Shown: in pieces, positions 1 to 64,000 of the stretch
Numbering within the stretch: position 1 is the stretch's first letter
Layout: every line of letters begins with the position of its first letter
Origin: a virus
Lineage: Duplodnaviria > Caudoviricetes
IMG/VR virus record: IMGVR_UViG_3300002835_000006
DNA: 64,000 bases
Direction: 5' to 3' (one strand)
The notes under the pieces: generated by a model
What the model saw: the letters and a program-made list of their open reading frames with translations, nothing else
What the model was told of the DNA's origin: nothing
The model's database searches: none
Translations under genes and position numbers: made by a program

Positions 1-1
1 A

Positions 2-616
2 GCCATTGTTACACCTACCCCGACCCCATCAGTGACACAGACTAAAACCCCAACACCAACACCTACTCAAACCGACACCCCAAATGTGACCTCAACACCT
101 ACAGGGACTCCAAGTGTCACACCGACAACAACAAAAACTCCAACACCATCGGTGACAACAACGAATACTCCAACAAAAACTAATACACCTACACCTTCAA
201 TTACAGCCAGTAATACACCCACACCTTCAATTACTGCTAGCAACACACCCACACCCACACAAACAGGTACACCTGCTGCTACTCCAACACAAACTGGAAC
301 TTCAGCGGTTACTCCAACACCAACACCAACTGTAACCAAAACTAATACTCCAACGCCTACACAAACAGGTACCCCTCCAGCGACACCAACCCAAACACCA
401 ACACCCACCCAAACTCCATTTTATAGTGGTATATCAGTAAACCAAAACTATGAATATACTGCGGAAATGCTTGGTTCATTTAGTGGGGGAACATTACCAC
501 CTGGTACACTAGTACCACATCCAGGATATGCTGCGGATTTACCTAATGGTAACACAATTCAGGTAATACAGCTAAATGCCATAACATTAGGAGGATTTGA
601 CGGACTCAACAATTAA
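2..616 (+). CDS. Thr-Pro repeat (mucin-like) protein, 5'-truncated; probable virion protein
   Basis: Frame is open from position 2; about 140 aa of TPTPT/TPSIT repeats followed by a short non-repetitive C-terminal domain. Confidence 0.75.
182..241 (+). repeat. 30-nt in-frame tandem repeat x2 ([10 protein letters not shown])
   Basis: aatacacctacaccttcaattacagccagt followed by a near-identical copy. Confidence 0.8.
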
Positions 617-639
617 AACTTTTAAAAAACAATATAAAA

Positions 640-1923
640 ATGGGAGACTTAAAACCAATAGGGAGTGAAAAACTCACAGGTCAAGACAAAATCAAAAGAA
701 TTCTTGAAATTGCAAAGTACAACGAAACAATTCCAAGTTCCGTGAATGAAAATGCAAAATCAGTATATTCAATAAATTTAGCTGACGGTAATGACTATCA
801 GATTGTAAAAGAAAAACAAGGATACATTATCAAGAAAGTAGTTTCTGAATCTCAGTTAGATTACATTGAGCCTATGAAAAACAGAAAATATTTTTCCTCA
901 TATTCCCAAGCATTCAAAAGATTAAATCTATTGGCAGGTGAACTGAATAGATTAAATGAGAATGAGAATGGGGTTGAATTATATGGAGAACAAAAGAAAT
1001 TTGTTTTGAAAACTCCTAAACCTGAGCCTGAGGCAGTAGAACCTCCGGCACCACCTGCAGAACCACCAGCAGTTCCGCAACCAGAATTACCTGATTCACC
1101 TGTCGGAGGTGAAGAGGAGGTTGACATGAGTGCTGAGGAAATGCCTGATGGTGAAATTGATTTAGGTGCTAGTATGGATGATTTAGAATTGGATGGTGGT
1201 GAATCTGCTCCTGAGGGAGAACCTGAAATGGATGACGCTATGGGTGATGAATCGGCTGCGTCAGAAGAGATGGTGACATTTAAGACCATTCAAAAGTTGA
1301 CAGGTAAACTTACACAAAAAATTAGAGAGTTTGATGCTCAAGACGGAATGACTTCAGAAGATATCAAATATGTGATAAATATGGTTCTTTCTGCTTTGGA
1401 TTTGAAAAATCTATCTGAAGAAGATAAAGAAGATATCATGTCAAAATTTGAAGAAGCTGAGGAGAGACCTGAAGGAGATATGGATATGTCTGACAATGAA
1501 TTGTCAATGGATGATGAAGATATTAGTTCTGATTCAGAGGTTGAGGACATTCAAGCTGATATGGATGAACCAAAATCTGAAATGGGAGAAATGAATGTTG
1601 GAAATGGTTCAATACTTGACAGTATCTTCAAAGAATCAAAAGTAGATAAAGTTTTATCGAAATATTTTGAAATTACAAAGAAGGAAATCTTGGAATCAAG
1701 AGAAAAAAAAGAAAGAAAAAGTAAAATACAAGAAGTTACTTTAAGAAAAAAAATGACTGAAGTAGTGAAACTTTCTGAGTCTGTCAAACAAGAATTAGTT
1801 TCAGAAAAATTTTTGAGAGCAAACCCTTCTTTTAACGTTGTAGGTAAAACTAATAAAAAAAATATAGTTTTCGAGAATAACCAAAAACAAATTAAAATAT
1901 CCCCAGAGGGAGAAATTTTATGA
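640..1923 (+). CDS. Acidic hypothetical protein (427 aa) upstream of terminase
   Basis: Long ORF with A-rich start context, D/E/P-rich central region, overlaps next ORF by 4 nt. Confidence 0.85.
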   Translation: MGDLKPIGSEKLTGQDKIKRILEIAKYNETIPSSVNENAKSVYSINLADGNDYQIVKEKQGYIIKKVVSESQLDYIEPMKNRKYFSSYSQAFKRLNLLAGELNRLNENENGVELYGEQKKFVLKTPKPEPEAVEPPAPPAEPPAVPQPELPDSPVGGEEEVDMSAEEMPDGEIDLGASMDDLELDGGESAPEGEPEMDDAMGDESAASEEMVTFKTIQKLTGKLTQKIREFDAQDGMTSEDIKYVINMVLSALDLKNLSEEDKEDIMSKFEEAEERPEGDMDMSDNELSMDDEDISSDSEVEDIQADMDEPKSEMGEMNVGNGSILDSIFKESKVDKVLSKYFEITKKEILESREKKERKSKIQEVTLRKKMTEVVKLSESVKQELVSEKFLRANPSFNVVGKTNKKNIVFENNQKQIKISPEGEIL

Positions 1924-2321
1924 GTAAATTGGTTTTCGTAAATGGTTTAGGACCCAATTATAAAGGGGATAACATTTACGAATTCATATTTTCGGACGAA
2001 AATTTGGAAGACGTTTGGGGAGAAAATTGGGAATCAAAACCAAGTAATGGTTATCCATTACCTCCCGAGTTGAAATATATAAAAAAGGTAGGAGTTTTGA
2101 GAAATACTGATGTTAAATTGGAATTGATTCAGAACTCCGATTTTTTTTGTATGATAGATGCCTTGGATGATGTAGTTGCGATGGCATGGGAACCTGAGGA
2201 AGTAAGAGGTCAGAAGAGAATGGTGTTCAGGTTTGGAGAGTCAGAGCAAGTTATAAAAGATAAATTATACGAAAGAGATTTGATTCTCGAATTTGAAAAG
2301 AAAGTTGTATATGAAAATTAA
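1920..2321 (+). CDS. Hypothetical protein (133 aa)
   Basis: ATGA-type coupling with upstream ORF; phage-like composition. Confidence 0.8.
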   Translation: MSKLVFVNGLGPNYKGDNIYEFIFSDENLEDVWGENWESKPSNGYPLPPELKYIKKVGVLRNTDVKLELIQNSDFFCMIDALDDVVAMAWEPEEVRGQKRMVFRFGESEQVIKDKLYERDLILEFEKKVVYEN

Positions 2322-3147
2322 AATTAAAGCATTAGAACTAATCGAGAAAGGAATTCCTTCCAAAACCGTTCTAAAGTTGAGCGAATCGGAAATAAATTTG
2401 TTACACTCAAAGTTGTTGGGAGAACAAACCAAAGCCGCTATGGTGCAAATTAAAAGTACCACTCCGAACGCAATACAAACCGTGAAAAATTTGACAACAC
2501 AAGGTGTTCCTGTTCAGATGATAGAGAAGGAGTTAGAGGAGGAGGAAGAAGTTACGATGGACCCTAACCAAAAGAAACAAACTCAAGACCCTGAGCAAGA
2601 AGGACCTAGTTCTAATGATGGTTTTGGTCCTGACAAAACAGAAGACCCTTCTATGAATGATGATGGTATGTATAATTTCGAATCTATTGAAGAATCTAAA
2701 AAGAAAAAAGAAAAAAACCCGTGGGCGATATGCACTGCAAAAATGGGTGAAGAATTCGGAACTTCAGAAAGAAGTGAATGGACTAAGAAACAAAAAGCTA
2801 AATATGAAAGTTGTGTCATGGGAGTAAAAAAATCTTTGGAAGAGAGTAAAAAAAATGTATCTTTGTTTTTGGAAACTGAAATTCAAAAAATTGTAGAAAG
2901 ACATCTTTCTCCAAAAATAACAAAAAGAGAACTCATGAAATATTTGGGAGAGTCAGAACCTGCTGTAGCACCTACGAAACCGGCTACACCTACGAAACCG
3001 GCTACACCTACGAAACCAAAACCTAGACCAATGAGACCTGGACAAAATCCAAATCCGGGCGAAAAAGAGGCACCAATGGCCGTGGAACCTGAAAAGGCTA
3101 AAAAGAAAGTGATTTCTACAATAATGAAAATGTTGAGAAAAAAATGA
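2311..3147 (+). CDS. Hypothetical protein with NPWAIC...KYESC module and PTKPAT repeats
   Basis: ORF track 2293..3147; in-frame ATG at 2311 preferred; coupled to next gene. Confidence 0.8.
   Translation: MKIKIKALELIEKGIPSKTVLKLSESEINLLHSKLLGEQTKAAMVQIKSTTPNAIQTVKNLTTQGVPVQMIEKELEEEEEVTMDPNQKKQTQDPEQEGPSSNDGFGPDKTEDPSMNDDGMYNFESIEESKKKKEKNPWAICTAKMGEEFGTSERSEWTKKQKAKYESCVMGVKKSLEESKKNVSLFLETEIQKIVERHLSPKITKRELMKYLGESEPAVAPTKPATPTKPATPTKPKPRPMRPGQNPNPGEKEAPMAVEPEKAKKKVISTIMKMLRKK
2971..3017 (+). repeat. 18-nt in-frame tandem repeat x2.6 (PTKPAT)
   Basis: cctacgaaaccggctaca repeated exactly. Confidence 0.9.
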
Positions 3148-4457
3148 GAAAAAGAACATCAGAAGCAATTGATTATGGTAACTATCCTGAAAGGATGGAC
3201 CCAAACTTAGAAAGAAAACTTTCAAGTCCTGAGGGTTTATATGCAAGTTCTCCGGCATTCCAAAAAGGTGCTGAAGATGTGGAAAGACTCGCAACAGAAA
3301 GATTTAAGAAAGTTGTTGACAAATTACGTCAAGTCAAAGGTATGGAAAGACTAACTCCTAATGTAATCCAAAGGATTTACATGGAGGAGATGAGTAAGGT
3401 TCCTATGATTTTGAGAATTGAGTCCCAACACAAAGAGGAACTTGAAAAGTTAGCTACAGATGTATCACTTGAAGAAACTGAGACTCCTGAAGGTTGGTAT
3501 CAAATTGAAGCAATGTTAAATAGAGAACCTATTGACGTAAATAATTTCAGATATGAACCAGAAGAACCTGAAGATGAGGAAGAAGAGGATGACGAGGAAA
3601 AAAAACAAACTTTAAGTTTCGACGACTTCGATATTGAAAATTTAACTCCACAAGAAGAACTCGAATTAGAAAAACATAAAAGAAATATTATAAACGCTGT
3701 TGTACAAGGTGCTGCAAAAAAAGGACATTATTTATTCCAAAAGCCTGAAGTTAAAAGAAAGTTGGATGCAATAGACTCAAGATTGTTTCCTGCTTACTTG
3801 GGTGTTATGGCAGTAAATGATTTATTGTATTTCACTATGGAACAGATGATTGAACAAATGTCTGCCACAGGAAATGGTGTTGCCGGTAAAGTATCATTAG
3901 AAGATGCAGACGACGAGGGAGGCGGAGAAGGAGAAGAAGAATCTCAAGAGAAACCCGATACAAAAATAGTAGCTGAAGGTTTATTCTTTCCGATTTTATG
4001 TCATGAGATTATTAAAGGAATTAAAAAAGCTAATGCTAGATTTGGTCTTCCGAAAGACCCTCAAATGCGTGAAAAGGTAAAAGGTGCCGTTGATGTTTTA
4101 TCTAACGAACCCATGCAGTTGAGATTAGGACCTGAAATTGTTGAAAAAATTAGATTTGCCTTACCTGACGAAATGTTCGATTCAGACAATAAAGGTTTAA
4201 TAAACTGGTTCGAAATTGAATTATACCAAATTCCAGCTCGCGAATTTCTTCAAATTATTGGTAACACCATTTCAAATGACAATGCCAAAGTTTCCAAAGC
4301 TAAAGAACGTTTTCAAGAGATTATGAAAAAGGCTATGGAGTTGAAAAAAGAATATGATGACTATTTGGAAGACCAGAACAAAGATGGTGATTCCGATGAT
4401 GACGATGATGATTTGGATGATTTCTTGAGTAATTTGGGTATAAGTCGACCCAAATGA
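3144..4457 (+). CDS. Hypothetical protein (437 aa), acidic tracts, directly upstream of TerL
   Basis: Long ORF in head operon. Confidence 0.85.
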   Translation: MRKRTSEAIDYGNYPERMDPNLERKLSSPEGLYASSPAFQKGAEDVERLATERFKKVVDKLRQVKGMERLTPNVIQRIYMEEMSKVPMILRIESQHKEELEKLATDVSLEETETPEGWYQIEAMLNREPIDVNNFRYEPEEPEDEEEEDDEEKKQTLSFDDFDIENLTPQEELELEKHKRNIINAVVQGAAKKGHYLFQKPEVKRKLDAIDSRLFPAYLGVMAVNDLLYFTMEQMIEQMSATGNGVAGKVSLEDADDEGGGEGEEESQEKPDTKIVAEGLFFPILCHEIIKGIKKANARFGLPKDPQMREKVKGAVDVLSNEPMQLRLGPEIVEKIRFALPDEMFDSDNKGLINWFEIELYQIPAREFLQIIGNTISNDNAKVSKAKERFQEIMKKAMELKKEYDDYLEDQNKDGDSDDDDDDLDDFLSNLGISRPK

Positions 4458-4463
4458 TTCTGA

Positions 4464-6227
4464 ATGACAAAAGAACAACTAATTATTGAATATACAAAGT
4501 GTATGAGGAATACTCCCTATGCACTCAAAGCATATTTACAAACTTACGATAACACCGTATCAAAATATGTCCCTTTAGATTTATTTCCTGACCAAGTAAG
4601 ATTGATTGAAGATTATGATTCGTACAACGAAAACATTGCTCTGAAATATAGACAGGCGGGTGTTTCTACTGTAACTGCCGCTTGGGCATCAAAAAAATTA
4701 GTTTTTGCAAAAAAACAAAAACCTGAAAAAATTCTAATTATTGCCAACAAACTTGACACTTCTGTCGAGATGGCTAACAAAATAAGGTCATTCACTGAAC
4801 AATGGCCAGAATGGGTTGGTATCGGTTTTTCTGCAGAAAAAAACTCCCAAAGACATTTCAAACTTTCGAATGATTGTGAGGTTAAAGCGGTTGCAACATC
4901 CAAGGACGCCTTACGTGGTTACACGCCAACAATATTGATTTTTGACGAAGCTGCGTTCATTGAAGCAGATAATGATTTCTGGTCTGCTTGTATGGCATCT
5001 CTATCAACAGGTGGTAAAGTGATAGTTGTTTCAACCCCTAACGGATATGACCCAATCTATTATGAAATTTATGACCAAGCATTGAGAGGAATGAATGAGT
5101 TTAAAATCTCGGAGATGTATTGGTATAGAGACCCAAGATATACCAAGGATTTGTTCATGGTCAAAACTAATGACCTCGTTCATTTTTTATTGAATAGAGA
5201 AGATTATCCCAAAGACGTTGTAGTTGACCTCTCAATAGATAATCCATATGAGAGAGACCATTCAATAACCACAGATTACATCAATAAGGGTTATAAACCA
5301 TGTTCTGCTTGGTTTGAGGGAATGGTCAAAAAATTGAAATTTGACAGAAGAAAAGTTGCACAAGAATTGGAGTGTAATTTCTTGGGGTCAGGGGACAATG
5401 TTTTTGAATCTGAGTTGATGCAAAATATTGCTAAGAATAGCCTTAGAGAACCTCAAGCTAAATTGATGGGAAGCTCATTGTGGATATTCAAAGAGCCTGA
5501 AAATAATCATAAGTACGTTATGGGGGTGGATGTTTCAAGAGGAGATTCAGAAGATTTCTCATGTATTGAGATTATTGATTTTGACACAAAAGAACAGGTT
5601 TTGGAATACGTCGGTAAAATCCCACCAGATGTACTTGCTGAAATTGCTTATAAGTGGGGTACTATGTATAGAGCCTTTTGTGTGATTGATATAACTGGTG
5701 GGATGGGAATTTCAACTGCCCGTAAAATGCAAGAATTGAATTATGAAGGTGGATTGTATGTTGACAACATAGACCCGAACAAGAAATGGAAGTGGGACCC
5801 TAAAGCAAATGAAAAAATACCTGGTATAAATTTTAATTCTAAAAGGGTTCAAATTATTGCATCGCTTGAGGAAGCGGTGCGACATGATTTCAAAATTTAT
5901 TCTAATCGATTATATAATGAAATGAATACTTTCATCTTCATAAATGGTAGACCTGACCATCAAAAGGGACACCACGATGATTGTATTATGGCTATATCCA
6001 TGGCAATTTATGTTGCAGAAAAATCATTCCAATCGATACAAAAAGTTGTCAATCATACCAAGGCAATGTTGAATTCTTGGACATCGACCGTGAATGAAAA
6101 TAAAAATACATCAGATTATTTCAACCCGATGGTTCCACAGTCTAATCGTAACTCAGGTATGTATCCTACAAATGGTCCAACTAAGGCCGATTATCAAAAA
6201 TATGGATGGTTATTTGGAGCTAAATAA
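4464..6227 (+). CDS. terL: Terminase large subunit (T4 gp17-like)
   Basis: Walker A-like LKYRQAGVST, Walker B ILIFDEAAF, VSTPNG coupling motif, nuclease GVDVSRG and HDDCIMA. Confidence 0.95.
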   Translation: MTKEQLIIEYTKCMRNTPYALKAYLQTYDNTVSKYVPLDLFPDQVRLIEDYDSYNENIALKYRQAGVSTVTAAWASKKLVFAKKQKPEKILIIANKLDTSVEMANKIRSFTEQWPEWVGIGFSAEKNSQRHFKLSNDCEVKAVATSKDALRGYTPTILIFDEAAFIEADNDFWSACMASLSTGGKVIVVSTPNGYDPIYYEIYDQALRGMNEFKISEMYWYRDPRYTKDLFMVKTNDLVHFLLNREDYPKDVVVDLSIDNPYERDHSITTDYINKGYKPCSAWFEGMVKKLKFDRRKVAQELECNFLGSGDNVFESELMQNIAKNSLREPQAKLMGSSLWIFKEPENNHKYVMGVDVSRGDSEDFSCIEIIDFDTKEQVLEYVGKIPPDVLAEIAYKWGTMYRAFCVIDITGGMGISTARKMQELNYEGGLYVDNIDPNKKWKWDPKANEKIPGINFNSKRVQIIASLEEAVRHDFKIYSNRLYNEMNTFIFINGRPDHQKGHHDDCIMAISMAIYVAEKSFQSIQKVVNHTKAMLNSWTSTVNENKNTSDYFNPMVPQSNRNSGMYPTNGPTKADYQKYGWLFGAK

Positions 6228-6228
6228 C

Positions 6229-6236
6229 TATTTATA
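6229..6236 (+). promoter_or_regulatory. Putative late promoter TATTTATA upstream of portal
   Basis: Motif recurs shortly upstream of many structural genes. Confidence 0.6.
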
Positions 6237-6264
6237 TTATTGATTAGACAAGTAAAATTAAAAG

Positions 6265-8094
6265 ATGAGTGAACAGAATTTAACTATTTGGCAGAGGTTA
6301 TCCAAAACCTTTGGACCCAATTCTTTATTAGGTCAGGATTATCCTACATATAAGTTTGATAAAAAAGTATTACTACGTACCACCGACCGAGCTGAATACG
6401 AAAGGGAAAAATTACAAGCACAACAAAGTTTTTATTTAGCAAATCAATGGGCTAAAGTTGAAAACAATTTATATTCTCAAGCCATTTATTATGAACCATC
6501 AAGACTCTCCGCACAATATGATTATGAGTCTATGGAGTATACACCTGAAATTTCTGCGGCGTTGGACATTTATGCTGAGGAATCAACAACTACCAATGAG
6601 GATGGTTTCATATTACAGATTTATTCAGAATCAAAAAGAATCAAATCAGTTTTAGCCGACCTTTTCAACAATACATTGGATATCAACACCAATTTACCAA
6701 TGTGGACAAGAAATACATGTAAGTATGGTGATAACTTTGTTTACCTCAAACTCGACCCAGAAAAGGGAATTGTTGGTTGTCAACAACTACCTACAATCGA
6801 AATTGAGAGAAGAGAAGTTGGTACTTCACAAAAAATTACAGTAGAACCCGATAGACCTGAAGATAGAAAAGCACTTCACTTCGATTGGAAAAATAAAAAC
6901 ATGACTTTTCAGTCTTGGGAAATTGCTCACTTTAGACTGTTGGGTGATGATAGAAGGCTACCATACGGAACTTCAATGCTTGAAAAAGCCAGAAGAATTT
7001 GGAAACAATTATTGTTATCCGAAGATGCGATGTTGATTTATCGTACTTCGAGAGCTCCAGAAAGAAGGATATTCAAGGTATTTGTCGGAAACATGAATGA
7101 TGACGATGTTGAAGCGTATGTACAACGTGTGGCAAACAAATTCAAGAGAGAACAAATTGTTGACAGTAAGACAGGTCAAGTGGATATGAGATTCAATCAG
7201 ATGGCCGTTGACCAAGACTATTTTGTACCTGTACGTGACCCAGCAGCACCTAGTCCAATAGATACCTTGCCTGGTGCACAAAATCTATCAGAAATTGCGG
7301 ATATTGAATATATTCAGAAAAAACTGTTGACAGCTTTAAGAGTACCCAAAGCGTTTTTAGGGTTTGAAGAAGTTGTGGGTGACGGTAAGAATCTTTCTTT
7401 GCAGGATATTAGGTTCGCCAGAACAATAAACAGGATTCAAAAAAGTATGTTACAGGAACTGAATAAAATTGCAATTGTTCATCTGTTTCTTTTAGGTTTT
7501 GAAGATGAACTTGATAATTTTACTTTGGGTCTTACTAATCCATCCACTCAAGCTGATTTACTCAAAATTGATGTCTGGAAAGAAAAAGTTACACTTTATA
7601 AAGACATGGTATCTGACCCTGGAGGTGGAATTTCAGCAACCTCTACAACATGGGCTAAAAAACATATTTTTGGTTGGTCAGACGATGAAGTCAAATTAGA
7701 TTTACAACAACAGAGATTGGAGAGAGCGGTCGGTGAAGAATTGAAAGCCACTCCAACAGTTATTACCAAAACGGGAATATTTGATAATCTAGATAAATTA
7801 TACGGGTCAACAACGGGAGGAACACCAACTCAAACTGCAACCGAAACTGGAGGTGGATTTGAACCTTCAGGAATAGAACCAATGTCACCGCCATCACCAC
7901 CCACACCTGAAGAACCTGCTGGTGGGGAAGCACCACCCGAAGGAGGCGAAGTTACACCGGAATCTAAATCTAAAGAACTGAACATTTTAGTTGAAAATAA
8001 CTTTATTGAAGGTTCAACCAACATAGATTTGTCACATGGGCAAAATTCTTTGGGTGAAATTACCAAGCAGTTAGACAAGTTACTAAATTCCTAA
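6265..8094 (+). CDS. Portal protein (T4 gp20-like)
   Basis: YESMEYTPEISAALDIYAEE, MLIYRTSRAPERRIFKVFVGNM, IDTLPGAQNL, ALRVPKAFLG, DIRFARTINRIQ motifs; follows TerL. Confidence 0.95.
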   Translation: MSEQNLTIWQRLSKTFGPNSLLGQDYPTYKFDKKVLLRTTDRAEYEREKLQAQQSFYLANQWAKVENNLYSQAIYYEPSRLSAQYDYESMEYTPEISAALDIYAEESTTTNEDGFILQIYSESKRIKSVLADLFNNTLDINTNLPMWTRNTCKYGDNFVYLKLDPEKGIVGCQQLPTIEIERREVGTSQKITVEPDRPEDRKALHFDWKNKNMTFQSWEIAHFRLLGDDRRLPYGTSMLEKARRIWKQLLLSEDAMLIYRTSRAPERRIFKVFVGNMNDDDVEAYVQRVANKFKREQIVDSKTGQVDMRFNQMAVDQDYFVPVRDPAAPSPIDTLPGAQNLSEIADIEYIQKKLLTALRVPKAFLGFEEVVGDGKNLSLQDIRFARTINRIQKSMLQELNKIAIVHLFLLGFEDELDNFTLGLTNPSTQADLLKIDVWKEKVTLYKDMVSDPGGGISATSTTWAKKHIFGWSDDEVKLDLQQQRLERAVGEELKATPTVITKTGIFDNLDKLYGSTTGGTPTQTATETGGGFEPSGIEPMSPPSPPTPEEPAGGEAPPEGGEVTPESKSKELNILVENNFIEGSTNIDLSHGQNSLGEITKQLDKLLNS

Positions 8095-8101
8095 TATTTA
8101 T
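8095..8101 (+). promoter_or_regulatory. Putative late promoter TATTTAT
   Basis: Recurring motif, 16 nt before ATG at 8118. Confidence 0.55.
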
Positions 8102-8117
8102 TTGTAAACCTACAGTA

Positions 8118-8816
8118 ATGACATTCGGACAGATAAAAACCGCCATAGAAAACCACTTGATTGAATCTTACAAAAGTGAAAAAGAATTCAAGAAAAGTAT
8201 CAATGAATTTAAGTCTAATATATTGAATAATAAATCAATATCCAAACTTTATTCTGTCTATGACCAGTTATCTACAAATCAAGGTTTGAACGAAGGTGAT
8301 GCTAAAGATTTTTTAGAAGAAGGATTATCTGTAATCAATAGAATTTTACCAACAGTAAAATTACCCAAACTTGCTAAAGAGACTACTAATAATAATTACA
8401 AAAATATTGACACACTAGTTTACACAAATAATTTAAATTTATCTGAACGCGTAAACGCTAAAAAGGAAATCATTCAAATTTTGAAATCTGAGAAAGAAAG
8501 TCTGAAGGAATCTATAAAGTTACCTGTTTCTAGTATGGTTAAAATTGCCAATCAGACATTAGAGAATTACATCACAAATATGGATGAAGATTCTAAAAAA
8601 GTTTTCATGAATGTGGTAAAAACAGATAGTAAAAACTTGAAGGAAGATTATCAAAACTTGAAAGAATCTACAATAGATAAATTAAAAACAATCCTCACAA
8701 ACGAATCAGAACAGGAATTAAAATCTAAAATACAAGAGACTATAGAGAAAATTCAAACTCAGGATTTTAATCAGATGAACTATGTAAAATTAGTGAGTTT
8801 GGAAAAAAACCTATAG
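8118..8816 (+). CDS. Hypothetical helical protein (232 aa) in head module
   Basis: ORF between portal and protease with several L/I-x-E sites. Confidence 0.8.
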   Translation: MTFGQIKTAIENHLIESYKSEKEFKKSINEFKSNILNNKSISKLYSVYDQLSTNQGLNEGDAKDFLEEGLSVINRILPTVKLPKLAKETTNNNYKNIDTLVYTNNLNLSERVNAKKEIIQILKSEKESLKESIKLPVSSMVKIANQTLENYITNMDEDSKKVFMNVVKTDSKNLKEDYQNLKESTIDKLKTILTNESEQELKSKIQETIEKIQTQDFNQMNYVKLVSLEKNL

Positions 8817-8999
8817 GTTCGTTTTCTTTCTTTGAGTATATTTTGCTTTTAGTAATGCTTTTCTTTTAGTAACAGACTTCTTTTCAAATTCTTTCTTTTC
8901 CAATAACTTTTGATTTTGTTTTGTCTTTATTACCTTAGATTTCAAAACTTTCAAAGCCTTCTCTAAATTTTCCGATTTGGTTATTTCGATAATCAACAT
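8811..8999 (-). CDS. rpsU: Ribosomal protein bS21 (Bacteroidota-type)
   Basis: 62 aa basic protein MLIIEI..ENLEKALKVLKSKVIKT..LLEKKEFEKKSVTKRK..KAKYTQ matching the bS21 pattern; located among head genes as in known bS21-encoding phages. Confidence 0.85.
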   Translation of the reverse strand: MLIIEITKSENLEKALKVLKSKVIKTKQNQKLLEKKEFEKKSVTKRKALLKAKYTQRKKTNL

Positions 9000-9018
9000 A
9001 TTTTATATATATTGTGTT

Positions 9019-9050
9019 TTTGACAATAAATAACTTTATGGTTACTTTTG
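9019..9050 (+). promoter_or_regulatory. Bacteroidota primary-sigma promoter (-33 TTTG / -7 TAnnTTTG)
   Basis: TTTG 9019-9022, 20-nt spacer, TACTTTTG 9043-9050; matches the known consensus and spacing. Confidence 0.7.
9026..9032 (-). promoter_or_regulatory. Putative late promoter TATTTAT upstream of bS21
   Basis: ATAAATA on + strand, 26 nt upstream of the minus-strand ATG at 8999. Confidence 0.55.
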
Positions 9051-9081
9051 TATCAAAATAAACTATGAAATATGAAAATGA

Positions 9082-9510
9082 ATGAAAAAAGGAAAAAGTG
9101 TAAAACTAAATTTATTTACACCAATTAAATCAGTATACGGAACTGTGGATTCTAAAAATTTAAAGTCAATCTACATAAACATTCAATCTTGGGTTTGTCC
9201 GAAAATGGAGTATGATAATTGGAATAGAGTTGTTTGTAATTTGAATCGTGAAATAAAACACTCTGTATATAATTCGATAACTGAGGAAATTTTTTTAGAG
9301 AAAAATATCGTTGATTTAGATTTAAGAACGAGTGGTATAAACAAAGGAAAAAAATCTTTTTTTAATTTGGAAGTAAATTTATTCGTTTCTCAGGACTATG
9401 AATTCAAGTCACCAATTCTTAAAGAGGGTATCAAAAAAATTGTAAAAAATATCTATACTAATAATATTTCCAATAACAAATATTTTGATTTTTCGAAATC
9501 AAAAAATTAA
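9082..9510 (+). CDS. Hypothetical protein (142 aa)
   Basis: ORF downstream of host-type promoter. Confidence 0.8.
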   Translation: MKKGKSVKLNLFTPIKSVYGTVDSKNLKSIYINIQSWVCPKMEYDNWNRVVCNLNREIKHSVYNSITEEIFLEKNIVDLDLRTSGINKGKKSFFNLEVNLFVSQDYEFKSPILKEGIKKIVKNIYTNNISNNKYFDFSKSKN

Positions 9511-9525
9511 ACAATACTAGCAATA

Positions 9526-9532
9526 TATTTAT
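9526..9532 (+). promoter_or_regulatory. Putative late promoter TATTTAT
   Basis: 15 nt before protease ATG. Confidence 0.55.
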
Positions 9533-9547
9533 CTTTTAAAAGGAAGA

Positions 9548-10261
9548 ATGAAACAACTCAGAATTTTAGAGGCACATGAAACAGGACATGGTATTTTAAT
9601 AGAGATGGACGCTGGTTATGTTTCCCCAAGAGATGAACATAATGCAAATATGTTAAAAGAAGCTAAAAATTTGGATTATAGAAATCCTTTTGAATTTTAT
9701 GCTGTACTTCAGAAGTATGACACCCCAAACAGAAATGGTAGGTTTTACCCAGAAAAAATTTTGAAGAGAGAATCCGATAGATATAAAAAAATAATTGAAA
9801 AAGGATTATCTACTTCTGAATTAAATCACCCTGAGTCTTCACTTATAGATTTAGATAGAGTATCACATCTTATCACTGATATATGGTGGGATAAAAATAT
9901 TCTAATGGGAAAATTAAAATTATTGACAACTCCAGGGTTTCACGAGAGGGGGATAGTATCCTCTAAAGGGGATGTTGCAGCTAACCTTATGAGACAAGGT
10001 GTCACTATGGGGGTTTCATCAAGAGGGGTAGGGTCTTTGAAAAAGGTCGGGGAAAGAAATGAAGTTCAAGATGATTTCGAATTGATTTGTTTTGATTTGG
10101 TATCTTCACCTTCAACACCAGGTGCTTATTTGTTTTCTGATGTAAATGACAGACACAAGTACGAAGAAAATTTGGAAGAAGAAAAAAAGGTTAAATCAGA
10201 CCCAACCACAAACAAATCACTTGATTTGATGAAAAAATTATCCGATTATTTAGGAAAATAA
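9548..10261 (+). CDS. Prohead core protease (T4 gp21-like)
   Basis: NRNGRFYP, ELNHPE, GVSSRGVGSL, FDLVSSPSTPGA motifs. Confidence 0.93.
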   Translation: MKQLRILEAHETGHGILIEMDAGYVSPRDEHNANMLKEAKNLDYRNPFEFYAVLQKYDTPNRNGRFYPEKILKRESDRYKKIIEKGLSTSELNHPESSLIDLDRVSHLITDIWWDKNILMGKLKLLTTPGFHERGIVSSKGDVAANLMRQGVTMGVSSRGVGSLKKVGERNEVQDDFELICFDLVSSPSTPGAYLFSDVNDRHKYEENLEEEKKVKSDPTTNKSLDLMKKLSDYLGK

Positions 10262-10268
10262 TTTAACT

Positions 10269-10481
10269 ATGGACGAAAAGTATTTTGTAGCAAAAATTCA
10301 ATATGAATTACCCGACGAAACAACAGGGAAAATTAAAAAAATTAGAGAAGAAAAATTGGTGAAAGGTTTTTCAGTGACTGATGTTGAGGCCAAGGTTACA
10401 ACAAGGTATCAATCTTTTTCTTATGATTGGCGAATAACCTCAGTTTCAGAGAGTAAAATTGATGAAGTAATAGAAAAATAA
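10269..10481 (+). CDS. Small protein resembling DUF4494 (Bacteroidota-associated)
   Basis: YFVAKIQYE...KKIREEKLVKGFSVTDVEAKV...WRITSVSES pattern. Confidence 0.55.
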   Translation: MDEKYFVAKIQYELPDETTGKIKKIREEKLVKGFSVTDVEAKVTTRYQSFSYDWRITSVSESKIDEVIEK

Positions 10482-10509
10482 AAGTGGTCAAACGACCACT
10501 TTTTTTTTT
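10481..10509 (+). terminator. Rho-independent terminator
   Basis: aaagtggtc-aaac-gaccacttt hairpin followed by poly-T. Confidence 0.9.
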
Positions 10510-10514
10510 GGTGA

Positions 10515-10521
10515 TATTTAT
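10515..10521 (+). promoter_or_regulatory. Putative late promoter TATTTAT
   Basis: Immediately after terminator, 5 nt before ATG at 10527. Confidence 0.5.
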
Positions 10522-10526
10522 TGGTT

Positions 10527-10850
10527 ATGGTAAAAAGAATAGTTGCATCAGGAAACATTGAAGGTGTGGATTATGATTATCTATATAATACCAATAGTTT
10601 CAACGACTACTTCAATTATCTTGATATATATAGGCCTTACGAATTGAGTTTTGCTAGTTTGTCTGAATTTCAAGATACAGGTTTAGAAACACAGGTGGTT
10701 TTTGATGTGACCTTTGTGGGTTTGGATAATATCACCAAAAGTTGTGTTGTTTTAGGTGTGGATTATAAAGACGTTTATAATTATATGTCACAGAATTTTG
10801 GTAAGGTAATAAAAATAAGTAAATCAAGTTTACAAATAACAAATATATAA
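10527..10850 (+). CDS. Hypothetical protein, accessory cassette gene 1
   Basis: ORF track 10521..10850; ATG at 10527 preferred. Confidence 0.75.
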   Translation: MVKRIVASGNIEGVDYDYLYNTNSFNDYFNYLDIYRPYELSFASLSEFQDTGLETQVVFDVTFVGLDNITKSCVVLGVDYKDVYNYMSQNFGKVIKISKSSLQITNI

Positions 10851-10853
10851 GCC

Positions 10854-11264
10854 ATGTTACCAATATACGAAGGACCTATAGCAGGAATAGACGGAGGAGG
10901 AGGTAAACAAGCCTTGGGTTATTGGAATGTTGTAGTTGATGATGGAACGACTCATGTATGGACAAATACTAACTCTGATTACAATAGTGCAAAACAAATT
11001 CGAAATATTGAGGCGTATTATAGTGCCAAAGGGACCTCTATAAGACAAATGAAATTCGTTGATGGGGGATATACAATTTGGGAAACCCCAAGAGAAGCAA
11101 AATTCTATCGTGTAAGAATATCTTCAAAGGACCCCAATAAATTCAAAAATAATTTGATAATTGCTGCAGAAAATTATGACGCAGCTTTAACCGCATCTTC
11201 CGCATTTGGAGTTACGAAAACCGTATCGGATAGTCCAATGATTTTTATGGGCTCAATAAAATAA
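10854..11264 (+). CDS. Hypothetical protein, accessory cassette gene 2
   Basis: Tightly packed ORF. Confidence 0.75.
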   Translation: MLPIYEGPIAGIDGGGGKQALGYWNVVVDDGTTHVWTNTNSDYNSAKQIRNIEAYYSAKGTSIRQMKFVDGGYTIWETPREAKFYRVRISSKDPNKFKNNLIIAAENYDAALTASSAFGVTKTVSDSPMIFMGSIK

Positions 11265-11269
11265 ATTTT

Positions 11270-11590
11270 ATGGCAATTTACTTAGTAACAAAATTAAATA
11301 ACGGGAAAAAAAACACTTATCTATGCAATGCCGCAAGTCCATCATCCACCCTATCGATTCCAGGAGAATATATACAAATAAGTTACGCAAATACTGACAA
11401 TGTATTCAATATGAACTCAGGTCTGTCAATTTATAATGCCATTTATTTTGATGGTGGTGGAACAAAACAAAACGTTTATATAGCAGAAAGTTCATTCGAC
11501 TCTGTGTTCGAATTTTTCAGAAGGAATTATGATATTACAGATTTTTTGTCCATAAACAAAACAGATTATGTTTGGTACGAACTGAGATAA
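11270..11590 (+). CDS. Hypothetical protein, accessory cassette gene 3
   Basis: Tightly packed ORF. Confidence 0.75.
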   Translation: MAIYLVTKLNNGKKNTYLCNAASPSSTLSIPGEYIQISYANTDNVFNMNSGLSIYNAIYFDGGGTKQNVYIAESSFDSVFEFFRRNYDITDFLSINKTDYVWYELR

Positions 11591-11594
11591 AATT

Positions 11595-11909
11595 ATGAAT
11601 AACTATATAGTAAATTGGAGTAATGGAATTTCACAAGAAAATTTTCTTGTAGTTGCAGATTCTTTTGGTTCATGTGCCGACATTGTCATGTCAAAAAAGT
11701 CGGAAGAGGGTTTTATATTGTCCATATATAATACAACTTTATCTATTGACAAAAATATGGGTTCTAATGTGTATTATATTGGTATGGGTGACGGAAGTGA
11801 ATTTTTTGTGACATCATCAAGTTGGCTCGAAACGAAAAATTGGGTCTACAGTGCTTTGGGTTCTAACGTCGATACCATCACGTATATGGGTATGCAATAC
11901 ATATCTTAA
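11595..11909 (+). CDS. Hypothetical protein, accessory cassette gene 4
   Basis: Tightly packed ORF. Confidence 0.75.
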   Translation: MNNYIVNWSNGISQENFLVVADSFGSCADIVMSKKSEEGFILSIYNTTLSIDKNMGSNVYYIGMGDGSEFFVTSSSWLETKNWVYSALGSNVDTITYMGMQYIS

Positions 11910-11952
11910 ATTTTTTTATTAGTTGAAAATCAACTTTTTTGGTATTTGGTAA

Positions 11953-11960
11953 TATTTATA
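11953..11960 (+). promoter_or_regulatory. Putative late promoter TATTTATA
   Basis: 23 nt before scaffold ATG. Confidence 0.6.
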
Positions 11961-11983
11961 AGATAAAAATTAGATAATTTCTC

Positions 11984-13726
11984 ATGCAAGAAAATAAAAA
12001 TTTAGTAGAAGAGGCGCTCATTCAAATGAAAAATGTTGAAGAGGCTATCGCCGAGAATGCAAAAGGAATACTTGCTTCAACTATGAAGGAAGAAATCAAC
12101 CAATTAGTAAAAGAATCTCTTTCTGAACAAGATGAGATTGAAGACGACGAAGTTGAAATGTCTACAGACGTGGATGACACAGAAATGGACATGGATACTG
12201 ATAAAATGGATGATTTTTCAGACGAAATTGAAATCGACTTTGAAAATGAACCCGAAACTCAAGATTTAACCGGTTTACCCAACGACGAACTTTTCAAAAT
12301 CTTCAAACGTATGAATCCTGAGGATTCAATCACCGTAGTAAAAGATGGTAATAATTTACACATCACTGATGATGATTCTGATGTTGAGTATTTAGTCAAC
12401 ATGGGTGAGTCTAAAAACAAAAGACAAACTATGAAAGAAGAAATGGAAGAAGCAACAATCGATGACATTATGGCGACTTTATTCGATGAACCAGGAACTG
12501 AAATGGAAGTTGACGTAGATTCTATGGAAGATGATACTGAAACTGAAATGGACGTTGACGTCGATTCTGACGAAATGGAAATGGAAGATGAAGTCATGTA
12601 TGAAATCGAACTAGGAGAAGATGACGATGAAGCTGATGATGAAGCTGATGATGAAGCTGATGATGAGGCCGATGAAATGGCTGAGTCGGATGATTTAGAA
12701 GAAGCTGATGATTTAGAAGAGTCAGATGACCTAGAAGAATCAGACGATTTGGAAGAAGCTGATGATTTAGAAGAATCAGACGATTTAGAAGAAGCTGATG
12801 ATTTAGAAGAATCAGACGATTTAGAAGAATCTGATGATTTAGAAGAGGGTAATTGGGAAGAGTCTATTGAGGAGTCTTACAATCACAAGAAAGCGATAAA
12901 ACCTAAAGGTGTTGGAATTGGTAAAGGTCCAAAGTTCTCATACAAGACAACTGCAAAAGGTGGTTTCAAAGAGGACAAAAAAGAAGGTCCTAAAACTATG
13001 GGAACTGGTAAGGCTAAATTCGAATACAAGAAAGGTGCTAATATGGAAGGTAAATCCAAGAAAGTTGAAACCAAAGAAGGTCGTCAGGGATACAAAGATA
13101 AAGAAGATGAAAAATTGGGAATGAAGCATGGTAAAACAGCTATGAAGCATCTCAAAGGTTCACATTCTAAAAAAGAAAAGTCTCGTAGAGATGACGCGGG
13201 TTTCGAAAAAAGAGAAACTAAAGAAGCGGCAAGAACTTACGGTATGGGTTCTAAAGAAGGTAGAGGTCTAAGAAAAGGCATCACCAACAATAGAAACTTT
13301 GTGTATGGTTCTAATGGTGTGAAAGTAGAATCTCTTGAAGCAGAAGTTAGTATGTTGAGAGAAAAAAATGATGAGTATAGAAAAGCATTAAATGTGTTTA
13401 GAGAAAAATTGAACGAAGTTGCAATCTTCAATTCAAATCTTGCATACGCAACTAGACTTTTCACTGAACACTCAACAACTAAAAAAGAAAAAATAAACAT
13501 CCTCAGAAGATTTGACGGAGTTGAAACTTTGAAAGAATCTAAAAATCTTTATAAAGCAATCAAAGACGAATTATCAACTGAAGAAACTAAACCAATAACT
13601 GAAGCTGTTGAAACAAAATTAAATAAGAATGTTTCTTCAGGTTCAGCAGTGAATCTTATAGAGTCAAAAACCTACGAAAATCCTCAATTCTTGAGAATGA
13701 AAGATTTGATGAGTAAGATAAACTAA
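11984..13726 (+). CDS. Prohead scaffolding/core protein (T4 gp22-like)
   Basis: Between protease and MCP; highly acidic, coiled-coil C-terminus (LREKLNEVAIFNSNLAYATRLF), many L/I-x-E sites. Confidence 0.8.
   Translation: MQENKNLVEEALIQMKNVEEAIAENAKGILASTMKEEINQLVKESLSEQDEIEDDEVEMSTDVDDTEMDMDTDKMDDFSDEIEIDFENEPETQDLTGLPNDELFKIFKRMNPEDSITVVKDGNNLHITDDDSDVEYLVNMGESKNKRQTMKEEMEEATIDDIMATLFDEPGTEMEVDVDSMEDDTETEMDVDVDSDEMEMEDEVMYEIELGEDDDEADDEADDEADDEADEMAESDDLEEADDLEESDDLEESDDLEEADDLEESDDLEEADDLEESDDLEESDDLEEGNWEESIEESYNHKKAIKPKGVGIGKGPKFSYKTTAKGGFKEDKKEGPKTMGTGKAKFEYKKGANMEGKSKKVETKEGRQGYKDKEDEKLGMKHGKTAMKHLKGSHSKKEKSRRDDAGFEKRETKEAARTYGMGSKEGRGLRKGITNNRNFVYGSNGVKVESLEAEVSMLREKNDEYRKALNVFREKLNEVAIFNSNLAYATRLFTEHSTTKKEKINILRRFDGVETLKESKNLYKAIKDELSTEETKPITEAVETKLNKNVSSGSAVNLIESKTYENPQFLRMKDLMSKIN
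12626..12844 (+). repeat. In-frame tandem repeats: 12-nt (DEAD) x4 then 18-nt (E[S/A]DDLE) x9
   Basis: Read directly from DNA and protein. Confidence 0.9.
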
Positions 13727-13757
13727 AAATAAATCAAAAAAATAAAATAATACTACA

Positions 13758-15599
13758 ATGGGAGCATTATTAGAATCAGGTCTTGTTGGTAACATCGGGT
13801 TAAAACACCTTAAAGTTATCAAAGAAGACACAATCGGAAAATGGGACAAATTAGGATTCTTAGAGGGTCTTAAAGGTCACATGAGAGAAAATATCGCGCA
13901 GCTTTATGAAAACCAAGCTAGCTATTTGATAAACGAAGCTTCAACGACATCTGACACAGGTGCGTTTGAAACTGTGGTTTTCCCTATCGTTAGAAGAGTA
14001 TTCTCTAAATTGTTAGCTAACGATATCGTATCTGTACAGGCTATGAACTTACCAATCGGTAAATTGTTCTATTTTGTACCTAACATTCAGAGCTATAGTG
14101 ATACTCCATCACTTCCAGGTCTTTCAGAGCACTACGCACCTTATGGAGCACCAGATGGTCCTGATTCACCAAATAAAGGTTATAACTATAACGATGGAAG
14201 AGACCTTTATGATAGATTTTATGAAGGTAACGAACCAGCATTAGACCCACCAGGTTTATTTGACTACTCAAAAGGTTCATTCTCAACAATTACATCGGCA
14301 GTTACATCAGTTGTTACAGCAGCTTGGGATAATACTACGTTGAATTTAGTACCAAGCAATTACAACACAACTACTCCGATTGTAGGTAACTCAGCAAGTA
14401 ACTTCAGAAAAGTTCTTGTAATCATGAGTGGATTCGCACAAGCAGCTGCTGGTAAATTGATTGGTCCTGATGGTAACCCAATTGACACAGAAGCATTCTT
14501 GTCTGATTTGACAATTTATGGTGTTTCTAGCAACACAACTACTGCGGGTGGTGGTCCTTATCTTTTCAGAGTAGTAACTCAAAGATATGGTAAGGGTATC
14601 GTAGAATACGGTGACAACAATGCTCGGTTAGACTTCCCGAATTCTTTAACTGATGGTGGTCAGTATGATAACATTTGTGATGTGAATGGCAACATTTACT
14701 TGGAAATCGACCTTCAAGTTCCAACATGTATTACTTGTGGACCATCTATGGACGGTTATACAGGTTCAACATTCTCATCTAACACTGATTCGAACAACGC
14801 ATTTACAGCAACTTATAGACTCTATAAGAACTTAGAATTCGAAGATAAGATTGGTGAGGTTTCATTCGACCTTATGTCAGTGACAGTTTCTGTAACTGAA
14901 AGAAAATTGAGAGCTCAATGGTCACCTGAAATGGCACAAGACGTCGCGGCATTCCACAACATTGACGCTGAAGCTGAATTGACAGCTTTATTGTCAGAGC
15001 AAGTTGCTGCTGAAATCGACAGAGAAATCTTGAGAGACCTCAGAAAAGGTGCGGCTTGGAACTTGAGATGGGATTACAACGGATGGAAGAGATTAGGTAA
15101 CGGTACTGGTGCTGTTTCTTATACTCAAAAAGACTGGAATCAAACTTTGATTACTGCAATCAACCAATTGTCGGCACAAATTCACAAATCTACTTTGAGA
15201 GGTGGTGCTAACTGGATTGTTGTGTCATCTGAGGTTTCTGCAATTTTTGATGATTTGGAATATTTCCACGTATCAAACGCGGCTCCTGAGCAGGACCAAT
15301 ATAACATGGGTATTGAAAGAGTAGGTACTCTCGCTGGTAGATATCAAGTTTACAGAGACCCTTACTTCCCACCAAACCAAGTGTTGATTGGACACAAAGG
15401 AACATCGCTTCTTGACACAGGTTACATCTACGCACCATATGTACCATTACAACTTACTCCAACAATGTATAATCCATTCAACTTCACACCAATCAAAGGT
15501 ATCATGACTAGATATGCTAAGAAAATGGTGAACAACAGATTCTATGGTAGAATCACAGTTGATGGTGTTAGAACATTCGATTTGAAAGAGTTGAGATAA
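13758..15599 (+). CDS. Major capsid protein (T4 gp23-like) with large insertion
   Basis: FPIVRRVF, VSVQAMNLPIG, RKLRAQWSPEMAQDV, EIDREIL, GANWIVVS, YAPYVPLQ, GIMTRY motifs. Confidence 0.96.
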   Translation: MGALLESGLVGNIGLKHLKVIKEDTIGKWDKLGFLEGLKGHMRENIAQLYENQASYLINEASTTSDTGAFETVVFPIVRRVFSKLLANDIVSVQAMNLPIGKLFYFVPNIQSYSDTPSLPGLSEHYAPYGAPDGPDSPNKGYNYNDGRDLYDRFYEGNEPALDPPGLFDYSKGSFSTITSAVTSVVTAAWDNTTLNLVPSNYNTTTPIVGNSASNFRKVLVIMSGFAQAAAGKLIGPDGNPIDTEAFLSDLTIYGVSSNTTTAGGGPYLFRVVTQRYGKGIVEYGDNNARLDFPNSLTDGGQYDNICDVNGNIYLEIDLQVPTCITCGPSMDGYTGSTFSSNTDSNNAFTATYRLYKNLEFEDKIGEVSFDLMSVTVSVTERKLRAQWSPEMAQDVAAFHNIDAEAELTALLSEQVAAEIDREILRDLRKGAAWNLRWDYNGWKRLGNGTGAVSYTQKDWNQTLITAINQLSAQIHKSTLRGGANWIVVSSEVSAIFDDLEYFHVSNAAPEQDQYNMGIERVGTLAGRYQVYRDPYFPPNQVLIGHKGTSLLDTGYIYAPYVPLQLTPTMYNPFNFTPIKGIMTRYAKKMVNNRFYGRITVDGVRTFDLKELR

Positions 15600-15618
15600 T
15601 ATGGTCTAACCAAAAATA

Positions 15619-15644
15619 TAAAAGGGTCCCTCGGGACCCTTTTT
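15619..15644. terminator. Bidirectional intrinsic terminator after MCP
   Basis: aaaagggtccc-tc-gggaccctttttt; A-run before and T-run after; lies between convergent genes. Confidence 0.9.
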
Positions 15645-15878
15645 TTATTCTATTATTTTTTTTGAAATTTCAGAGTTTAAAACCGCTAAAGATTTAGATA
15701 TTAGTTCAGTTTCAATCATTGTGAAAGCACCTTTTTCATATGCGTATTCCAAGGATTTAGTGATAAAAATAATTGATTGTTCCAATGTTAAATCGTCTAT
15801 TAAATTTCTTAAATCTATAGGAGAATTGTATCCGATAGATTGAAACAAGTATCCAATTGGTTGATTATTAGTTTCCAT
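15645..15878 (-). CDS. Hypothetical protein (77 aa)
   Basis: ATG start, late motif upstream, ends at terminator. Confidence 0.75.
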   Translation of the reverse strand: METNNQPIGYLFQSIGYNSPIDLRNLIDDLTLEQSIIFITKSLEYAYEKGAFTMIETELISKSLAVLNSEISKKIIE

Positions 15879-15893
15879 ATTTAAATTTTGAGA

Positions 15894-15905
15894 TATTTAT
15901 AAATA
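15894..15905. promoter_or_regulatory. Palindromic bidirectional late promoter TATTTATAAATA
   Basis: Perfect 12-bp palindrome between divergent ATGs at 15878 and 15919. Confidence 0.6.
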
Positions 15906-15918
15906 ATAATCGATTGGA

Positions 15919-16617
15919 ATGAGAAAAACAATAAAAGAGGCTACAACATCAGCTAGCTCGGGTAAATTCAAAGTACCTGTAGTGTTAGCACCTCAAATTT
16001 GGAAAGACAATCAATTGGGCCCCTTCACGGATAAAGTTTATCATTATGATAATGCAGAATTGGCTTATGAAGAAGCGGATGGTGATTATTTAGAGTCACC
16101 TGAAGAAAGAGAAGAAATCGAAAATAAAACTGATAAAATTTCTCAGGTGGACATGTATCTCAAACAATTTTACACAGGACAAAATGATGAAGAGGGGTCT
16201 GCTTTGAACCCCACAATGTCTGGTTTACCTCCTGAGGTGGCTGATTTGGTGAATCAAACTTTGGAGGAACAACTAATCAAAGAAGATTTAGCCGTGTGGT
16301 TCGGAACGAAAAAAAAACCCAAAGGAAGTAAACAACCTAAAGGTCCATGGGTGAATATATGTAGAAAGGAAAATGGTAAACATCCCCCTTGTGGTAGAAA
16401 AAATGCATCATCTAAGGCATATCCGAAATGTAGAGCCGTTCATGTTGCTTCAAAAATGAGTGATTCCCAAAAAAGAGCTGCCTGTCAGAAAAAGAGGAAT
16501 GCTGAAAAAAAGGAGCCTAAAGTTGGTAAAGGTAATAAACCGACGATGTCTTCATATATGCCAAGAAAGGAATCTTTGGAAAGATTGATTAGGAGAATAA
16601 TTAAAGAGAATTATTAG
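15919..16617 (+). CDS. Hypothetical protein with basic Cys-containing module (WF..WVNIC..GKHPPCGR..YPKC)
   Basis: Acidic N-terminal half, basic Cys-rich C-terminal half resembling a widespread phage DUF. Confidence 0.75.
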   Translation: MRKTIKEATTSASSGKFKVPVVLAPQIWKDNQLGPFTDKVYHYDNAELAYEEADGDYLESPEEREEIENKTDKISQVDMYLKQFYTGQNDEEGSALNPTMSGLPPEVADLVNQTLEEQLIKEDLAVWFGTKKKPKGSKQPKGPWVNICRKENGKHPPCGRKNASSKAYPKCRAVHVASKMSDSQKRAACQKKRNAEKKEPKVGKGNKPTMSSYMPRKESLERLIRRIIKENY

Positions 16618-17023
16618 TCACCCTTTTAAGAATATCCTCTAAGGAATGTTGAATATTACTTCTCATTTCTTTTTCGAGAACTTCTCTTCTGTTTTCTAAT
16701 TCCGAGTCGAATAGTTCTATGAGTTCAGAATATAAATCTGAATTTTCAATGTATACGCTGTAACTATATACGTGATTGATAAGAAATAAAGTTCTTTGAT
16801 GTATCACAATGAACATTCCAAAATTATCATTTTTGATAAACCTTTTCAATGAACGTGGAGCAAATGTCAATCGAGATTCAGATTCTTTTATTAAATTCTT
16901 ACAAATCTCAACGGAGGTTTGTTCCTCGTAAGTCACTTCGGGATGTGGGTCAAATTTTTCTTGAAGATAGAGATAAACCTTGTAGAGTAATTTTGGTACG
17001 TAACCGACAATTTTCTTTTCCAT
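16601..17023 (-). CDS. Hypothetical protein (140 aa)
   Basis: ORF convergent with 15919..16617. Confidence 0.75.
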   Translation of the reverse strand: MEKKIVGYVPKLLYKVYLYLQEKFDPHPEVTYEEQTSVEICKNLIKESESRLTFAPRSLKRFIKNDNFGMFIVIHQRTLFLINHVYSYSVYIENSDLYSELIELFDSELENRREVLEKEMRSNIQHSLEDILKRVTNNSL

Positions 17024-17050
17024 GAAACAAAAATATGGGAAAATTTTAAA

Positions 17051-17509
17051 TTAACAATAAGAACCTGAACAATGTTTTTTACCATCCAATCCTGGCATTG
17101 AACCTTTACAAACCTGAACCGCATATCCATTTGCGTATGCACTTGGATAGACTTTGAATTTGGCCTTTGCCGCTGCTTTACCTCTTGCACAAAGTTTTGT
17201 TCCTGTTTTCTTCTCCCCCTCACTCAAATTGTCCTCAGGGTAATTAGATGTTTTAGTTTCATTCATCATAAAATCAAAAACCTGGTCCATGTTTTCCTTC
17301 GCAACAGTAATGTGGTCATCGGCCCAATCGTGTCCTGCCATCAAAATTTCGTCAACAGTATTGGGGTCTAATTGTAATAATAAGTCGGCTTGCCTTCTAA
17401 TTTGTTCTAAATTACTAAAAAACATATAATTAGGTGACTGTTGTTCTTTCATCACTTTTTTCACCAACTTGGTGATATCTTTTTCTGTTATTTTAATTAT
17501 ACGTTTCAT
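17051..17509 (-). CDS. Hypothetical protein with KFKVYPSAYANG module
   Basis: N-terminal IIKITEKDITKLVKKVMKEQ and C-terminal LCARGKAAAKAKFKVYPSAYANGYAVQVCKG. Confidence 0.75.
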   Translation of the reverse strand: MKRIIKITEKDITKLVKKVMKEQQSPNYMFFSNLEQIRRQADLLLQLDPNTVDEILMAGHDWADDHITVAKENMDQVFDFMMNETKTSNYPEDNLSEGEKKTGTKLCARGKAAAKAKFKVYPSAYANGYAVQVCKGSMPGLDGKKHCSGSYC

Positions 17510-19014
17510 TTTACATTTACTATATTAAAAGTTAATTGTTTCTTATAAGTATCCTTCTCACCTGAAGTGTTCACTTGGATATCAACATAATATTGATTTG
17601 GTATTTTGTCTCTCATATCAAATATGAAATAATACTCGTTGGGGGTTCTATTTATCGGAGTCCAATCTTGAACTTGGACTTCTGTGGTGCCCTCTTTTAC
17701 GTAAACCCTATAAAATGCTGAGATATTTTCTAACAGCACTTGCCCTGTGTATGCCTTTTTAATTGTCACCCCTACCTTTCTGATATCAGTATTTAAAATT
17801 TGTTCATTTTGGAGGATACCATAAAAATCAAATCCATATATTGAAGGTTCTTTTGATTGTGAACCTATTTGTATACCAGCACTGTATTGTTGAAGTATAA
17901 ACTGATTTGTAACATTTGGTAAAGGTTGTCCGTTTATAGTTAGACCGGACCAAACGTCAAAGTATTCACATGGAGTTGCTCCTGTGAATCCATCAGGAAT
18001 AATTACCTCATATACCCCTTTTGTTCTCAAACAAGTTGTTAGAGAACCCATACCACTTACAGCAACTCCAAGTCTATCTTCAATCCTAACGAACGGAAGC
18101 GTGTCTAAATTCGACAAATCTCCGTTTTGGTATACATAGAGATACAATTTATTTTGTTGGTTTTTTAGGAAGATATTTCTATCGTCCTTGATGTAATCGT
18201 CGTAGTTGGTAAGAAGATAAGGTTGGTAGAACGTTTGAGTATGTCTTGAGAAAAAGGCAACCGAATAACTGTCTGTCAAACCTGTTATATTTTCAACTTG
18301 TGGAAAATATGCAATACCCCATCCTGTAACACCTGTAATTGTTCCATCTAAAATTCCATTTATTTCAGATGTCATGTCCATGTTTATATCCTCATTACCG
18401 AACTCGAAATGTTGTTGGTCTATGATTGTTAGGGCTGAAAAATTTACAACACCCAAATTTTTGTTGTTATAAACTCCTGGCTCAGACCAATTGTCCACAG
18501 TCGAAGTTTGGTACCAATTTGAAGGTCTTGTAGAGAAAGCTCTTGGGTCAACGTATGTCAAAGGATTCGCACCACCTTGAGCACTATTTTGGTTGATATT
18601 GAAATCATTATAATCATATCCTACACCCTCGTCCCAAGGTTGTGTTGAACCTGTGTTTCCACTGAAAAGTGGGATTCTAAACAAAAATAAATCAAATGAA
18701 GTTGCTCTTCTTCTTTCGTTTGACATGAATGTATTCAATAATTCATTATCAAATGATGAGGTATTTGTCATTTTCAAAGTGTGAGTCAAACCACTTATAC
18801 CAGGCGTACAACCCGTAGATATTACTCCACTTTGTATATTTGAAATTAAAAGAGATAAATCTAAATCAAATAAAAATCTTGTAAATCCGTAGTTGGGTAT
18901 TACAAAATCAGAAGCACCAAAGTTCAATTCGATTACAGGATTTCTTCCTGTATTTACGTAAGAATTTGAAATAATGGTATTATTTTTATCAATATAGGAC
19001 CTTAAAATTGACAT
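17506..19014 (-). CDS. Probable virion structural protein (502 aa, beta-rich)
   Basis: Late motif upstream, adjacent to baseplate spike gene; no function recognised. Confidence 0.6.
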   Translation of the reverse strand: MSILRSYIDKNNTIISNSYVNTGRNPVIELNFGASDFVIPNYGFTRFLFDLDLSLLISNIQSGVISTGCTPGISGLTHTLKMTNTSSFDNELLNTFMSNERRRATSFDLFLFRIPLFSGNTGSTQPWDEGVGYDYNDFNINQNSAQGGANPLTYVDPRAFSTRPSNWYQTSTVDNWSEPGVYNNKNLGVVNFSALTIIDQQHFEFGNEDINMDMTSEINGILDGTITGVTGWGIAYFPQVENITGLTDSYSVAFFSRHTQTFYQPYLLTNYDDYIKDDRNIFLKNQQNKLYLYVYQNGDLSNLDTLPFVRIEDRLGVAVSGMGSLTTCLRTKGVYEVIIPDGFTGATPCEYFDVWSGLTINGQPLPNVTNQFILQQYSAGIQIGSQSKEPSIYGFDFYGILQNEQILNTDIRKVGVTIKKAYTGQVLLENISAFYRVYVKEGTTEVQVQDWTPINRTPNEYYFIFDMRDKIPNQYYVDIQVNTSGEKDTYKKQLTFNIVNVK

Positions 19015-19024
19015 TACTTTTCTT

Positions 19025-19032
19025 TATAAATA
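19025..19032 (-). promoter_or_regulatory. Putative late promoter TATTTATA (minus strand)
   Basis: TATAAATA on + strand, 10 nt upstream of ATG at 19014. Confidence 0.55.
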
Positions 19033-20547
19033 TCAATTCAATCGAATATTTGAGTTCAATATTTTTCTTCTTGCACTTTGCATCATTCGGTCCAAATCTT
19101 CTACTTGGATTCCTGATTGAGTTTTTGATACAGGTGCTAAACCAGGATATGCGTGGGTATGGGAAACTAAGAAGTTATAAATCAAGTTGATTAGTTCGAG
19201 TAATTCTTCACCTCGAACCATACTTGATGTATTGGATTGTATAGTTTCTGTGAATGCAGACTCGGCGATTCCGTAAACTGAATTTGCAAAATTTATTTTT
19301 TGTTTTCCTTCAATATCAGAGTCTTGCGATAATAGGTAAATTTTTTGACCACCCAAAGCTGCCAAAGTATTAGGTTGGTATTTAAAATTACTAGTTTTTA
19401 CTTCTTGAATTTGAACCTTGGAAGGTAATCCAACTGTATCTTTTTTCCAAATCAATCCATAACCACCCGGGTCTGCGGTATTCAGTTTTGTACCGTTGTA
19501 TACTATTTTCAGATTTCTTTTCGAATTTACATTTATGTTTGATATACCAGAAGATGGATTTATTATGTTATACATCTCAACGGTTGGTCGGAAAAAAATC
19601 GGAAATTTATTTGTTGACTCAGAAAATAATTGAGCTCCCGTTCTACTCACATTACTTTGATTACACGTTGATATATATGAATTTATAAACCCTATTGTGT
19701 CTATCATCGATAATTGAGTGAAATTTTCCGTATCAATTAAAAATTTATCGGCAACAGAAACCTCTGTGGTCACTGTAAAATTATCTGTATTGTATTTAAC
19801 TGATGGTTTCAGTGAGTATAGATATACAGAACCATTAAATCTATTTGCATTATTTTCAGGATTGTTGATAACCCATTCTATTAAATAATTTACTAACAAG
19901 GTAATAGGTGTGGTAGAAATAATTTTCTGAGTTTCTTCACCCGACTTTGTTCTGTCAAAATTAGAAAGTTGTAAGAAAGCTCGGTTCGGATTAGAAACCG
20001 CAACAGTATTTGATTGAGGTGGTTCTGAAAATTTACCCGCCCGTAAAATCAATTCATTCTTTTTTACAATCACATCCGCACTTCCTCTACCCAAAAGTGC
20101 ATTGTCAAGTGGTTCAGGATAAATTCCGGCCTCAGTCGGGTCATCCCAATTTCCGTCTTTTTTCTTGAGGTTCCTTGGGGGTTTAACTTGAAAACCTGTT
20201 CCTGTATTGTACGAACCTGAAGCATTGTACGTGAAGAAAGATGAGCTTGGAGAGAAAAAATTACTTTGTATGTAAAATTGATTTTGAAATTTAAAATCAA
20301 AATTCATAAACATAATCTGAATTAGTTCTCCAACCTCAGGTACTTGATACAAAAAATAGGGTATTAAAGGAGTAAAAATCAGTGGGTCTTTTTCAGTCCA
20401 AGCATCGGCAGAATTACTCCAATCCTCCACACTTTTCAGTGTATCAGGTAAATTTATAATATTGATTTTAGCCCTGATTCTACCAAGCATGAGTGGGTCC
20501 TTATTGTCTAAAACAGTTCCCTGATATAATATAGATTGACTAGACAT
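19033..20547 (-). CDS. Baseplate hub/spike protein (gp5/gpV-like)
   Basis: N-terminal OB-fold signature GTVLDNKDPLMLGRIRA; C-terminal RGEELLELI...SHTHAYPG (HxH tip motif). Confidence 0.75.
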   Translation of the reverse strand: MSSQSILYQGTVLDNKDPLMLGRIRAKINIINLPDTLKSVEDWSNSADAWTEKDPLIFTPLIPYFLYQVPEVGELIQIMFMNFDFKFQNQFYIQSNFFSPSSSFFTYNASGSYNTGTGFQVKPPRNLKKKDGNWDDPTEAGIYPEPLDNALLGRGSADVIVKKNELILRAGKFSEPPQSNTVAVSNPNRAFLQLSNFDRTKSGEETQKIISTTPITLLVNYLIEWVINNPENNANRFNGSVYLYSLKPSVKYNTDNFTVTTEVSVADKFLIDTENFTQLSMIDTIGFINSYISTCNQSNVSRTGAQLFSESTNKFPIFFRPTVEMYNIINPSSGISNINVNSKRNLKIVYNGTKLNTADPGGYGLIWKKDTVGLPSKVQIQEVKTSNFKYQPNTLAALGGQKIYLLSQDSDIEGKQKINFANSVYGIAESAFTETIQSNTSSMVRGEELLELINLIYNFLVSHTHAYPGLAPVSKTQSGIQVEDLDRMMQSARRKILNSNIRLN

Positions 20548-20752
20548 TTCCTCTTGATTGGTATTCTTTTAGAAATTTATTGTACAAACCTTCAACTGAG
20601 TCTAACTGATATGTTAGTGTAAGGATTTCATTTTTTATTTTTTCAAATTCAATTGATAAACTATCTAAACGTTCAATCAAATTAGCATTAGACAGTTCCT
20701 TCAGACGTAAGGCGTCATTTGTAATATCTTCTTTAACTTGTTCCATAGTCAT
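20540..20752 (-). CDS. Small coiled-coil hypothetical protein
   Basis: ATG at 20752 overlaps upstream TGA (ATGA). Confidence 0.7.
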   Translation of the reverse strand: MTMEQVKEDITNDALRLKELSNANLIERLDSLSIEFEKIKNEILTLTYQLDSVEGLYNKFLKEYQSRGNV

Positions 20753-22815
20753 CTCGGGACACTCCAGCAAAAACCGTTAAAACAGTAGGTGTCGTTTACG
20801 CCCTGTTGAATTTGATTTTGTCTTCTACCTCTGTGTGTTGCATAGTTGTAAAGTAGCATCAAATTTGGTGTACCGTCGGGTAATGCATCTGTAGGTAATC
20901 CTATTTTTTGTAGGTAACCTATCGTATTTATGAAAGCACCTTCCGCAGATTCACCAGGTAAAAAATCTGACAAAATTGCTAGTGGTAAAGGTATTTTACG
21001 TCTTTTTCCTGGTAATTTTCTAATAATGTTTATTATGTTTTTTATTTCATCAACAAGCGACTTACATTTTTTATAATCAAAAATTCCTTGTGTTATCTGA
21101 GCGGCAATATCAATTCCTGCTTGGACCAAAGCTTTTGTTTGTGCGGTTGAATCTTTTAATTTGTTTGCAACAATTTCATTTACAACAATTTTTATTAGAT
21201 TTACCAACTCTCTTTTCAAGGTTTCAAATAAAACCTTGATAAAGATTCCACCAATCCTAGATACAACTTTTATTACAAAACTTGTGAATTTTTTTATGAA
21301 ATCTACGGAATCTGTAACAATATTTGTTCCTGCGGTGTTCACCTGATTTATCGGAGTGACTGCTTGATTGTACGATAAATTTTTTTCACTTTCGACAACA
21401 CTCAATAAAATAAAAATTGGTAAGAGAACCTTAGGACTAAGTGCAGCACATGCGACAGCAATTGCCATGTTTTTTATGATTCCCTCTGAGATTGTTGCTT
21501 CGGCGTTAAAACTCGCAGGCAAGTATATTTTCCAATCAGGATTTTCAGACAAACTGTCTATAATATTTTCCATGGTTGCAATCTGTTCTTCAAATGTCTG
21601 ACCTGATACGGTATTTTTAAAATCTAAACATTGATTGGTGAGATTATTGAAATCTACAGGTAATTTTACATTTTCACAATCTGCAAATTCCACCACCCCA
21701 TTCTGAACATTATTTACTTCGTTTTCTATTTGCCTTAAATCCTGCTCAGTAAATTCAAAAAATTCATCATCAACCCCATCAAGTTCTGCAACTTTGGAAA
21801 GACCACTTACATCAATCTCTTCTTTGGAATCAAAGCACAGACCTAAAATTCTCGATAATAATGTATAAAATTTAGATTGGCTATCGATTGGGCCAGATGA
21901 TGCCGGAATTTTCATATTCATAAATTGTGATATGAAATTCAGTACTTGTGGTACAAGTTCCGTTGTATCAAAAAGTTTTATTGTAGAGTAATAGTCTTCC
22001 AAAAATGTTCCTACTTTGTTTACTTCTGAGGCAATTCCTTCTCTGTCAACAAGTGCAACTCTATAATAATTTCCTGTAACACCAAATTCGTTTGTTGTTG
22101 TATATTGTATATTGAACAATTTTTGTCCACTGCTTCCTTGGTAGAATTTTCCATTCTCTTCAAAGAAACTTCTGTTGTTATTATTCATTAAACCACTCAA
22201 GGTTCTATTAAAAGGGAAAGGTACAACACCACCATAGGGTCTCATTATATTGTCCGCAACTGTTGGTGGATAACTCTCGTATAAAATTTTTCCGATAGGT
22301 TGGTCGATGTTTTGTTTTAACATACCGTTTGCCAAGGTAATTGCATCCAAAGACTGAACTGGTATGAAAATTGTTGAATTAGCGGGTAATAAATCTATAT
22401 TTTGGGCACTTATTGGAGTATTTGCTTTGTAAATTTGTTCTTGAGAACAACCTAACGATTTAAGTGCTTCTTCCGCTATGATTTTTTTTACTTCAGATTC
22501 AGATTGAACTGCTGACCTAAGTATTAAATTTCTAATGGCCTTTTTACTTGGACCTCCGGTACCCCTTGTCAACCCTATCAAATCATTCAAAGCACTCATA
22601 GAAGTTGGGACCTTTCTCAGGAACCTCTTCTGTTGTTTGTTGATTTTATTTAGTTGGGTAGTAGTCTGATTTAACGATTGGGTTATCGGGTTTGTTTGAC
22701 TTTTTTCTAAATCTTTGTTTGCACGTAAACTTTGGATAAACGCATTTACTGCACTTATCTCTTCACCAGCCTCTTTTGTGGAATTTGAAAGGTCTAAATT
22801 TCCTAATTCTGCCAT
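20749..22815 (-). CDS. Hypothetical protein (688 aa), probably baseplate/tail-associated
   Basis: Long ORF co-oriented with spike gene. Confidence 0.65.
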   Translation of the reverse strand: MAELGNLDLSNSTKEAGEEISAVNAFIQSLRANKDLEKSQTNPITQSLNQTTTQLNKINKQQKRFLRKVPTSMSALNDLIGLTRGTGGPSKKAIRNLILRSAVQSESEVKKIIAEEALKSLGCSQEQIYKANTPISAQNIDLLPANSTIFIPVQSLDAITLANGMLKQNIDQPIGKILYESYPPTVADNIMRPYGGVVPFPFNRTLSGLMNNNNRSFFEENGKFYQGSSGQKLFNIQYTTTNEFGVTGNYYRVALVDREGIASEVNKVGTFLEDYYSTIKLFDTTELVPQVLNFISQFMNMKIPASSGPIDSQSKFYTLLSRILGLCFDSKEEIDVSGLSKVAELDGVDDEFFEFTEQDLRQIENEVNNVQNGVVEFADCENVKLPVDFNNLTNQCLDFKNTVSGQTFEEQIATMENIIDSLSENPDWKIYLPASFNAEATISEGIIKNMAIAVACAALSPKVLLPIFILLSVVESEKNLSYNQAVTPINQVNTAGTNIVTDSVDFIKKFTSFVIKVVSRIGGIFIKVLFETLKRELVNLIKIVVNEIVANKLKDSTAQTKALVQAGIDIAAQITQGIFDYKKCKSLVDEIKNIINIIRKLPGKRRKIPLPLAILSDFLPGESAEGAFINTIGYLQKIGLPTDALPDGTPNLMLLYNYATHRGRRQNQIQQGVNDTYCFNGFCWSVPR

Positions 22816-22820
22816 CCGAT

Positions 22821-23189
22821 TTACATTTTATAAATGCCATCATCACTGGAAACATCTTTTTCGATTAAATTTTGTATCATTTCATCATCCAAATCTAAAT
22901 CAGTCAATTTGAATGATTCGTTAGATGTGTTCGATTTTTCCCAAATGGTAGATTGAAGTTTAGAAAGACTCAATTTTTTCTCAACACAATCATTCACAAT
23001 CTTCTGTTGTTTTTCGATTACGGGTCCTATTGTGGTCATGTCTTCGGGGTCCTTTAACATCGTCAACATTTTATTCTGAATTCTTATTGCAGTGTTTCTC
23101 TGTTCCACAAGTTCATTGTAGATTTCTTGCATTAAAGCTAAAATTGAATCTTTAGTAAAATTTATTTCTTTTTTTTGCGGCCTTGGCAT
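22821..23189 (-). CDS. Hypothetical helical protein (122 aa)
   Basis: ORF with TATTTAT motif 4 nt upstream (23194-23200). Confidence 0.75.
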   Translation of the reverse strand: MPRPQKKEINFTKDSILALMQEIYNELVEQRNTAIRIQNKMLTMLKDPEDMTTIGPVIEKQQKIVNDCVEKKLSLSKLQSTIWEKSNTSNESFKLTDLDLDDEMIQNLIEKDVSSDDGIYKM

Positions 23190-23204
23190 AATAATAAATA
23201 CTTT

Positions 23205-23954
23205 TTAATCGTTTTTCATTTTAGTTTGAATGGAGATATATAATTTTTTGAATTTTTTAATTGAGCCCCTTATTTCTTTTGTACTAAGGTTAGTCATTTC
23301 CCTGAGAGAGAGTAAAATAATATTTTTATTAAATTTGTTATTTTCTCTTCCTGTGAAAATTGTCTCGTAATTATAAAATAAGTCAATCAGGGCATATCCT
23401 AATTTTTTTTCATTGTCCGACAAAACCTCACAATCAACATATTCTTTTAATTTTTCCAAATAAGTCGATATAACAAGGTTTGTGTCCAAATGGTCTTCAT
23501 CTATTCTGTAAATCATATCAGGACGTTCTTCTATTGTTGAAGATATGTCCTCATAAGATATTTTTCTATTTGTTTCTTTTTGGTCTTTTATTATTTGACC
23601 CATCAAATAGTTCTTACAAATAGTACCAAAATACGAGTAAGCTTTTTTATTTTTTGAAGGTTTGAATTTATCAACCTTCGTCATCAAAAAAGAATGAGTA
23701 TCAACATGGATTTCTTCAAAATCCATATCTTTTCGATAAAGTTTATATCTTCTAATAATAGAAGAAATCATCTTATCTAAAGGAGCTCTTAGAAATTCAT
23801 TATAAATTTTATTTTTTTCTTCGGAGGATTCTGCAATCAAAAATTTTCTAACTGCGGTTTCTTCTCGAACATCAAAATAATTTTCCTTTACTGCTTTTCT
23901 ACCTCTTCTTTTTAACGAAACATCCTCTGTCTTACCTGAAATGGTTTCGGACAT
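23205..23954 (-). CDS. Phage sigma factor, gp55-like (late transcription)
   Basis: N-terminal NYF, region-2-like KFKPSKNKKAYSYFGTICKNYL comparable to the gp55 NFD..K..NP.AY.T motif. Confidence 0.65.
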   Translation of the reverse strand: MSETISGKTEDVSLKRRGRKAVKENYFDVREETAVRKFLIAESSEEKNKIYNEFLRAPLDKMISSIIRRYKLYRKDMDFEEIHVDTHSFLMTKVDKFKPSKNKKAYSYFGTICKNYLMGQIIKDQKETNRKISYEDISSTIEERPDMIYRIDEDHLDTNLVISTYLEKLKEYVDCEVLSDNEKKLGYALIDLFYNYETIFTGRENNKFNKNIILLSLREMTNLSTKEIRGSIKKFKKLYISIQTKMKND

Positions 23955-24760
23955 TATTCACTTGTTGGTTGATATTTTATGGCTCTATCATCAACAAAAA
24001 AATACTCTTGTTTAGCCGTTTTTATCCAAAATCTTACCTCGTCTTCTAACATTTTATCTTCACCAAATTTGTAATTCCAAAACAAAGAACCCTCCCTCAA
24101 GTTTGTATGTTTGTAACCCAATCTAGGTACAGTCATTATCACTGCTGAGTTATAGGTTAGTCTTAGTAGAAATTCGTAGACGAATGTCAGTTTCATAGAC
24201 GGTTTCATATAACCAAAGTCTTCTAAAATTTGTTTTTTAATAACACCACCTGAGGTTTGGAAGTTTTGATATTCTTGTAGAGTATCGTTAGTTAGAAATC
24301 CGATTTCTTGAGTGAAATTGGCGGCAAAAGTTGCCTCATTTGTAAAACCTGCGAAAACACCTTTTTCGTCAGTTTCAACCACTACAGGTAAAAATACTTG
24401 CACTTCAGGGAACGAATCAATATATTTTCTTACGTTATCAAACCAAATATTTGAATACTCATCATCAAATTCGAAAATAGAAATCCATTTACCACTACTG
24501 TTCTTTATACCGTGATTTAATTGTGAAGCAAAATTTGGTGTTTCCTCCCAAAGTAAAAGTTTAACATTTAAATTTCCAAAATCGTAGGATTTAAGTAATG
24601 TGACTAATTGTTCTTCAGCTGTGTGAACAATTACTAATTCTTCGATTTCAGTTTTTTGATTTTTGAGTGATGTTATTGCTTTACCAAAATATTCGTCAAA
24701 ATCTTTAGCTTTGGCTGATTTGATTGGTAAAATTACAGATACAGATATTTTGTTGCTCAT
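23954..24760 (-). CDS. Glycosyltransferase, GT2/GT-A fold
   Basis: ISVILPI, NHGIKNSSGKWISIFEFDDEY (DxD-like). Confidence 0.8.
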   Translation of the reverse strand: MSNKISVSVILPIKSAKAKDFDEYFGKAITSLKNQKTEIEELVIVHTAEEQLVTLLKSYDFGNLNVKLLLWEETPNFASQLNHGIKNSSGKWISIFEFDDEYSNIWFDNVRKYIDSFPEVQVFLPVVVETDEKGVFAGFTNEATFAANFTQEIGFLTNDTLQEYQNFQTSGGVIKKQILEDFGYMKPSMKLTFVYEFLLRLTYNSAVIMTVPRLGYKHTNLREGSLFWNYKFGEDKMLEDEVRFWIKTAKQEYFFVDDRAIKYQPTSE

Positions 24761-24763
24761 ATA

Positions 24764-25810
24764 TTAAAGTTTTGAAATTTGTTCTTCTAATTGATTTGCC
24801 CTTGTGGTCAAGTAACTTTCAAAAAGGTTTATTACGTCAGTTGTAAATTTTTGTTTGCTTTTGAATTGTTCAACAGTTTTATCCATGTTTTCGTAAAGCT
24901 CAGGTTTGATGTTGTCTTCTAACCAATTCTGAACGAAGTCTGCAATAAAATCAGTTATCAATGTCAAATCCGTAATCCAAACCCCGTTTTCTTGAGTCAT
25001 CCAAGAAGGTTGTAAATCAGGTATTTTACCTAATACAGGTACACCACAAGCCATACTTTCTAATGGAAAAGTACCAAAACCACTTTTAGTATCGACCCAC
25101 ACACTAAGAAAACAATCTTTTAGTGTTTTCGCAAATTCTTTTTCACTCAAACCTCTTAGGTCTCTGAATGTGAACCATCTGTATTGAGGAAATCTTAAAT
25201 AAAAAGTTTTGATGATAGAAATAGCATCCTCTTGTTCACGAGTATGTACACCAATAATTGGCATCGGGGGAATCCCTTTTTTTGTGAATGACTCAGATAT
25301 TACAGGTTCTAAAATATCTACTGATGCCTGTCTCATAACTTTTTCAATATACTCTTTTTGAGTCTGACAGGTTGTTATACATTTGTAAACACCGTGTTGA
25401 GCCCAAGATTGTCCAGGTTGTAATGTTTCAAGCATATACGCATATGATTGAGTAAGAACAATTTTAGCACAAGGTAGATTTTTTACTTGTTCCATCACAA
25501 ATCCGAAGAGTTCAGGAATCACCAAAAAATCCTCAGGTGCGATTTGAAGGTTTTGATTTTCAATTGATTGATGTGGGATTGTCATAAATTCAGACTCTAA
25601 CCACTTATCAACACCCATGTAATCATTTTTTTCGTGTAAAATTACAGGGTTGAAATTCGAATTTTTTAATTCCATTGCAATCTGATAGATATATCTAACA
25701 GATGCTCTTGCATTTCCTTTTGTATCTTGTACAAAGAAATAAATTTTTGATTTTTTTTCTCTAAGATTTGTTATCGAGGCTAAAACCTTGTCTTTAGAAA
25801 TATTTTCCAT
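24764..25810 (-). CDS. Glycosyltransferase, GT-B (GT4-like)
   Basis: GFGTFPLESMACGVPVLG nucleotide-sugar binding motif; VIPE motif. Confidence 0.75.
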   Translation of the reverse strand: MENISKDKVLASITNLREKKSKIYFFVQDTKGNARASVRYIYQIAMELKNSNFNPVILHEKNDYMGVDKWLESEFMTIPHQSIENQNLQIAPEDFLVIPELFGFVMEQVKNLPCAKIVLTQSYAYMLETLQPGQSWAQHGVYKCITTCQTQKEYIEKVMRQASVDILEPVISESFTKKGIPPMPIIGVHTREQEDAISIIKTFYLRFPQYRWFTFRDLRGLSEKEFAKTLKDCFLSVWVDTKSGFGTFPLESMACGVPVLGKIPDLQPSWMTQENGVWITDLTLITDFIADFVQNWLEDNIKPELYENMDKTVEQFKSKQKFTTDVINLFESYLTTRANQLEEQISKL

Positions 25811-25811
25811 A

Positions 25812-26090
25812 TTAGTAATGATTGATTAACTTTTTATTTAATAGACTGTTAAAGGCTAACTTAAAAGGAACACTAAGGTTGTTTGTACTTTTCAAACCTA
25901 ATTTATCGTCCATCTCTTCGTTTTCTGACAAAACCACTTCCATCAGCATTTTGACAATTTCAAATTTTACGATGTTGACTTTCATTTCTGTGAATCCACT
26001 AGATGATTCTGAACTAACTTCTGAGATGTCCAAATATTTTTCTAACTCATCTAAGTCAACAAAGTAATTCTCGTTTAGTACTTTTAACAT
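25812..26090 (-). CDS. Hypothetical protein (92 aa)
   Basis: Coupled ORF within operon. Confidence 0.75.
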   Translation of the reverse strand: MLKVLNENYFVDLDELEKYLDISEVSSESSSGFTEMKVNIVKFEIVKMLMEVVLSENEEMDDKLGLKSTNNLSVPFKLAFNSLLNKKLINHY

Positions 26091-26674
26091 ATTTCTTGTA
26101 ATTTATTTTTTAGGTCTTTTATAGATTTTATTTGATGAATTATCTGTGTATCTGAATTATAAGAAGTTTCATATTTTATTAAAGTTTTGTTTTGAGGATG
26201 ATTCAACAATAATTTAGGATTAGCTGTTACAAGTATGTCTACGTTTGACCATAAATTATCCATCGTGATTTCACTATAAAACAACACGTGTTCAATTAAA
26301 CTTCCAAATTTAGATATAAAAAAAAGAGATGCGGGTTTTGATTTACCAATCTCGTCTGAAACAATAATAAATTCGTGTTTATCCCGTAAGTCTAAATATA
26401 TACTATTTAAGTCCAAAAGTCCATTTGGTTCTACTGAACCTGCATGACCAAAAATTTCCATGGTGTGTTCTTGATATAAAAAATTATAAAGTTCATCGTT
26501 GTCCTTAAAGGCAAGATGTTCCAAAATATTCAAGGTTGTTATATCTGATTTCACTTTATACTCGAACTCCGATTCCTCCTTAAAAGGGTTGTCAATATAC
26601 CACTTCTCGTATTCTTGTTGGATTTTTCCAAGAGTATTTCGCAAAACACCATTTATTTCGATTCCAATTTTCAT
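26084..26674 (-). CDS. HAD-fold 5'(3')-deoxyribonucleotidase-like protein with degenerate motif I
   Basis: MKIGIEINGVLRN instead of canonical IDIDGVL; overall NT5C-like layout. Confidence 0.55.
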   Translation of the reverse strand: MKIGIEINGVLRNTLGKIQQEYEKWYIDNPFKEESEFEYKVKSDITTLNILEHLAFKDNDELYNFLYQEHTMEIFGHAGSVEPNGLLDLNSIYLDLRDKHEFIIVSDEIGKSKPASLFFISKFGSLIEHVLFYSEITMDNLWSNVDILVTANPKLLLNHPQNKTLIKYETSYNSDTQIIHQIKSIKDLKNKLQEIC

Positions 26675-27402
26675 TCTTCGTATCTTTTCAATATTTGTGT
26701 TATCAAAGGATTTCTTACAACATCAGTATCCTTGAATTCATGAATTCCGACATCATTGAAATCTCTGAATTTTTTCATAGCATCCCATAACCCTGTCTGA
26801 GTTTTATCTTTATGTCTGTCAAATTGTTCCAAATCTCCTGATATGAAAAATTTAGAATTAAAGCCAATTCGAGTTAAAAGAAGTTTCATTTGACTTGGGG
26901 TCGAGTTTTGAGATTCTTCAAAAATTAAAATTGAATTGTCAATATTCATACCTCTCATGTAGGCAAGAGCAAAAACTTCAATTGCTTCAATCTCTTTTAA
27001 TTTTTCACGTATGTCTTTTCCGATGATTTTATTTAAAAGATAATATGATGGGAATATATAGGGGTCAAGTTTTTCTTCTACACCACCTGGAAGACTACCT
27101 AATTTTTCTTCCGCCTCAACCGCTGGTCTTACAATTATAATCTTCTCAAAAGGGGTTTCAGGGTCAAATAATAAGTCTACCGCACATTTCATTGCAATAT
27201 AACTCTTACCAACACCAGCTGGTCCTGAACAAATTGTAATCTGGTTATTGGATAATTTTTCGTAGTATTCTTTTTGACTTTCGGATAAAAATTTTTGTTT
27301 TGTTTTCTTTTTTAGAATTGACGTTATAAGTTCTTTTTTTGTTTTGAAATTTGAATTTTCTAAAGTTGGGGTAGGAGCTGGATTTTTTTTTGTTCTACTC
27401 AT
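26671..27402 (-). CDS. phoH: PhoH-family ATPase
   Basis: GPAGVGKS, RPAVEAEEKLGSLPG, AYMRG, ESQN, SGDLEQFD. Confidence 0.93.
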   Translation of the reverse strand: MSRTKKNPAPTPTLENSNFKTKKELITSILKKKTKQKFLSESQKEYYEKLSNNQITICSGPAGVGKSYIAMKCAVDLLFDPETPFEKIIIVRPAVEAEEKLGSLPGGVEEKLDPYIFPSYYLLNKIIGKDIREKLKEIEAIEVFALAYMRGMNIDNSILIFEESQNSTPSQMKLLLTRIGFNSKFFISGDLEQFDRHKDKTQTGLWDAMKKFRDFNDVGIHEFKDTDVVRNPLITQILKRYEE

Positions 27403-28499
27403 TTAACTTTGATTTTTTTTGTTTTAGAGGGTTCTCGTTTATAGACCGTTTTTCCACCATCGGGACTTTCATAAATCCATGGAGTTTCTTTTTCTTTTGT
27501 GTCAATTTGTGATTTTATCCAATTGAAGGTTTTTCTTAGACCTAATGATAGAGGTTGACTGACCTCCCATCCAATTTTTTCTCTAAAGAGTTTATTATCT
27601 GAGTTTCTACCTTTAACACCTAAAGGACATTTGAAACCATACTTTTTGAAGAATTCTTCACCTTCTATATTTTTTATTTTAATATTTTTTCCTGAAAATT
27701 CAATAGCCATTTGTGCTAATTGATTGATTGTCACCATTTCTTCACTACCTATGTTTACAGGTCCTGTAAATTTCGAATACATTAGTCTGAGAACGGCTTC
27801 AATACATTCATCAACATAGAGGAATGACCTTGTCTGTTGTCCGTTACCCCAAACTTCTAATTCGCCACCATCGGGCAATTCTGCTGCTTTTCTACACATA
27901 GCCGCTGGTGATTTTTCACGTCCCCCCTGCCAAGTTCCTTGGGGTCCAAATATATTATGGAATCGGGCAATACGTACATCCAATCCATAGTTTCTATGGT
28001 AGGCCAAATAAATTCTTTCTGAAAATAGTTTTTCCCACCCATATTCAGAATCGGGATTTGCTGGATAAGCCGAACTTTCTTCACAGTTTGGGTTACTTGC
28101 ATCCAATTGGTTATGTTCAGGATACATACAAGCTGACGAGGAATAAAAAACTTTTTTTACTTTCTTTTTTACACATTCACTAGCAACATTCAAATTTATC
28201 AAAGATGAATTATGCATCAAATTTGCATCGTTCTCACCTGTAAAAATGTATAGTGCACCGCCCATATCTGCGGCTAATTGATATAATTCATCAACTCCCT
28301 CTTCTATAACGAGGTCAACAACCTTAGGGTCTGTTAAATCCCCTAAGATAAATTCATGACAAATTTCGTTTTGGAAGAAATATTCATGTTTTTTGATATC
28401 ACAGATTCTTACATGTGCTCCTTCGTTTTTTAATCGTTTGGCCAAATGACCACCGATAAATCCACCACCTCCTAACACTACTACTTTTTTTTGTTTCAT
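27399..28499 (-). CDS. GDP-mannose 3,5-epimerase-like NAD-dependent epimerase
   Basis: GGGGFIG, QLAADMGG, YSSSACMYPE, AYPANPDSEYGWEK, GGREKSPAAMCRK. Confidence 0.85.
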   Translation of the reverse strand: MKQKKVVVLGGGGFIGGHLAKRLKNEGAHVRICDIKKHEYFFQNEICHEFILGDLTDPKVVDLVIEEGVDELYQLAADMGGALYIFTGENDANLMHNSSLINLNVASECVKKKVKKVFYSSSACMYPEHNQLDASNPNCEESSAYPANPDSEYGWEKLFSERIYLAYHRNYGLDVRIARFHNIFGPQGTWQGGREKSPAAMCRKAAELPDGGELEVWGNGQQTRSFLYVDECIEAVLRLMYSKFTGPVNIGSEEMVTINQLAQMAIEFSGKNIKIKNIEGEEFFKKYGFKCPLGVKGRNSDNKLFREKIGWEVSQPLSLGLRKTFNWIKSQIDTKEKETPWIYESPDGGKTVYKREPSKTKKIKVK

Positions 28500-28502
28500 A
28501 AA

Positions 28503-29141
28503 TTAGATTTTATTGTATAATGTATCAGATTCGAATCTTTGATAAATCTTGTACCCTAATTGTTCCATCAACATATCAAATTCTTTGAGATTCAATTTAT
28601 TTTCATAGCTTTTTACATCTAAATGTGCTGTTTCTGCGTAAATAAAGTAGGGTTTGAATCTTCCCATAGAAGATAAAACTTTATCCTCAGCACCTTCGAC
28701 ATCTATATGAATATAATCAATTTTTGGTATATTATTTTTCATACAGAAAGTGTCAAGTCTGATAGTTTCTACCTCATATCCGTTTATATCATATGTCACA
28801 GTATGATTGAGAGCTTCATTTGTGTTTTCTTTTAATAGTGGTTTTACGATTGAACCAGCATATCTCCAATCAATATTTTTTTTAGTTTCAAAAATACTTG
28901 GGTAGAATGTTGCGGTTCCGTTTTCATCTGAAAATGCGACATTGAATGTTTTTACCCCAAACTTATTTGCAACGCGATAATGTCTTTCGTAGTTTATTTT
29001 GTCAGCTTCGATTGAATAAACATCTGAATTTGGAAAAGTTCTCTTGAAACCTATTCCTTCGCTGAAATCACAAGCACCTATGTCGAACAAAACTAAGTTC
29101 GAAATTTCTGAGAGTTTCTGTCTTACAATATTATGTAACAT
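28503..29141 (-). CDS. FkbM-family SAM methyltransferase
   Basis: FDIGAC, SIEAD, TIRLDTF, IHIDVEGAE. Confidence 0.85.
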   Translation of the reverse strand: MLHNIVRQKLSEISNLVLFDIGACDFSEGIGFKRTFPNSDVYSIEADKINYERHYRVANKFGVKTFNVAFSDENGTATFYPSIFETKKNIDWRYAGSIVKPLLKENTNEALNHTVTYDINGYEVETIRLDTFCMKNNIPKIDYIHIDVEGAEDKVLSSMGRFKPYFIYAETAHLDVKSYENKLNLKEFDMLMEQLGYKIYQRFESDTLYNKI

Positions 29142-29951
29142 TTACATTTCATTTATAATTTTTTTTATACCCTCTCTGAGACTAATTTTTGGGTTCCAAA
29201 AATTTAATATATAAGGGTCGGGTTCATTTCTTTTGTCTAACTGAACAGTATCGATTTCGTTAGATGGTGAGACATTACAAGGGATGTATTCTGATATAAT
29301 TTCAGCAACTTCCAAAATTGAATTCCACTCAAAATTTGTAATGTGTAAATTCTGAGTTCTGTCAATTTCATTATATTTTTGAGAAAGGATATACAAAGCA
29401 TTTGAACAATCTTCAGCATGTAGAAATTGTCGTTGTTCCGTTCCATTAGTCATCATAGTAATGTTTCCTTGCTTGGCTTTGATGATAAAATCAGTAATTA
29501 CGTGTGACTTTTCCAAATCATGTTCAGGACCATACACGTTCCAAAATTTGACAGTTAAACCACCGAGAATTTTTGCAAATGTTTCACCGAGAGACTTTGT
29601 AATTCCATAAGGGGAATATGACATATTGGCCATCTGTGAAGATGCAAAGATGAATGGCTTGTTATATTTTTTCAAAGTTTGAAATGTGTATAGAGTTAGT
29701 TTTGTATTATTTTCAATAAACTCATAAGTGTGTTGGTATTTTTTGAGGTATCTAGAACCTCCGACGTCAAATGCTAAGAACATAACAAAATCGACTTTGG
29801 GGATTATAGAATCCAACACATCAGGAATTCGTAAATCTTCTTCTGTGGAGTTCACAATATCGAATTCTATTACTTCATTTCCATTATTTTTCAAGAATTT
29901 ACAAAGTTCTGCACCTATTTGGCCCGCAGAACCCAATACCAAATATTTCAT
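29142..29951 (-). CDS. Extended SDR nucleotide-sugar epimerase/dehydratase
   Basis: LGSAGQIG, FASS, YGITK (YxxxK), NVYGP, RQFLHAED. Confidence 0.85.
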   Translation of the reverse strand: MKYLVLGSAGQIGAELCKFLKNNGNEVIEFDIVNSTEEDLRIPDVLDSIIPKVDFVMFLAFDVGGSRYLKKYQHTYEFIENNTKLTLYTFQTLKKYNKPFIFASSQMANMSYSPYGITKSLGETFAKILGGLTVKFWNVYGPEHDLEKSHVITDFIIKAKQGNITMMTNGTEQRQFLHAEDCSNALYILSQKYNEIDRTQNLHITNFEWNSILEVAEIISEYIPCNVSPSNEIDTVQLDKRNEPDPYILNFWNPKISLREGIKKIINEM

Positions 29952-29952
29952 A

Positions 29953-30786
29953 TTAGAATAAATTTTTTAGATAATTTTCCCACATATAATCTTCCGCAAC
30001 TGGAAGTTCATTAGCTTTTCTGAAATTTCTTTCAATTGCCGGCATCATAGATTGATATTTTTCTGTGGTCAAGCTTGATAAGTCTGGGTCGTCTTCCAAA
30101 AAGATTACACCAGTTGGGTCAAAATATTTGTCAACAACTTTCCTTGAACCATAATAAACTGGAATAGTACCCATCGCAAAACAATCAGTAAGTTTTTCAG
30201 TAAAATACGTGTCGGAGTTATCATTTTCAATAGCAACCGAGAACATATAATCTTTCAATCCGTCTTCTTTATCTTTGAGTTGGTTTGGTCTACCCGTACC
30301 GAACAAGTCAACTTTATCTTTAAGTCTTTCAACCCATTGTAATCTATTTTGATGACCTCTCAACCATCCTTTGTTAGATGCAATCATAGAGACCAATTTT
30401 GTTTTGGGGTGGATTGCTCTATTTTGTGGATATATCCAAGGAGCGGCATTCGAAATGTTATAAACAAACGGTGCACCTAGTTCCAACAAACTATCCATAC
30501 AAGTGAAAATCCATTTGTAATGTTCCCGAGTCTTCTCCAAATCATTTACGAGGACTTTGATGGTATGTTCATTCATTTGAGGTGACTCGAGTAACCATCC
30601 AATTTTTTCCCGTGATGGGTCATTAAAACCCCAATCCTTTATGTAATTGTCTACATATACACTGACCGTGTATGGGTCTTGTGTCTCTCTTGATAGCCAA
30701 CGTAAATATTTTGGCATGTTGCGGTTTGATGAACAATCGTATTCACCCCACCAGTCTGATACCTTTCTAATTGTTACTTTTTCCAT
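29953..30786 (-). CDS. Glycosyltransferase GT10 (alpha-1,3-fucosyltransferase-like)
   Basis: YMFSVAIEN...YFTEKLTDCFAMGTIPVYYG matches the GT10 motif. Confidence 0.8.
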   Translation of the reverse strand: MEKVTIRKVSDWWGEYDCSSNRNMPKYLRWLSRETQDPYTVSVYVDNYIKDWGFNDPSREKIGWLLESPQMNEHTIKVLVNDLEKTREHYKWIFTCMDSLLELGAPFVYNISNAAPWIYPQNRAIHPKTKLVSMIASNKGWLRGHQNRLQWVERLKDKVDLFGTGRPNQLKDKEDGLKDYMFSVAIENDNSDTYFTEKLTDCFAMGTIPVYYGSRKVVDKYFDPTGVIFLEDDPDLSSLTTEKYQSMMPAIERNFRKANELPVAEDYMWENYLKNLF

Positions 30787-30789
30787 ATA

Positions 30790-31407
30790 TTATCTTTTTA
30801 TAATTACACCTCCATATACACCACCATGAACAACTTCGTGGTGGTATTTGTATTTTGTAATCCACTCAGTGAAAGCTAATCTTTCATGGTGATTATATTC
30901 TTCTTCCCCTCCGTGCCAATCATCAAATCTTATGAAGATTTCGGACCATTTGCATTTTGTCAAGAATTCTAATGAAGAAACTGTTGGTTCATATATGTCA
31001 ACATCAACATTACAAATAGCAATTTCATTTATATTATAATCTTTAGGTTCAGTAAGTTTGTGTATATCTGAAAGAACCAACTTTATATTTGATTTTACAG
31101 ATAACTTTTGTTTGGCCTCTTCGATTGTTTTGGGAAATACTATATGTTTTGCGTTCCAAGCACCTAAAGCAAAAGAACCTTCTCTCCAATCACTTGTGCG
31201 AGGAAGTGGTTTTTTAGATTTTTCTAGTCCTTCAAAATGGTCAACAGTAAAAATTGTTTTATCAGGGAATAAATTTGCAAGCTCAATGGCACTTTGACAA
31301 GTACATGTTCCAAATTCTAATACATCACCAACTAAATTATATTTTTTATTCATCTCCAACAATGTGGGTATGGTACAAGAATTAAAATTGGGGTTTGTGT
31401 TTACCAT
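30790..31407 (-). CDS. TylF/MycF-like O-methyltransferase, copy A
   Basis: GDVLEFG, DHFEGL, NVDVDIYEPT, FDDW. Confidence 0.75.
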   Translation of the reverse strand: MVNTNPNFNSCTIPTLLEMNKKYNLVGDVLEFGTCTCQSAIELANLFPDKTIFTVDHFEGLEKSKKPLPRTSDWREGSFALGAWNAKHIVFPKTIEEAKQKLSVKSNIKLVLSDIHKLTEPKDYNINEIAICNVDVDIYEPTVSSLEFLTKCKWSEIFIRFDDWHGGEEEYNHHERLAFTEWITKYKYHHEVVHGGVYGGVIIKR

Positions 31408-31410
31408 ATC

Positions 31411-32025
31411 TTATCTTTTTACGAAAACCCCACCACACAATCCACCGTGAGTGATTTCAAATTTATAATTATTTTTTTCAACCCATTCTCTGAAGGCTAA
31501 TCTTTCATGGTTGTCAAAGTATGATTCCCCGCCATGCCAATCATCAAATCTAATAAAAATTTCATCCCATATACATTTGCTCAAAAAATCTAAGGACGAT
31601 ACAGTCGGTTCATAAATGTCCACGTCAATATTACAAACTGCTACTTTTGAAATACCATAGAAGGATGGTTCGTTTAATTTGTGAACATCTTCTATAATCA
31701 TTTGAATATTTGGGTATGGTACAAATCTTTGTTGTAATTCTTCGATTGATTTGGGTACATTCGGAATATCTTTATAAAGAGGGTTGTAAATTGAAAATGC
31801 CCCTTTTACCCAATCGCTTGTTTGGGGTATACCTTTTTTAGTTTCCTCCAACCCCATAAAATGGTCTATCGTGAAAACTTTTTTATCAGGAAATGAACTT
31901 GCAAGTTCTTTGGTACTTCCTCCGGTGAATGTTCCAAATTCCAAAACGTCGCCAACTAAGTTGTATTTTTTTGAAGTTATGAAACTTTTGATTCCTTGAA
32001 CGTGCAAACTGTGTCCGAAACTCAT
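31411..32025 (-). CDS. TylF/MycF-like O-methyltransferase, copy B
   Basis: Same motifs; obvious paralogue of copy A. Confidence 0.75.
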   Translation of the reverse strand: MSFGHSLHVQGIKSFITSKKYNLVGDVLEFGTFTGGSTKELASSFPDKKVFTIDHFMGLEETKKGIPQTSDWVKGAFSIYNPLYKDIPNVPKSIEELQQRFVPYPNIQMIIEDVHKLNEPSFYGISKVAVCNIDVDIYEPTVSSLDFLSKCIWDEIFIRFDDWHGGESYFDNHERLAFREWVEKNNYKFEITHGGLCGGVFVKR

Positions 32026-32038
32026 ATTGTTATTTTTT

Positions 32039-32878
32039 TTATATTGGTTTAATAAGTCCTCCTTGGGTCCATTCCGTCGGAACTAAGGTCCAATTAGACT
32101 CGAAAATATCTTTGGCATTCGGTCCTTTAGGTCCGAACCAAGTAGACGGGGCAATAATTTTTTTATTTTTGTTTTTGTTTAAAAAAGTTGCCCACCACGA
32201 AAAAGTAGAATTTGGAATTATATGATTTTCACAAAGCCCCATAAGATACATTTCTTTCCAATCTTCATTTTCTTTTGGAAAAACAACGTTAGGAAAAGAA
32301 AAATTATTCATAACGAAATCTCTACTACCAGGCCACCTTGATTCATCCTCAGTAAAAAGAAATACTGTGGAATATTCCCCAATCAATTTTAATGCTTCAG
32401 AAATATATTCTATTGATATGGTTGGATGAATGTCAGGAAATTGTAAATATTCACCCCTTCTGATGTGAATAGACAGGGTTTTTGGTTGGTTCAGTTGAGG
32501 ATATTTTTCTCTTAGTTCCTGAACAACATTCAATGAGGGTTGAAATGTTTCTCTTATTTTATCATCGAGACCAAACCAATTTTTGGTGCTTTGAAAGTAT
32601 CCATAAAAGGATGTATTTCCTTGTAACGGGTTGATTTCGCTGTATTCAAAGGGACCTTCATGGACTGTTGTGTAGTGTTCCATTTTGTCCACGAATTTCA
32701 AATTTCGGAAAACATTGTTGGTGTAATTATGTACAGGTCTTCCTTGACCAGGTGTGTTGGAATAAGGGAGAAATTCAACCTCTCTATTATGTTTCCACCC
32801 TTGTGCTAATGCATGAGATGCTTGAAACAATTGATTTCCTAAACCACCCATGAAATGACAAGTAATTTTATTTCCCAT
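32039..32878 (-). CDS. Glycosyltransferase GT11 (alpha-1,2-fucosyltransferase-like)
   Basis: GGLGNQLFQ, SIHIRRGEY, NSTFSWW. Confidence 0.88.
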   Translation of the reverse strand: MGNKITCHFMGGLGNQLFQASHALAQGWKHNREVEFLPYSNTPGQGRPVHNYTNNVFRNLKFVDKMEHYTTVHEGPFEYSEINPLQGNTSFYGYFQSTKNWFGLDDKIRETFQPSLNVVQELREKYPQLNQPKTLSIHIRRGEYLQFPDIHPTISIEYISEALKLIGEYSTVFLFTEDESRWPGSRDFVMNNFSFPNVVFPKENEDWKEMYLMGLCENHIIPNSTFSWWATFLNKNKNKKIIAPSTWFGPKGPNAKDIFESNWTLVPTEWTQGGLIKPI

Positions 32879-32892
32879 AGAGTAAAATAAAT

Positions 32893-33546
32893 TTAATTTT
32901 TATCATTTAAAAATAAAGTATCCCCCCAATTATGTGCCCATGGATGATAATATATTTTTTTATATCTTTTTGATTGCATGAAGTCTACAATGTCCTTCTC
33001 TAATTTTTGTCCTGCATACATTTCAATTTGACAAGTTTCTAATTGTATAATTCTGAAGTCAGTGGGCTGAAATAAAATTTCACTTGAATTCAAAACATCA
33101 AATTCAGAACCTTGAATATCCATATTCACATAATCAAATTCTGTCTCAAGGTTATTTTTTTTGAGAAAATCATCTATATTCACGGATTGTACCTTTACCG
33201 ACTTTATTTTTTTTATGTGGGGATATTGTTTGGAATGTTCTTTTAGTTCTAACAAAGAAGAACAACCTGTGTTACTCATATCATTACTATAAATCAGGTT
33301 GAAATCCAACTCTTTGTTTTCGTTAGATACTGCAACTTGGAAAATTTTTTGTGAAATGTGAGAATGTTTAAGAACATTTTTTTCCAAACCTTCAATCAAT
33401 TCAGGATTGGCTTCGAACCAGTAAATCAAGTCAGGATTCAATTTTAAATAAAATTCAATTTCATTTCCCAAATGTGCACCCAAATGGAGTATTTTTTTGA
33501 TTGGTCTTTCTTTGTGCAGTTCTAAAATTCTTTGATGTAAGCTCAT
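32893..33546 (-). CDS. FkbM-family SAM methyltransferase
   Basis: LHLGAHLG, WFEANP, NMDIQGSE. Confidence 0.85.
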   Translation of the reverse strand: MSLHQRILELHKERPIKKILHLGAHLGNEIEFYLKLNPDLIYWFEANPELIEGLEKNVLKHSHISQKIFQVAVSNENKELDFNLIYSNDMSNTGCSSLLELKEHSKQYPHIKKIKSVKVQSVNIDDFLKKNNLETEFDYVNMDIQGSEFDVLNSSEILFQPTDFRIIQLETCQIEMYAGQKLEKDIVDFMQSKRYKKIYYHPWAHNWGDTLFLNDKN

Positions 33547-33548
33547 TT

Positions 33549-34259
33549 TTATAATTCTTTATATGGTTGTTTATTTTTTAATAAATTATGATTTTCTATA
33601 ACTTTAGAGAAATTTACTTTGTGGTCGTTGATTGGGTTCCCTTCATTATAAATGTAAAGGATATCTGATATGTACCTAAAATGTTTGAGACCAGCCATTT
33701 CAACCATAGGCCAAATAAATGCAACATCTCCAGCAACAGGCCAATATACTCCATTTGGGTCTCTGAGGTCTTCGTCTTTAATTTTTTTCCATAACCAAGA
33801 TTTCCAAGTACGTAAATGGGATAATGTGAATGCTTGCTTGCGGAGATTTTCTGTTGTCTGTAATGGTCTATTAAACCCTTGACGACCGTCATGATATTTA
33901 AAAGAACCACTGGTAATCCAGACGTCTTCATCTTTATAAACTTCATCAATTTTTCCTAATACATTTGGGTTGGCTAACCAATCATCACCATTCACCTCGA
34001 CACATATCTCTTCATCAGGTAAATTTAATCCATTTATTATCTGATTGTAATTTCCGGGTGGGTAATGTTTCTCCTGATTTTCAATCAAAATGAATCTATT
34101 ATCTTTTTCGATAGCCCTTTTTATATGTTCCCGTGTATTATCTGTAGACATATCGTCGGTAATGTAACAAGTGAAATCCCTGAACCTTTGACTCATTAAA
34201 CTGAATATACATTTTTCGATATAATTTTCACAATTATATGACGCGGTTAAAATTGTCAT
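33549..34259 (-). CDS. Glycosyltransferase GT2
   Basis: ILTASYNCENYIEKCI, ITDDMSTD, VNGDDWL. Confidence 0.85.
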   Translation of the reverse strand: MTILTASYNCENYIEKCIFSLMSQRFRDFTCYITDDMSTDNTREHIKRAIEKDNRFILIENQEKHYPPGNYNQIINGLNLPDEEICVEVNGDDWLANPNVLGKIDEVYKDEDVWITSGSFKYHDGRQGFNRPLQTTENLRKQAFTLSHLRTWKSWLWKKIKDEDLRDPNGVYWPVAGDVAFIWPMVEMAGLKHFRYISDILYIYNEGNPINDHKVNFSKVIENHNLLKNKQPYKEL

Positions 34260-35887
34260 GATAAAATCTTTATATACATATTTTTTATTTCGTTAGCCAC
34301 ATTTGAACTATAGTATTTTTCAAGGTCTGTCGGAGGGTCAAATTTTTCTTTAGATGTAATTACTCCCAAAGAATCAACTTTATAAATCCACCCTGGTTTT
34401 CCCGAAAGCCAACCCTCTATGGTTGTTCTTCCAAGTTGTATTCCTGCGGTTTCGGAACAACCCTTCAAATATTTTTCAACGTTCCATGTAGAAGGAAAAT
34501 ATTTTACGTTATGTTCTCTGAGTATTGCATCTAAAAAATTACCCCTGTTTTCTCCGACAACCCATAATTCTTTATTTATTGATTGAGTATATTCAATTAG
34601 GTCCATTAAAGTTTCTCTCCTTAGATAATCTAAGGTTCCAACAAACAAAACATATCCCGACTCATTCAAATCAGATTTAACAAACTTTGATTCATCAATC
34701 GGATTGTAAATTATTTCGATATCATTTTCTGGTATTTGGAATTCGGATATTAGATTTTCTTTTATTTCAGGTCTTATTGCGATATATTTTTTTATGGAGG
34801 GGTGTATTACAGGGTTTTCCAGTTCTATTACTTCAGAATGAATTGTACAAATTTTATCAATTTCAGGATAAAAGTTTAATATTCTTTCAGCTACAGGTTT
34901 GTGTTGAATGTGAATTATATCAAAATTCACTTCGGACACCCTGTACATCATGTTCACTTGTGAAACTTTGTACCCATTACCATCATCGAATCCCCATTTA
35001 CCGTCTCCCAATTTGAAACCTGGAGCTTGTTCAAAGGACAAACATTTTATCCCATTTTTCTTAGCTAAATCTGTAAGTGGACCACCAATTTGTGACATTA
35101 CAGTTACGTCACAATTTAGTTTCTTTAGACCTCTAGCTAATTCATAGACATACAATTCAGAACCAGTGAAAGTCTTGAAATTTAGACAAGTAAGTAAAAC
35201 ATTTATTTTATCCTTATCTTTGTCGAATTGTATTTTTTGTGGTAGTTTAGAAGAATACTTTTGCACAAACAATTGTCGATTTGATTCCCATTGTTCGTTG
35301 GTCATACCAATAGATTGGTGAGTAATCCTTATGTTAGTTATTACACCAACTTTAACACCTTCCAAATAGTTTTCGAAACAAAATGGAATGTCGTAGAAAT
35401 GGAATCCTTTGAATTCTTCGTTGAAATTTTTCTTTATTCTTTTTTTGTGAATTGCTATAAATAATCCATCAACAACAACTACGGGTTTAATATCTTTACC
35501 GATGGGTTCTGAGTACTTAGATTCCCATTTTTTTGTACCTTGTTGGTGGTTTACTATCCCATACATCTTCCTACGATTTTCCCACCATTGTCCACTCTCA
35601 GGCATATGAGTTGTACCCGCAACACCTAAAATACCAAACTCTGAATTATTAAAATGTTCCAATAGTTTTGGATACCAAGCGGAGGTATCAAAGGTTATAT
35701 CGTCGTGGCATAGAACGACAATATCCGTAGTCGCTTCATTTATAATCTCATTATATATTTCTGATAGAGATTTTTCTCCGTTATTTACTTTTTCTATAAC
35801 AAGATTTTTTTTAAAACCAGAGCTTTTTATAAAATATTCTTTTAGCTTGGAATTTGATTCTCGGGTTGAATATCCTATTGTAATCAT
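34256..35887 (-). CDS. Bifunctional glycosyltransferase: GT-A N-terminal domain plus GT-B C-terminal domain
   Basis: LCHDDI, GILGVAG, VVVDG, FHFYD in N-half; FTGSELYVYELARGL, RTTIEGWLSGKP in C-half. Confidence 0.75.
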   Translation of the reverse strand: MITIGYSTRESNSKLKEYFIKSSGFKKNLVIEKVNNGEKSLSEIYNEIINEATTDIVVLCHDDITFDTSAWYPKLLEHFNNSEFGILGVAGTTHMPESGQWWENRRKMYGIVNHQQGTKKWESKYSEPIGKDIKPVVVVDGLFIAIHKKRIKKNFNEEFKGFHFYDIPFCFENYLEGVKVGVITNIRITHQSIGMTNEQWESNRQLFVQKYSSKLPQKIQFDKDKDKINVLLTCLNFKTFTGSELYVYELARGLKKLNCDVTVMSQIGGPLTDLAKKNGIKCLSFEQAPGFKLGDGKWGFDDGNGYKVSQVNMMYRVSEVNFDIIHIQHKPVAERILNFYPEIDKICTIHSEVIELENPVIHPSIKKYIAIRPEIKENLISEFQIPENDIEIIYNPIDESKFVKSDLNESGYVLFVGTLDYLRRETLMDLIEYTQSINKELWVVGENRGNFLDAILREHNVKYFPSTWNVEKYLKGCSETAGIQLGRTTIEGWLSGKPGWIYKVDSLGVITSKEKFDPPTDLEKYYSSNVANEIKNMYIKILS

Positions 35888-36057
35888 TATTCTAATCTTT
35901 TTTTCTTAGATTCTTTAATTATTTCGTGTGCGGTCTTGGTCGGTTCTTTTTTTGCTAACGATATACAATCTATAATGAACTCGGCAAGAACGTGTTTTTT
36001 ATCTAATTTTTTTATTAGCTCTACGAGTGTGTCCAAATTTTCATAATATTTTCCCAT
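35887..36057 (-). CDS. Small hypothetical protein (56 aa), absent from ORF track
   Basis: MGKYYENLDTLVELIKKLDKKHVLAEFIIDCISLAKKEPTKTAHEIIKESKKKRLE; TAATG coupling to downstream GT. Confidence 0.65.
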   Translation of the reverse strand: MGKYYENLDTLVELIKKLDKKHVLAEFIIDCISLAKKEPTKTAHEIIKESKKKRLE

Positions 36058-36068
36058 AAAAAAAGTTT

Positions 36069-36674
36069 TTAAATACCTGTACTTCCAAACCCATTGTCAC
36101 CACGGTCTGTTTGGTCAAAACTTTCAACTTCTTCAATTTTCACAAAGTTACCGTTTACCACAGGACATAAGACACCCTGAGCAACTTTCATATTTTTATT
36201 TATTGTGAAAGGGGAATTGTTTGTATTAAAAATGGGAACCTTTATTTCTCCTGAATAACCTTGGTCTACTGTACCCGGTGAATTCAAAACCATAATACCT
36301 TGATTGATTGCCAATCCACTTTTTGTCCTAATTTGAATTTCATATCCTTCGGGAAACTGAAAACTCAATCCTGTCGGAATTAAAGCCCTACCAAATGCGG
36401 GTATTTCAACTTCTATTGTTGAGTATAAATCAAACCCTGAGTCCGATGGGTAATTATATGAAGGTAGAGTCGCGTCATCATTTAGTTTTTTTACTTTCAG
36501 ATGTGTTGTTTTTGATTCTTTAATAAATTCCTGACTGAGGTCATCAAATGACATAGAAACCAAAGAATCTAATTCATCTTCGGAATCAACATCCAACCCT
36601 TTTGAATTTGCTTCTGATGTTAGTTTTTCTAATAATTGTAAAAGTTCCTCAAACTCCTTATTATTTTCACTCAT
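36069..36674 (-). CDS. dut: Trimeric dUTPase with acidic N-terminal extension
   Basis: SGFDL, IPTG, RTKSG, GTVDQGYSGE, KVAQ, RGDNGFGSTG. Confidence 0.93.
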   Translation of the reverse strand: MSENNKEFEELLQLLEKLTSEANSKGLDVDSEDELDSLVSMSFDDLSQEFIKESKTTHLKVKKLNDDATLPSYNYPSDSGFDLYSTIEVEIPAFGRALIPTGLSFQFPEGYEIQIRTKSGLAINQGIMVLNSPGTVDQGYSGEIKVPIFNTNNSPFTINKNMKVAQGVLCPVVNGNFVKIEEVESFDQTDRGDNGFGSTGI

Positions 36675-37372
36675 TTTAATTGATTTAATTTTTTAATAAC
36701 ATTTATCAAAGATAGGACATCTGCTTCACAGTAATTCTTGATACCTTCGTAATCTTTTTTTGTCCAAAATGCGTCATGAACTTTATTTCCTGTAACCTCC
36801 ATAGTTTTAGGTGAAGGTACCCCTAAACAAACACACATCAACTCCAAAGATGCAATAGAACCGTAACCTCCGTATTGCCATACTTCTTTAGTGTCGAGGG
36901 CTTTTATTTCCCAAGGTTTAGTATCGTGACCTGGCAAAATTTTAGGAGGTAAAATTCCATTTATTATCATTCTTTTTGCCAACACAGGAATATCAAAACC
37001 TTTTACATTATGTCCACACAGATAGAATCCGAGTTCACCCACCTTGTGTAGAATTTTCTGAACATCTAATAATAACTTTTTTTCGTCTACATCATTATGA
37101 GATTCAATTTTTACTTCTCCTTTTTTGTTTATAAAGGCAACACTTACACAAACAATTCGATTGAATTCTGGTACAAGAGCAGACTTATTGACAAACATTT
37201 CTGATATTGGTTTGTTTGCATCCTCAGGAAATCTTTTTTGAAACCAATCAAAATAGTTTTCAAATTGAAAAGAGAGAGGCTCATTATTTTTCTTTAATGA
37301 ATCCCAATCTTTTTCAACACCAACAGTTTCAATGTCTAAAAATAATAATTTGTCAATAGGAATGTTTATCAT
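36671..37372 (-). CDS. 3'-5' exonuclease related to PolB exonuclease domain (DEDDy)
   Basis: FLDIET, GHNVKGFDIP, YCEADV. Confidence 0.85.
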   Translation of the reverse strand: MINIPIDKLLFLDIETVGVEKDWDSLKKNNEPLSFQFENYFDWFQKRFPEDANKPISEMFVNKSALVPEFNRIVCVSVAFINKKGEVKIESHNDVDEKKLLLDVQKILHKVGELGFYLCGHNVKGFDIPVLAKRMIINGILPPKILPGHDTKPWEIKALDTKEVWQYGGYGSIASLELMCVCLGVPSPKTMEVTGNKVHDAFWTKKDYEGIKNYCEADVLSLINVIKKLNQLK

Positions 37373-38580
37373 ACAAGTGATTTATAAAATTCTGCTCTTT
37401 GTTTTGTAACGACTCTCAAATCGTATTTATCTTTTACTGATTCATAAAGTCTTTCTCCCAAATCTTTAACCCAATTGGGATTTTTTTGAAGTTTTTCAAT
37501 ATACTTAGCCCAATCTGAGTGATTTCTGTTTTCATCCACAAGGAGTGCATTACCATCAACAAAATTACCATTTTGAAGTGAATGTACCAAATCAATTGTA
37601 TATGGTCCTAAATTAGAGGCGATTATAGCTTTTTTATAAAATCCGGCTTCAATTACTTTCAATTGGGATTTCATTCTGTTGAACATTGTATTTTTGATTG
37701 GTGCCAAAGATACGTCAAATTTTGAATAGTTTTTTGCGTAGGATTGAACAGGTTTGGTCCAAACACGAACATAGGATTCACTCAATTCATCAACATATTC
37801 AACTTGTGAAAAGTCCAATAAATATTTTTTATATGATTCTGAAACTATTGAATAATCTTGAGTGAAAATTTTTTCATAATTGGCCCACACTGTCTCGTGA
37901 GGTAGTATGTTTCTTTTTTTATGTTCACCATTTTGAGGATTGATTTCGGTAATAGTTCCCCTAGTATCAAATCCACAAAGCACAAATTGTAAATTTTTAG
38001 ATAAAGAAGTTAGCTTACTGAATGAACCATCTAATAATTGGATGTCATGTAAATGTGAGGAGCCTCCCAACCAACCTATTCGTAATCTATCAGACTCGGT
38101 GTTTTTTTCTTTGAATTGTGACTCATCGGGATTTATTGCGTTAGGAAAAACAACCACGTTTTTATTTGTCTTTTTAATTTCATCTGCAAACAACGAAGTA
38201 GTGGTTGTAACGTACTTAGCTTCTTTCAAATTAGCAACAATCTTCTCATTTATTTTATTGAATCTAATGATATCGTGGATTGGATGTTCTTTACCGGGCA
38301 TCCAATAATCATCGATGTCATCAATTGTGATAACATCTGTAGACTGTAGTTTTTTTAACATGTCATTTGATTTCTCGAAGTCAGGGTTCAAACTTCTATG
38401 AAATGCTACGATTTGGTATTTTTTGAAAAATTCTATGTCCTCTATGGGTACATCGTAAATTATATCCACATGAAAATCATCAGGATAAAGATTTTGTAAA
38501 AAAATATGAGGGTCTACAGACCTAAATTTACCAACCCCTGTGCGGTCAGAAGGAATAACAAGTACATTGATTTTTGACAT
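37369..38580 (-). CDS. Glycosyltransferase, GT-B fold
   Basis: IGWLGGSSHLHD, DVSLAPI..FNRMKSQLKVIEAG. Confidence 0.8.
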   Translation of the reverse strand: MSKINVLVIPSDRTGVGKFRSVDPHIFLQNLYPDDFHVDIIYDVPIEDIEFFKKYQIVAFHRSLNPDFEKSNDMLKKLQSTDVITIDDIDDYWMPGKEHPIHDIIRFNKINEKIVANLKEAKYVTTTTSLFADEIKKTNKNVVVFPNAINPDESQFKEKNTESDRLRIGWLGGSSHLHDIQLLDGSFSKLTSLSKNLQFVLCGFDTRGTITEINPQNGEHKKRNILPHETVWANYEKIFTQDYSIVSESYKKYLLDFSQVEYVDELSESYVRVWTKPVQSYAKNYSKFDVSLAPIKNTMFNRMKSQLKVIEAGFYKKAIIASNLGPYTIDLVHSLQNGNFVDGNALLVDENRNHSDWAKYIEKLQKNPNWVKDLGERLYESVKDKYDLRVVTKQRAEFYKSLV

Positions 38581-38634
38581 AAAGTTTTAGTATATTGGAG
38601 AAATATAACACTTTAAGTCAAATAAGAAAAGTTG

Positions 38635-39234
38635 TTAAACTATTTTTTTAACTTTTGTAACTTTACCTTCAAAAACATGTTTACCAACTCTGAAACTGAA
38701 TTGTTCGTTGGTTTTTTCTGTGGATTCAATCAACAAATTATTTTTTCTAAGAGCCTTGTTGACCGCTTCTTCAATCATTTCTTGAATCAAGTCGTAGTCG
38801 ATTGATGATGTTTGAGGTGGAGATACCTTTTCTTTGGCACTTTCAGGAATGTAATTGCTATCTTGTTTTTTCATCAACCGTGATGCTTTTTCAATCAACT
38901 CGTTAGAAATGCTCATTTGAGGTTGTTGTGGTTGTGCAATAGGATGTTCAATCATCAATCTTTTAATCTCGTCTGGTAACTTTGAATTTTTTATTGCATC
39001 AATTGTAGGAACTCCTACAGGTTTTGTATTTTCTCTTGGTACTGAACTGAGAAGTGGTGCGGAGGAAGGCTGTTCCTGCAAGAATTCTGCTGGGATGTTG
39101 TATTTTGCGGGAGGTGCATCAAAATTTTCTAACATTTCTGAGGGTGGCAAACCAGAATTTTTATTTCTTGACACATTATTAGTTGCATCCATTATCGCTT
39201 TAGATTTCATCAGTTTTTGCATCAAATCGTCCAT
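38635..39234 (-). CDS. Hypothetical protein (about 200 aa)
   Basis: ORF track 38635..39240; ATG at 39234 preferred. Confidence 0.75.
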   Translation of the reverse strand: MDDLMQKLMKSKAIMDATNNVSRNKNSGLPPSEMLENFDAPPAKYNIPAEFLQEQPSSAPLLSSVPRENTKPVGVPTIDAIKNSKLPDEIKRLMIEHPIAQPQQPQMSISNELIEKASRLMKKQDSNYIPESAKEKVSPPQTSSIDYDLIQEMIEEAVNKALRKNNLLIESTEKTNEQFSFRVGKHVFEGKVTKVKKIV

Positions 39235-39236
39235 AA

Positions 39237-39620
39237 TCAAAATTTACTTATACATTTTATTTCTGAAGCCCTTTTATCACCATTGGGATTAAATCCGGCT
39301 TTCATTTCTGAAAAATTTTCACCTGTTGGGTTCCAAGATAAAATTTTATCAGTTCTAAATAATCTCCATCCCGGTAATACCCCATCACCTACCGCAACTT
39401 TATGTGAAGCACCTTCTCTTTCCCAGCCAGTTAGAACGGTATTACCACTATCTTTATGTATGAACAAACACACTGGTTCGATAGTTCTCAATCCTCTTCC
39501 CTTAGGTTCATCTCCATCATAGAAAATAGAAATAACCTTTTTATCGTCAATAGCATTACAGATTTCCTCCCTTGAAGCTATTTCGACAACCAAAGATTTA
39601 AAAACCTCTGTCAGTTTCAT
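39237..39620 (-). CDS. Stand-alone WYL-domain protein
   Basis: ISIFY..RTIEPVCL..LTGW...WRLFRTDKI pattern. Confidence 0.7.
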   Translation of the reverse strand: MKLTEVFKSLVVEIASREEICNAIDDKKVISIFYDGDEPKGRGLRTIEPVCLFIHKDSGNTVLTGWEREGASHKVAVGDGVLPGWRLFRTDKILSWNPTGENFSEMKAGFNPNGDKRASEIKCISKF

Positions 39621-39916
39621 ATCTGAAAGTTAGGATATTGGTTTGATGAATTATATCTGTTAGTCCTTATACCGTTTCTGCGTTCAACTACATCATCTAT
39701 AGTTCCGGCAGCAGGATTATAAACGTCCAAAAATATACCAGTTCCTCTACCCAATCTATCACCATCGGCTAAGGCGTCTTGGTTAGTTGCGGAGTATGGA
39801 TTACCAACTGCGTTGTAATCGTTTTTAGGTATAAGTTTTGCTCTCTCTAACTCAGCAATTGCTGTTAGTTGATTAGGAACGTCTTGAGATAAATCAATAG
39901 GAAGGTCGTTTGCCAT
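39617..39916 (-). CDS. Hypothetical protein (99 aa)
   Basis: Coupled ORF. Confidence 0.75.
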   Translation of the reverse strand: MANDLPIDLSQDVPNQLTAIAELERAKLIPKNDYNAVGNPYSATNQDALADGDRLGRGTGIFLDVYNPAAGTIDDVVERRNGIRTNRYNSSNQYPNFQI

Positions 39917-39920
39917 AAAA

Positions 39921-40388
39921 TTAAATTTTTGAAATTAAATCGTTTATTTTTTTTAAACTTTCAGTCACAGCCACATCATATTTTTCTCTTGTGGATAAAT
40001 GTTTCTGAGATGGTCTAACATTTGTGAAATCCTTTTTCTCGTGTGGTTTTATAAATTGATTTTGCATTCCCGTCTCCATTTTGTTTTTCTTCACGGCTTC
40101 GGGGTTTCTTCTCATAAAATCTAACTCATAATTTACCCAATTTTTCATAGGGAAACCACCATTCAACACAAATGAAGGCTCTTTTTGTGAACCTTTGAAA
40201 TTGTCAAAAAAGTTTTTAATTCTTTTAAGTTGTTTGTAGGTAATATAATTTTTGTTCTGAAGTTCTTTATTTCTTTTATATCCCTCATCATTTTCGTTGA
40301 AATCCTTTACCTTGTAGAAACAAATTTTCAAATGCTTCCTCAAATGTTCTGGAAATTCAATTTCTTTATCGTATAAATTCTTATTCAC
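39921..40388 (-). CDS. Hypothetical protein (155 aa)
   Basis: GTG start overlapping upstream stop. Confidence 0.7.
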   Translation of the reverse strand: MNKNLYDKEIEFPEHLRKHLKICFYKVKDFNENDEGYKRNKELQNKNYITYKQLKRIKNFFDNFKGSQKEPSFVLNGGFPMKNWVNYELDFMRRNPEAVKKNKMETGMQNQFIKPHEKKDFTNVRPSQKHLSTREKYDVAVTESLKKINDLISKI

Positions 40389-41184
40389 TTTTCAAAAGTT
40401 TTATCAAAGAAGAAAGTGATATTCCCTCTTTTTCGGCTTGTTTTTTAAGGGATTTTAAATTTTTCTTTAAAATTTTAGACGCCTCTATTTCTTTTTTATT
40501 CAAATCTGAATTATGAGAATCTTTTGATTTCATTAAAATATCTTCAAGCATTTTGAAAACTTTTTGTTTTCTCAGTTCTTCAATTCTTTGTTTTTCCACC
40601 AACCTGATTCTCATTTTACTACCAGGTTTTTTTCCTTTATTTATTTTTACGGTTTTACCAAACTCGTTTGCTCTTTCTTTTGCATTATCAACTCCCATGT
40701 CCTTCAGAATTTTGATTGTATCTTCAGGAGTTTTACCAGATGTTTCTTCATATCCAAAGGCCTTAGATAAATCAACTTCTTCAACCTCCTCAACAGATTC
40801 ACCATAGTATGTTCTGTATCCACGTGCAATTGGGTCATTTGTAATTCTTGCGGCTGCGACGGTTTGGTCCATTGTTTTTTTAGGGTGTAATGCTGGGTCT
40901 AAAATTGGAATTTTTGAAAGAGACATCACACCATCCGAATCCACTAACTCTTCGATTTCTTTTTTTACGTCAGATGTTTTCTTAGGTGTTTTTTTCTTAG
41001 TTATTTTATTGATATATCTTTTAACCACCTCGACCTTGTCTTTAGGTACCTTTACCATTACATCATTATTTTTTGCCTCAGAAATAGTATTTTCTACAGC
41101 CATGTATAATGAATAATCTTTTCCCTTGTTTTTCAAGAAGAAATAGTACGGGGATGAATAATATTCCAAACCTTCTGTAATCAT
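40381..41184 (-). CDS. Hypothetical basic protein (267 aa)
   Basis: Late motif at 41201-41208. Confidence 0.75.
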   Translation of the reverse strand: MITEGLEYYSSPYYFFLKNKGKDYSLYMAVENTISEAKNNDVMVKVPKDKVEVVKRYINKITKKKTPKKTSDVKKEIEELVDSDGVMSLSKIPILDPALHPKKTMDQTVAAARITNDPIARGYRTYYGESVEEVEEVDLSKAFGYEETSGKTPEDTIKILKDMGVDNAKERANEFGKTVKINKGKKPGSKMRIRLVEKQRIEELRKQKVFKMLEDILMKSKDSHNSDLNKKEIEASKILKKNLKSLKKQAEKEGISLSSLIKLLKSE

Positions 41185-41200
41185 CTTTTGAGTTTTATTC

Positions 41201-41228
41201 TATAAATACTCGTTGGTAATGTATTTAT
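41201..41228. promoter_or_regulatory. Back-to-back divergent late promoter motifs
   Basis: TATAAATA (41201-41208, minus-strand motif) and TATTTAT (41222-41228) between divergent ATGs at 41184 and 41238. Confidence 0.6.
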
Positions 41229-41237
41229 CATTAGTTT

Positions 41238-43451
41238 ATGTCTTATCAGAATATTAATCAATACAATTTTAGAAAATGGAGACTTATCCCCTTCAATGAG
41301 ATTACAGACTTATGTCTTGCCAGCGATGAGAGGGATTATGACCAAGAGGTAGTTTTTTCCCCATTACTGATAGGAGAAGATGATGGAAATATAATGCCCT
41401 TTAGATTTGATTTCAATTCGTCAGCGACAACAATATGTCAGAATAATGATTGTAATTTTAGTAGTGATACAATTGTTTCAGAAAATTATTGGAACCCATT
41501 AGATATTGACCCAAATTTATGTCCTTCAGCATCCACACTTTGTGATGTTGGTCTTACAGGTATAGACAATGGTTTGGTAAAAAAAATGTCAGGAGAAACA
41601 ATCGAAATTACAACTGGTTTGTATACGAATATTTCTGATAGGTTCAGTAGATACAAGTACGATAGAAGGATGAAATTACATCCAATTACAGGATTTACAA
41701 CAACTCAAAATAGATTGTGGAATGATGATTCATATACCTATCAAATGCAATATACATATGAAAATCCTTCTGTAGGATATGTTGCGGAGTTGTTCGGGGG
41801 ATTTTTTCAAGGGTTTTACAAAATACCAGGATACGATTATCAGGTATTCCCCGAAAGAGTTGGTTTAGGATGGACTGCTGAATTTATGTTAAAACACAGA
41901 TGGTGGGGGGATACTTACGTGGGATTAAATAAAAGATACCCTGAAAACAAGGGTACATTCTTTTATATGGGCGCAAGAGCTGAAAATAAATTTTATCACT
42001 ACGCTGATGGTTCTCCAAAACAAGACACGGGTTACACGAGGGTAACTTCGGGATTGACTTGCATGCATACTTGCGAGTGTCTAAACACAGGTATAACCGC
42101 AGAACATTCCTGTATTCCTGTGTATCAACCATCAGGTGTAACATCTTACACCTGTTTGTGTGGTTGTGGTCAGCCAGTCGCCGAAGCATCTATTCCGGAA
42201 TTAGACCCGTTATACGATGGTATTTCAAACGCTCTTTCAGTCAGACTGTCGGGAGATAGTGGAAATCCAAGAATATGTGTAAAAACTTATACAATCACAG
42301 GAGCTTGTGAATTTACCGGTGTGTGTAGTTCAGGACAAACATATGTAACAGGAACATCTGTGAATGAATGGTGTTCAACAAGAGGTATATTCCACGACTG
42401 CGATAATACAAATTATATACTTCAAGAAAATTGGGTTCAAGTTGACGTCGTTTTCAGAAGAAGAGAATATTTTGAAGGGTGCGATTTGCTTGATTTAGGA
42501 GGTTTAGGATTGTTAGTTTCCGAGCAATATACTGCAACAACCGCCAATAATAGTCTGAGTTTGATAGAACCACCACTCACACATAGAGAAGTTTATGACC
42601 CTGCGACTACAGAGATTGTAAAGTTCAAGGATTCGTGGATGGAGGAAAAAAATTTCAGAATAGGTGATTTAGAAATTTATATAAACGGAAGATTGTTTAT
42701 GGTTATTTTGGATTTCGAGGAAATAATTCCAAGACTTTTGAACACACCAAAAGAAAAACAAATTGGTGTGGGTTATAATATTTCTGTTGGCGGGGGTACA
42801 CAGGGATTACATGATAATCTTACTTTTTCGGGTGGATGTCCACAAACAATAGATGATATTGTTTATCAACAAGACCCTGAATGTCTAACCACAAATGATT
42901 TAGATAATACAATTTATTCAGGACTTACCACCGATATTAAATTAGAAGAATTATTTGCCGGAAGTTTTATAGGTAATATAAGTGCATTTAGAATGTATAC
43001 TGAGCCTTTGGATGCCGCTCAAGTTGCACATAATTTTAGAGTTTTAAAAAACAGATATAACTTACTGGACCCTAATTGTCCAAATTGTGTGGTACCACCA
43101 CCATCTCCAACACCAACACCTCCTGTAACTCCAACTAATACACCAACACCTCCTGTAACTCCAACTAATACACCAACACCATCAATCACCCCTCAAGTAA
43201 TATATGGTGCTTGGTTGTGGACAAATAATGTTTGGAATAACGCTTGTAGTATGGCAGGATACGGACCAACAAACGTTTTGGTTTATTCATTTGAGCCGTT
43301 CTCTAATTTAGAACCTGGTGATTTTGTTTATGGAAATACACTTTGTAGTATCCCACCGATAAATACGAAAACTATAATAACTGATGGTAATAGATTTATA
43401 CAAATAGACCCAAGTACTGGTTTAATTGTCAACAAAGGAATATGTCCATAG
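41238..43451 (+). CDS. Probable virion protein with LamG/ConA-like domain and Thr-Pro linker
   Basis: WTAEF, IYINGRL, GNISAFRMYTEPLDAAQVAHNF (LamG-like end), Cys-rich segments, TPTPPVTPTN repeats. Confidence 0.6.
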   Translation: MSYQNINQYNFRKWRLIPFNEITDLCLASDERDYDQEVVFSPLLIGEDDGNIMPFRFDFNSSATTICQNNDCNFSSDTIVSENYWNPLDIDPNLCPSASTLCDVGLTGIDNGLVKKMSGETIEITTGLYTNISDRFSRYKYDRRMKLHPITGFTTTQNRLWNDDSYTYQMQYTYENPSVGYVAELFGGFFQGFYKIPGYDYQVFPERVGLGWTAEFMLKHRWWGDTYVGLNKRYPENKGTFFYMGARAENKFYHYADGSPKQDTGYTRVTSGLTCMHTCECLNTGITAEHSCIPVYQPSGVTSYTCLCGCGQPVAEASIPELDPLYDGISNALSVRLSGDSGNPRICVKTYTITGACEFTGVCSSGQTYVTGTSVNEWCSTRGIFHDCDNTNYILQENWVQVDVVFRRREYFEGCDLLDLGGLGLLVSEQYTATTANNSLSLIEPPLTHREVYDPATTEIVKFKDSWMEEKNFRIGDLEIYINGRLFMVILDFEEIIPRLLNTPKEKQIGVGYNISVGGGTQGLHDNLTFSGGCPQTIDDIVYQQDPECLTTNDLDNTIYSGLTTDIKLEELFAGSFIGNISAFRMYTEPLDAAQVAHNFRVLKNRYNLLDPNCPNCVVPPPSPTPTPPVTPTNTPTPPVTPTNTPTPSITPQVIYGAWLWTNNVWNNACSMAGYGPTNVLVYSFEPFSNLEPGDFVYGNTLCSIPPINTKTIITDGNRFIQIDPSTGLIVNKGICP
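43110..43180 (+). repeat. 30-nt in-frame tandem repeat x2.4 (TPTPPVTPTN)
   Basis: acaccaacacctcctgtaactccaactaat repeated exactly. Confidence 0.85.
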
Positions 43452-43476
43452 TTTCAAATTTATCAAACAAATAAAG

Positions 43477-43488
43477 TATTTATAAATA
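43477..43488. promoter_or_regulatory. Late promoter motif, palindromic TATTTATAAATA
   Basis: 7 nt before ATG at 43496. Confidence 0.55.
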
Positions 43489-43495
43489 AAAAAAA

Positions 43496-44224
43496 ATGGG
43501 TTGTAGTAAACTTACTTTGACTAACACTGGTACAACAGTTGTTACCTTCAATTATCAAGAATGCGATAGTTCTGAATGGGAGTATCAGGTTGAGCTCAAC
43601 CCTAATGAAACAAAAAATATTTGGTTTATAACCGATACTTTTTCTTGTGCTTTTAGTTCTCAAATTATTATCGCCCAAACTGCATTTCCACCTACACCAA
43701 CACCAAGTAAAACTCCGAGTGTGACACCAACACCAACAGTTACTCCTACACCATCAACAACTCCATATTATAAAATTGATGGAATTGGTGTTTATTATTA
43801 TGCTGCAGATGACTCGAGTACAATTTCAGGTATCACAGGTAACATCTTTGCTAATGGTGTGATGATGACAAAAGAGGGACATATTGAATCGAATAAACAA
43901 GTTGCTTTCACAGGTGGTACAATCTCATACTTGGGCACAGGGTCCACATTTACTTTGATATTATCGGCTTCACCTGTTGGTGATTATTACTTAGCAAGTG
44001 ACGGTGTTAGTGGACTATATAATAAACAAATATTATCTGCATTTACTTATACTCAAACTATTACAAATACTGATTTCTTCACAGGTGTCACGAGATTTTA
44101 CTCAGGTGATACTTTATTACCTTATTCTGAAAACGGAGAAATTTCAATAAATAGAGTAAATCATCTAATTTATATCACAGGAGATTATGATACTGGATAT
44201 TTCAACATTTTGCCAAATCCTTAA
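43496..44224 (+). CDS. Probable virion protein with Thr-Pro linker (242 aa)
   Basis: N-terminal domain shared with next gene, PTPTPSKTPSVTPTPT linker. Confidence 0.7.
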   Translation: MGCSKLTLTNTGTTVVTFNYQECDSSEWEYQVELNPNETKNIWFITDTFSCAFSSQIIIAQTAFPPTPTPSKTPSVTPTPTVTPTPSTTPYYKIDGIGVYYYAADDSSTISGITGNIFANGVMMTKEGHIESNKQVAFTGGTISYLGTGSTFTLILSASPVGDYYLASDGVSGLYNKQILSAFTYTQTITNTDFFTGVTRFYSGDTLLPYSENGEISINRVNHLIYITGDYDTGYFNILPNP

Positions 44225-44235
44225 AAAATAAGAAA

Positions 44236-47200
44236 ATGAATTGTATAAAATATAATCTCAAAAATACGGGCGATACCGTAGTAACTTTTAACTATCAAAG
44301 ATGTGATAACGCGGAATTAGAACTTCAGGTTAAACTCGCACCTAATCAAAATAAAATTATTTGGGCAATAAAAGATACTTTGAACATCCCAAATTTTTTC
44401 AGTAATACTACTTCAGTAGAAGAAATATTAGAAACAATTTCCGAGTGTTCGACCTTGGTAAATATTTTTGGACAAGGAACTTTTTATTATAATCCATCAA
44501 CGGATGTTAGGTCTCCTCAAATGGTTATACCAAATGATATCGTACAATCATTGGATGTTGCTCACTCTGAGGAAAAATTGTGGAAACTATACAATCCTCT
44601 CCCTTTCACTTATGTGATAAGAGAATGGGGTCTCACTGGAAATCCTCCATATTTGGTATCATCAACTTATAGAGATTTAACTTTCCCTTCAAATGTTGTG
44701 ATAACTGCTCCTGCAAGCCCTGGACTTTGCCAAGCACCTAATGGTAATTTAGTTTTTATCGATTTTGAACAAAATGTTTGGGAGCTGACCGTTCCTGTAG
44801 CACCTGCAACAGTAATGACTGCAACTTTAAAATATCAGCTACCTTCAGGTTATTTTGTCGGTGGAGACTTTTTAGTAACTGTAAATAACAAATTGTTGGT
44901 TGCCTCAGATACAGAAGTCGGAGGGGTTCCATATATTGCGTTATATCAATTTGATTATAATACAGGTTCTTTTGAGTTCGAAAGTAAAACAGTTGCCATA
45001 AATAATTATTCTGCAACAGGAGGTATAGCAATATTCAACAACGAAATATACATCTATGGTGTTTATGTGTACAAAATGGATAAGACTGCACCATACGGTG
45101 GTGTCAGAACGTCATTACAAGGAGCGGGTGGCGCTTCTTCAACAATTAAATGTAATACTGCGTTTTTAATTGGTTCAGAAACTCCAACACCTACTCCTAC
45201 ATCCACAACAACACCAACTGTCACACCTACAACATTTACAGGAACAACACCAACAGCAACTGAAACAATCGGTCTGACACCGACTCCTACACCAACATCG
45301 CAAGTTTGTTATTCAAATGTGACTTTTGATATTGATTGTAATAATGCTGTGATAGAATACATTGATTGTTGTGGAGATTGCAACTATGCCGGTCCTTATT
45401 CAATAGGAACAGGATATACTTTGAGTGGTATTTGTATTCAAAATGACTCGATTACAGGTCAGCACGTTTTGAACATTCAATATAGTGGTGCTTGTAATTG
45501 TGAGGTCACCCCAACACCAACTCCAACTAATACTTCTACTCCTGAGGGTACTCCGACACCAACACCAACGGAAACTTCAATATTAGAGACACCAACCTGT
45601 ACACCTACTGTGACTCAAACACCAACTCCAACAAATACAGAAACTCCTACTCCAACTGCTACTTCAGTAATTGAGACACCAACACCTACACCTACCGAAA
45701 CCGCTACTTCAGTAATTGAGACACCAACACCTACACCTACCGAAACTGCTACTTCAGTAATTGAGACACCAACACCTACACCTACCGAAACTGCTACTTC
45801 AGTAATTGAGACACCAACACCTACACCAACAAATACAGAAACTCCTACTCCAACTGCTACTTCAGTAATTGAGACACCAACACCTACACCTACTTGTCCG
45901 TATGGAGATTGTTATCACTATGTTGAGATTACTGTTTCAGGCTTTACAGTTATAGAATGGGGACTATGTCCTGGCTCGACCTCTGCTATTATTTATTCTG
46001 CCGATACTTATCCGGCGACTTTCATAGAAGGTCCAACAATCGAATCGGATTGTTTTTCAGGTAATTCGTATACAATTTTGACGGGTTCAACACCTGTTTC
46101 TTTAAATTATTTTAACCCTTGTTGTGATGAATTGGTAACTCCTACACCTACACCAACGAACACAGAAACTCCCACACCAACCGCTACGGAGGGTATAACT
46201 CCAACACCTACACCAACTGAAGAGATAACACCAACTCCAACACCAACTTGTCCGTATGGAGATTGTTATCACTACGTTGAATTTACTATATCAGGTTACT
46301 CTGAAATTGATTGGGTATATTGTCCTGGCACTAGCTCAGGTCAGGTATATTCCGCAGAAACGTATCCTGCAACATTTTTGTTAGGACCAGGTCTTGAGGT
46401 AGATTGTTTCTCAGGTAATTCATATACGGTTGTTTCGGGTTCAACTCCTTATTCATTAAATTATTTCAATCCTTGTTGTGAAGAGTTAGTAACTCCTACA
46501 CCTACCCCATCGCAAACCTCAACTCCTCAAGTGAGTCCAACTTGTACACCAACAGAATCTGAGACACCAACTCCTACACCAGATGTCACTCCAACTTGTA
46601 CACCAACAGAATCTGAGACACCAACTCCTACACCAGATGTCACTCCAACTTGCACACCAACAGAATCTGAGACACCAACTCCTACACCAGATGTCACTCC
46701 AACTTGCACACCAACAGAATCTGAGACACCAACTCCTACACCTTCTTGTACACCAACTTTAACACCAACTTCAACACAGACTTGTTGTCAAATTACAATT
46801 TTGACCAATTCTTCAGTTGATGTGAACATAACTGATTTGACAGTAAATGGTAGTTCAGCAACTTACGTTTCTGGTCAAGCATTACCAAATACTCCTGGTA
46901 ATGGAACGATTTTGTGTTCGACAATCGTGGGCGTTGTTGATATAAGAATCTCGGTGTTAAATTCAGTTGCGGCTCAGAAGATTACTTTAACAGACAGTTT
47001 AGGTAATGTTCAGTGTTATGATATAACTGGAACTGGACCATCTAATTATGATTTCTTAGGTGTGACTTTGAATTGTACAACACCAATCACAGTATTGGCT
47101 GAGGATGGTTCATGTATCGCACCTCCAGAAACCCCGACACCAACACCAACAGCAGAAGTAACACCTACACCAACACCGACCGAAGAGGTGACTCCAACAC

Positions 47201-47667
47201 CAACAATTACACCTTCACCCTCTGAAAGTCCACTACCTGTTTCAGGATTCTCTTACAATTTGATTGCTTTACCATATAACTTGCCATCCGATGGAAATGC
47301 AATTATGAATAACGAACCTAATAATTTCGGAAGTACCGAAATAAACTTATTGGGTCTTTCATCACGAGGTTTTTATTTCAACTCTATAGACACAAGTTTA
47401 ACTGATAGAACATCTTATTATTCAGCTTTTACAGGACAAACTATAACAATTACATTTACTCAGAATGGTGACTCTGCAATATATTCAGGAGACACAGATT
47501 CTTTCAAATTTTGGTCAACTTCAGGAGATACAGGATTTGTGTTTGGTACAGGTATAGGGGTACCTCCGATACCAGAACCCTCAGGAAATGCAGTACTGAT
47601 ACAATCTGCAACAACGACATGGGTCACAGGTGACACTGTTTATGTATCGGCGGTATTGAACGTCTAA
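44236..47667 (+). CDS. Large mucin-like Thr-Pro/Cys-rich probable virion protein (1143 aa)
   Basis: Several globular domains separated by long TP repeat blocks. Confidence 0.75.
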   Translation: MNCIKYNLKNTGDTVVTFNYQRCDNAELELQVKLAPNQNKIIWAIKDTLNIPNFFSNTTSVEEILETISECSTLVNIFGQGTFYYNPSTDVRSPQMVIPNDIVQSLDVAHSEEKLWKLYNPLPFTYVIREWGLTGNPPYLVSSTYRDLTFPSNVVITAPASPGLCQAPNGNLVFIDFEQNVWELTVPVAPATVMTATLKYQLPSGYFVGGDFLVTVNNKLLVASDTEVGGVPYIALYQFDYNTGSFEFESKTVAINNYSATGGIAIFNNEIYIYGVYVYKMDKTAPYGGVRTSLQGAGGASSTIKCNTAFLIGSETPTPTPTSTTTPTVTPTTFTGTTPTATETIGLTPTPTPTSQVCYSNVTFDIDCNNAVIEYIDCCGDCNYAGPYSIGTGYTLSGICIQNDSITGQHVLNIQYSGACNCEVTPTPTPTNTSTPEGTPTPTPTETSILETPTCTPTVTQTPTPTNTETPTPTATSVIETPTPTPTETATSVIETPTPTPTETATSVIETPTPTPTETATSVIETPTPTPTNTETPTPTATSVIETPTPTPTCPYGDCYHYVEITVSGFTVIEWGLCPGSTSAIIYSADTYPATFIEGPTIESDCFSGNSYTILTGSTPVSLNYFNPCCDELVTPTPTPTNTETPTPTATEGITPTPTPTEEITPTPTPTCPYGDCYHYVEFTISGYSEIDWVYCPGTSSGQVYSAETYPATFLLGPGLEVDCFSGNSYTVVSGSTPYSLNYFNPCCEELVTPTPTPSQTSTPQVSPTCTPTESETPTPTPDVTPTCTPTESETPTPTPDVTPTCTPTESETPTPTPDVTPTCTPTESETPTPTPSCTPTLTPTSTQTCCQITILTNSSVDVNITDLTVNGSSATYVSGQALPNTPGNGTILCSTIVGVVDIRISVLNSVAAQKITLTDSLGNVQCYDITGTGPSNYDFLGVTLNCTTPITVLAEDGSCIAPPETPTPTPTAEVTPTPTPTEEVTPTPTITPSPSESPLPVSGFSYNLIALPYNLPSDGNAIMNNEPNNFGSTEINLLGLSSRGFYFNSIDTSLTDRTSYYSAFTGQTITITFTQNGDSAIYSGDTDSFKFWSTSGDTGFVFGTGIGVPPIPEPSGNAVLIQSATTTWVTGDTVYVSAVLNV
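45655..45894 (+). repeat. 45-nt in-frame repeat, about 5 copies (TATSVIETPTPTPTE)
   Basis: actgctacttcagtaattgagacaccaacacctacacctaccgaa, near-exact copies with one interruption. Confidence 0.9.
46537..46742 (+). repeat. 54-nt in-frame tandem repeat x3.8 (PTCTPTESETPTPTPDVT)
   Basis: Near-exact DNA copies. Confidence 0.9.
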
Positions 47668-47690
47668 TTTTTACAATAAATCTTATTATC

Positions 47691-47719
47691 AAACCCTCTA
47701 CTTTTGTTGAGGGTTTTTT
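47691..47719 (+). terminator. Rho-independent terminator
   Basis: aaaccctc-loop-gagggttt followed by T-run. Confidence 0.75.
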
Positions 47720-47742
47720 ATTTTTAAAAAAAACCATTTTCA

Positions 47743-49008
47743 ATGAGCAAAATTTTTATTCAGATTGCTAGTTATCGTGACCCACAATTAGTTTTAACCA
47801 TAAAAGATATGTTAGCAAATGCAAAAAAACCAAAAAATTTGGTTATTGGTATTGCAAGACAATTTTCTGAGTCAGATAAATTTGACAATTTAGACGAATA
47901 CAAAGATGATGAACGTTTTAGAATATTAGACATTCCCTATCAAGAAGCTAAGGGGGTTTGTTGGGCAAGAAATTTAGTTCAACAATTATACTCTGGTGAA
48001 AAATATACTTTACAGATAGACTCACACATGAGATTTGTCAAAGATTGGGATGAAATCCTAATCAACATGATAAAGGGTCTTCAAAAGGATGGGTATAAGA
48101 AACCTCTACTTACGGGTTATGTACCCTCCTTTGACCCTGATAACGACCCTGCAGGAAGAGCACAAGATGCTTGGAGAATGGTGTTTGATAGATTTATTCC
48201 TGAAGGTGCAGTTTTCTTTTTACCTGAAACAATTCCTGGTTGGAGGGAAATGACAAAACCTGTACCAGCAAGATTTTATTCTGCACATTTTTGTTTTACC
48301 TTAGGTTCATTCGCAAAAGAGGTTCAACACAATCCTGAATATTATTTTCACGGTGAAGAAATCTCTATTGCTGCAAGAGCTTATACTTGGGGTTATGATT
48401 TATTTCATCCACATATTCCAGTAATTTATCACGAGTATACTCGCAAGGGTAGAACTAAACAATGGGATGATGACAAAACTTGGGGAGATAGAAATAAACA
48501 TTCACATCTTACAAACAGAAAACTGTTTGGTATGGATGGTGAAAACCAAGAGGGACATGATGGACTTTATGGTTTTGGACCTGTTAGAACACTAAGGGAC
48601 TATGAAAAGTATTCGGGTCTCTTATTCGAAAAAAGAGCTGTAGATAAGTGGTGTTTAGATAAAAACTATCCGCCAAGTCCTGCAATAGAAACTGAAGAAG
48701 ATTGGAAAAAGTCTTTCTGTACTGTTTATAAACACTGTATTGATGTTGGTTACTCCTCTGTTCCTGAAAAAGACTATGATTTTTGGGTTGTCGCATTCCA
48801 TGGACCTAATGACGAAACCCTGTATAGAAAAGATGCAGATAAATCTGAGATTACAAGACTAATGAATGACCCTGACAAATATTGTAAAATTTGGAGGGAG
48901 TTTCAAACTGATGTATTACCTAAGTATTGGGTTGTATGGCCCCATTCAGAATCAAAGGGATGGTGCGATAGATTGACGGGACAATTATCTCATAACCATG
49001 TAAGCTAA
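47743..49008 (+). CDS. Gnt1/GT60-like polypeptide GlcNAc-transferase homologue
   Basis: IFIQIASYRDP, GVCWAR, LQIDSHMRF (DSH metal motif), FHGEEISIAARAYTWGYDLFHP. Confidence 0.75.
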   Translation: MSKIFIQIASYRDPQLVLTIKDMLANAKKPKNLVIGIARQFSESDKFDNLDEYKDDERFRILDIPYQEAKGVCWARNLVQQLYSGEKYTLQIDSHMRFVKDWDEILINMIKGLQKDGYKKPLLTGYVPSFDPDNDPAGRAQDAWRMVFDRFIPEGAVFFLPETIPGWREMTKPVPARFYSAHFCFTLGSFAKEVQHNPEYYFHGEEISIAARAYTWGYDLFHPHIPVIYHEYTRKGRTKQWDDDKTWGDRNKHSHLTNRKLFGMDGENQEGHDGLYGFGPVRTLRDYEKYSGLLFEKRAVDKWCLDKNYPPSPAIETEEDWKKSFCTVYKHCIDVGYSSVPEKDYDFWVVAFHGPNDETLYRKDADKSEITRLMNDPDKYCKIWREFQTDVLPKYWVVWPHSESKGWCDRLTGQLSHNHVS

Positions 49009-49751
49009 TGAAATTCCAAGAATTACCTAAGTTTGTAATAAATTTGGAATCTCGTCCCGATAGGTTAGAAGACATAAAATTTGAATTAGAATATGTTGGT
49101 TGGGATTTTGAATTATTCAACGCGATAAATAGAAATAGTTACATGGGATGTACTCTTTCTCATTTAGAAATTCTGAGAATATCTGAAGAGAGAGGATACC
49201 AAAGGGTTATGATTATCGAAGATGATTGTCAATTCATGCCTTATTGTAAATCTTTAATTCAGGACTTGGAATCACAAATATCGGACATCGAGTTCGGTGT
49301 AATGAATTTGGCACCAACATTGAATAGACCAGTAAACAAAAGTTCAAAATATGATTTATTGTTGGATATAACTAATCTTCCACCTAAACCAAACGATAGA
49401 CTGACAGAAATATTTGCAACAAATATTTTGATTTACGATTTAAAGGTGTTAGATGCTGTCAGAACAATAAAAGATTATGCATTTCAAAGCGGTGATTATG
49501 TTCTTCCAATAGACGAACATTTGGTTAAAAACGTATACCCTAAATTCCAATCTTACACTCCAATTTTACCAATAGCACCACAGAAAAATTCATATTCTGA
49601 TGTATCTCATGGGATGTATAATAATTTTTATACTCAAACATATAATTGGAATCAATACTCACCAGTAAAAATACATCACAAATTTTTGAATCAAGATACG
49701 AATAATAAATTCAAAGAAGAAAAAAAACACTTCCATTATAATGAGAATTAA
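49008..49751 (+). CDS. Glycosyltransferase GT25
   Basis: FVINLESRPDR, GCTLSH, IIEDD, PID. Confidence 0.82.
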   Translation: MKFQELPKFVINLESRPDRLEDIKFELEYVGWDFELFNAINRNSYMGCTLSHLEILRISEERGYQRVMIIEDDCQFMPYCKSLIQDLESQISDIEFGVMNLAPTLNRPVNKSSKYDLLLDITNLPPKPNDRLTEIFATNILIYDLKVLDAVRTIKDYAFQSGDYVLPIDEHLVKNVYPKFQSYTPILPIAPQKNSYSDVSHGMYNNFYTQTYNWNQYSPVKIHHKFLNQDTNNKFKEEKKHFHYNEN

Positions 49752-50628
49752 ATTTATAACAGCAATTTATAGTGATTTGAATGGAACAGAGTTGGGGGGT
49801 AGGCCTGCCAGAGGTACTCACTATAGGTTCAGTCTTCTATCTCTTTTAAAAATGACTAATGCAGATTTTCTGTGTTATACTTCTGAAAGAGAGATAGAAT
49901 CTTTGAAAGAGTTTTTTTATAAAGAAAACAATATATCAGAAAACAAATTAAAATTTGAAATATTTGATTTGACTAATTCCAAATTCAAAGATTTAATAAA
50001 TCTTAGAAAAAATGTGGAGGACATAAAGAGAGGTGATAGATGTATTGAAATTCAATACTCTAAATTTTCTTGGTGGTGGAACGAAGATAAATCATACGAT
50101 TATTATTATTGGATAGACGCCGGATTATCACATTGTGGTTTGATACCATTGAAGTATTTGAATTTTCCTCATGGTATGAGAAGATTTTATGAGAGTACGT
50201 TGTTTAACAATTCTTTTTCAGAAAATTTAATAATCGACACAAGTGATAAATTTTTAATATTAGGGAAAGAGAATGAAAGGAATTATTGGTCTGGAACCGT
50301 GGACCAAAAATGGTATACCAACTATATAAGACAAATTCATATTATTGGTGGTTTGTTCGGTGGTCATAGAGATAGATGGGATAACATGGTTAGTACATTC
50401 GAAGATTATGTTGTAAAAATCTTGTCGGATGATTCTTGTAAGTTTTTACCTCATGAAGAACAAATAATGACTTTAATGTTTTATAACCACAACGATTTGT
50501 TTGTTAGGAAACATTTTGATATTTGGTGGTGTAGGGATAACGCACCACAAGGGACTAGTGAAGAACTATTTCTGAAAAATAAAAGTTTTTATAAAATCTT
50601 AGAGGAATTTAATAGAATATATGAATAA
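49741..50628 (+). CDS. HtrL/YibB (WlaTC)-like putative glycosyltransferase
   Basis: YSKF, YYWIDAGLSH, IIGGLFGG, EEQIM. Confidence 0.65.
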   Translation: MRIKFITAIYSDLNGTELGGRPARGTHYRFSLLSLLKMTNADFLCYTSEREIESLKEFFYKENNISENKLKFEIFDLTNSKFKDLINLRKNVEDIKRGDRCIEIQYSKFSWWWNEDKSYDYYYWIDAGLSHCGLIPLKYLNFPHGMRRFYESTLFNNSFSENLIIDTSDKFLILGKENERNYWSGTVDQKWYTNYIRQIHIIGGLFGGHRDRWDNMVSTFEDYVVKILSDDSCKFLPHEEQIMTLMFYNHNDLFVRKHFDIWWCRDNAPQGTSEELFLKNKSFYKILEEFNRIYE

Positions 50629-52294
50629 CATTACTTTAGTAACGGGTATTTGGGACATCGGGAGGTCTGAATTAAATGAGGGTTGGAAACGACCCTATGA
50701 ACATTATTTGGAAAAATTTGATTCTCTTTTGGATGCGTCTGAAAATATGATTATTTTCGGGGATGAGTCTTTAGAAGAATTTGTTTTTAGAAAAAGGAAT
50801 AAGGAGAATACTCAATTTATTAGAAGACCAATATCTTGGTTCAGAGAAAATGAGTTTTTTGAAAAAATACAACTGATAAGAAACAATGAAGATTGGAAAA
50901 ATCTTGCGGGGTGGCTTAGAGACTCAACTCAATCGAAATTAGAAAACTATAATCCTTTAGTCATGTCCAAAGTTTTTCTACTTCATGATGCCAAGATTAT
51001 GGACCAATTTAATTCGGAATATATGTTTTGGATTGACGGAGGTATTACAAACACCGTGCACTCCGGATATTTCACACACGACAAGGTTTTAAATAATCTT
51101 CCTAAATACATCTCAAAGTTTTCTTTTATTTGTTTTCCATATGAGGCAAATAATGAAATTCATGGATTTGAGTATTCAAGATTAAATGAGATTGCCGGTA
51201 CTAAAGTAGACAAAGTTGCAAGAGGAGGATTCTTTGGTGGACCAAAGTATACTATACCAGAAATAAATTCAATTTATTATGGTTTATTGAAATCTACATT
51301 AGACCAAGGGTTGATGGGTACCGAAGAATCTATTTTTAGTATAATGTGTTATAAACACTCAGATTTAATAAATTATTTTGAGATAGAAGGTAACGGTCTC
51401 ATAGGTAAATTTTTTGAGGGTTTGAAAAATAACAATTTAGAAGTAAAATCTGAGAGCGGATTTGTCTCACAGGAAATGTTAGATACAAATAAAGTTGGTT
51501 TATATGTTATAACATTTAACAGTCCAGAACAATTTGAAACTCTGATACAATCGATGAATTCTTATGATAAAGATTTTTTATTAAAAACTAAAAAATTTCT
51601 TTTAAATAATTCTACAGACAGGACAACAGATTTAACTTATAGTCAATTATGTGATGATTATGGTTTCGAAGAAATAAAAAAGGATAATTTAGGTATCTGC
51701 GGTGGAAGACAGTGGATTGCAGAACATTTTGACACAGAAACGGATTTAGATTATTACCTTTTCTTTGAGGACGATATGTTCTTCTATCCGAATCAAGAGG
51801 TTTGTAAAAATGGTTTCAACAGATTCACAGATAATCTTTATTCAAAATCTTTAGAAATTGTTAAAAAAGAAAATTTTGATTTTTTAAAATTAAATTTTTC
51901 AGAGTTTTTTGGTGATAATAGTACTCAATGGTCTTGGTATAATGTCCCTCAAGATGTAAGATTAAAGTTTTGGCCTGAAAAACCCCGACTCCCAAACATG
52001 GGATTAGACCCAAATGCCCCAAAAACAAAATTCACCAAAATAGATTCCCACAAAGGTATACCATATGCAACAGGTGAAATATACTATTGTAATTGGCCAC
52101 AAATAGTCTCAAGGCCCGGTAATAAAAAGATGTTTTTAGAAACAACTTGGGCTCACCCATTTGAACAAACGTGGATGAGTCATATGTATCAGCAGACTGT
52201 TGCGGGCAAACTCAAACCAGGGTTACTTCTTATGACACCAACCGAACATAATAGGTTCGACCATTACGATAGGAAGTTACGTAAAGAGTCATAA
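50621..52294 (+). CDS. HtrL/YibB-like domain fused to GT-A domain
   Basis: ITLVTGIWDIGR, FWIDGG, RGGFFGG, GTEESIF; C-half has YLFFEDDM. Confidence 0.7.
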   Translation: MNNITLVTGIWDIGRSELNEGWKRPYEHYLEKFDSLLDASENMIIFGDESLEEFVFRKRNKENTQFIRRPISWFRENEFFEKIQLIRNNEDWKNLAGWLRDSTQSKLENYNPLVMSKVFLLHDAKIMDQFNSEYMFWIDGGITNTVHSGYFTHDKVLNNLPKYISKFSFICFPYEANNEIHGFEYSRLNEIAGTKVDKVARGGFFGGPKYTIPEINSIYYGLLKSTLDQGLMGTEESIFSIMCYKHSDLINYFEIEGNGLIGKFFEGLKNNNLEVKSESGFVSQEMLDTNKVGLYVITFNSPEQFETLIQSMNSYDKDFLLKTKKFLLNNSTDRTTDLTYSQLCDDYGFEEIKKDNLGICGGRQWIAEHFDTETDLDYYLFFEDDMFFYPNQEVCKNGFNRFTDNLYSKSLEIVKKENFDFLKLNFSEFFGDNSTQWSWYNVPQDVRLKFWPEKPRLPNMGLDPNAPKTKFTKIDSHKGIPYATGEIYYCNWPQIVSRPGNKKMFLETTWAHPFEQTWMSHMYQQTVAGKLKPGLLLMTPTEHNRFDHYDRKLRKES

Positions 52295-52299
52295 CAGTA

Positions 52300-52306
52300 T
52301 ATTTAT
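52300..52306 (+). promoter_or_regulatory. Putative late promoter TATTTAT
   Basis: 4 nt before ATG at 52311. Confidence 0.45.
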
Positions 52307-52310
52307 TGTT

Positions 52311-52688
52311 ATGGAATTTTTTATCAAGAAAAATGCTACTTTACCACTCTTGAAAATGCAAGTTGTAAAAGATGGTAGGGCCGGATATTTGGAGCTTATG
52401 GAGGCATTACCCATTTCAACAATCTATTTCACGATGATAAATGTTGAAACTGGTATTCCCAAAATAGTATCCGCCCCCTGTTACATAACTTCTATAACCC
52501 TTCCCTTAGGTGCAACCCCTGAGTATTATGTTTATTTCAGATTTACATCAAGAGACACAAATACCGTGGGTAGATATCAAGGTCAATTTCTCATCAAAAA
52601 CGACGAGGGTAATTTAATTCTACCGATAAGAGAGGAGTTATATATCAACGTACAAGACAGTTTTATTTCTGAAACAGGTTGTTGTTGA
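52311..52688 (+). CDS. Hypothetical protein, possibly BppU-like Ig fold
   Basis: FFIKKNATLP start and GRYQGQF strand resemble BppU-type N-terminal domains; weak. Confidence 0.5.
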   Translation: MEFFIKKNATLPLLKMQVVKDGRAGYLELMEALPISTIYFTMINVETGIPKIVSAPCYITSITLPLGATPEYYVYFRFTSRDTNTVGRYQGQFLIKNDEGNLILPIREELYINVQDSFISETGCC

Positions 52689-52689
52689 T

Positions 52690-52721
52690 TTTGATATTAC
52701 AGATATTCTTCGTATATTTAT
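52690..52721 (+). promoter_or_regulatory. Promoter upstream of DNA polymerase: near-consensus Bacteroidota promoter that also contains TATTTAT
   Basis: TTTG 52690-52693, 19-nt spacer, TATATTTA 52713-52720. Confidence 0.5.
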
Positions 52722-52753
52722 GGCTGAATGAGTAAGGTAAATTTCACAATAGT

Positions 52754-55582
52754 GTGAAAGCCAATAAACCACTCGAAAAATATATGATTGACCCTCAAGA
52801 AATTGAGTCGTTCTTACATGGTAACGACCCCGAAGAATTTATTGTAGCTATTGAGTTTGATTATGTTTCAAACTCCATTTTCAAAATCAAAGAAATACCC
52901 AATAAGGGTAAAGAGATTCGTAAGGATACATTTATACCATTCGCTTGGGTTGGAGACCTCCGTGGTATAAATTTCTATAACAATTCCAAAATTGCTCAGA
53001 AAGAAGCGATGTCAAAATATGGGATTGTAATTCAAAAATTAGAAACGAAAGATAATGAACGTCTTGAGAATGGTTTGACTTTCATGGTCAAGTCCCTTAA
53101 AGGTTATCGTGAACTAATTCAGTTCTTCCGTGACGGTGGTTGTGACCCGTGGGGTGAAAAAACCAAGGACAAAATTATGGTTTTACCTCCTGTTGAACAA
53201 TATCTGATATCCAAAGAAAAAAGATTGTTCAAAGGTTTTGATGATTATAATCAAGTGACGCGACTTGTATTTGACTTGGAGACAAACGCTTTGGACCCAA
53301 AAGACGGTCGTATATTCATGATTGGAATCAAAACAAATAAGGGTTACCACAGGGTAATTGAATGTCTTGATGAAAAGGATGAGAAAGATGCAATCTTAGA
53401 ATTCTTCAAAGTAATTGATGAAATTAAACCAAGTATTATCGGTGGTTATAATTCGGCGAACTTCGATTGGCACTGGATATTTGAAAGAAGTCAAAAACTA
53501 GGAATAGATTTAAGAAAGTCTATCAAATCCTTACATCCCCAACATTCTTATACAAGAAAGGAATCTATCCTAAAGTTAGCAAACGAGGTAGAAGATTATC
53601 TACAAACTTCAATTTGGGGTTATAATGTCATTGATATCATTCATGCGGTGCGTAGAGCACAAGCAATCAACTCGAACATTAAAGCTGCTGGTTTGAAATA
53701 TATTACCAAGTTTATCGGTAAAGAAGCAACTGACCGTGTCTATATTGAACACACTGATATTGGTAAAATGTATGCGGCCAAAGAAGAGTATTGGTTGAAC
53801 ATTCAGAATGGAAATTACAAAAAGGTCGGATTGGATGAGAAAATCGATACGGCTTGTAAAAAAAGACCTGATGTGTATATTGTAACAACAGGAGATAATT
53901 TGGTTGAGAGATATTTGGATGATGACTTGGAAGAAACCTTAGCCGTAGACCAAGAGTTCAATCAAGCCTCATTCTTACTAGCTTCAATGATTCCCACCAC
54001 ATATGAGAGGGTTTCTACTATGGGAACGGCAACCCTTTGGAAAATGCTAATGCTTGCGTGGTCTTATAAACACGGTTTGGCAATCCCTGAGAAACAATCA
54101 AAGACAGACTTCGTAGGAGGTCTTTCTCGACTATTAAAAGTCGGGTACAGTAAGAATGTCCTAAAGCTAGACTTCTCCTCTCTATACCCCTCTATTCAGC
54201 TCGTACACGATGTTTTCCCCGACTGTGATGTTACAGGTGCGATGAAAGGAATGTTAAAGTATTTTCGTGATACTCGTATCCGTTACAAACAACTTGCCGA
54301 AGAGTTTGAGAAAACTGACCCTCAAAAATCAGCATCTTATTCTAACAAACAATTACCCATCAAAATCTTCATCAACTCAATGTTCGGTGCTTTGTCCGCC
54401 CCTCAGGTTTTTGCTTGGGGTGATATGTACATGGGTGAACAGATTACTTGTACGGGTCGTCAGTATCTGAGACAGATGATTAAATTCTTTATGTCTCGAG
54501 GTTATACTCCCTTGGTTATGGATACTGACGGTGTAAACTTCTCAAGTCCTGATGATGTCGACAAACACAAATATATTGGTCGTGGTTTAAATTGGAAGGT
54601 CAAAGTTGGTAAAGAATATACAGGACCTGATGCGGATGTTGCTGAATATAACGATATTTTCATGAGGGGTGAAATGGCTTTGGATACTGACGGAGTTTGG
54701 CCTTCGTGTATCAATTTGGCAAGAAAAAACTACGCAGTTATGGATGCAAGAGGTAAAATCAAATTGACAGGTAATTCAATCAAGTCAAAAAAACTTCCCT
54801 TGTATATCGAAACCTTTTTGGACAAAGGAATTAAACTCCTATTAGAAGGTAGAGGTAAAGATTTTATCGAGTACTACTATGAGTATCTAAAAATAATTTT
54901 TGACCAAAAAATTCCTTTATCCCAAATTGCTCAGAGAGCCAAAGTAAAATTGACCTTGGACGAGTATAAAAAAAGGTTGACACAAAAAACCAAGGCCGGT
55001 AATAGTATGTCTCGTATGGCACACATGGAATTGGCAATACAGGAGGGTTTGAATGTAAACCTTGGTGATGTTATAATGTATGTCAATAACGGTAAAAAGG
55101 CGTCTCAAGGTGACGTACAAAAAATGACCGCTAAACAAATCAAAGATTTAAATGAATATAACAAAGTCCAAAACCCAAATTCGAAACCAGTACAAGATGG
55201 AGTAATTGTGAATTGTTATATGTTGAAGGCAGATATTTTGGAAAACAACCCCAATCTGACAGGTGAGTATAATGTTCCGAGGGCAATCGTTACTTTCAAT
55301 AAAAGAATTGAACCTTTGTTAGTGGTATTCCAACAAGAGGTTCGTGACAATTTGTTAGTGACCGACCCTGAACAAAGAGGTATATTTACAACCGCTCAAT
55401 GTGAATTGATAAACGGGATGCCATTTGAAGAGGGCGACCAAGACAAACTTAAAGAGGATGTTTTGGATATTACTGAACAGGAATTAAACTATTGGGGTAG
55501 AAGAGGTCTTAGTTCAGAATATATTTACGAATTAGCGGAAGAAGATTGGAAAATTAAATTAGGAGTTCTTGAGTCCGTCTGA
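52754..55582 (+). CDS. polB: DNA polymerase family B
   Basis: Exo FDLET, GYNSANFD; Pol DFSSLYP, KIFINSMFG, MDTDG; likely true start is ATG at 52784. Confidence 0.95.
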   Translation: MKANKPLEKYMIDPQEIESFLHGNDPEEFIVAIEFDYVSNSIFKIKEIPNKGKEIRKDTFIPFAWVGDLRGINFYNNSKIAQKEAMSKYGIVIQKLETKDNERLENGLTFMVKSLKGYRELIQFFRDGGCDPWGEKTKDKIMVLPPVEQYLISKEKRLFKGFDDYNQVTRLVFDLETNALDPKDGRIFMIGIKTNKGYHRVIECLDEKDEKDAILEFFKVIDEIKPSIIGGYNSANFDWHWIFERSQKLGIDLRKSIKSLHPQHSYTRKESILKLANEVEDYLQTSIWGYNVIDIIHAVRRAQAINSNIKAAGLKYITKFIGKEATDRVYIEHTDIGKMYAAKEEYWLNIQNGNYKKVGLDEKIDTACKKRPDVYIVTTGDNLVERYLDDDLEETLAVDQEFNQASFLLASMIPTTYERVSTMGTATLWKMLMLAWSYKHGLAIPEKQSKTDFVGGLSRLLKVGYSKNVLKLDFSSLYPSIQLVHDVFPDCDVTGAMKGMLKYFRDTRIRYKQLAEEFEKTDPQKSASYSNKQLPIKIFINSMFGALSAPQVFAWGDMYMGEQITCTGRQYLRQMIKFFMSRGYTPLVMDTDGVNFSSPDDVDKHKYIGRGLNWKVKVGKEYTGPDADVAEYNDIFMRGEMALDTDGVWPSCINLARKNYAVMDARGKIKLTGNSIKSKKLPLYIETFLDKGIKLLLEGRGKDFIEYYYEYLKIIFDQKIPLSQIAQRAKVKLTLDEYKKRLTQKTKAGNSMSRMAHMELAIQEGLNVNLGDVIMYVNNGKKASQGDVQKMTAKQIKDLNEYNKVQNPNSKPVQDGVIVNCYMLKADILENNPNLTGEYNVPRAIVTFNKRIEPLLVVFQQEVRDNLLVTDPEQRGIFTTAQCELINGMPFEEGDQDKLKEDVLDITEQELNYWGRRGLSSEYIYELAEEDWKIKLGVLESV

Positions 55583-55894
55583 TGAAAGAATATACCAAGT
55601 ATCTCTTATAAATTTAAATTCAACACAGGCGAACTTATCTAAATCAACCTCATCGTATTCTTCATCAATCCTATTGATATCAGGTTTCACTTTGAGATTT
55701 GTCATCGATTTAACAACAACGTGGTCTGAGGTCATAGAGTCCAAAGTCAAAGTTGCGTTTGGTACACCTCTCACAACAATCACCGCTTCTCCGTTTACTT
55801 TGTAGTCTTTTTCAGTAACGACAGCGCTGTCTGAGGTCTCTATTGCAAACCCATTTATTATTCTTTTTGATGGTATATTTTTAACTATTGCCAT
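55559..55894 (-). CDS. Hypothetical beta-rich protein (111 aa)
   Basis: Coupled to neck gene. Confidence 0.75.
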   Translation of the reverse strand: MAIVKNIPSKRIINGFAIETSDSAVVTEKDYKVNGEAVIVVRGVPNATLTLDSMTSDHVVVKSMTNLKVKPDINRIDEEYDEVDLDKFACVEFKFIRDTWYILSSDGLKNS

Positions 55895-57021
55895 TAGATT
55901 ACGTATATTTGACGAGGCATTGCTCTGAATTTCATTTGTTTATTTAAATTTTCAGCAATTTGAGCTTCCCTTTCCATTACCTTTTCGGGTCTCAATCTCG
56001 TAAGCCATCCCTCTGCACCAATCAATTCTTCTAATAGCTTTGTTTTCTCATCTTTAGCTTCTGTTTGAAGTATTTGATAGTCCATCGTCAATTCTGAATC
56101 AGGAGTTTTCAGGTTTCCGCTATACTTACCTCTAACTCTCGATAAAGTTTCTTTTGCATATGCTGTAAACCATCTTCTAACCCATTGTTGGCCAGGTACA
56201 TTCAGTTCTTCCCAACTCAATTCAGAAATAGGAACATCTGTTGGTAATTTTATAATATCGGGATTAGCTTTCAAACAATTAGCTCTGTCATCAGGACCAA
56301 CGTCATAATACCAATACCATACGGCTTTACCTTCATACAAGCTGTAGTTATTCCAATTAAAACGACCTCCAGGGGTATTATAAAGGAATATATTTTTCTT
56401 TCCATCAGGTAAACCTGTGATTCTGTATGTTAGGGAACCTCCCAAAATTCTATTCAGGATGTTGGCTTCTTGCATTCTAATGAGATAATCAAACCCACTC
56501 ATCATAAAGTAAGAACCTTGATATCCCATCTGTGCGTATCCTGCTTCATTTGCGCCCAAACCAATTCCACCGAAACCAAATCCACCTATACCACCTAATC
56601 CGAATGCTGTCCACGGTTGATTGGAAAACCATAAAAGTTCATTCACTTCTCTACCGGCAGGGATTTCATAGTTTTGTTTGTTTCTCTCTAAAACAAAATA
56701 ATCTTTCTTCAGGACCCAAGGTCCCATAGTTTGTAGACCAACTATCTTTGAGTATGAATATGCGAATTGTTGTTCAAAATCCATCGTTCTTGTCACCAAA
56801 GCCCTTGCCACTGATTTCTCATTCATGTTCAGATTTACAAGGTTTACCCATTGACTATCAATCAACCATTGAAGAACATACTCTTCATAATCTCCAATAG
56901 ATAATTCCATTAAAGAATCTAACATTTCATCCGTCAATTCAACACTTCTTAAAGGTGCCCCTAATTGATGTTTGATTCTTGTATATATTCTACTTCTTTC
57001 TGGTTCAGGAATTACTGACAT
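55894..57021 (-). CDS. Neck/head-completion protein (T4 gp13-like)
   Basis: LGAPLRSVELTDEML N-terminus; WVRRWFTAYAKETLSRVRGKYSG near C-terminus; ATG at 57021; late motif 57037-57044. Confidence 0.75.
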   Translation of the reverse strand: MSVIPEPERSRIYTRIKHQLGAPLRSVELTDEMLDSLMELSIGDYEEYVLQWLIDSQWVNLVNLNMNEKSVARALVTRTMDFEQQFAYSYSKIVGLQTMGPWVLKKDYFVLERNKQNYEIPAGREVNELLWFSNQPWTAFGLGGIGGFGFGGIGLGANEAGYAQMGYQGSYFMMSGFDYLIRMQEANILNRILGGSLTYRITGLPDGKKNIFLYNTPGGRFNWNNYSLYEGKAVWYWYYDVGPDDRANCLKANPDIIKLPTDVPISELSWEELNVPGQQWVRRWFTAYAKETLSRVRGKYSGNLKTPDSELTMDYQILQTEAKDEKTKLLEELIGAEGWLTRLRPEKVMEREAQIAENLNKQMKFRAMPRQIYVI

Positions 57022-57036
57022 AGACAAGTTTTATTA

Positions 57037-57044
57037 TATAAATA
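57037..57044 (-). promoter_or_regulatory. Putative late promoter TATTTATA (minus strand)
   Basis: TATAAATA on + strand upstream of neck gene. Confidence 0.55.
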
Positions 57045-58538
57045 TCATACTAAGGTATAAATCAAACTACTCACGGGGAATATGTAAACGTTACTGCCAA
57101 AGGTTGTGGCATTATTTTCTAAAATTACGGTTTCAAACTTATTTGTGAAAATCATCCAATCTTGTTCGTATGGTAAAATTTTACCAGTTGTTTCTACGTA
57201 AACTAAATCATCTTCTATTTTGTAACTTGTAAGAGGTTTAATTTGGAAAGTGTTTATTTTTTCATTTTTTATAATTTGACCATCTAATCCTTGGTTGTCA
57301 CTTTCAGCGCCAAACCCACTTTTGATATCAACGTTTTCTTTTCCGAATTCTTTTTCTAATCTTGTTTTTGTTTGATTTTCTACCTTGTCCCCTTTGGTTT
57401 TACTATTACCTAAATTGGACATAATTTTCTGAAAAAAGGGGGAGTCTTCAACAAAAATTTTGTTTGAATATTTTTTCAAAATAGAGGTCAGTTTTTTCAC
57501 CGCCATGACCTGTTCTTTGGGAGTTCTATTCTGAAAATGAATTATTTCATGATTATTATCTTTTAACAATCTGTTTACACTTTTGGTGATTAAACAAAAA
57601 GCTCTGTAGTTACCAGCCAAAAAACTAATATTGTGTCTTTCTCCATTTTTATAAAATCCTTGCATTATATTGTTTTCAGGGTCTTTGGGTTTGAATTCTA
57701 ACCAGTCCACTTGTTTCAACGCGGCATAAATTCCCATACCATACAACTTACTTATTTCGTTGTCTTTCATTAGGTTCTGAAAAAATTTCTCATCTTCGGT
57801 TGTACAATCCACAATATAAGATTTACCTTCAGTCATTATTTGTTTGGAAATTTTATTTTCTAAAAGTTTTGTTTGAGTCTTCAGTTCGAACAATTTACTA
57901 ACAAAATCCCAATTTACGACTTTCCAAAAATTTGAAATATATTCATCTCTTTTGTTCTTATATTTCAGATAGTAAGCATGTTCCCATAGGTCAAGACCCA
58001 ACAAAGGAAATCCCCCACCCTCTATAACATTCATTAGTGGATTGTCTTGATTTGGAGTTGACATTATTTTGAGTTTGTTGTTTTTTGTTAAAACCAACCA
58101 AACCCAACCTGAACCAAATCTTTCTTTAGCGGTTTGTTCAAACTTCTTCTTGAAGTTGGAAAATGTTTTGAACTCAGAAAAAATTTTCTTTTGTAATTCT
58201 CCTTTGAGTCTGACTGGGGTCGGGGTGAGCATATTCCAAAATAATGCGTGGTTGAATGCTCCACCTGCGTTGTTTCTTATTGTTTTGTCGTATCTACTTA
58301 TGTTTTTTATAATTTTTTCTAAATCCCAATCACCCATTTTCTTTTTCGAGAGTGCCTGATTTAGTTTGTCTACGTATCCCTTATAATGTTTATTATAATG
58401 AAAATCCATAGTTTCGGCATCAATAAAGGGTTTCAGTGCTGAGTAGGAGTATGGTAATTTTTCAATTCCGATTTTTTTCATTTCCTCAATCAATATTTGT
58501 CTTTGTGATTCGGAGTTGTTTTTGTTTTCTGTGTTCAT
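57045..58538 (-). CDS. Fe/Mn superoxide dismutase fused to an unknown C-terminal domain
   Basis: HYNKH, NNAGGAFNHALFW, FGSGWVWL, NQDNP, DLWEHAYY in first ~225 aa; ~270 aa extra domain. Confidence 0.88.
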   Translation of the reverse strand: MNTENKNNSESQRQILIEEMKKIGIEKLPYSYSALKPFIDAETMDFHYNKHYKGYVDKLNQALSKKKMGDWDLEKIIKNISRYDKTIRNNAGGAFNHALFWNMLTPTPVRLKGELQKKIFSEFKTFSNFKKKFEQTAKERFGSGWVWLVLTKNNKLKIMSTPNQDNPLMNVIEGGGFPLLGLDLWEHAYYLKYKNKRDEYISNFWKVVNWDFVSKLFELKTQTKLLENKISKQIMTEGKSYIVDCTTEDEKFFQNLMKDNEISKLYGMGIYAALKQVDWLEFKPKDPENNIMQGFYKNGERHNISFLAGNYRAFCLITKSVNRLLKDNNHEIIHFQNRTPKEQVMAVKKLTSILKKYSNKIFVEDSPFFQKIMSNLGNSKTKGDKVENQTKTRLEKEFGKENVDIKSGFGAESDNQGLDGQIIKNEKINTFQIKPLTSYKIEDDLVYVETTGKILPYEQDWMIFTNKFETVILENNATTFGSNVYIFPVSSLIYTLV

Positions 58539-58549
58539 CAAGTTTTTTC

Positions 58550-58557
58550 TATAAATA
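58550..58557 (-). promoter_or_regulatory. Putative late promoter TATTTATA (minus strand)
   Basis: TATAAATA on + strand, 11 nt upstream of ATG at 58538. Confidence 0.55.
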
Positions 58558-58563
58558 ATGAGA

Positions 58564-60312
58564 TTATCTCATTTCGTTGATTCTTTGGAGAATTTCTTCC
58601 ACGTAGTCTGCGGAATTGTTGTTGTCACCCATCACTGTGGCGATGACGTGTTTTTTCTTATTTAATATGTCGTATATGATTCCCTCAATAGTATTTTCAA
58701 ATATTGGGTAATAAACTAGTACATTACTTTTTTGTCCGTATCTGTAAGCTCTGTCTTCTGCTTGTGAGTGGTCTGAGGGTAAAAAGGATAAATCGTTCAT
58801 AATTACAGCTTCAGCGGCAGTCAAAGTAATACCAACGCCGGCTGCTTTTATGTTACCGACAAAAACTTTTATCTTATCATTTTCTTGGAATTGGTCTACT
58901 GAAAATTGTCTTTCCGCTTTGGACATGGAACCATCTAGTTTGACCGCCGTCTTCCCGAAATGTTCCAAAATTTTGTTTAGGGAATTTGTAAAATTACAGA
59001 AAATTATAACTTTCTTATCTTGTTCGATTATATTTTCTGCAAGTTCTATTGTTTGGGTTATTTTTTCATCTGCAATAATTTGTCTTACCTTAGTGAGTTT
59101 TGTAAATTGAACGGTCAAAGATTTAGACTCTTCAGGATTTTTCTCATACCAATTATAGTATTCACCCATCACCTCTTCATATTCTTTTGACTTCAGTCTT
59201 AAATAAATTGGTGTGATAATTTTATCAGGTAAATCAAGTACGTCTTCTTTTAATCTTCTAAGTGTAAGGTTCGAAGTTCTATCTCTCAGTTCTTCTAAGT
59301 TTGAGGCTCCCATAACATTCCATACTTTCCGTGGTCCAACCCTAAATTGATATCCACTACAATATCTTATAACGTAAGCCATCCAATTTTTGGCAACGGG
59401 TGAGTCAACCAAACTCAATAGATTATAATAATCAATTGGTCTTGATGTCATGGGGGTACCTGTCAATAACCAAATCCTATCTACCTTTTTTACTATATCA
59501 TTTATAAGCTTTGTTCTTTGTGCTTGAGCATTCTTGATATAGTGTGCCTCATCAACAATAACCAAATCAAAATTGGCGCTAATAATTTGCGATTCATCTT
59601 TTCTTTTAGTGTCATGGAAGTTCTTTATTATATCGTAGTTTATTATTACAAAATCGTTATTAGGGTCAAAGTTTTTACCTTCAGCTATATAGATAGATTT
59701 ATCTGAATAATTTTCGATTTCACGCTTCCAGTTTATCTTCAAGGTTGCGGGACAAATTATCAAAACCTTTTTAGCCCCACATTCCAAAGCCGCTATTATA
59801 GTTGAGGTGGTCTTTCCTAACCCCATATCATCCGCTAGAATGTATTTCTTATTTTCTACTAATTTTTGAATTGCTTCTCTTTGGTGAGATAGTGGTGGTC
59901 GATTAGAATACTTATCAAAATCTAAAACAACGTCTTTCACTGTGTTGTCTTTAATCATAGCCGCTTTTGGAATCCAAAACTCGTTGAGTTGGTCTGTTTC
60001 AAAAAACCTACCCCAAATGTGATATGCCTTTTCCTTTTCAGCTAATAGTTTTTCTACCCAAATTTTTTCGGGAATTTGGTGTAGTAATTTATCGTCTGCA
60101 AATTTTTGAGCAAAGTAAGCATCGAGTACAACCCATTTTTTTGCGACTTTGGGTTGTTTATCAAAATTGTTTATTATATATTCAGCCTGACTTCTTGTTG
60201 GGTAAAACTTTTTATTCACCTCGGATTTTCTTTTAAGTTCCAAGATGTAGTTATTAGCCCCGCTATAGGTTTCTAATAATGAAATTGCTTTTGATTCTAA
60301 AGTATTCGACAA
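58564..60312 (-). CDS. SNF2-family (SMARCAL1/HARP-like) helicase
   Basis: LADDMGLGKT, DEAH, LTGTP, AAGVGITL, QAEDRAYR. Confidence 0.92.
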   Translation of the reverse strand: MSNTLESKAISLLETYSGANNYILELKRKSEVNKKFYPTRSQAEYIINNFDKQPKVAKKWVVLDAYFAQKFADDKLLHQIPEKIWVEKLLAEKEKAYHIWGRFFETDQLNEFWIPKAAMIKDNTVKDVVLDFDKYSNRPPLSHQREAIQKLVENKKYILADDMGLGKTTSTIIAALECGAKKVLIICPATLKINWKREIENYSDKSIYIAEGKNFDPNNDFVIINYDIIKNFHDTKRKDESQIISANFDLVIVDEAHYIKNAQAQRTKLINDIVKKVDRIWLLTGTPMTSRPIDYYNLLSLVDSPVAKNWMAYVIRYCSGYQFRVGPRKVWNVMGASNLEELRDRTSNLTLRRLKEDVLDLPDKIITPIYLRLKSKEYEEVMGEYYNWYEKNPEESKSLTVQFTKLTKVRQIIADEKITQTIELAENIIEQDKKVIIFCNFTNSLNKILEHFGKTAVKLDGSMSKAERQFSVDQFQENDKIKVFVGNIKAAGVGITLTAAEAVIMNDLSFLPSDHSQAEDRAYRYGQKSNVLVYYPIFENTIEGIIYDILNKKKHVIATVMGDNNNSADYVEEILQRINEMR

Positions 60313-60323
60313 ATTAAATTTTG

Positions 60324-60689
60324 TTAAAATTGGACACCATTTCCATAATCAATGAAAAGTTCTTCACCAACTTGGATTTTTCTCAGAGATTTGAAAACAA
60401 AAACGTTTCTTTCAGTGTCTGATTCCCAACTTACGTTCGGCATTTCACTATGGTTGTAATACGACCCGTATCCTGTAACCAAAACATGATTCACCCAATT
60501 TTCTGATTTAGGCCAACAAAAAGCGTAATTTTGGAAAAAGGGTAATTTTTCTTGTCTTCGGTGTGGGAAGAGTAAAAATGGGCAAGTGTCAATAATTTCA
60601 TTATATTGTATCTCTTCGGAACAAAAAACACCCAACCCATGAGTTGTACTGTCTTTGAGATATATTTTTTTTGGTGGTCTTATTTCCAT
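60324..60689 (-). CDS. SET-domain protein-lysine methyltransferase
   Basis: HGLGVF, YYNHS, GEELFIDYG. Confidence 0.85.
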   Translation of the reverse strand: MEIRPPKKIYLKDSTTHGLGVFCSEEIQYNEIIDTCPFLLFPHRRQEKLPFFQNYAFCWPKSENWVNHVLVTGYGSYYNHSEMPNVSWESDTERNVFVFKSLRKIQVGEELFIDYGNGVQF

Positions 60690-60732
60690 GGTTTATGAAA
60701 AATTTTTGCTTGTAATATAATAAAACTTAAAC

Positions 60733-60739
60733 TATTTAT
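60733..60739 (+). promoter_or_regulatory. Putative late promoter TATTTAT
   Basis: 6 nt before ATG at 60746. Confidence 0.5.
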
Positions 60740-60745
60740 CAATAT

Positions 60746-61258
60746 ATGCAAAAATTAGTTCCGATAACAAGATTAGGTAAGTTCTTTGGTGGGGAAGATT
60801 ATTCTTTGGATATTGATATGGGTGAGGAGTGGTTGATTGGTGATATGAACTTCACTGTTGTATTATACAGAATTGATAGATACAAAACTAAAACTGATGA
60901 TGTATATGGTGAGGTACTTGAGGACGGCATTCAATTTATGGCACCTGTTGAACTTAAAGGTTTGGTTCAAATATTGGCACCAACCAACAAATTGCTTGGT
61001 AACTCTAGGGTAAAACAACAGGAACCTGGTAACATGAAATTTTCTGTTTATCAAAAAACTTTGGATGATGTACAAGTCGAAGTGAACATGGGAGATTATT
61101 TAGGGTATTATGAAACGGAAGACAGAGTCAGATATTACACTGTAATAAATGACGGAAGAGTAAAATCAGACAATAAACACACATACGCTGGTTACAAGCC
61201 TTTCTATAGAACAATAGAGGCAACTTGGGTAAGTGAAAACGAATTTAGAGGAATATAA
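60746..61258 (+). CDS. Neck/head-closure protein (T4 gp14-like)
   Basis: VVLYRID..KTKTDDVYGE, MGDYLGY layout; position in neck/tail region. Confidence 0.6.
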   Translation: MQKLVPITRLGKFFGGEDYSLDIDMGEEWLIGDMNFTVVLYRIDRYKTKTDDVYGEVLEDGIQFMAPVELKGLVQILAPTNKLLGNSRVKQQEPGNMKFSVYQKTLDDVQVEVNMGDYLGYYETEDRVRYYTVINDGRVKSDNKHTYAGYKPFYRTIEATWVSENEFRGI

Positions 61259-61668
61259 TGAAATTGATAATTACAGAGTCACAATTTGACTCATTATTTA
61301 TGGGACAAAGAGTTATGGTCTACTATAACTTGAACAGGGAGACATTTTCAATTTCATATTTGGGAAAGGTTATAATGCATGCTGACTACGTTAGATTGAA
61401 AGACGTTGAGTTCAGAGTTAGACCAGGTGGAAAAGAAAGAGTTAGAGATGAGAAAAGAAAAAATGTACATGCTTTTGTCATAGGTACACTTTTGGATTTT
61501 TGTGAATTTCCTTGTGATAGAATTGAGGAACCTTATAGTGATTTGATTGTGACCTATAATCCATATGTGAATGATACATTCGTACTCAAAGGTACAGACA
61601 AGCCAGTTTATTTTGCAGAAGAAGTTGAAATGGTGAATATGAAAAATAAAATTTACATAACTCAGTAA
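61258..61668 (+). CDS. Conserved phage hypothetical protein
   Basis: VYYNL..FSI..VEFRVR.GG.ERVR.EKRKNVHAFV..VTYNPY pattern; MKLIITESQF N-terminus. Confidence 0.7.
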   Translation: MKLIITESQFDSLFMGQRVMVYYNLNRETFSISYLGKVIMHADYVRLKDVEFRVRPGGKERVRDEKRKNVHAFVIGTLLDFCEFPCDRIEEPYSDLIVTYNPYVNDTFVLKGTDKPVYFAEEVEMVNMKNKIYITQ

Positions 61669-61669
61669 G

Positions 61670-62710
61670 ATGCCATTACCTAAACAAGTTAAACCAACTT
61701 TACCGTTAGTTCCAAAAAAAACTTTGTATTCTAGAAGAGAAGAACTTTTGGAATATATAAACAAAGATGGAACTTATTTACCAAAGTCAGTTTTACATGC
61801 GGACTTAGACAGAGGTATGTTGGACTTTGTTAAAAACGAATTGAAAGTAGTGACCGCTGGTAAGACAATCCCTGTTTTAGATATTATACTCACTACACAA
61901 AACTGGTCTCAATATGTTGAAACTTGGAAGTTTGTAGATTTAGATAATAATCCTGAACCTCCTTTCGTTACCGTTGTAAGAACCCCCGAAGTGAAGTACG
62001 GTACCAATCCGGCTCTTAGATGGAATATACCGAATAGAAAACAATTTTATTATGCGTCAGTTCCCACTTGGGATGGAAACATGCAGGGTATGGATATATA
62101 CACAATCCCACAACCCGTTCCTGTAGATGTTACTTATTCTGTGAAAATAATTTGTAACAGGATGAGAGAGTTGAATCAACTGAACAAAAATGTTTTACAA
62201 ACTTTTGCATCAAGACAGGCATATACTTTCATTAAAGGTCAGTATGTTCCTATAATAATGCAGAATATTTCGGATGAGTCTCAACTCAATATTGATTCTA
62301 GAAAATTTTATATTCAATCATATGAGTTCATTATGTTAGGATATTTGATAGACGAAGAAGAATTCCAAGTCAAACCCGCCATACAAAGAATGGCTCAGGT
62401 TTTTGAAATTGATGGTAGTAATCTTGGTAGGAGAAGAGAAGTTTGGCCAAAGTCACCACAATCATTCCCATCTGAACTTTTGTTTGTTGTGGGTAATACA
62501 ACTTTGACCGATAAAATTTATTTCACCGCGGACATGAAAATTATAAATCTCACGAACGTTGACTCTTACGATGTTTATATAAATGGTGATTTTTATGGAA
62601 CGAACGTTCCTTTGATTCAGGTAACCAACCAAGATATACTGGAAGTAATTGTTGTAAAACTTGATAATACTAAAGATGCTGTTATAGGTTTGGAAAACAG
62701 TCTATTTTAA
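61670..62710 (+). CDS. Probable tail completion/terminator protein (gp15-like)
   Basis: Between neck and sheath genes; PVPVDVTYSVKI strand pattern. Confidence 0.5.
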   Translation: MPLPKQVKPTLPLVPKKTLYSRREELLEYINKDGTYLPKSVLHADLDRGMLDFVKNELKVVTAGKTIPVLDIILTTQNWSQYVETWKFVDLDNNPEPPFVTVVRTPEVKYGTNPALRWNIPNRKQFYYASVPTWDGNMQGMDIYTIPQPVPVDVTYSVKIICNRMRELNQLNKNVLQTFASRQAYTFIKGQYVPIIMQNISDESQLNIDSRKFYIQSYEFIMLGYLIDEEEFQVKPAIQRMAQVFEIDGSNLGRRREVWPKSPQSFPSELLFVVGNTTLTDKIYFTADMKIINLTNVDSYDVYINGDFYGTNVPLIQVTNQDILEVIVVKLDNTKDAVIGLENSLF

Positions 62711-62868
62711 TTCTCTCCGTATATATCTTTCTTTTCTTTACACTTTTCTATTATCAAGTTTTCCAAAAACTTATAAATTTTTATTCCCCTTTTTTCACAA
62801 TAGGTTTTTAGTAAATCGTGGACAGCAGGGTCTATTTTGATATTCTTTATTTCTCGTTTCTTTTTCAT
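62707..62868 (-). CDS. Small ribbon-helix-helix-like DNA-binding protein (53 aa), absent from ORF track
   Basis: MKKKREIKNIKIDPAVHDLLKTYCEKRGIKIYKFLENLIIEKCKEKKDIYGEN. Confidence 0.65.
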   Translation of the reverse strand: MKKKREIKNIKIDPAVHDLLKTYCEKRGIKIYKFLENLIIEKCKEKKDIYGEN

Positions 62869-62946
62869 GGTAGAAAAAAGGTAGAATTTATTCTGCCTAC
62901 TATCAAATAGATATTATAAATCAAAGTTTTTTCATAATTATTAGAA

Positions 62947-62953
62947 TATTTAT
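62947..62953 (+). promoter_or_regulatory. Putative late promoter TATTTAT
   Basis: 34 nt before sheath ATG. Confidence 0.55.
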
Positions 62954-62987
62954 CAGTAAAATAAATCTGCAATAGAATAATTTAATA

Positions 62988-64000
62988 ATGGCAACAGCAC
63001 AAGTAAATCAAAAAGTATATGTGTCACCTGGTGTCTACACTTCTGAGACCGACTTATCGTTCGTAGCTCAGAGTGTGGGGGTAACAACATTAGGTCTCGT
63101 AGGAGAGACAATAAAAGGTCCAGCATTTGAACCCATCTTCATTACAAATTACGACGAGTTCCAAGCCTATTTCGGTGGCACTGAACCGGTAAAATTTGTA
63201 AACACTCAGATACCAAAGTATGAAGCTGCTTATATAGCCAAATCTTACTTACAACAATCAAATCAACTTTTTGTTACAAGGGTATTGGGATTATCAGGTT
63301 ATGACGCGGGTCCTTCTTGGTCAATCACAACTATTGCAAACGTAGACCCTACAACCGTTGACTCAACCGGTACGACTTCGTTTACAAATACATTTACAGC
63401 AACAACGGCTACCGTGACTGTTTGGGGTAACACCTTCCCTACAGAAGTATCAAATGATTTTACAACTCAATATATCTTATCTAATGGAAACACTTCCACT
63501 TACCAAGCGAGTTTAGACAACTATATACAACAAGTCTTAGGTGATAACACTTTGAGTGCAACATCATCTTATTTTTATGGTTCTGTACCTGATGCAGATT
63601 ATAATAGTATCACATCAACTTACAGTAGTACTAACAATGCGTTCGGAGTAAATAATTTAAATTTAGCGTTCAATGACCTAAGTTCATCGGACAATGATAC
63701 ATGGTTCTATGCAACATTTGACCCAGGAGCTAATAATTCTTATGATGGTTATTCTTGGGATTTCTACATAAATGATATACAGGATATTGGTTCAGGTACC
63801 TTTACAGGTTCTGTTTCAGGAAACATATATAATTTCTCGGGTACTGCTTATCCTGATTATAATAACATGGTTGTTGCAACCTTGAGGTCGAGAGGTATTT
63901 CTTTATATACAAATAATTCAGGTCCAAATCATGGTCCAATATACGAAGTTACAGGTTCGACAGACTTAGATATGATTTGTACAAATCAATATTCAGGTGT
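62988..64000 (+). CDS. Tail sheath protein (T4 gp18-like), 3'-truncated
   Basis: MATAQVNQKVYVSPGVYTSETDLS..GLVGETIKGPAFEP..YDEFQAYFG..LFVTRVLG; frame runs to window end. Confidence 0.9.
   Translation, partial: MATAQVNQKVYVSPGVYTSETDLSFVAQSVGVTTLGLVGETIKGPAFEPIFITNYDEFQAYFGGTEPVKFVNTQIPKYEAAYIAKSYLQQSNQLFVTRVLGLSGYDAGPSWSITTIANVDPTTVDSTGTTSFTNTFTATTATVTVWGNTFPTEVSNDFTTQYILSNGNTSTYQASLDNYIQQVLGDNTLSATSSYFYGSVPDADYNSITSTYSSTNNAFGVNNLNLAFNDLSSSDNDTWFYATFDPGANNSYDGYSWDFYINDIQDIGSGTFTGSVSGNIYNFSGTAYPDYNNMVVATLRSRGISLYTNNSGPNHGPIYEVTGSTDLDMICTNQYSG

What the first reader, a model, noticed from the sequence alone, without database searches (positions are those of the whole stretch)
23954..38580. 15-kb glycan operon with two fucosyltransferase families but a GDP-mannose 3,5-epimerase instead of GMD/Fcl
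Seen: GT10, GT11, GT2 x2, GT-B x2, a GT-A/GT-B fusion, a second SDR, FkbM x2 and TylF x2, plus a GME-like epimerase; no recognisable GDP-mannose 4,6-dehydratase in the window. Known: GME makes GDP-L-galactose (and GDP-L-gulose), and GDP-L-Gal is the 6-hydroxy analogue of GDP-L-fucose that some fucosyltransferases accept. Inference: the phage may build an O-methylated, L-galactose-containing H/Lewis-like glycan, an unusual product for a phage.
Basis: partly seen in the sequence, partly recalled or inferred. Interest (0 to 1): 0.7.

Follow-up and report, generated by a model that had tools for sequence, protein, structure and literature searches.

The report
Phage sugar-coat island with L-galactose enzyme
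A giant lake-water phage carries a fast-changing block of sugar-building genes centred on an enzyme that turns GDP-mannose into the rare sugar GDP-L-galactose; the gene content is real, but the same layout already sits unrecognised in published ocean cyanophage genomes, and no phage glycan containing this sugar has been measured.

Summary
All named genes are on the minus strand at 23954-38580. The 366-aa SDR is a true GDP-mannose 3,5-epimerase (GME): E 1e-93 to the Arabidopsis structure, all eight diagnostic residues present. No GMD or GDP-fucose synthase is in the window.

The block is not a pure glycan operon. PhoH, dUTPase, an exonuclease and two unknown genes lie inside it.

- The window's own genome was not available. 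The closest complete relative (321 kb, terminal repeats, same cassette) has no GMD, fucose synthase or sugar nucleotidyltransferase, so GDP-mannose must come from the host.
- Only 2 of 50 related records carry a true GMD.
- The order GT11-GT10-SDR2-GME-PhoH is conserved. A sister lineage has GMD and a fucose-synthase-like gene at the same site.
- SDR2 co-occurs with GME in 52 of 59 viral loci, so the donor may be a modified L-hexose.
- However, 28 of 68 GME loci lack GT10/GT11, and host GDP-fucose is not excluded.

It is not unusual for phages. At least 598 IMG/VR hits exist. Cultured cyanophage S-SSM7 has GME, SDR2, GT10 and GT11 without GMD, and S-SCSM1's GME is published.

All 25 proteins tested lack membrane helices, which favours cytoplasmic glycosylation, perhaps of the nearby Thr-Pro-repeat proteins that this scan noted earlier.

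The parts
27399..28499 (-). GDP-mannose 3,5-epimerase (GME) homologue, 366 aa. It is the conserved anchor of the island, next to phoH.
   Evidence: PDB 2c59 (Arabidopsis GME) E 1.2e-93; the next SDR family scores 4e-26. Residues equivalent to S143, C145, Y174, K178, N203, K217, R243 and R306 are all present, and are invariant in 163 homologues. dN/dS is 0.03 against the nearest relative.
29142..29951 (-). SDR2: a short (269 aa) extended SDR that is a conserved partner of GME. Its specificity is unknown.
   Evidence: Pfam Epimerase 87 bits. It has the S104/Y115/K119 triad. His150 aligns with the catalytic His of GDP-fucose synthase and with K217 of GME; Gln106 sits at the Cys-acid position. GME lies within 10 kb in 52 of 59 SDR2-centred viral loci. 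It is 53% identical to S-SSM7 gp255. The fold search returns only generic NDP-sugar SDRs.
29953..30786 (-). GT10-family (alpha-1,3/4-fucosyltransferase-type) glycosyltransferase, 277 aa.
   Evidence: PF00852 49 bits. The motif YMFSVAIEN..YFTEK aligns with solved alpha-1,3-FucTs. It is 43% identical to S-SSM7 gp256.
32039..32878 (-). GT11-family (alpha-1,2-fucosyltransferase-type) glycosyltransferase, 279 aa.
   Evidence: PF01531 88 bits. Motif I reads HIRRGEY.
30790..32025 (-). Two tandem TylF/CmcI-like SAM methyltransferase paralogues (205 and 204 aa).
   Evidence: PF05711 at 17.9 and 18.9 bits, below the cut-off. The two are 59% identical. Atlas neighbours are TylF/Methyltransf_24 clusters.
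28503..29141 (-). FkbM-family methyltransferase 1.
   Evidence: PF05050 50.9 bits and TIGR01444 63.5 bits.
32893..33546 (-). FkbM-family methyltransferase 2.
   Evidence: PF05050 72.8 bits and TIGR01444 59.2 bits.
33549..34259 (-). GT2 glycosyltransferase (GT2b).
   Evidence: PF00535 58.5 bits.
34256..35887 (-). GT-A/GT-B fusion glycosyltransferase, 543 aa.
   Evidence: PF13712 103 bits at residues 37-211 and PF13439 47.6 bits at residues 242-400. Conserved in relatives.
37369..38580 (-). Probable GT-B glycosyltransferase (weak call), conserved at the upstream edge of the framework.
   Evidence: PF13692 E 4.8e-4, below the cut-off. 97% identical in L001, dN/dS 0.018.
23954..25810 (-). Conserved GT2 (23954-24760) and probable GT-B (24764-25810), downstream of phoH.
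   Evidence: PF00535 38.7 bits; PF00534 E 1.6e-3; PDB 8xsg putative glycosyltransferase E 3.8e-4. Present in 55 of 80 GME loci. dN/dS about 0.02.
25812..27402 (-). PhoH (26671-27402) and two conserved unknown ORFs (92 and 196 aa). They are embedded in the block, and their role in the glycan is unknown.
   Evidence: PF02562 207.7 bits. Syntenic in relatives.
36069..37372 (-). dUTPase and a PolB-type 3'-5' exonuclease. These are DNA-metabolism genes embedded in the block and are not glycan genes.
   Evidence: PF00692 93.8 bits and PF10108 59 bits.
28492..33884 (.). Hypervariable cassette. It shows no nucleotide similarity to the nearest relative, although the flanks are 83.5-86.5% identical.
   Evidence: blastn of the window against L001. 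Proteins in this stretch are 52-79% identical to L001, against 88-98% in the flanks.
41238..49008 (+). Candidate acceptors and initiator: three proteins with Thr-Pro repeat tracts (41238-47667) and a GT60/PF11397 transferase (47743-49008).
   Evidence: The TP tracts were recomputed here. PF11397 scores 226.8 bits. The link to the GME island is inference only.

Best explanation
This is a glycan-diversification island of an uncultured freshwater T4-like jumbo phage of about 320 kb. The host is probably a Flavobacteriales/Bacteroidota bacterium.

Proposed steps:
1. The conserved anchor gene is a genuine GDP-mannose 3,5-epimerase. It takes host-made GDP-mannose and produces GDP-L-galactose, with GDP-L-gulose as a by-product.
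2. A conserved partner enzyme, SDR2, probably converts part of this into a further GDP-L-hexose.
3. The GT10 and GT11 fucosyltransferase-family enzymes encoded just upstream most likely transfer this L-galactose-type sugar. Other transferases of the block build the rest of the chain.
4. FkbM-type and TylF/CmcI-like methyltransferases O-methylate sugars.
5. All the enzymes are soluble. No lipid-carrier, flippase or polymerase gene is present. Assembly therefore happens in the cytoplasm, most likely on phage proteins, perhaps the Thr-Pro-repeat proteins encoded 3-9 kb away.
6. The middle of the island is swapped between close relatives, as expected for an exposed, selected surface structure.

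Status of each point:
- Shown: gene identities, GME hallmarks, synteny, absence of GMD/Fcl in the window and in the complete proxy genome, purifying selection.
- Inferred: the donor used by GT10/GT11, the reaction of SDR2, methylation of sugars, the acceptor.
For: GME identity:
- E 1e-93 to the Arabidopsis GME structure, with a 220-bit gap to the next SDR family.
- All eight residues that the GM35E review uses to separate GME from GalE and GMER are present, and are invariant in 163 homologues.

No phage route to GDP-fucose or GDP-mannose:
- None in the window.
- None in the complete terminal-repeat genome G002. G002 has the same cassette content as the window, minus one FkbM gene.
- A true GMD occurs in only 2 of 50 related records.

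Coupling between GME and the FucT-family genes:
- All 16 GT11 orthologue loci (56% identity or more) show the order GT11-GT10-SDR2-GME-PhoH.
- Sister lineage L117/L118 keeps the same framework but has GT11-like, GT10-like, Fcl-like, DegT and GMD genes beside phoH, and no GME.
- SDR2 loci carry GME in 52 of 59 cases and GMD/Fcl in 4 of 59.
- The set recurs independently in marine cyanophage S-SSM7: GME, an SDR2 orthologue (53% identical), a GT10 orthologue (43% identical), a methyltransferase and three GT11 genes, with no GMD in 232,878 bp. P-TIM68 has GME plus two GT11 genes and no GMD.
- FucTs of several families accept GDP-L-Gal (PMC8787198).

Other support:
- Function: dN/dS is 0.02-0.05 for GME and the conserved GTs. 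The exact cassette is held in 20 lake or freshwater metagenome runs from 19 studies.
- Soluble machinery: no 19-residue window reaches the transmembrane threshold in 25 proteins across 22821-41184. By contrast, bacterial GME in Kaistella palustris sits in a locus with EpsG and Bac_transf.
- Origin: the phage GME clade (support 0.999) is nested in Weeksellaceae/Bacteroidota sequences that are 79-84% identical.
Against: - No biochemical data exist for any phage GME, SDR2 or these GTs.
- G001 carries GMD and a genuine GDP-fucose synthase (E 5e-80 to human FX) inside the same module, with an 84%-identical GT10. This fits GT10/GT11 being true fucosyltransferases.
- 28 of 68 GME loci lack GT10/GT11/SDR2 homologues, so another transferase must also be able to use the GME product.
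- The synteny counts come largely from one phage clade and are not independent events.
- The window's own genome beyond 64 kb was not searchable.
- A host supply of GDP-fucose cannot be excluded. Related Bacteroidota genomes do carry GMD-like genes in some GME loci.
- Peripheral GTs can also act on lipid-linked intermediates, so the lack of membrane proteins does not prove a protein acceptor.
Confidence: 0.5

Rival explanations
1. GT10 and GT11 are ordinary fucosyltransferases that use host-made GDP-L-fucose. GME (with SDR2) feeds a different transferase of the block, for example one of the conserved GT2, GT-B or fusion enzymes. The glycan would then contain both L-fucose and an L-galactose-type sugar.
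For: - Relative G001 encodes GMD and a true GDP-fucose synthase between SDR2 and GME, with GT10 84% and GT11 68% identical to the window's.
- 28 of 68 GME loci have no GT10/GT11 homologue, so GME's product has another user.
- The GT10 nucleotide-sugar motif is canonical.
- Cyanophage GT11s next to GME keep the canonical HxRRGD motif.
Against: - GMD/Fcl are absent from 48 of 50 related records and from the complete proxy genome.
- GT11-GT10-SDR2-GME are contiguous in 16 of 16 orthologue loci.
- The GMD and Fcl-like genes replace SDR2/GME at the same site in a sister lineage that keeps FucT-like genes.
- The same GMD-less set recurs in S-SSM7 and P-TIM68.
Confidence: 0.28
2. The island remodels the surface polysaccharide, LPS or O-glycoproteins of the infected host rather than phage proteins. 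The soluble GTs would act at the cytoplasmic face on host lipid-linked intermediates. The effect would be to block superinfection or alter recognition. This is the classic 'LPS gene' reading of cyanophage clusters.
For: - Published interpretation of the homologous cyanophage clusters as LPS or cell-wall modification genes (PMC3037559; PMC9602691).
- Bacterial GME homologues lie in Wzy-type polysaccharide loci.
- The phage GME is nested among Bacteroidota genes.
Against: - No initiating phosphoglycosyl transferase, flippase, polymerase or ligase, and no membrane helix, in 25 proteins of the block.
- The phage encodes Thr-Pro-repeat proteins and a GT60 initiator nearby.
- A lytic jumbo phage has little time to rebuild a surface polymer. 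This last point is inference.
Confidence: 0.25
3. Some of the transferases glycosylate modified bases of the phage DNA, as T4 does. This would explain why the glycan genes are interleaved with dUTPase, the exonuclease and PhoH.
For: Only the gene neighbourhood: dUTPase, a 3'-5' exonuclease and PhoH lie inside the block.
Against: - No base-hydroxymethylase or related gene was seen in the window.
- Known DNA glycosylation uses UDP-sugars and one or two transferases. It does not use a GDP-L-hexose pathway with about eight GT domains and four methyltransferases (established knowledge of T-even phages).
- The cassette is hypervariable, like a surface antigen.
Confidence: 0.04
4. The cluster is non-functional 'stuffer' DNA recently captured from a host.
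For: Sullivan et al. 2010 raised this possibility for cyanophage LPS clusters.
Against: - dN/dS is 0.02-0.05 for GME and the conserved GTs.
- All ORFs are intact and tightly packed.
- Synteny holds across dozens of contigs and in distant cyanophages.
- The identical cassette is present in 19 studies.
Confidence: 0.02

Closest known systems
'LPS gene' clusters of large T4-like cyanomyoviruses (S-SSM7, S-SM2, P-SSM2; Sullivan et al. 2010, PMC3037559), also P-TIM68
   Same: S-SSM7 has a GME orthologue (57.5% identical), an SDR2 orthologue (53%), a GT10 orthologue (43%), a methyltransferase and three GT11-family genes within 10 kb, and no GMD in the whole genome. P-TIM68 has GME plus two GT11 genes and no GMD. 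Some of these clusters also lie near phoH.
   Different: The phage family (Kyanoviridae), host (marine picocyanobacteria) and gene order differ. Those genes are annotated only as 'nucleotide-sugar epimerase' or 'glycosyltransferase'. Their function was left open ('functional or stuffer DNA'). No FkbM pair or GT-A/GT-B fusion was seen in the stretch examined.
Cyanophage S-SCSM1 cell-wall gene set (PMC9602691)
   Same: This is the only phage paper found that names a GDP-mannose 3,5-epimerase (ORF123) together with fucosyltransferases and other GTs.
   Different: S-SCSM1 also encodes GMD (ORF121) and GDP-fucose synthase (ORF122) directly beside GME. The window and most of its relatives lack both.
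Characterised GDP-mannose 3,5-epimerases (Arabidopsis GM35E, PDB 2C59; Methylacidiphilum fumariolicum GM35E; review PMC8787198)
   Same: Extended-SDR enzyme with the S/Y/K triad, the Cys/Lys acid-base pair, and R306, R243 and N203. E 1e-93 over 334 residues of the window protein.
   Different: It is phage-encoded. It has an 11-residue insertion before the R306 motif and a roughly 30-residue C-terminal extension. Its activity is untested.
Helicobacter pylori Lewis-antigen LPS synthesis (GT10 FutA/B plus GT11 FutC fed by GMD/Fcl)
   Same: It combines GT10 and GT11 family transferases. The GT10 C-terminal motif aligns with H. pylori FucT structures 2nzw and 5zoi.
   Different: H. pylori uses GDP-fucose and builds on lipid-linked LPS. 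Here there is no GMD/Fcl and no membrane machinery. Acceptor specificity, and therefore any Lewis or H structure, is not inferable.
Virus-encoded cytoplasmic protein glycosylation (chlorovirus capsid glycans with O-methylated sugars; glycosylated mycobacteriophage virions). Recalled from established literature, not re-read here.
   Same: A set of soluble virus-encoded GTs and methyltransferases that work independently of a lipid carrier, with candidate structural-protein acceptors.
   Different: The enzyme families and sugars differ. No L-galactose pathway is described there. The protein acceptor is not demonstrated here.

Membership tests
GDP-mannose 3,5-epimerase (GM35E, EC 5.1.3.18) | Extended SDR with an N-terminal glycine NAD-binding motif and the catalytic Ser/Tyr/Lys triad (At S143, Y174, K178) | tested here: met
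   GGGGFIG at residues 10-16; S122, Y153 and K157 align with the Arabidopsis residues.
GDP-mannose 3,5-epimerase (GM35E, EC 5.1.3.18) | Cys/Lys acid-base pair (At C145, K217). GMER has His at the base position; GalE has neither residue. | tested here: met
   C124 and K196 are present, and are invariant in 163 homologues.
GDP-mannose 3,5-epimerase (GM35E, EC 5.1.3.18) | Cys-acidifying Arg (R306), diphosphate-binding Arg (R243) and conserved Asn (N203) | tested here: met
   R298, R224 and N182.
GDP-mannose 3,5-epimerase (GM35E, EC 5.1.3.18) | Converts GDP-D-mannose to GDP-L-galactose (with GDP-L-gulose as by-product) | not testable with these tools
   Needs an enzyme assay.
GT10 alpha-1,3/4-fucosyltransferase | Pfam PF00852 C-terminal domain above the cut-off, with the conserved FxxxxxEN...YxTEK donor-binding motif | tested here: met
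   49 bits against 23.9. YMFSVAIENDNSDTYFTEK aligns to solved FucTs.
GT10 alpha-1,3/4-fucosyltransferase | Uses GDP-beta-L-fucose as donor | not testable with these tools
   GDP-L-Gal is a documented alternative donor for FucTs. No GMD/Fcl is present in the window or in the proxy genome.
GT11 alpha-1,2-fucosyltransferase | Pfam PF01531 above the cut-off | tested here: met
   88.2 bits against 23.9.
GT11 alpha-1,2-fucosyltransferase | Motif I HxRRxD | tested here: inconclusive
   The motif reads HIRRGEY, with Glu for Asp, in the window and all 16 close orthologues. It is canonical HxRRGD in distant or GMD-linked homologues. GME-linked cyanophage GT11s keep Asp, so the change is a lineage trait and not a donor signature.
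De novo GDP-L-fucose pathway (GMD + GMER/Fcl) | Presence of a GDP-mannose 4,6-dehydratase and a GDP-fucose synthase | tested here: not met
   None in the window or in complete relative G002. Both are present in G001 (415.9 bits; E 5e-80 to human FX). The window's own full genome was not available.
Wzx/Wzy-type surface polysaccharide or O-antigen locus | Initiating phosphoglycosyl transferase, flippase, polymerase; integral membrane proteins | tested here: not met
   No such Pfam families. The maximum Kyte-Doolittle 19-mer value is below 1.6 in all 25 proteins of 22821-41184. The bacterial GME locus of Kaistella has EpsG and Bac_transf.
FkbM methyltransferase family | PF05050/TIGR01444 above the cut-off | tested here: met
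   50.9 and 72.8 bits; 63.5 and 59.2 bits.
TylF / CmcI-type sugar O-methyltransferase | PF05711 or PF13578/PF04989 above the cut-off | tested here: inconclusive
   17.9 and 18.9 bits against a cut-off of 23. No significant PDB hit. Atlas neighbours are TylF/Methyltransf_24 clusters at 0.96-0.97.

The most novel reading that the evidence does not exclude
GME + SDR2 + GT10 (with or without GT11) is an unrecognised, widely distributed phage module. It makes a GDP-L-galactose-derived sugar, possibly a GDP-L-hexose not yet described. It installs this sugar, O-methylated, on the phage's own mucin-like Thr-Pro-repeat virion proteins in the host cytoplasm. Freshwater Bacteroidota jumbo phages and marine cyanomyoviruses would then share a virus-encoded protein O-glycosylation system based on L-galactose-type sugars instead of fucose.
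Probability: 0.2. Interest if true: 0.75.

Novelty: new member of a known kind. Interest (0 to 1): 0.45.

Why it matters
Phage 'LPS/glycan' gene clusters have been known since 2010, but nobody knows what they build or on what.

This analysis adds three points:
- The central epimerase in hundreds of phage contigs is a GDP-mannose 3,5-epimerase, mostly mis-annotated as UDP-glucose 4-epimerase.
- It usually comes without the fucose pathway, but with a dedicated partner SDR and fucosyltransferase-family enzymes.
- The same trio occurs in a cultured cyanophage (S-SSM7). A concrete experiment is therefore possible.

If the sugar is L-galactose or a derivative on virion proteins, it would be a new kind of viral glycan and a source of L-galactosyltransferases. 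If not, this is one more variable phage glycan island.

Tried and rejected
- Own genome: none is held for the window, so gmd/fcl elsewhere in this phage could not be checked directly. Complete relatives served as proxies.
- Megablast of the 14.6 kb against GenBank phages: no match.
- PHROGs on ten flanking unknown proteins: one uninformative hit.
- Sigma-70 promoter and terminator scans: fewer sites than in shuffled sequence, so uninformative. TATAAATA occurs 11 times against 6.9 expected, which is not significant.
- SDR2: the AlphaFold model (pLDDT 88) and Foldseek/PDB gave only generic NDP-sugar epimerases, decarboxylases and reductases, with no specificity. A protein database search returned only generic names.
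- PDB sequence searches found nothing for GT11, the TylF-like protein or the 403-aa GT-B.
- Asp-to-Glu change in GT11 motif I as a marker of GDP-L-Gal use: rejected, because GME-linked cyanophage GT11s keep Asp.
- Expression: no RNA holder was listed among sequencing runs.
- Bacterial GME loci were searched for the phage GT10/GT11: no close homologues.

Full report
WHAT THE WINDOW IS
The window encodes a T4-type large terminase, a gp20 portal, a gp23 major capsid protein, a prohead protease and a family-B DNA polymerase. The closest capsid proteins in GenBank belong to an uncultured 484-kb phage, Microcystis phage Mel-JY01 and Flavobacterium phages, at 34-42% identity. No whole genome is held for the window, and megablast finds nothing in GenBank phages. 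IMG/VR relatives include three contigs of 317-326 kb that CheckV estimates as complete, one of them with direct terminal repeats. The exact cassette sequence is held in 20 lake or freshwater metagenome runs from 19 studies. Earlier notes of this scan call the phage a freshwater jumbo phage of Bacteroidota. My GME tree and the run labels agree with that.

THE OBSERVATION
In transcription order they are:
- probable GT-B, 37369-38580
- 3'-5' exonuclease
- dUTPase
- a 181-bp gap
- GT-A/GT-B fusion, 34256-35887
- GT2, 33549-34259
- FkbM, 32893-33546
- GT11, 32039-32878
- two TylF-like paralogues, 31411-32025 and 30790-31407
- GT10, 29953-30786
- SDR2, 29142-29951
- FkbM, 28503-29141
- GME, 27399-28499
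- PhoH
- two unknown ORFs
- probable GT-B, 24764-25810
- GT2, 23954-24760

Most neighbouring genes overlap or are 0-15 bp apart. The co-directional block continues on both sides, from about 16.6 to 41.2 kb. The two GT-B calls and the two TylF calls score below the Pfam cut-offs. The TylF calls have weak independent support from the Atlas, and the 348-aa GT-B has a weak PDB glycosyltransferase hit. A genuine GMD from a relative finds nothing in the six frames of the window. Pfam scans of 58 ORFs, nearly all of the window's ORFs of 100 aa or more, find no GMD, fucose synthase or sugar nucleotidyltransferase.

THE EPIMERASE IS A TRUE GME
Against all PDB sequences, the five best hits are plant GDP-mannose 3,5-epimerases (E 1e-93 to 8e-92). 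The next SDR family scores E 4e-26. The GM35E review lists the residues that separate GME from GalE and from GDP-fucose synthase: S143, Y174, K178, C145, K217, R306, R243 and N203. All eight align with identical residues in the window protein. All eight are invariant across 163 sequences: the window, 80 IMG/VR, 80 bacterial and two cyanophage sequences. Against the nearest relative, dN/dS is 0.03.

COMPARATIVE ANATOMY
The region has a conserved framework and a variable middle. The nearest relative, L001, is 83.5-86.5% identical in DNA across window positions 17429-28491 and 33885-38587. It shows no nucleotide similarity across 28492-33884. The framework is:

GT-B – exonuclease – dUTPase – GT-A/GT-B fusion – [variable GT/MT cassette] – GME – PhoH – two unknown ORFs – GT-B – GT2.

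This framework recurs in dozens of contigs. Other cassettes carry UDP-glucose dehydrogenase or CmcI-type methyltransferases. In a sister lineage the cassette carries a cytidylyltransferase, sialyltransferase-like GTs, a DHQ-synthase-like enzyme and a DegT aminotransferase.

IS GME THERE 'INSTEAD OF' GMD/Fcl?
Points in favour:
- Of 50 related records, only two have a GMD above the NCBIfam cut-off.
- The complete terminal-repeat genome G002 has the window's cassette content in the same order, minus one FkbM gene. It has no GMD, no fucose synthase and no NTP-transferase. GDP-mannose must therefore come from the host, and this phage type has no route of its own to GDP-fucose.
- All 16 loci found with the GT11 protein at 56% identity or more show GT11-GT10-SDR2-GME-PhoH in the same order.
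- In the sister lineage L117/L118 the same framework holds GT11-like and GT10-like genes (35-37% identical) with an Fcl-like gene, DegT and a 70%-identical GMD directly beside PhoH. It has no GME. The site therefore carries either a GMD-based or a GME-based sugar supply next to FucT-family transferases.

Points against a simple substitution:
- G001 has GMD and a bona fide GDP-fucose synthase (E 5e-80 to human FX) inserted between SDR2 and GME. Its GT10 is 84% identical to the window's.
- Among 68 GME loci with at least 6 kb upstream, 28 lack any GT10, GT11 or SDR2 homologue.

GME is therefore the near-core gene, and the FucT-type genes are frequent but optional users or neighbours.

SDR2 IS AN OVERLOOKED PARTNER
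This 269-aa SDR keeps the Ser/Tyr/Lys triad. It has His at the position of the catalytic His of GDP-fucose synthase (Lys in GME), and Gln where both of those enzymes have the catalytic Cys. In 59 SDR2-centred viral loci with at least 3 kb on both sides, GME lies within 10 kb in 52, GT10 in 39 and GMD/Fcl in 4. A high-confidence model matches only generic NDP-sugar epimerases, decarboxylases and reductases. I infer that SDR2 acts on the GME product or on a GDP-sugar related to it. The transferred sugar may therefore be a derivative of L-galactose. This is inference.

THE PATTERN ALREADY EXISTS IN PUBLISHED PHAGES
GME orthologues (52-58% identical) occur in 37 GenBank phage records. All are cyanomyoviruses or marine single-cell viral contigs. 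All but S-SCSM1 are annotated generically.
- S-SSM7 has GME, a 53%-identical SDR2, a 43%-identical GT10, a methyltransferase and three GT11-family genes in 10 kb. It has no GMD in 232,878 bp.
- P-TIM68 has GME and two GT11 genes without GMD.
- Sullivan et al. 2010 described these as 'LPS gene' clusters of unknown function, some near phoH.
- The S-SCSM1 paper names GMD, Fcl, GME and fucosyltransferases.

The recurrence in a distant phage family is independent support for a functional module. It also lowers the novelty of the finding.

WHERE THE GLYCAN GOES
None of 25 proteins between 22821 and 41184 has a hydrophobic segment of transmembrane strength. No initiating transferase, flippase or polymerase is present. 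By contrast, the Kaistella palustris GME lies among EpsG, Bac_transf, RmlA-type and dehydratase genes. Three proteins at 41238-47667 carry long Thr-Pro tracts, and a GT60-type transferase follows at 47743-49008. All three complete relatives keep that transferase 19-27 kb from GME. A protein acceptor is therefore the more economical reading. Action on host lipid-linked intermediates is not excluded.

ORIGIN
The window's GME clade (24 viral sequences, support 0.999) is sister to Chryseobacterium and Kaistella sequences that are 79-84% identical. It is nested within Bacteroidota. This fits acquisition from Flavobacteriales-type hosts.

VERDICT
The gene content and the absence of GMD/Fcl are real. 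The GDP-L-galactose step is well supported. Transfer by the GT10/GT11 enzymes is plausible, at about even odds. The 'H/Lewis-like' structure and the acceptor are open. The configuration is common and already present in published genomes, though never interpreted in this way. The most useful outcome is a testable module (GME, SDR2, GT10, GT11) in a cultured phage.

Noticed in passing
window 41201-41208 and 43481-43488 (+): The T4 late-promoter-like octamer TATAAATA sits 30 and 8 bp upstream of the start codons of two Thr-Pro-repeat protein genes. No copy on the minus strand lies inside the glycan block. The overall count is not significant (11 against 6.9 expected).
   Followed up: partly
window 57045-58541 (-): A 498-aa protein has a complete Fe/Mn superoxide dismutase (both Pfam domains, residues 27-216) fused to about 280 further residues with no family match.
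   Followed up: no
window 60324-60689 (-) and 58564-60312 (-): A SET-domain protein (55.9 bits) lies next to an SNF2-family helicase in a phage genome.
   Followed up: no
L117:9800-20558 (IMGVR_UViG_3300021962_007682), also L118: The sister-lineage cassette occupies the same framework site. It holds a cytidylyltransferase-cupin fusion, GT29/CST-I-like sialyltransferase-type genes, a 3-dehydroquinate-synthase-like enzyme, a classical SDR, a DegT aminotransferase, an Fcl-like gene and GMD. This suggests an acidic-sugar (ulosonic-type) pathway together with a GDP-6-deoxyhexose or perosamine pathway.
   Followed up: partly
L004/L103 (G001) 14374-15327 of L103; also 14 further GME loci: A 317-aa protein with no Pfam match lies directly upstream of GME in 15 loci (40-45% identical). 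It is a further unknown GME neighbour.
   Followed up: partly
L126:9072-10004 (Kaistella palustris): The bacterial GME is also immediately preceded by an SDR (310 aa, Epimerase 205 bits) that is not an SDR2 homologue. GME-plus-SDR pairing may be general.
   Followed up: no
window 27399-28499 (-), residues about 287-297 and 337-366: The phage GME has an 11-residue insertion before the R306-equivalent motif, and a Lys-rich C-terminal extension that is absent from the plant enzyme.
   Followed up: no
G003 (L011 record) about 321-326 kb and 1-564: The third complete relative carries extra dehydratase-like (170 bits to gmd) and Fcl-like genes at the contig ends. This looks like a second sugar-nucleotide cluster away from the GME island.
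   Followed up: no
window 27399-33546: This exact cassette (99% or more of the sampled 31-mers) is held in 20 lake or freshwater metagenome runs of 19 studies released between 2016 and 2025. This variant is therefore persistent and widespread, even though the site is hypervariable between relatives.
   Followed up: partly
window 35888-36068 (-): The only sizeable gap in the block (181 bp) lies between dUTPase and the GT-A/GT-B fusion. Relatives L001 and L010 have a 79-82-aa ORF there.
   Followed up: no

Follow-up and report, generated by a model that had tools for sequence, protein, structure and literature searches.

Polypeptide GalNAc-transferases of the animal family GT27 (GalNAc-T1, T2, T4, T10, T12 and PGANT9) combine a GT-A fold, which carries a DxH metal motif, with a C-terminal accessory domain, a ricin-type lectin. 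Such a C-terminal ricin-like lectin domain is absent from family GT60, whose characterised enzymes act on polypeptides; the acceptors of protist GT60 enzymes are Thr/Ser-rich mucin-like domains, on which they start chains that other glycosyltransferases extend (PMC8724618). Gnt1 (Q8T1C6), the GT60 Skp1-hydroxyproline alpha-GlcNAc-transferase of Dictyostelium discoideum, is a soluble cytoplasmic enzyme that modifies one hydroxyproline on one protein, Skp1, after action of a dedicated prolyl hydroxylase.

We know of no link between GT60 and the glycosylation of mycobacteriophage virions. Papers citing Freeman et al. (2023) credit that study with glycosyltransferases of mycobacteriophages that modify, in the cytoplasm of the host, structural proteins of the same phage. 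The summary in PMC12619734 places these glycans at the C-termini of the subunits of capsid and tail tube and not on Thr-Pro linkers of modular proteins. Virions of the Xanthomonas jumbo phage XacN1 contain Schiff-positive glycoprotein bands that its authors ascribed to two annotated glycosyltransferases, ORF328 and ORF334; the available part of that paper does not identify the glycoproteins and recognises neither the glycosyltransferase family nor a link to Thr-Pro sequences (PMC5852040). A preliminary description of the locus analysed here knew of no earlier account of a GT60-initiated mucin-type system in a bacteriophage. No publication describing a GT60/Thr-Pro phage system was found beyond the unexplained glycoprotein bands of XacN1, whose earlier report (PMC5852040) qualifies the novelty.

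A locus with Thr-Pro proteins and glycosyltransferases

The locus is found in a sequence of 64,000 nucleotides from a large uncultured phage (IMGVR_UViG_3300002835_000006), the whole of which is called the window. Three genes coding proteins with Thr-Pro tracts occupy positions 41238-47667 of the plus strand and are followed by a hairpin and then by four overlapping glycosyltransferase genes (47743-52294). The coordinates and lengths first given for the seven ORFs all agreed with their checked translations.

41201..41228, plus strand: promoter-like motifs upstream of P0001, TATAAATA at 41201-41208 and TATTTAT at 41222-41228
41238..43451, plus strand: P0001, 737 aa; core 1-611, Thr-Pro tract 620-653, small C-terminal domain
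43477..43488, plus strand: promoter-like motif upstream of P0002, TATTTAT and TATAAATA overlapping
43496..44224, plus strand: P0002, 242 aa; N-terminal domain of ~60 aa, Thr-Pro tract 60-91, C-terminal domain
44236..47667, plus strand: P0003, 1143 aa; N-terminal domain as in P0002, Cys-rich globular modules joined by Thr-Pro tracts
47692..47725, plus strand: intrinsic-terminator-like hairpin CCCTC/GAGGG with T-run, seen directly in the sequence

The tracts, called with a 12-residue window rule, were found in all three proteins for which they had been claimed. In P0003 there are ten, which together span 250 residues and include 101 Thr and 75 Pro. Across the window, a six-frame scan located further tracts only in a 5'-cut ORF (2-616) and as a PTKPA repeat (2971-3021); their confinement to few genes shows that they are not an artefact of composition. 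Part of the tract DNA has been duplicated in tandem recently, in units of 45 nt (x3.9, 98%) and 54 nt (x3.8, 99%).

P0001 has a Cys-rich, highly conserved core that is LamG/ConA-like by its features. Its homologues range in total length from 654 to 1273 aa but all retain residues 1-611, where the mean identity per column is 85%. Conserved N-terminally and variable distally, the Thr-Pro proteins have the layout usual for phage appendage or receptor-binding proteins. The N-terminal domain of P0002 is 60% identical to that of P0003, whose gene starts 11 nt after P0002, and a profile of this domain matches 89 ORFs, at the N-terminus in 83 of them. P0003 matches phrog_15511, of unknown function (E 4e-13). 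Pfam and PHROG profile searches gave no structural-protein match for P0001-P0003.

P0001 and P0002 are preceded by TATTTAT at 16 and 19 nt, respectively, with the T4-type TATAAATA alongside. TATTTAT occurs 36 times in the window. In 16 cases the copy is in sense and precedes a gene start by 8-45 nt, where 1.9% would be expected (p ~1e-18), and the genes concerned include the portal gene and several others of the head region; these genes would be expressed late. The three Thr-Pro genes had been described as late-promoter genes, which fits P0001 and P0002 with their own motif; P0003 has none. The terminator reported between these genes and the glycosyltransferase operon is present as the hairpin and T-run at ~47692-47725, which a consensus terminator scan limited to loops of 3-8 nt does not list, its loop being read as 10 nt. 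None of the TATTTAT copies placed before gene starts belongs to a glycosyltransferase gene. Being set off by a terminator and having no TATTTAT, this operon may follow a different expression schedule.

None of the seven proteins P0001-P0007 has a predicted signal peptide or transmembrane helix. The enzymes and the Thr-Pro proteins therefore share the cytoplasm, as had been proposed.

The glycosyltransferase operon

The four genes were described as one coupled operon. Their overlaps of 1, 11 and 8 nt and the families of P0004, P0005 and P0007 bear this out, the HtrL-like assignment of P0006 being weak.

47743..49008, plus strand: P0004, 421 aa; GT60/PF11397 GT-A transferase ~2-312 and beta-rich domain ~313-421
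49008..49751, plus strand: P0005, 247 aa; GT25 (PF01755), 43.8 bits against a cut-off of 24, E 3e-11
49741..50628, plus strand: P0006, 295 aa; HtrL/YibB-like by weak assignment, also swappable
50621..52294, plus strand: P0007, 557 aa; HtrL_YibB domain 3-255 and GT2-like GT-A domain ~285-557

P0004 is a clear member of GT60/PF11397. The profile check proposed for 47743..49008 gave 226.8 bits (cut-off 21, E 7e-67), and the protein matches phrog_24687 (E 8.5e-165). In the structure search its AlphaFold model (pLDDT 94.9) has Dictyostelium Gnt1, of the same Pfam family, as best fold match among reviewed proteins (E 1e-24, TM 0.65; 25% identity over residues 2-312). Among solved structures the best 40 matches are all GT27 polypeptide GalNAc-transferases (E ~1e-10, TM 0.42-0.53), which are only 10-17% identical to P0004 and belong to a different CAZy family. 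Alignment A1, of 41 sequences at 34-86% identity, has H230 without exception and shows conservation of 90% or more at each of D93, S94 and H95. D93-S94-H95 forms a near-invariant DxH motif of the type that binds metal in GT27 and GT60. As in GT27 a C-terminal domain follows the GT-A fold. The GT27 one is a ricin-type lectin; in P0004 the alignment and the model show a conserved, beta-rich domain of ~110 aa.

These data make P0004 a candidate initiating polypeptide HexNAc-transferase. Like Gnt1 it is predicted to be a soluble, cytoplasmic enzyme acting on protein; unlike Gnt1 it has the extra C-terminal domain of ~110 aa, it would act on Thr-Pro tracts that are long, repetitive and present in many proteins, and no Skp1-type pathway is evident. 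The polypeptide alpha-GlcNAc-transferases of Dictyostelium and Trypanosoma cruzi belong to the same family, these mucin-starters being Golgi-associated and eukaryotic whereas P0004 is soluble, phage-encoded and predicted to act in the bacterial cytoplasm.

The resemblance to Gnt1, its best fold match, could also mean that the acceptor is hydroxyproline as in Skp1, a phage prolyl 4-hydroxylase modifying tract Pro before GT60 adds GlcNAc. Three PF13640-type 2OG-Fe(II) oxygenases are found in each of two complete clade relatives, G001 and G002. This family is not specific for prolyl hydroxylation, however, the cassette has no such oxygenase, and XacN1 combines GT60 and Thr-Pro tracts yet gives no PF13640 match, which makes this acceptor highly unlikely.

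The two middle genes are the variable part of the operon. P0005 is swapped for other genes in some near-identical phages, and its match is absent from loci L032, L033, L035, L043, L061, L063, L074, L075, L078 and L080. P0006 has no Pfam match, PF09612 included; its features, a weak BLAST match to P0007 (E 0.004) and 28% identity to XacN1 ORF332 hint at an 'HtrL-like' protein rather than a demonstrated PF09612 member. Residues 3-255 of P0007 match PF09612 (HtrL_YibB; 74 bits against a cut-off of 24.1, E 2e-20), while for its C-terminal half the likeness to GT2 is seen only in language-model features. P0007 is 44% identical to XacN1 ORF330 over its full length and has homologues in 34 of 80 bacterial or MAG loci, mostly adjoining the GT60 gene. 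The clade loci keep GT60 and P0007 while the middle genes vary.

A second group of sugar genes lies farther upstream in the window.

23954..35887, minus strand: cluster of sugar-nucleotide, glycosyltransferase and methyltransferase genes

It codes two GT2 enzymes, a GT2_5+GT4 protein, GT10, GT11, two FkbM methyltransferases and two proteins of the NAD-dependent epimerase/dehydratase family that also match GDP-mannose 4,6-dehydratase, and it is syntenic in G001 and G002. The cluster at 23.9-38.6 kb, said to extend and methylate the tract glycans, is thus real. Its link to the tracts found no support, and a search of XacN1 with its GT11 and epimerase/dehydratase genes, the two searched, gave no match. 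It could extend the same glycans. The parallel drawn with the GlcNAc-Gal-Fuc glycan of Skp1 is speculation. The complete relatives have neither an initiating phosphoglycosyl transferase nor a Wzx flippase, which argues against a lipid-carrier route.

The position of the operon brings up phage DNA as a target, the cassette glycosylating hypermodified bases against restriction: it adjoins a DNA polymerase gene (52754-55582) and its counterparts in XacN1-type phages lie near replication genes. This is extremely improbable given that the fold neighbours of P0004 are polypeptide transferases and that bacterial GT60 homologues are found beside Thr-Pro proteins, not DNA-modification genes. The only thymidylate-synthase-family gene of the relatives (264-317 bits to ThyA) fits, in our judgement, an ordinary synthase and not a hydroxymethylase.

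Pairing of GT60 genes with Thr-Pro tracts in phages and bacteria

The co-occurrence check proposed for related phages was borne out: Thr-Pro ORFs lie directly 5' of the GT60 gene in all 37 clade loci with at least 6 kb of upstream DNA, close relatives that represent far fewer than 37 independent events. More distant phages XacN1, Xoo-sp13 and RAS14 code GT60 homologues at 44-49% identity and have 16, 16 and 6 TPTPTPT-coding sites, respectively, reversed-pattern controls giving 0. Five large GT60-less phages with related capsids (1.58 Mb in total) have zero such sites. XacN1 shares with the present phage homologues of P0004 (46%), P0006 (28%) and P0007 (44%) and many Thr-Pro tracts; it differs by a carbamoyltransferase within the cassette and by its gammaproteobacterial host. 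Its ORF334, one of the two enzymes held responsible for the virion glycoproteins, is the homologue of P0004, and ORF325 (3313 aa), with a TPTPTPT tract, adjoins baseplate wedge genes ~0.5 kb from the glycosyltransferase block. In the marine phage contig L234 the GT60 gene is flanked by Thr-Pro bead proteins matching 'virion structural protein' PHROGs. The distant viral locus L214 has no Thr-Pro tract within 10 kb of its GT60 gene.

In bacteria, a strong Thr-Pro tract lies within 1.5 kb of the glycosyltransferase block in 18 of 72 GT60 loci, and tract density beside these blocks is 3.5 times that of farther flanks (p 2.7e-4). The only or largest TPTPTPT-coding tract adjoins the GT60 homologue in at least 6 of 18 genomes checked; these whole-genome counts use a DNA pattern that ignores the reading frame and gives noise where GC is high. 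It is the sole one in G047 (a 3.8-Mb genome), the only or by far the largest in G048, G049, G050, G063 and G064, and the largest site cluster in G061, which has about nine sites elsewhere. The neighbouring proteins are varied: a PqqD-like domain with a Thr-Pro tail, a twin-arginine-like leader with a Thr-Pro tract, LamG with Thr-Pro, T9SS cargo and VgrG spikes with (TP)n tails. Since GT60 adjoins Thr-Pro proteins in distant phages and in many bacteria, P0004 most likely acts on Thr-Pro tracts.

The tracts might instead be plain flexible linkers, brought next to the cassette by a shared variable region, the cassette targeting a glycan of the host envelope, a small molecule or some different phage protein such as the capsid. 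Many viral contigs do have Thr-Pro tracts and no PF11397 (38 of the 44 records searched, among them four rated 93-100% complete), so that the tracts can exist as plain linkers. About 75% of bacterial GT60 loci are without an adjacent tract, the Pfam names of GT25 and HtrL derive from LPS gene clusters, and a terminator and differing promoter content divide the two gene groups. This explanation is nevertheless unlikely: complete relatives have no lipid-carrier initiating transferase or flippase, all the glycosyltransferases are soluble, the closest folds are all polypeptide transferases, and the position of the only or largest tract beside GT60 in several bacterial genomes goes beyond chance adjacency.

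A similarly small probability is given to tracts that are glycosylated on carriers that are not virion parts, either intracellular or released at lysis as adhesive or decoy glycoproteins. P0001-P0003 have no detected structural-protein homology and the paired bacterial Thr-Pro proteins are diverse, with some that are apparently exported. Against it, the Thr-Pro genes have their promoter motif in common with the portal gene and several head-region genes, P0001 is conserved at its N-terminus and variable at its C-terminus, as appendage proteins typically are, the Thr-Pro proteins of L234 match virion structural PHROGs, and the Thr-Pro giant ORF325 follows baseplate wedge genes in XacN1, whose virions contain glycoproteins (PMC5852040).

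A candidate cytoplasmic O-glycosylation module

The locus had been read as a mucin-type O-glycosylation system. The GT60 identity, the shared compartment and the recurrent pairing held; the virion location, the role of the sugar cluster and the Skp1 parallel did not gain the same footing. It is rather probable that the cassette 47743-52294 serves, in the cytoplasm of the host, to O-glycosylate Thr-Pro tracts of proteins that the phage itself encodes. Its four overlapping genes would form a soluble protein O-glycosylation module, with the tracts of P0001-P0003 and of paralogues elsewhere in the genome as acceptors. Once these proteins are made in the host cytoplasm P0004, through its GT-A fold and DxH metal site, would put the first sugar from a UDP-sugar donor, probably GlcNAc or another HexNAc, on tract Thr hydroxyls, hydroxyproline being a less likely acceptor. 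P0007, the widely co-occurring HtrL-like and GT2-like partner, would add the next sugars, and the swappable P0005 (GT25) and P0006 (HtrL-like) would diversify the chain. The products would be glycosylated, stiff and protease-resistant spacers between globular modules.

More tentatively, a GT60-like enzyme with an HtrL/GT2 partner might be a general prokaryotic system for cytoplasmic mucin-type O-glycosylation in which Thr-Pro serves as a portable tag. If so, its targets would include jumbo-phage appendage proteins, type VI secretion spike tails, Thr-Pro proteins with twin-arginine leaders and PqqD-fused tails, and mucin-type initiation by the GT60-like lineage would not be a eukaryotic invention.

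Thr-Pro genes and the glycosyltransferase operon

The source of the window is a large tailed phage. The features of its genome that matter here are:

2-616 (+), ORF cut at its 5' end by the window start, with Thr-Pro tracts and a match to phrog_15511
2293-3147 (+), ORF upstream of the terminase gene, with three PTKPA repeats
4464-6227, terminase
6265-8094, portal
13758-15599, T4-type major head protein
23954-35887 (-), sugar gene cluster
41238-47667 (+), P0001-P0003, Thr-Pro-tract proteins (737, 242 and 1143 aa)
47743-52294 (+), P0004-P0007, glycosyltransferase (GT) operon
52754-55582, family-B-like DNA polymerase

The seven ORFs P0001-P0007, checked on their translations, lie where the preliminary description placed them, and its layout of the locus is borne out: Thr-Pro tracts occur in all three upstream genes, a hairpin terminator directly 3' of P0003 separates these from the operon, and the four GT genes are coupled, each overlapping the next. 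P0001 has one tract (residues 620-653), P0002 one (residues 60-91) and P0003 ten, amounting to 250 residues with 101 threonines. Part of the tract DNA is of fresh duplication. In a six-frame scan of the whole window such tracts are confined to P0001-P0003 and two genes at the window start; since ORFs 2-616 and 2293-3147 carry tracts or a repeat too, the Thr-Pro proteins are scattered across the genome. The complete clade relative G001 codes for four further ones (446, 1433, 495 and 720 aa).

Residues 1-611 of P0001 form a Cys-rich core that is strongly conserved (mean column identity 85%) and LamG-like by language-model features, in homologues whose total length ranges from 654 to 1273 aa. AlphaFold2 modelling of residues 1-615, from an alignment of little depth (72-81% identity), yielded an unusable model (pLDDT 32.8). 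P0002 and P0003 have in common an N-terminal domain of ~60 aa (60% identity). Its profile matches 89 ORFs across the window and the related loci, in 83 cases at the amino terminus, as well as a distant paralogue in G001.

The late promoters attributed earlier to the locus find a counterpart at P0001 and P0002, and none at the GT genes. The motif TATTTAT, often in the form ATATTTAT, precedes 16 gene starts in the window by 8-45 nt (p about 1e-18), including those of the portal gene, several more genes of the head region, P0001 and P0002. Examples are:

8094-8101, TATTTAT site
9525-9532, TATTTAT site
11952-11959, TATTTAT site
41222-41228, TATTTAT site
43477-43483, TATTTAT site

TATTTAT, the informative motif, may serve this phage as late-promoter element and differs from TATAAATA of T4. 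By itself, TATAAATA is not enriched window-wide (11 found versus 6.9 expected). A sigma-70 promoter scan gave fewer matches than in shuffled sequences and was uninformative. Gene layout, promoter motif and analogies with other phages and systems suggest that P0001-P0003 may be virion components.

The enzymes and their predicted acceptor

Profile and structure searches with the product of 47743-49008, P0004, confirm the suspected family: it is a secure PF11397/GT60 member with Gnt1 as nearest fold. Among reviewed proteins its AlphaFold model (pLDDT 94.9) is closest to Dictyostelium Gnt1 (E 1e-24, TM 0.65), and each of its top 40 matches among solved structures is a GT27 GalNAc-transferase of the mucin-initiating kind. 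Searched by sequence with P0004, its profile, P0001 and P0007, the solved structures gave no usable match. The DxH motif (D93-S94-H95) is near-invariant among homologues at 34-86% identity. As to the donor sugar, the name of the family allows no more than a guess at GlcNAc or another HexNAc. Residues about 313-421 (48680-49008) form a beta-rich domain of ~110 residues, rich in Trp and Cys, which is kept in both phage and bacterial homologues and has a possible role in binding of acceptor or glycan. P0005 is a GT25 enzyme, P0006 is HtrL-like at most, and P0007 combines HtrL_YibB with a GT2-like half. P0004 matches 4,560 clusters built at 50% identity, and its close homologues in public data number over 6,600.

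Signal peptides and membrane helices are absent in all seven proteins, which therefore places enzymes and candidate substrates in the same cytoplasm. It is moderately probable that the Thr-Pro tracts of this phage undergo cytoplasmic O-glycosylation, in which P0004 would start the O-glycans within the host cell. That the cassette serves a lipid-linked route to an envelope glycan is unlikely, all GTs being soluble and PF02397, PF00953 and PF01943 being absent in the complete relatives and in XacN1, a distant jumbo phage of Xanthomonas, so that neither an initiating phosphoglycosyl transferase nor a flippase is found. Glycosylation of DNA as a hypermodification is improbable too: the one ThyA-family gene of the relatives has a score that fits a normal thymidylate synthase, and the fold neighbours of P0004 are polypeptide transferases.

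The sugar cluster codes for two GT2 enzymes, a GT2_5-GT4 fusion, GT10 and GT11 fucosyltransferase-like proteins, two FkbM methyltransferases and two NAD-dependent epimerase/dehydratases that also match GDP-mannose 4,6-dehydratase. It contains, in addition, a weak TylF-like match and a PhoH gene amid the sugar genes. The cluster is syntenic in clade relatives, is absent from XacN1 as judged by its GT11 and epimerase/dehydratase genes, and may elaborate the glycans in the clade of this phage.

Recurrence of the pairing in phages and bacteria

The capsid protein is 34-42% identical to those of known phages, a distant kinship only. The locus DNA had no match in a near-identity search of 50,697 phage records, nor had P0001 in a translated search. 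Related metagenomic contigs reach 321-326 kb and one has terminal repeats, hence the phage counts as a jumbo phage, and its clade is abundant in the environment. Phages of the 'moraphage' lineage (PMC12619734), with four core GT families, may be related to it. The major head protein has 613 aa, with a capsid-family match restricted to residues 338-590 and ~330 amino-terminal residues without explanation.

Close P0004 homologues occur in 368 viral contigs. The gene order in the 80 best loci is P0001 core, variable Thr-Pro genes, GT60, middle GT genes and P0007. Thr-Pro ORFs lie immediately upstream of GT60 in 37/37 clade loci with enough upstream DNA, the co-occurrence anticipated for related phages, and these represent few independent events because the loci are close relatives. 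The GT25 and P0006 slots hold other DNA in some loci, the middle of the cassette thus being swappable. In ten loci (L032, L033, L035, L043, L061, L063, L074, L075, L078 and L080) the GT25 slot, mostly with the P0006 slot (window 49008-50628), is swapped; GT60, 83-85% identical, and P0007 are retained. Such swapping suggests that selection diversifies the glycan, a point of relevance to phage-host recognition.

The closest GT60 copies in bacterial bins are labelled Saprospiraceae or Bacteroidia, a hint at a Bacteroidota host; these bins may be misassigned phage contigs. One copy (L215; contig CALJOK010000014.1, 230 kb, labelled as a Saprospiraceae MAG) has GT60 and P0007 homologues of 70% and 64% identity in a locus of phage-like GC (0.34). 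The contig probably belongs to a jumbo phage and was binned as bacterium; if a true bin member, it would be a clue to the host.

GT60 is 44-49% identical in the distant jumbo phages XacN1, Xoo-sp13 and RAS14, and XacN1 has P0007 (44%) and P0006 (28%) homologues. TPTPTPT-coding sites number 16, 16 and 6, respectively; reversed-pattern controls gave none, and none is found in five large phages with related capsids that lack GT60 (1.58 Mb). One tract of XacN1 is carried by ORF325 (3313 aa), located after the baseplate wedge genes and at a distance of ~0.5 kb from the GT block; further Thr-Pro proteins of XacN1 are coded among ORF232-237 and by ORF384. XacN1 virions display glycoprotein bands by Schiff stain, for which ORF328 and ORF334 were proposed as the cause (PMC5852040); ORF334 is the GT60 homologue. 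The marine contig L234, binned as Planctomycetaceae, is also phage, and there Thr-Pro bead proteins matching 'virion structural protein' PHROGs flank the GT60 gene. Many viral contigs have Thr-Pro tracts, which can do without the enzyme, since PF11397 is absent in 38/44 such records, four of them rated 93-100% complete. The genome search for a prolyl 4-hydroxylase gave a divided answer: P4H-type oxygenases (PF13640) are present in clade relatives, and XacN1 has none. Hydroxyproline is a possible but less likely acceptor.

At least 565 bacterial loci carry GT60. A P0007 homologue is found in 34 of the best 80, adjoining the GT60 gene in most. Tracts were located by a frame-specific scan, an earlier overlap filter having removed Thr-Pro ORFs judged real genes in high-GC genomes. 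A strong tract lies ≤1.5 kb from the GT block in 18/72 loci, most GT60 loci having no adjoining tract, and tract density near the block is 3.5 times that of farther flanks (p 2.7e-4). The sole TPTPTPT-coding tract of a 3.8-Mb Gemmatimonadaceae genome lies 46 nt upstream of GT60. In the genomes of Vicinamibacterales, Congregibacter, Ralstonia, Achromobacter and Paraherbaspirillum, the tract beside GT60 either has no counterpart or exceeds all others by far; an Acidimicrobiaceae genome has its largest site cluster there and about nine sites elsewhere. What speaks most strongly for recognition of the tract itself by the enzyme is the variety of carriers, which comprise a PqqD-like protein with Thr-Pro tail, short proteins in which a twin-arginine-like leader precedes a long tract, a LamG protein, T9SS cargo and VgrG with a (TP)n tail.

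PqqD-like domains are of the kind that binds peptides in RiPP pathways. In Gemmatimonadaceae (L227:7215-7940, Pfam E 6e-6; L229:7230-7955) one is followed by a hydrophobic stretch and a ~100-aa Thr-Pro tail, 46-60 nt upstream of GT60; in L229 this gene holds the sole TPTPTPT-coding tract of the genome. An RR(R/K)LLQ(A/V)LG leader, twin-arginine-like, precedes long tracts in L246:2189-3064, L251:2503-3015, L282:4880-5476 and L293:4822-5460, the last two with a hydrophobic carboxyl-terminal anchor. These proteins, from Deltaproteobacteria, Vicinamibacterales and Gammaproteobacteria, adjoin the GT60-P0007 pair. Genes for VgrG, the spike protein of type VI secretion, carry (TP)n tracts and lie 1.2-4 kb from GT60 in genomes where no other tract comes near these in size, namely in Ralstonia (L273:10267-13131, a ~110-aa carboxyl-terminal tail), Paraherbaspirillum (L239:11903-14392) and Achromobacter (L260:13049-15520).

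Precedents and significance

The phage O-glycosylation reading of the preliminary description is upheld in its GT60 assignment, shared cytoplasm and recurrent tract pairing; a role for the upstream cluster that it included is conjectural. Mucin initiation of GT60/GT27 type is regarded as a eukaryotic process, and virion glycosylation is known in few phages, chiefly mycobacteriophages. The proposed system would resemble both the mucin-type initiation by protist GT60 enzymes (PMC8724618) and the phage-encoded virion glycosylation of mycobacteriophages. Its enzymes are soluble, its setting is prokaryotic, and it goes with Thr-Pro linkers. Literature searches on GT60, PF11397 or HtrL in phages or viruses and on mucin-like glycosylation by phages turned up no account of such a system, its nearest published precedent being the unexplained glycoprotein bands of XacN1.

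If the proposed glycosylation is true, these bands would be accounted for, and a simple soluble toolkit would be at hand by which bacteria could O-glycosylate linkers made to design. Many bacteria would likewise use this enzyme pair to mark Thr-Pro tracts, type VI spike tails included, and prokaryotic glycoproteins could be predicted by a testable sequence rule. Jumbo phages of a group very abundant in freshwater would make mucin-like glycoproteins in the bacterial cytoplasm.
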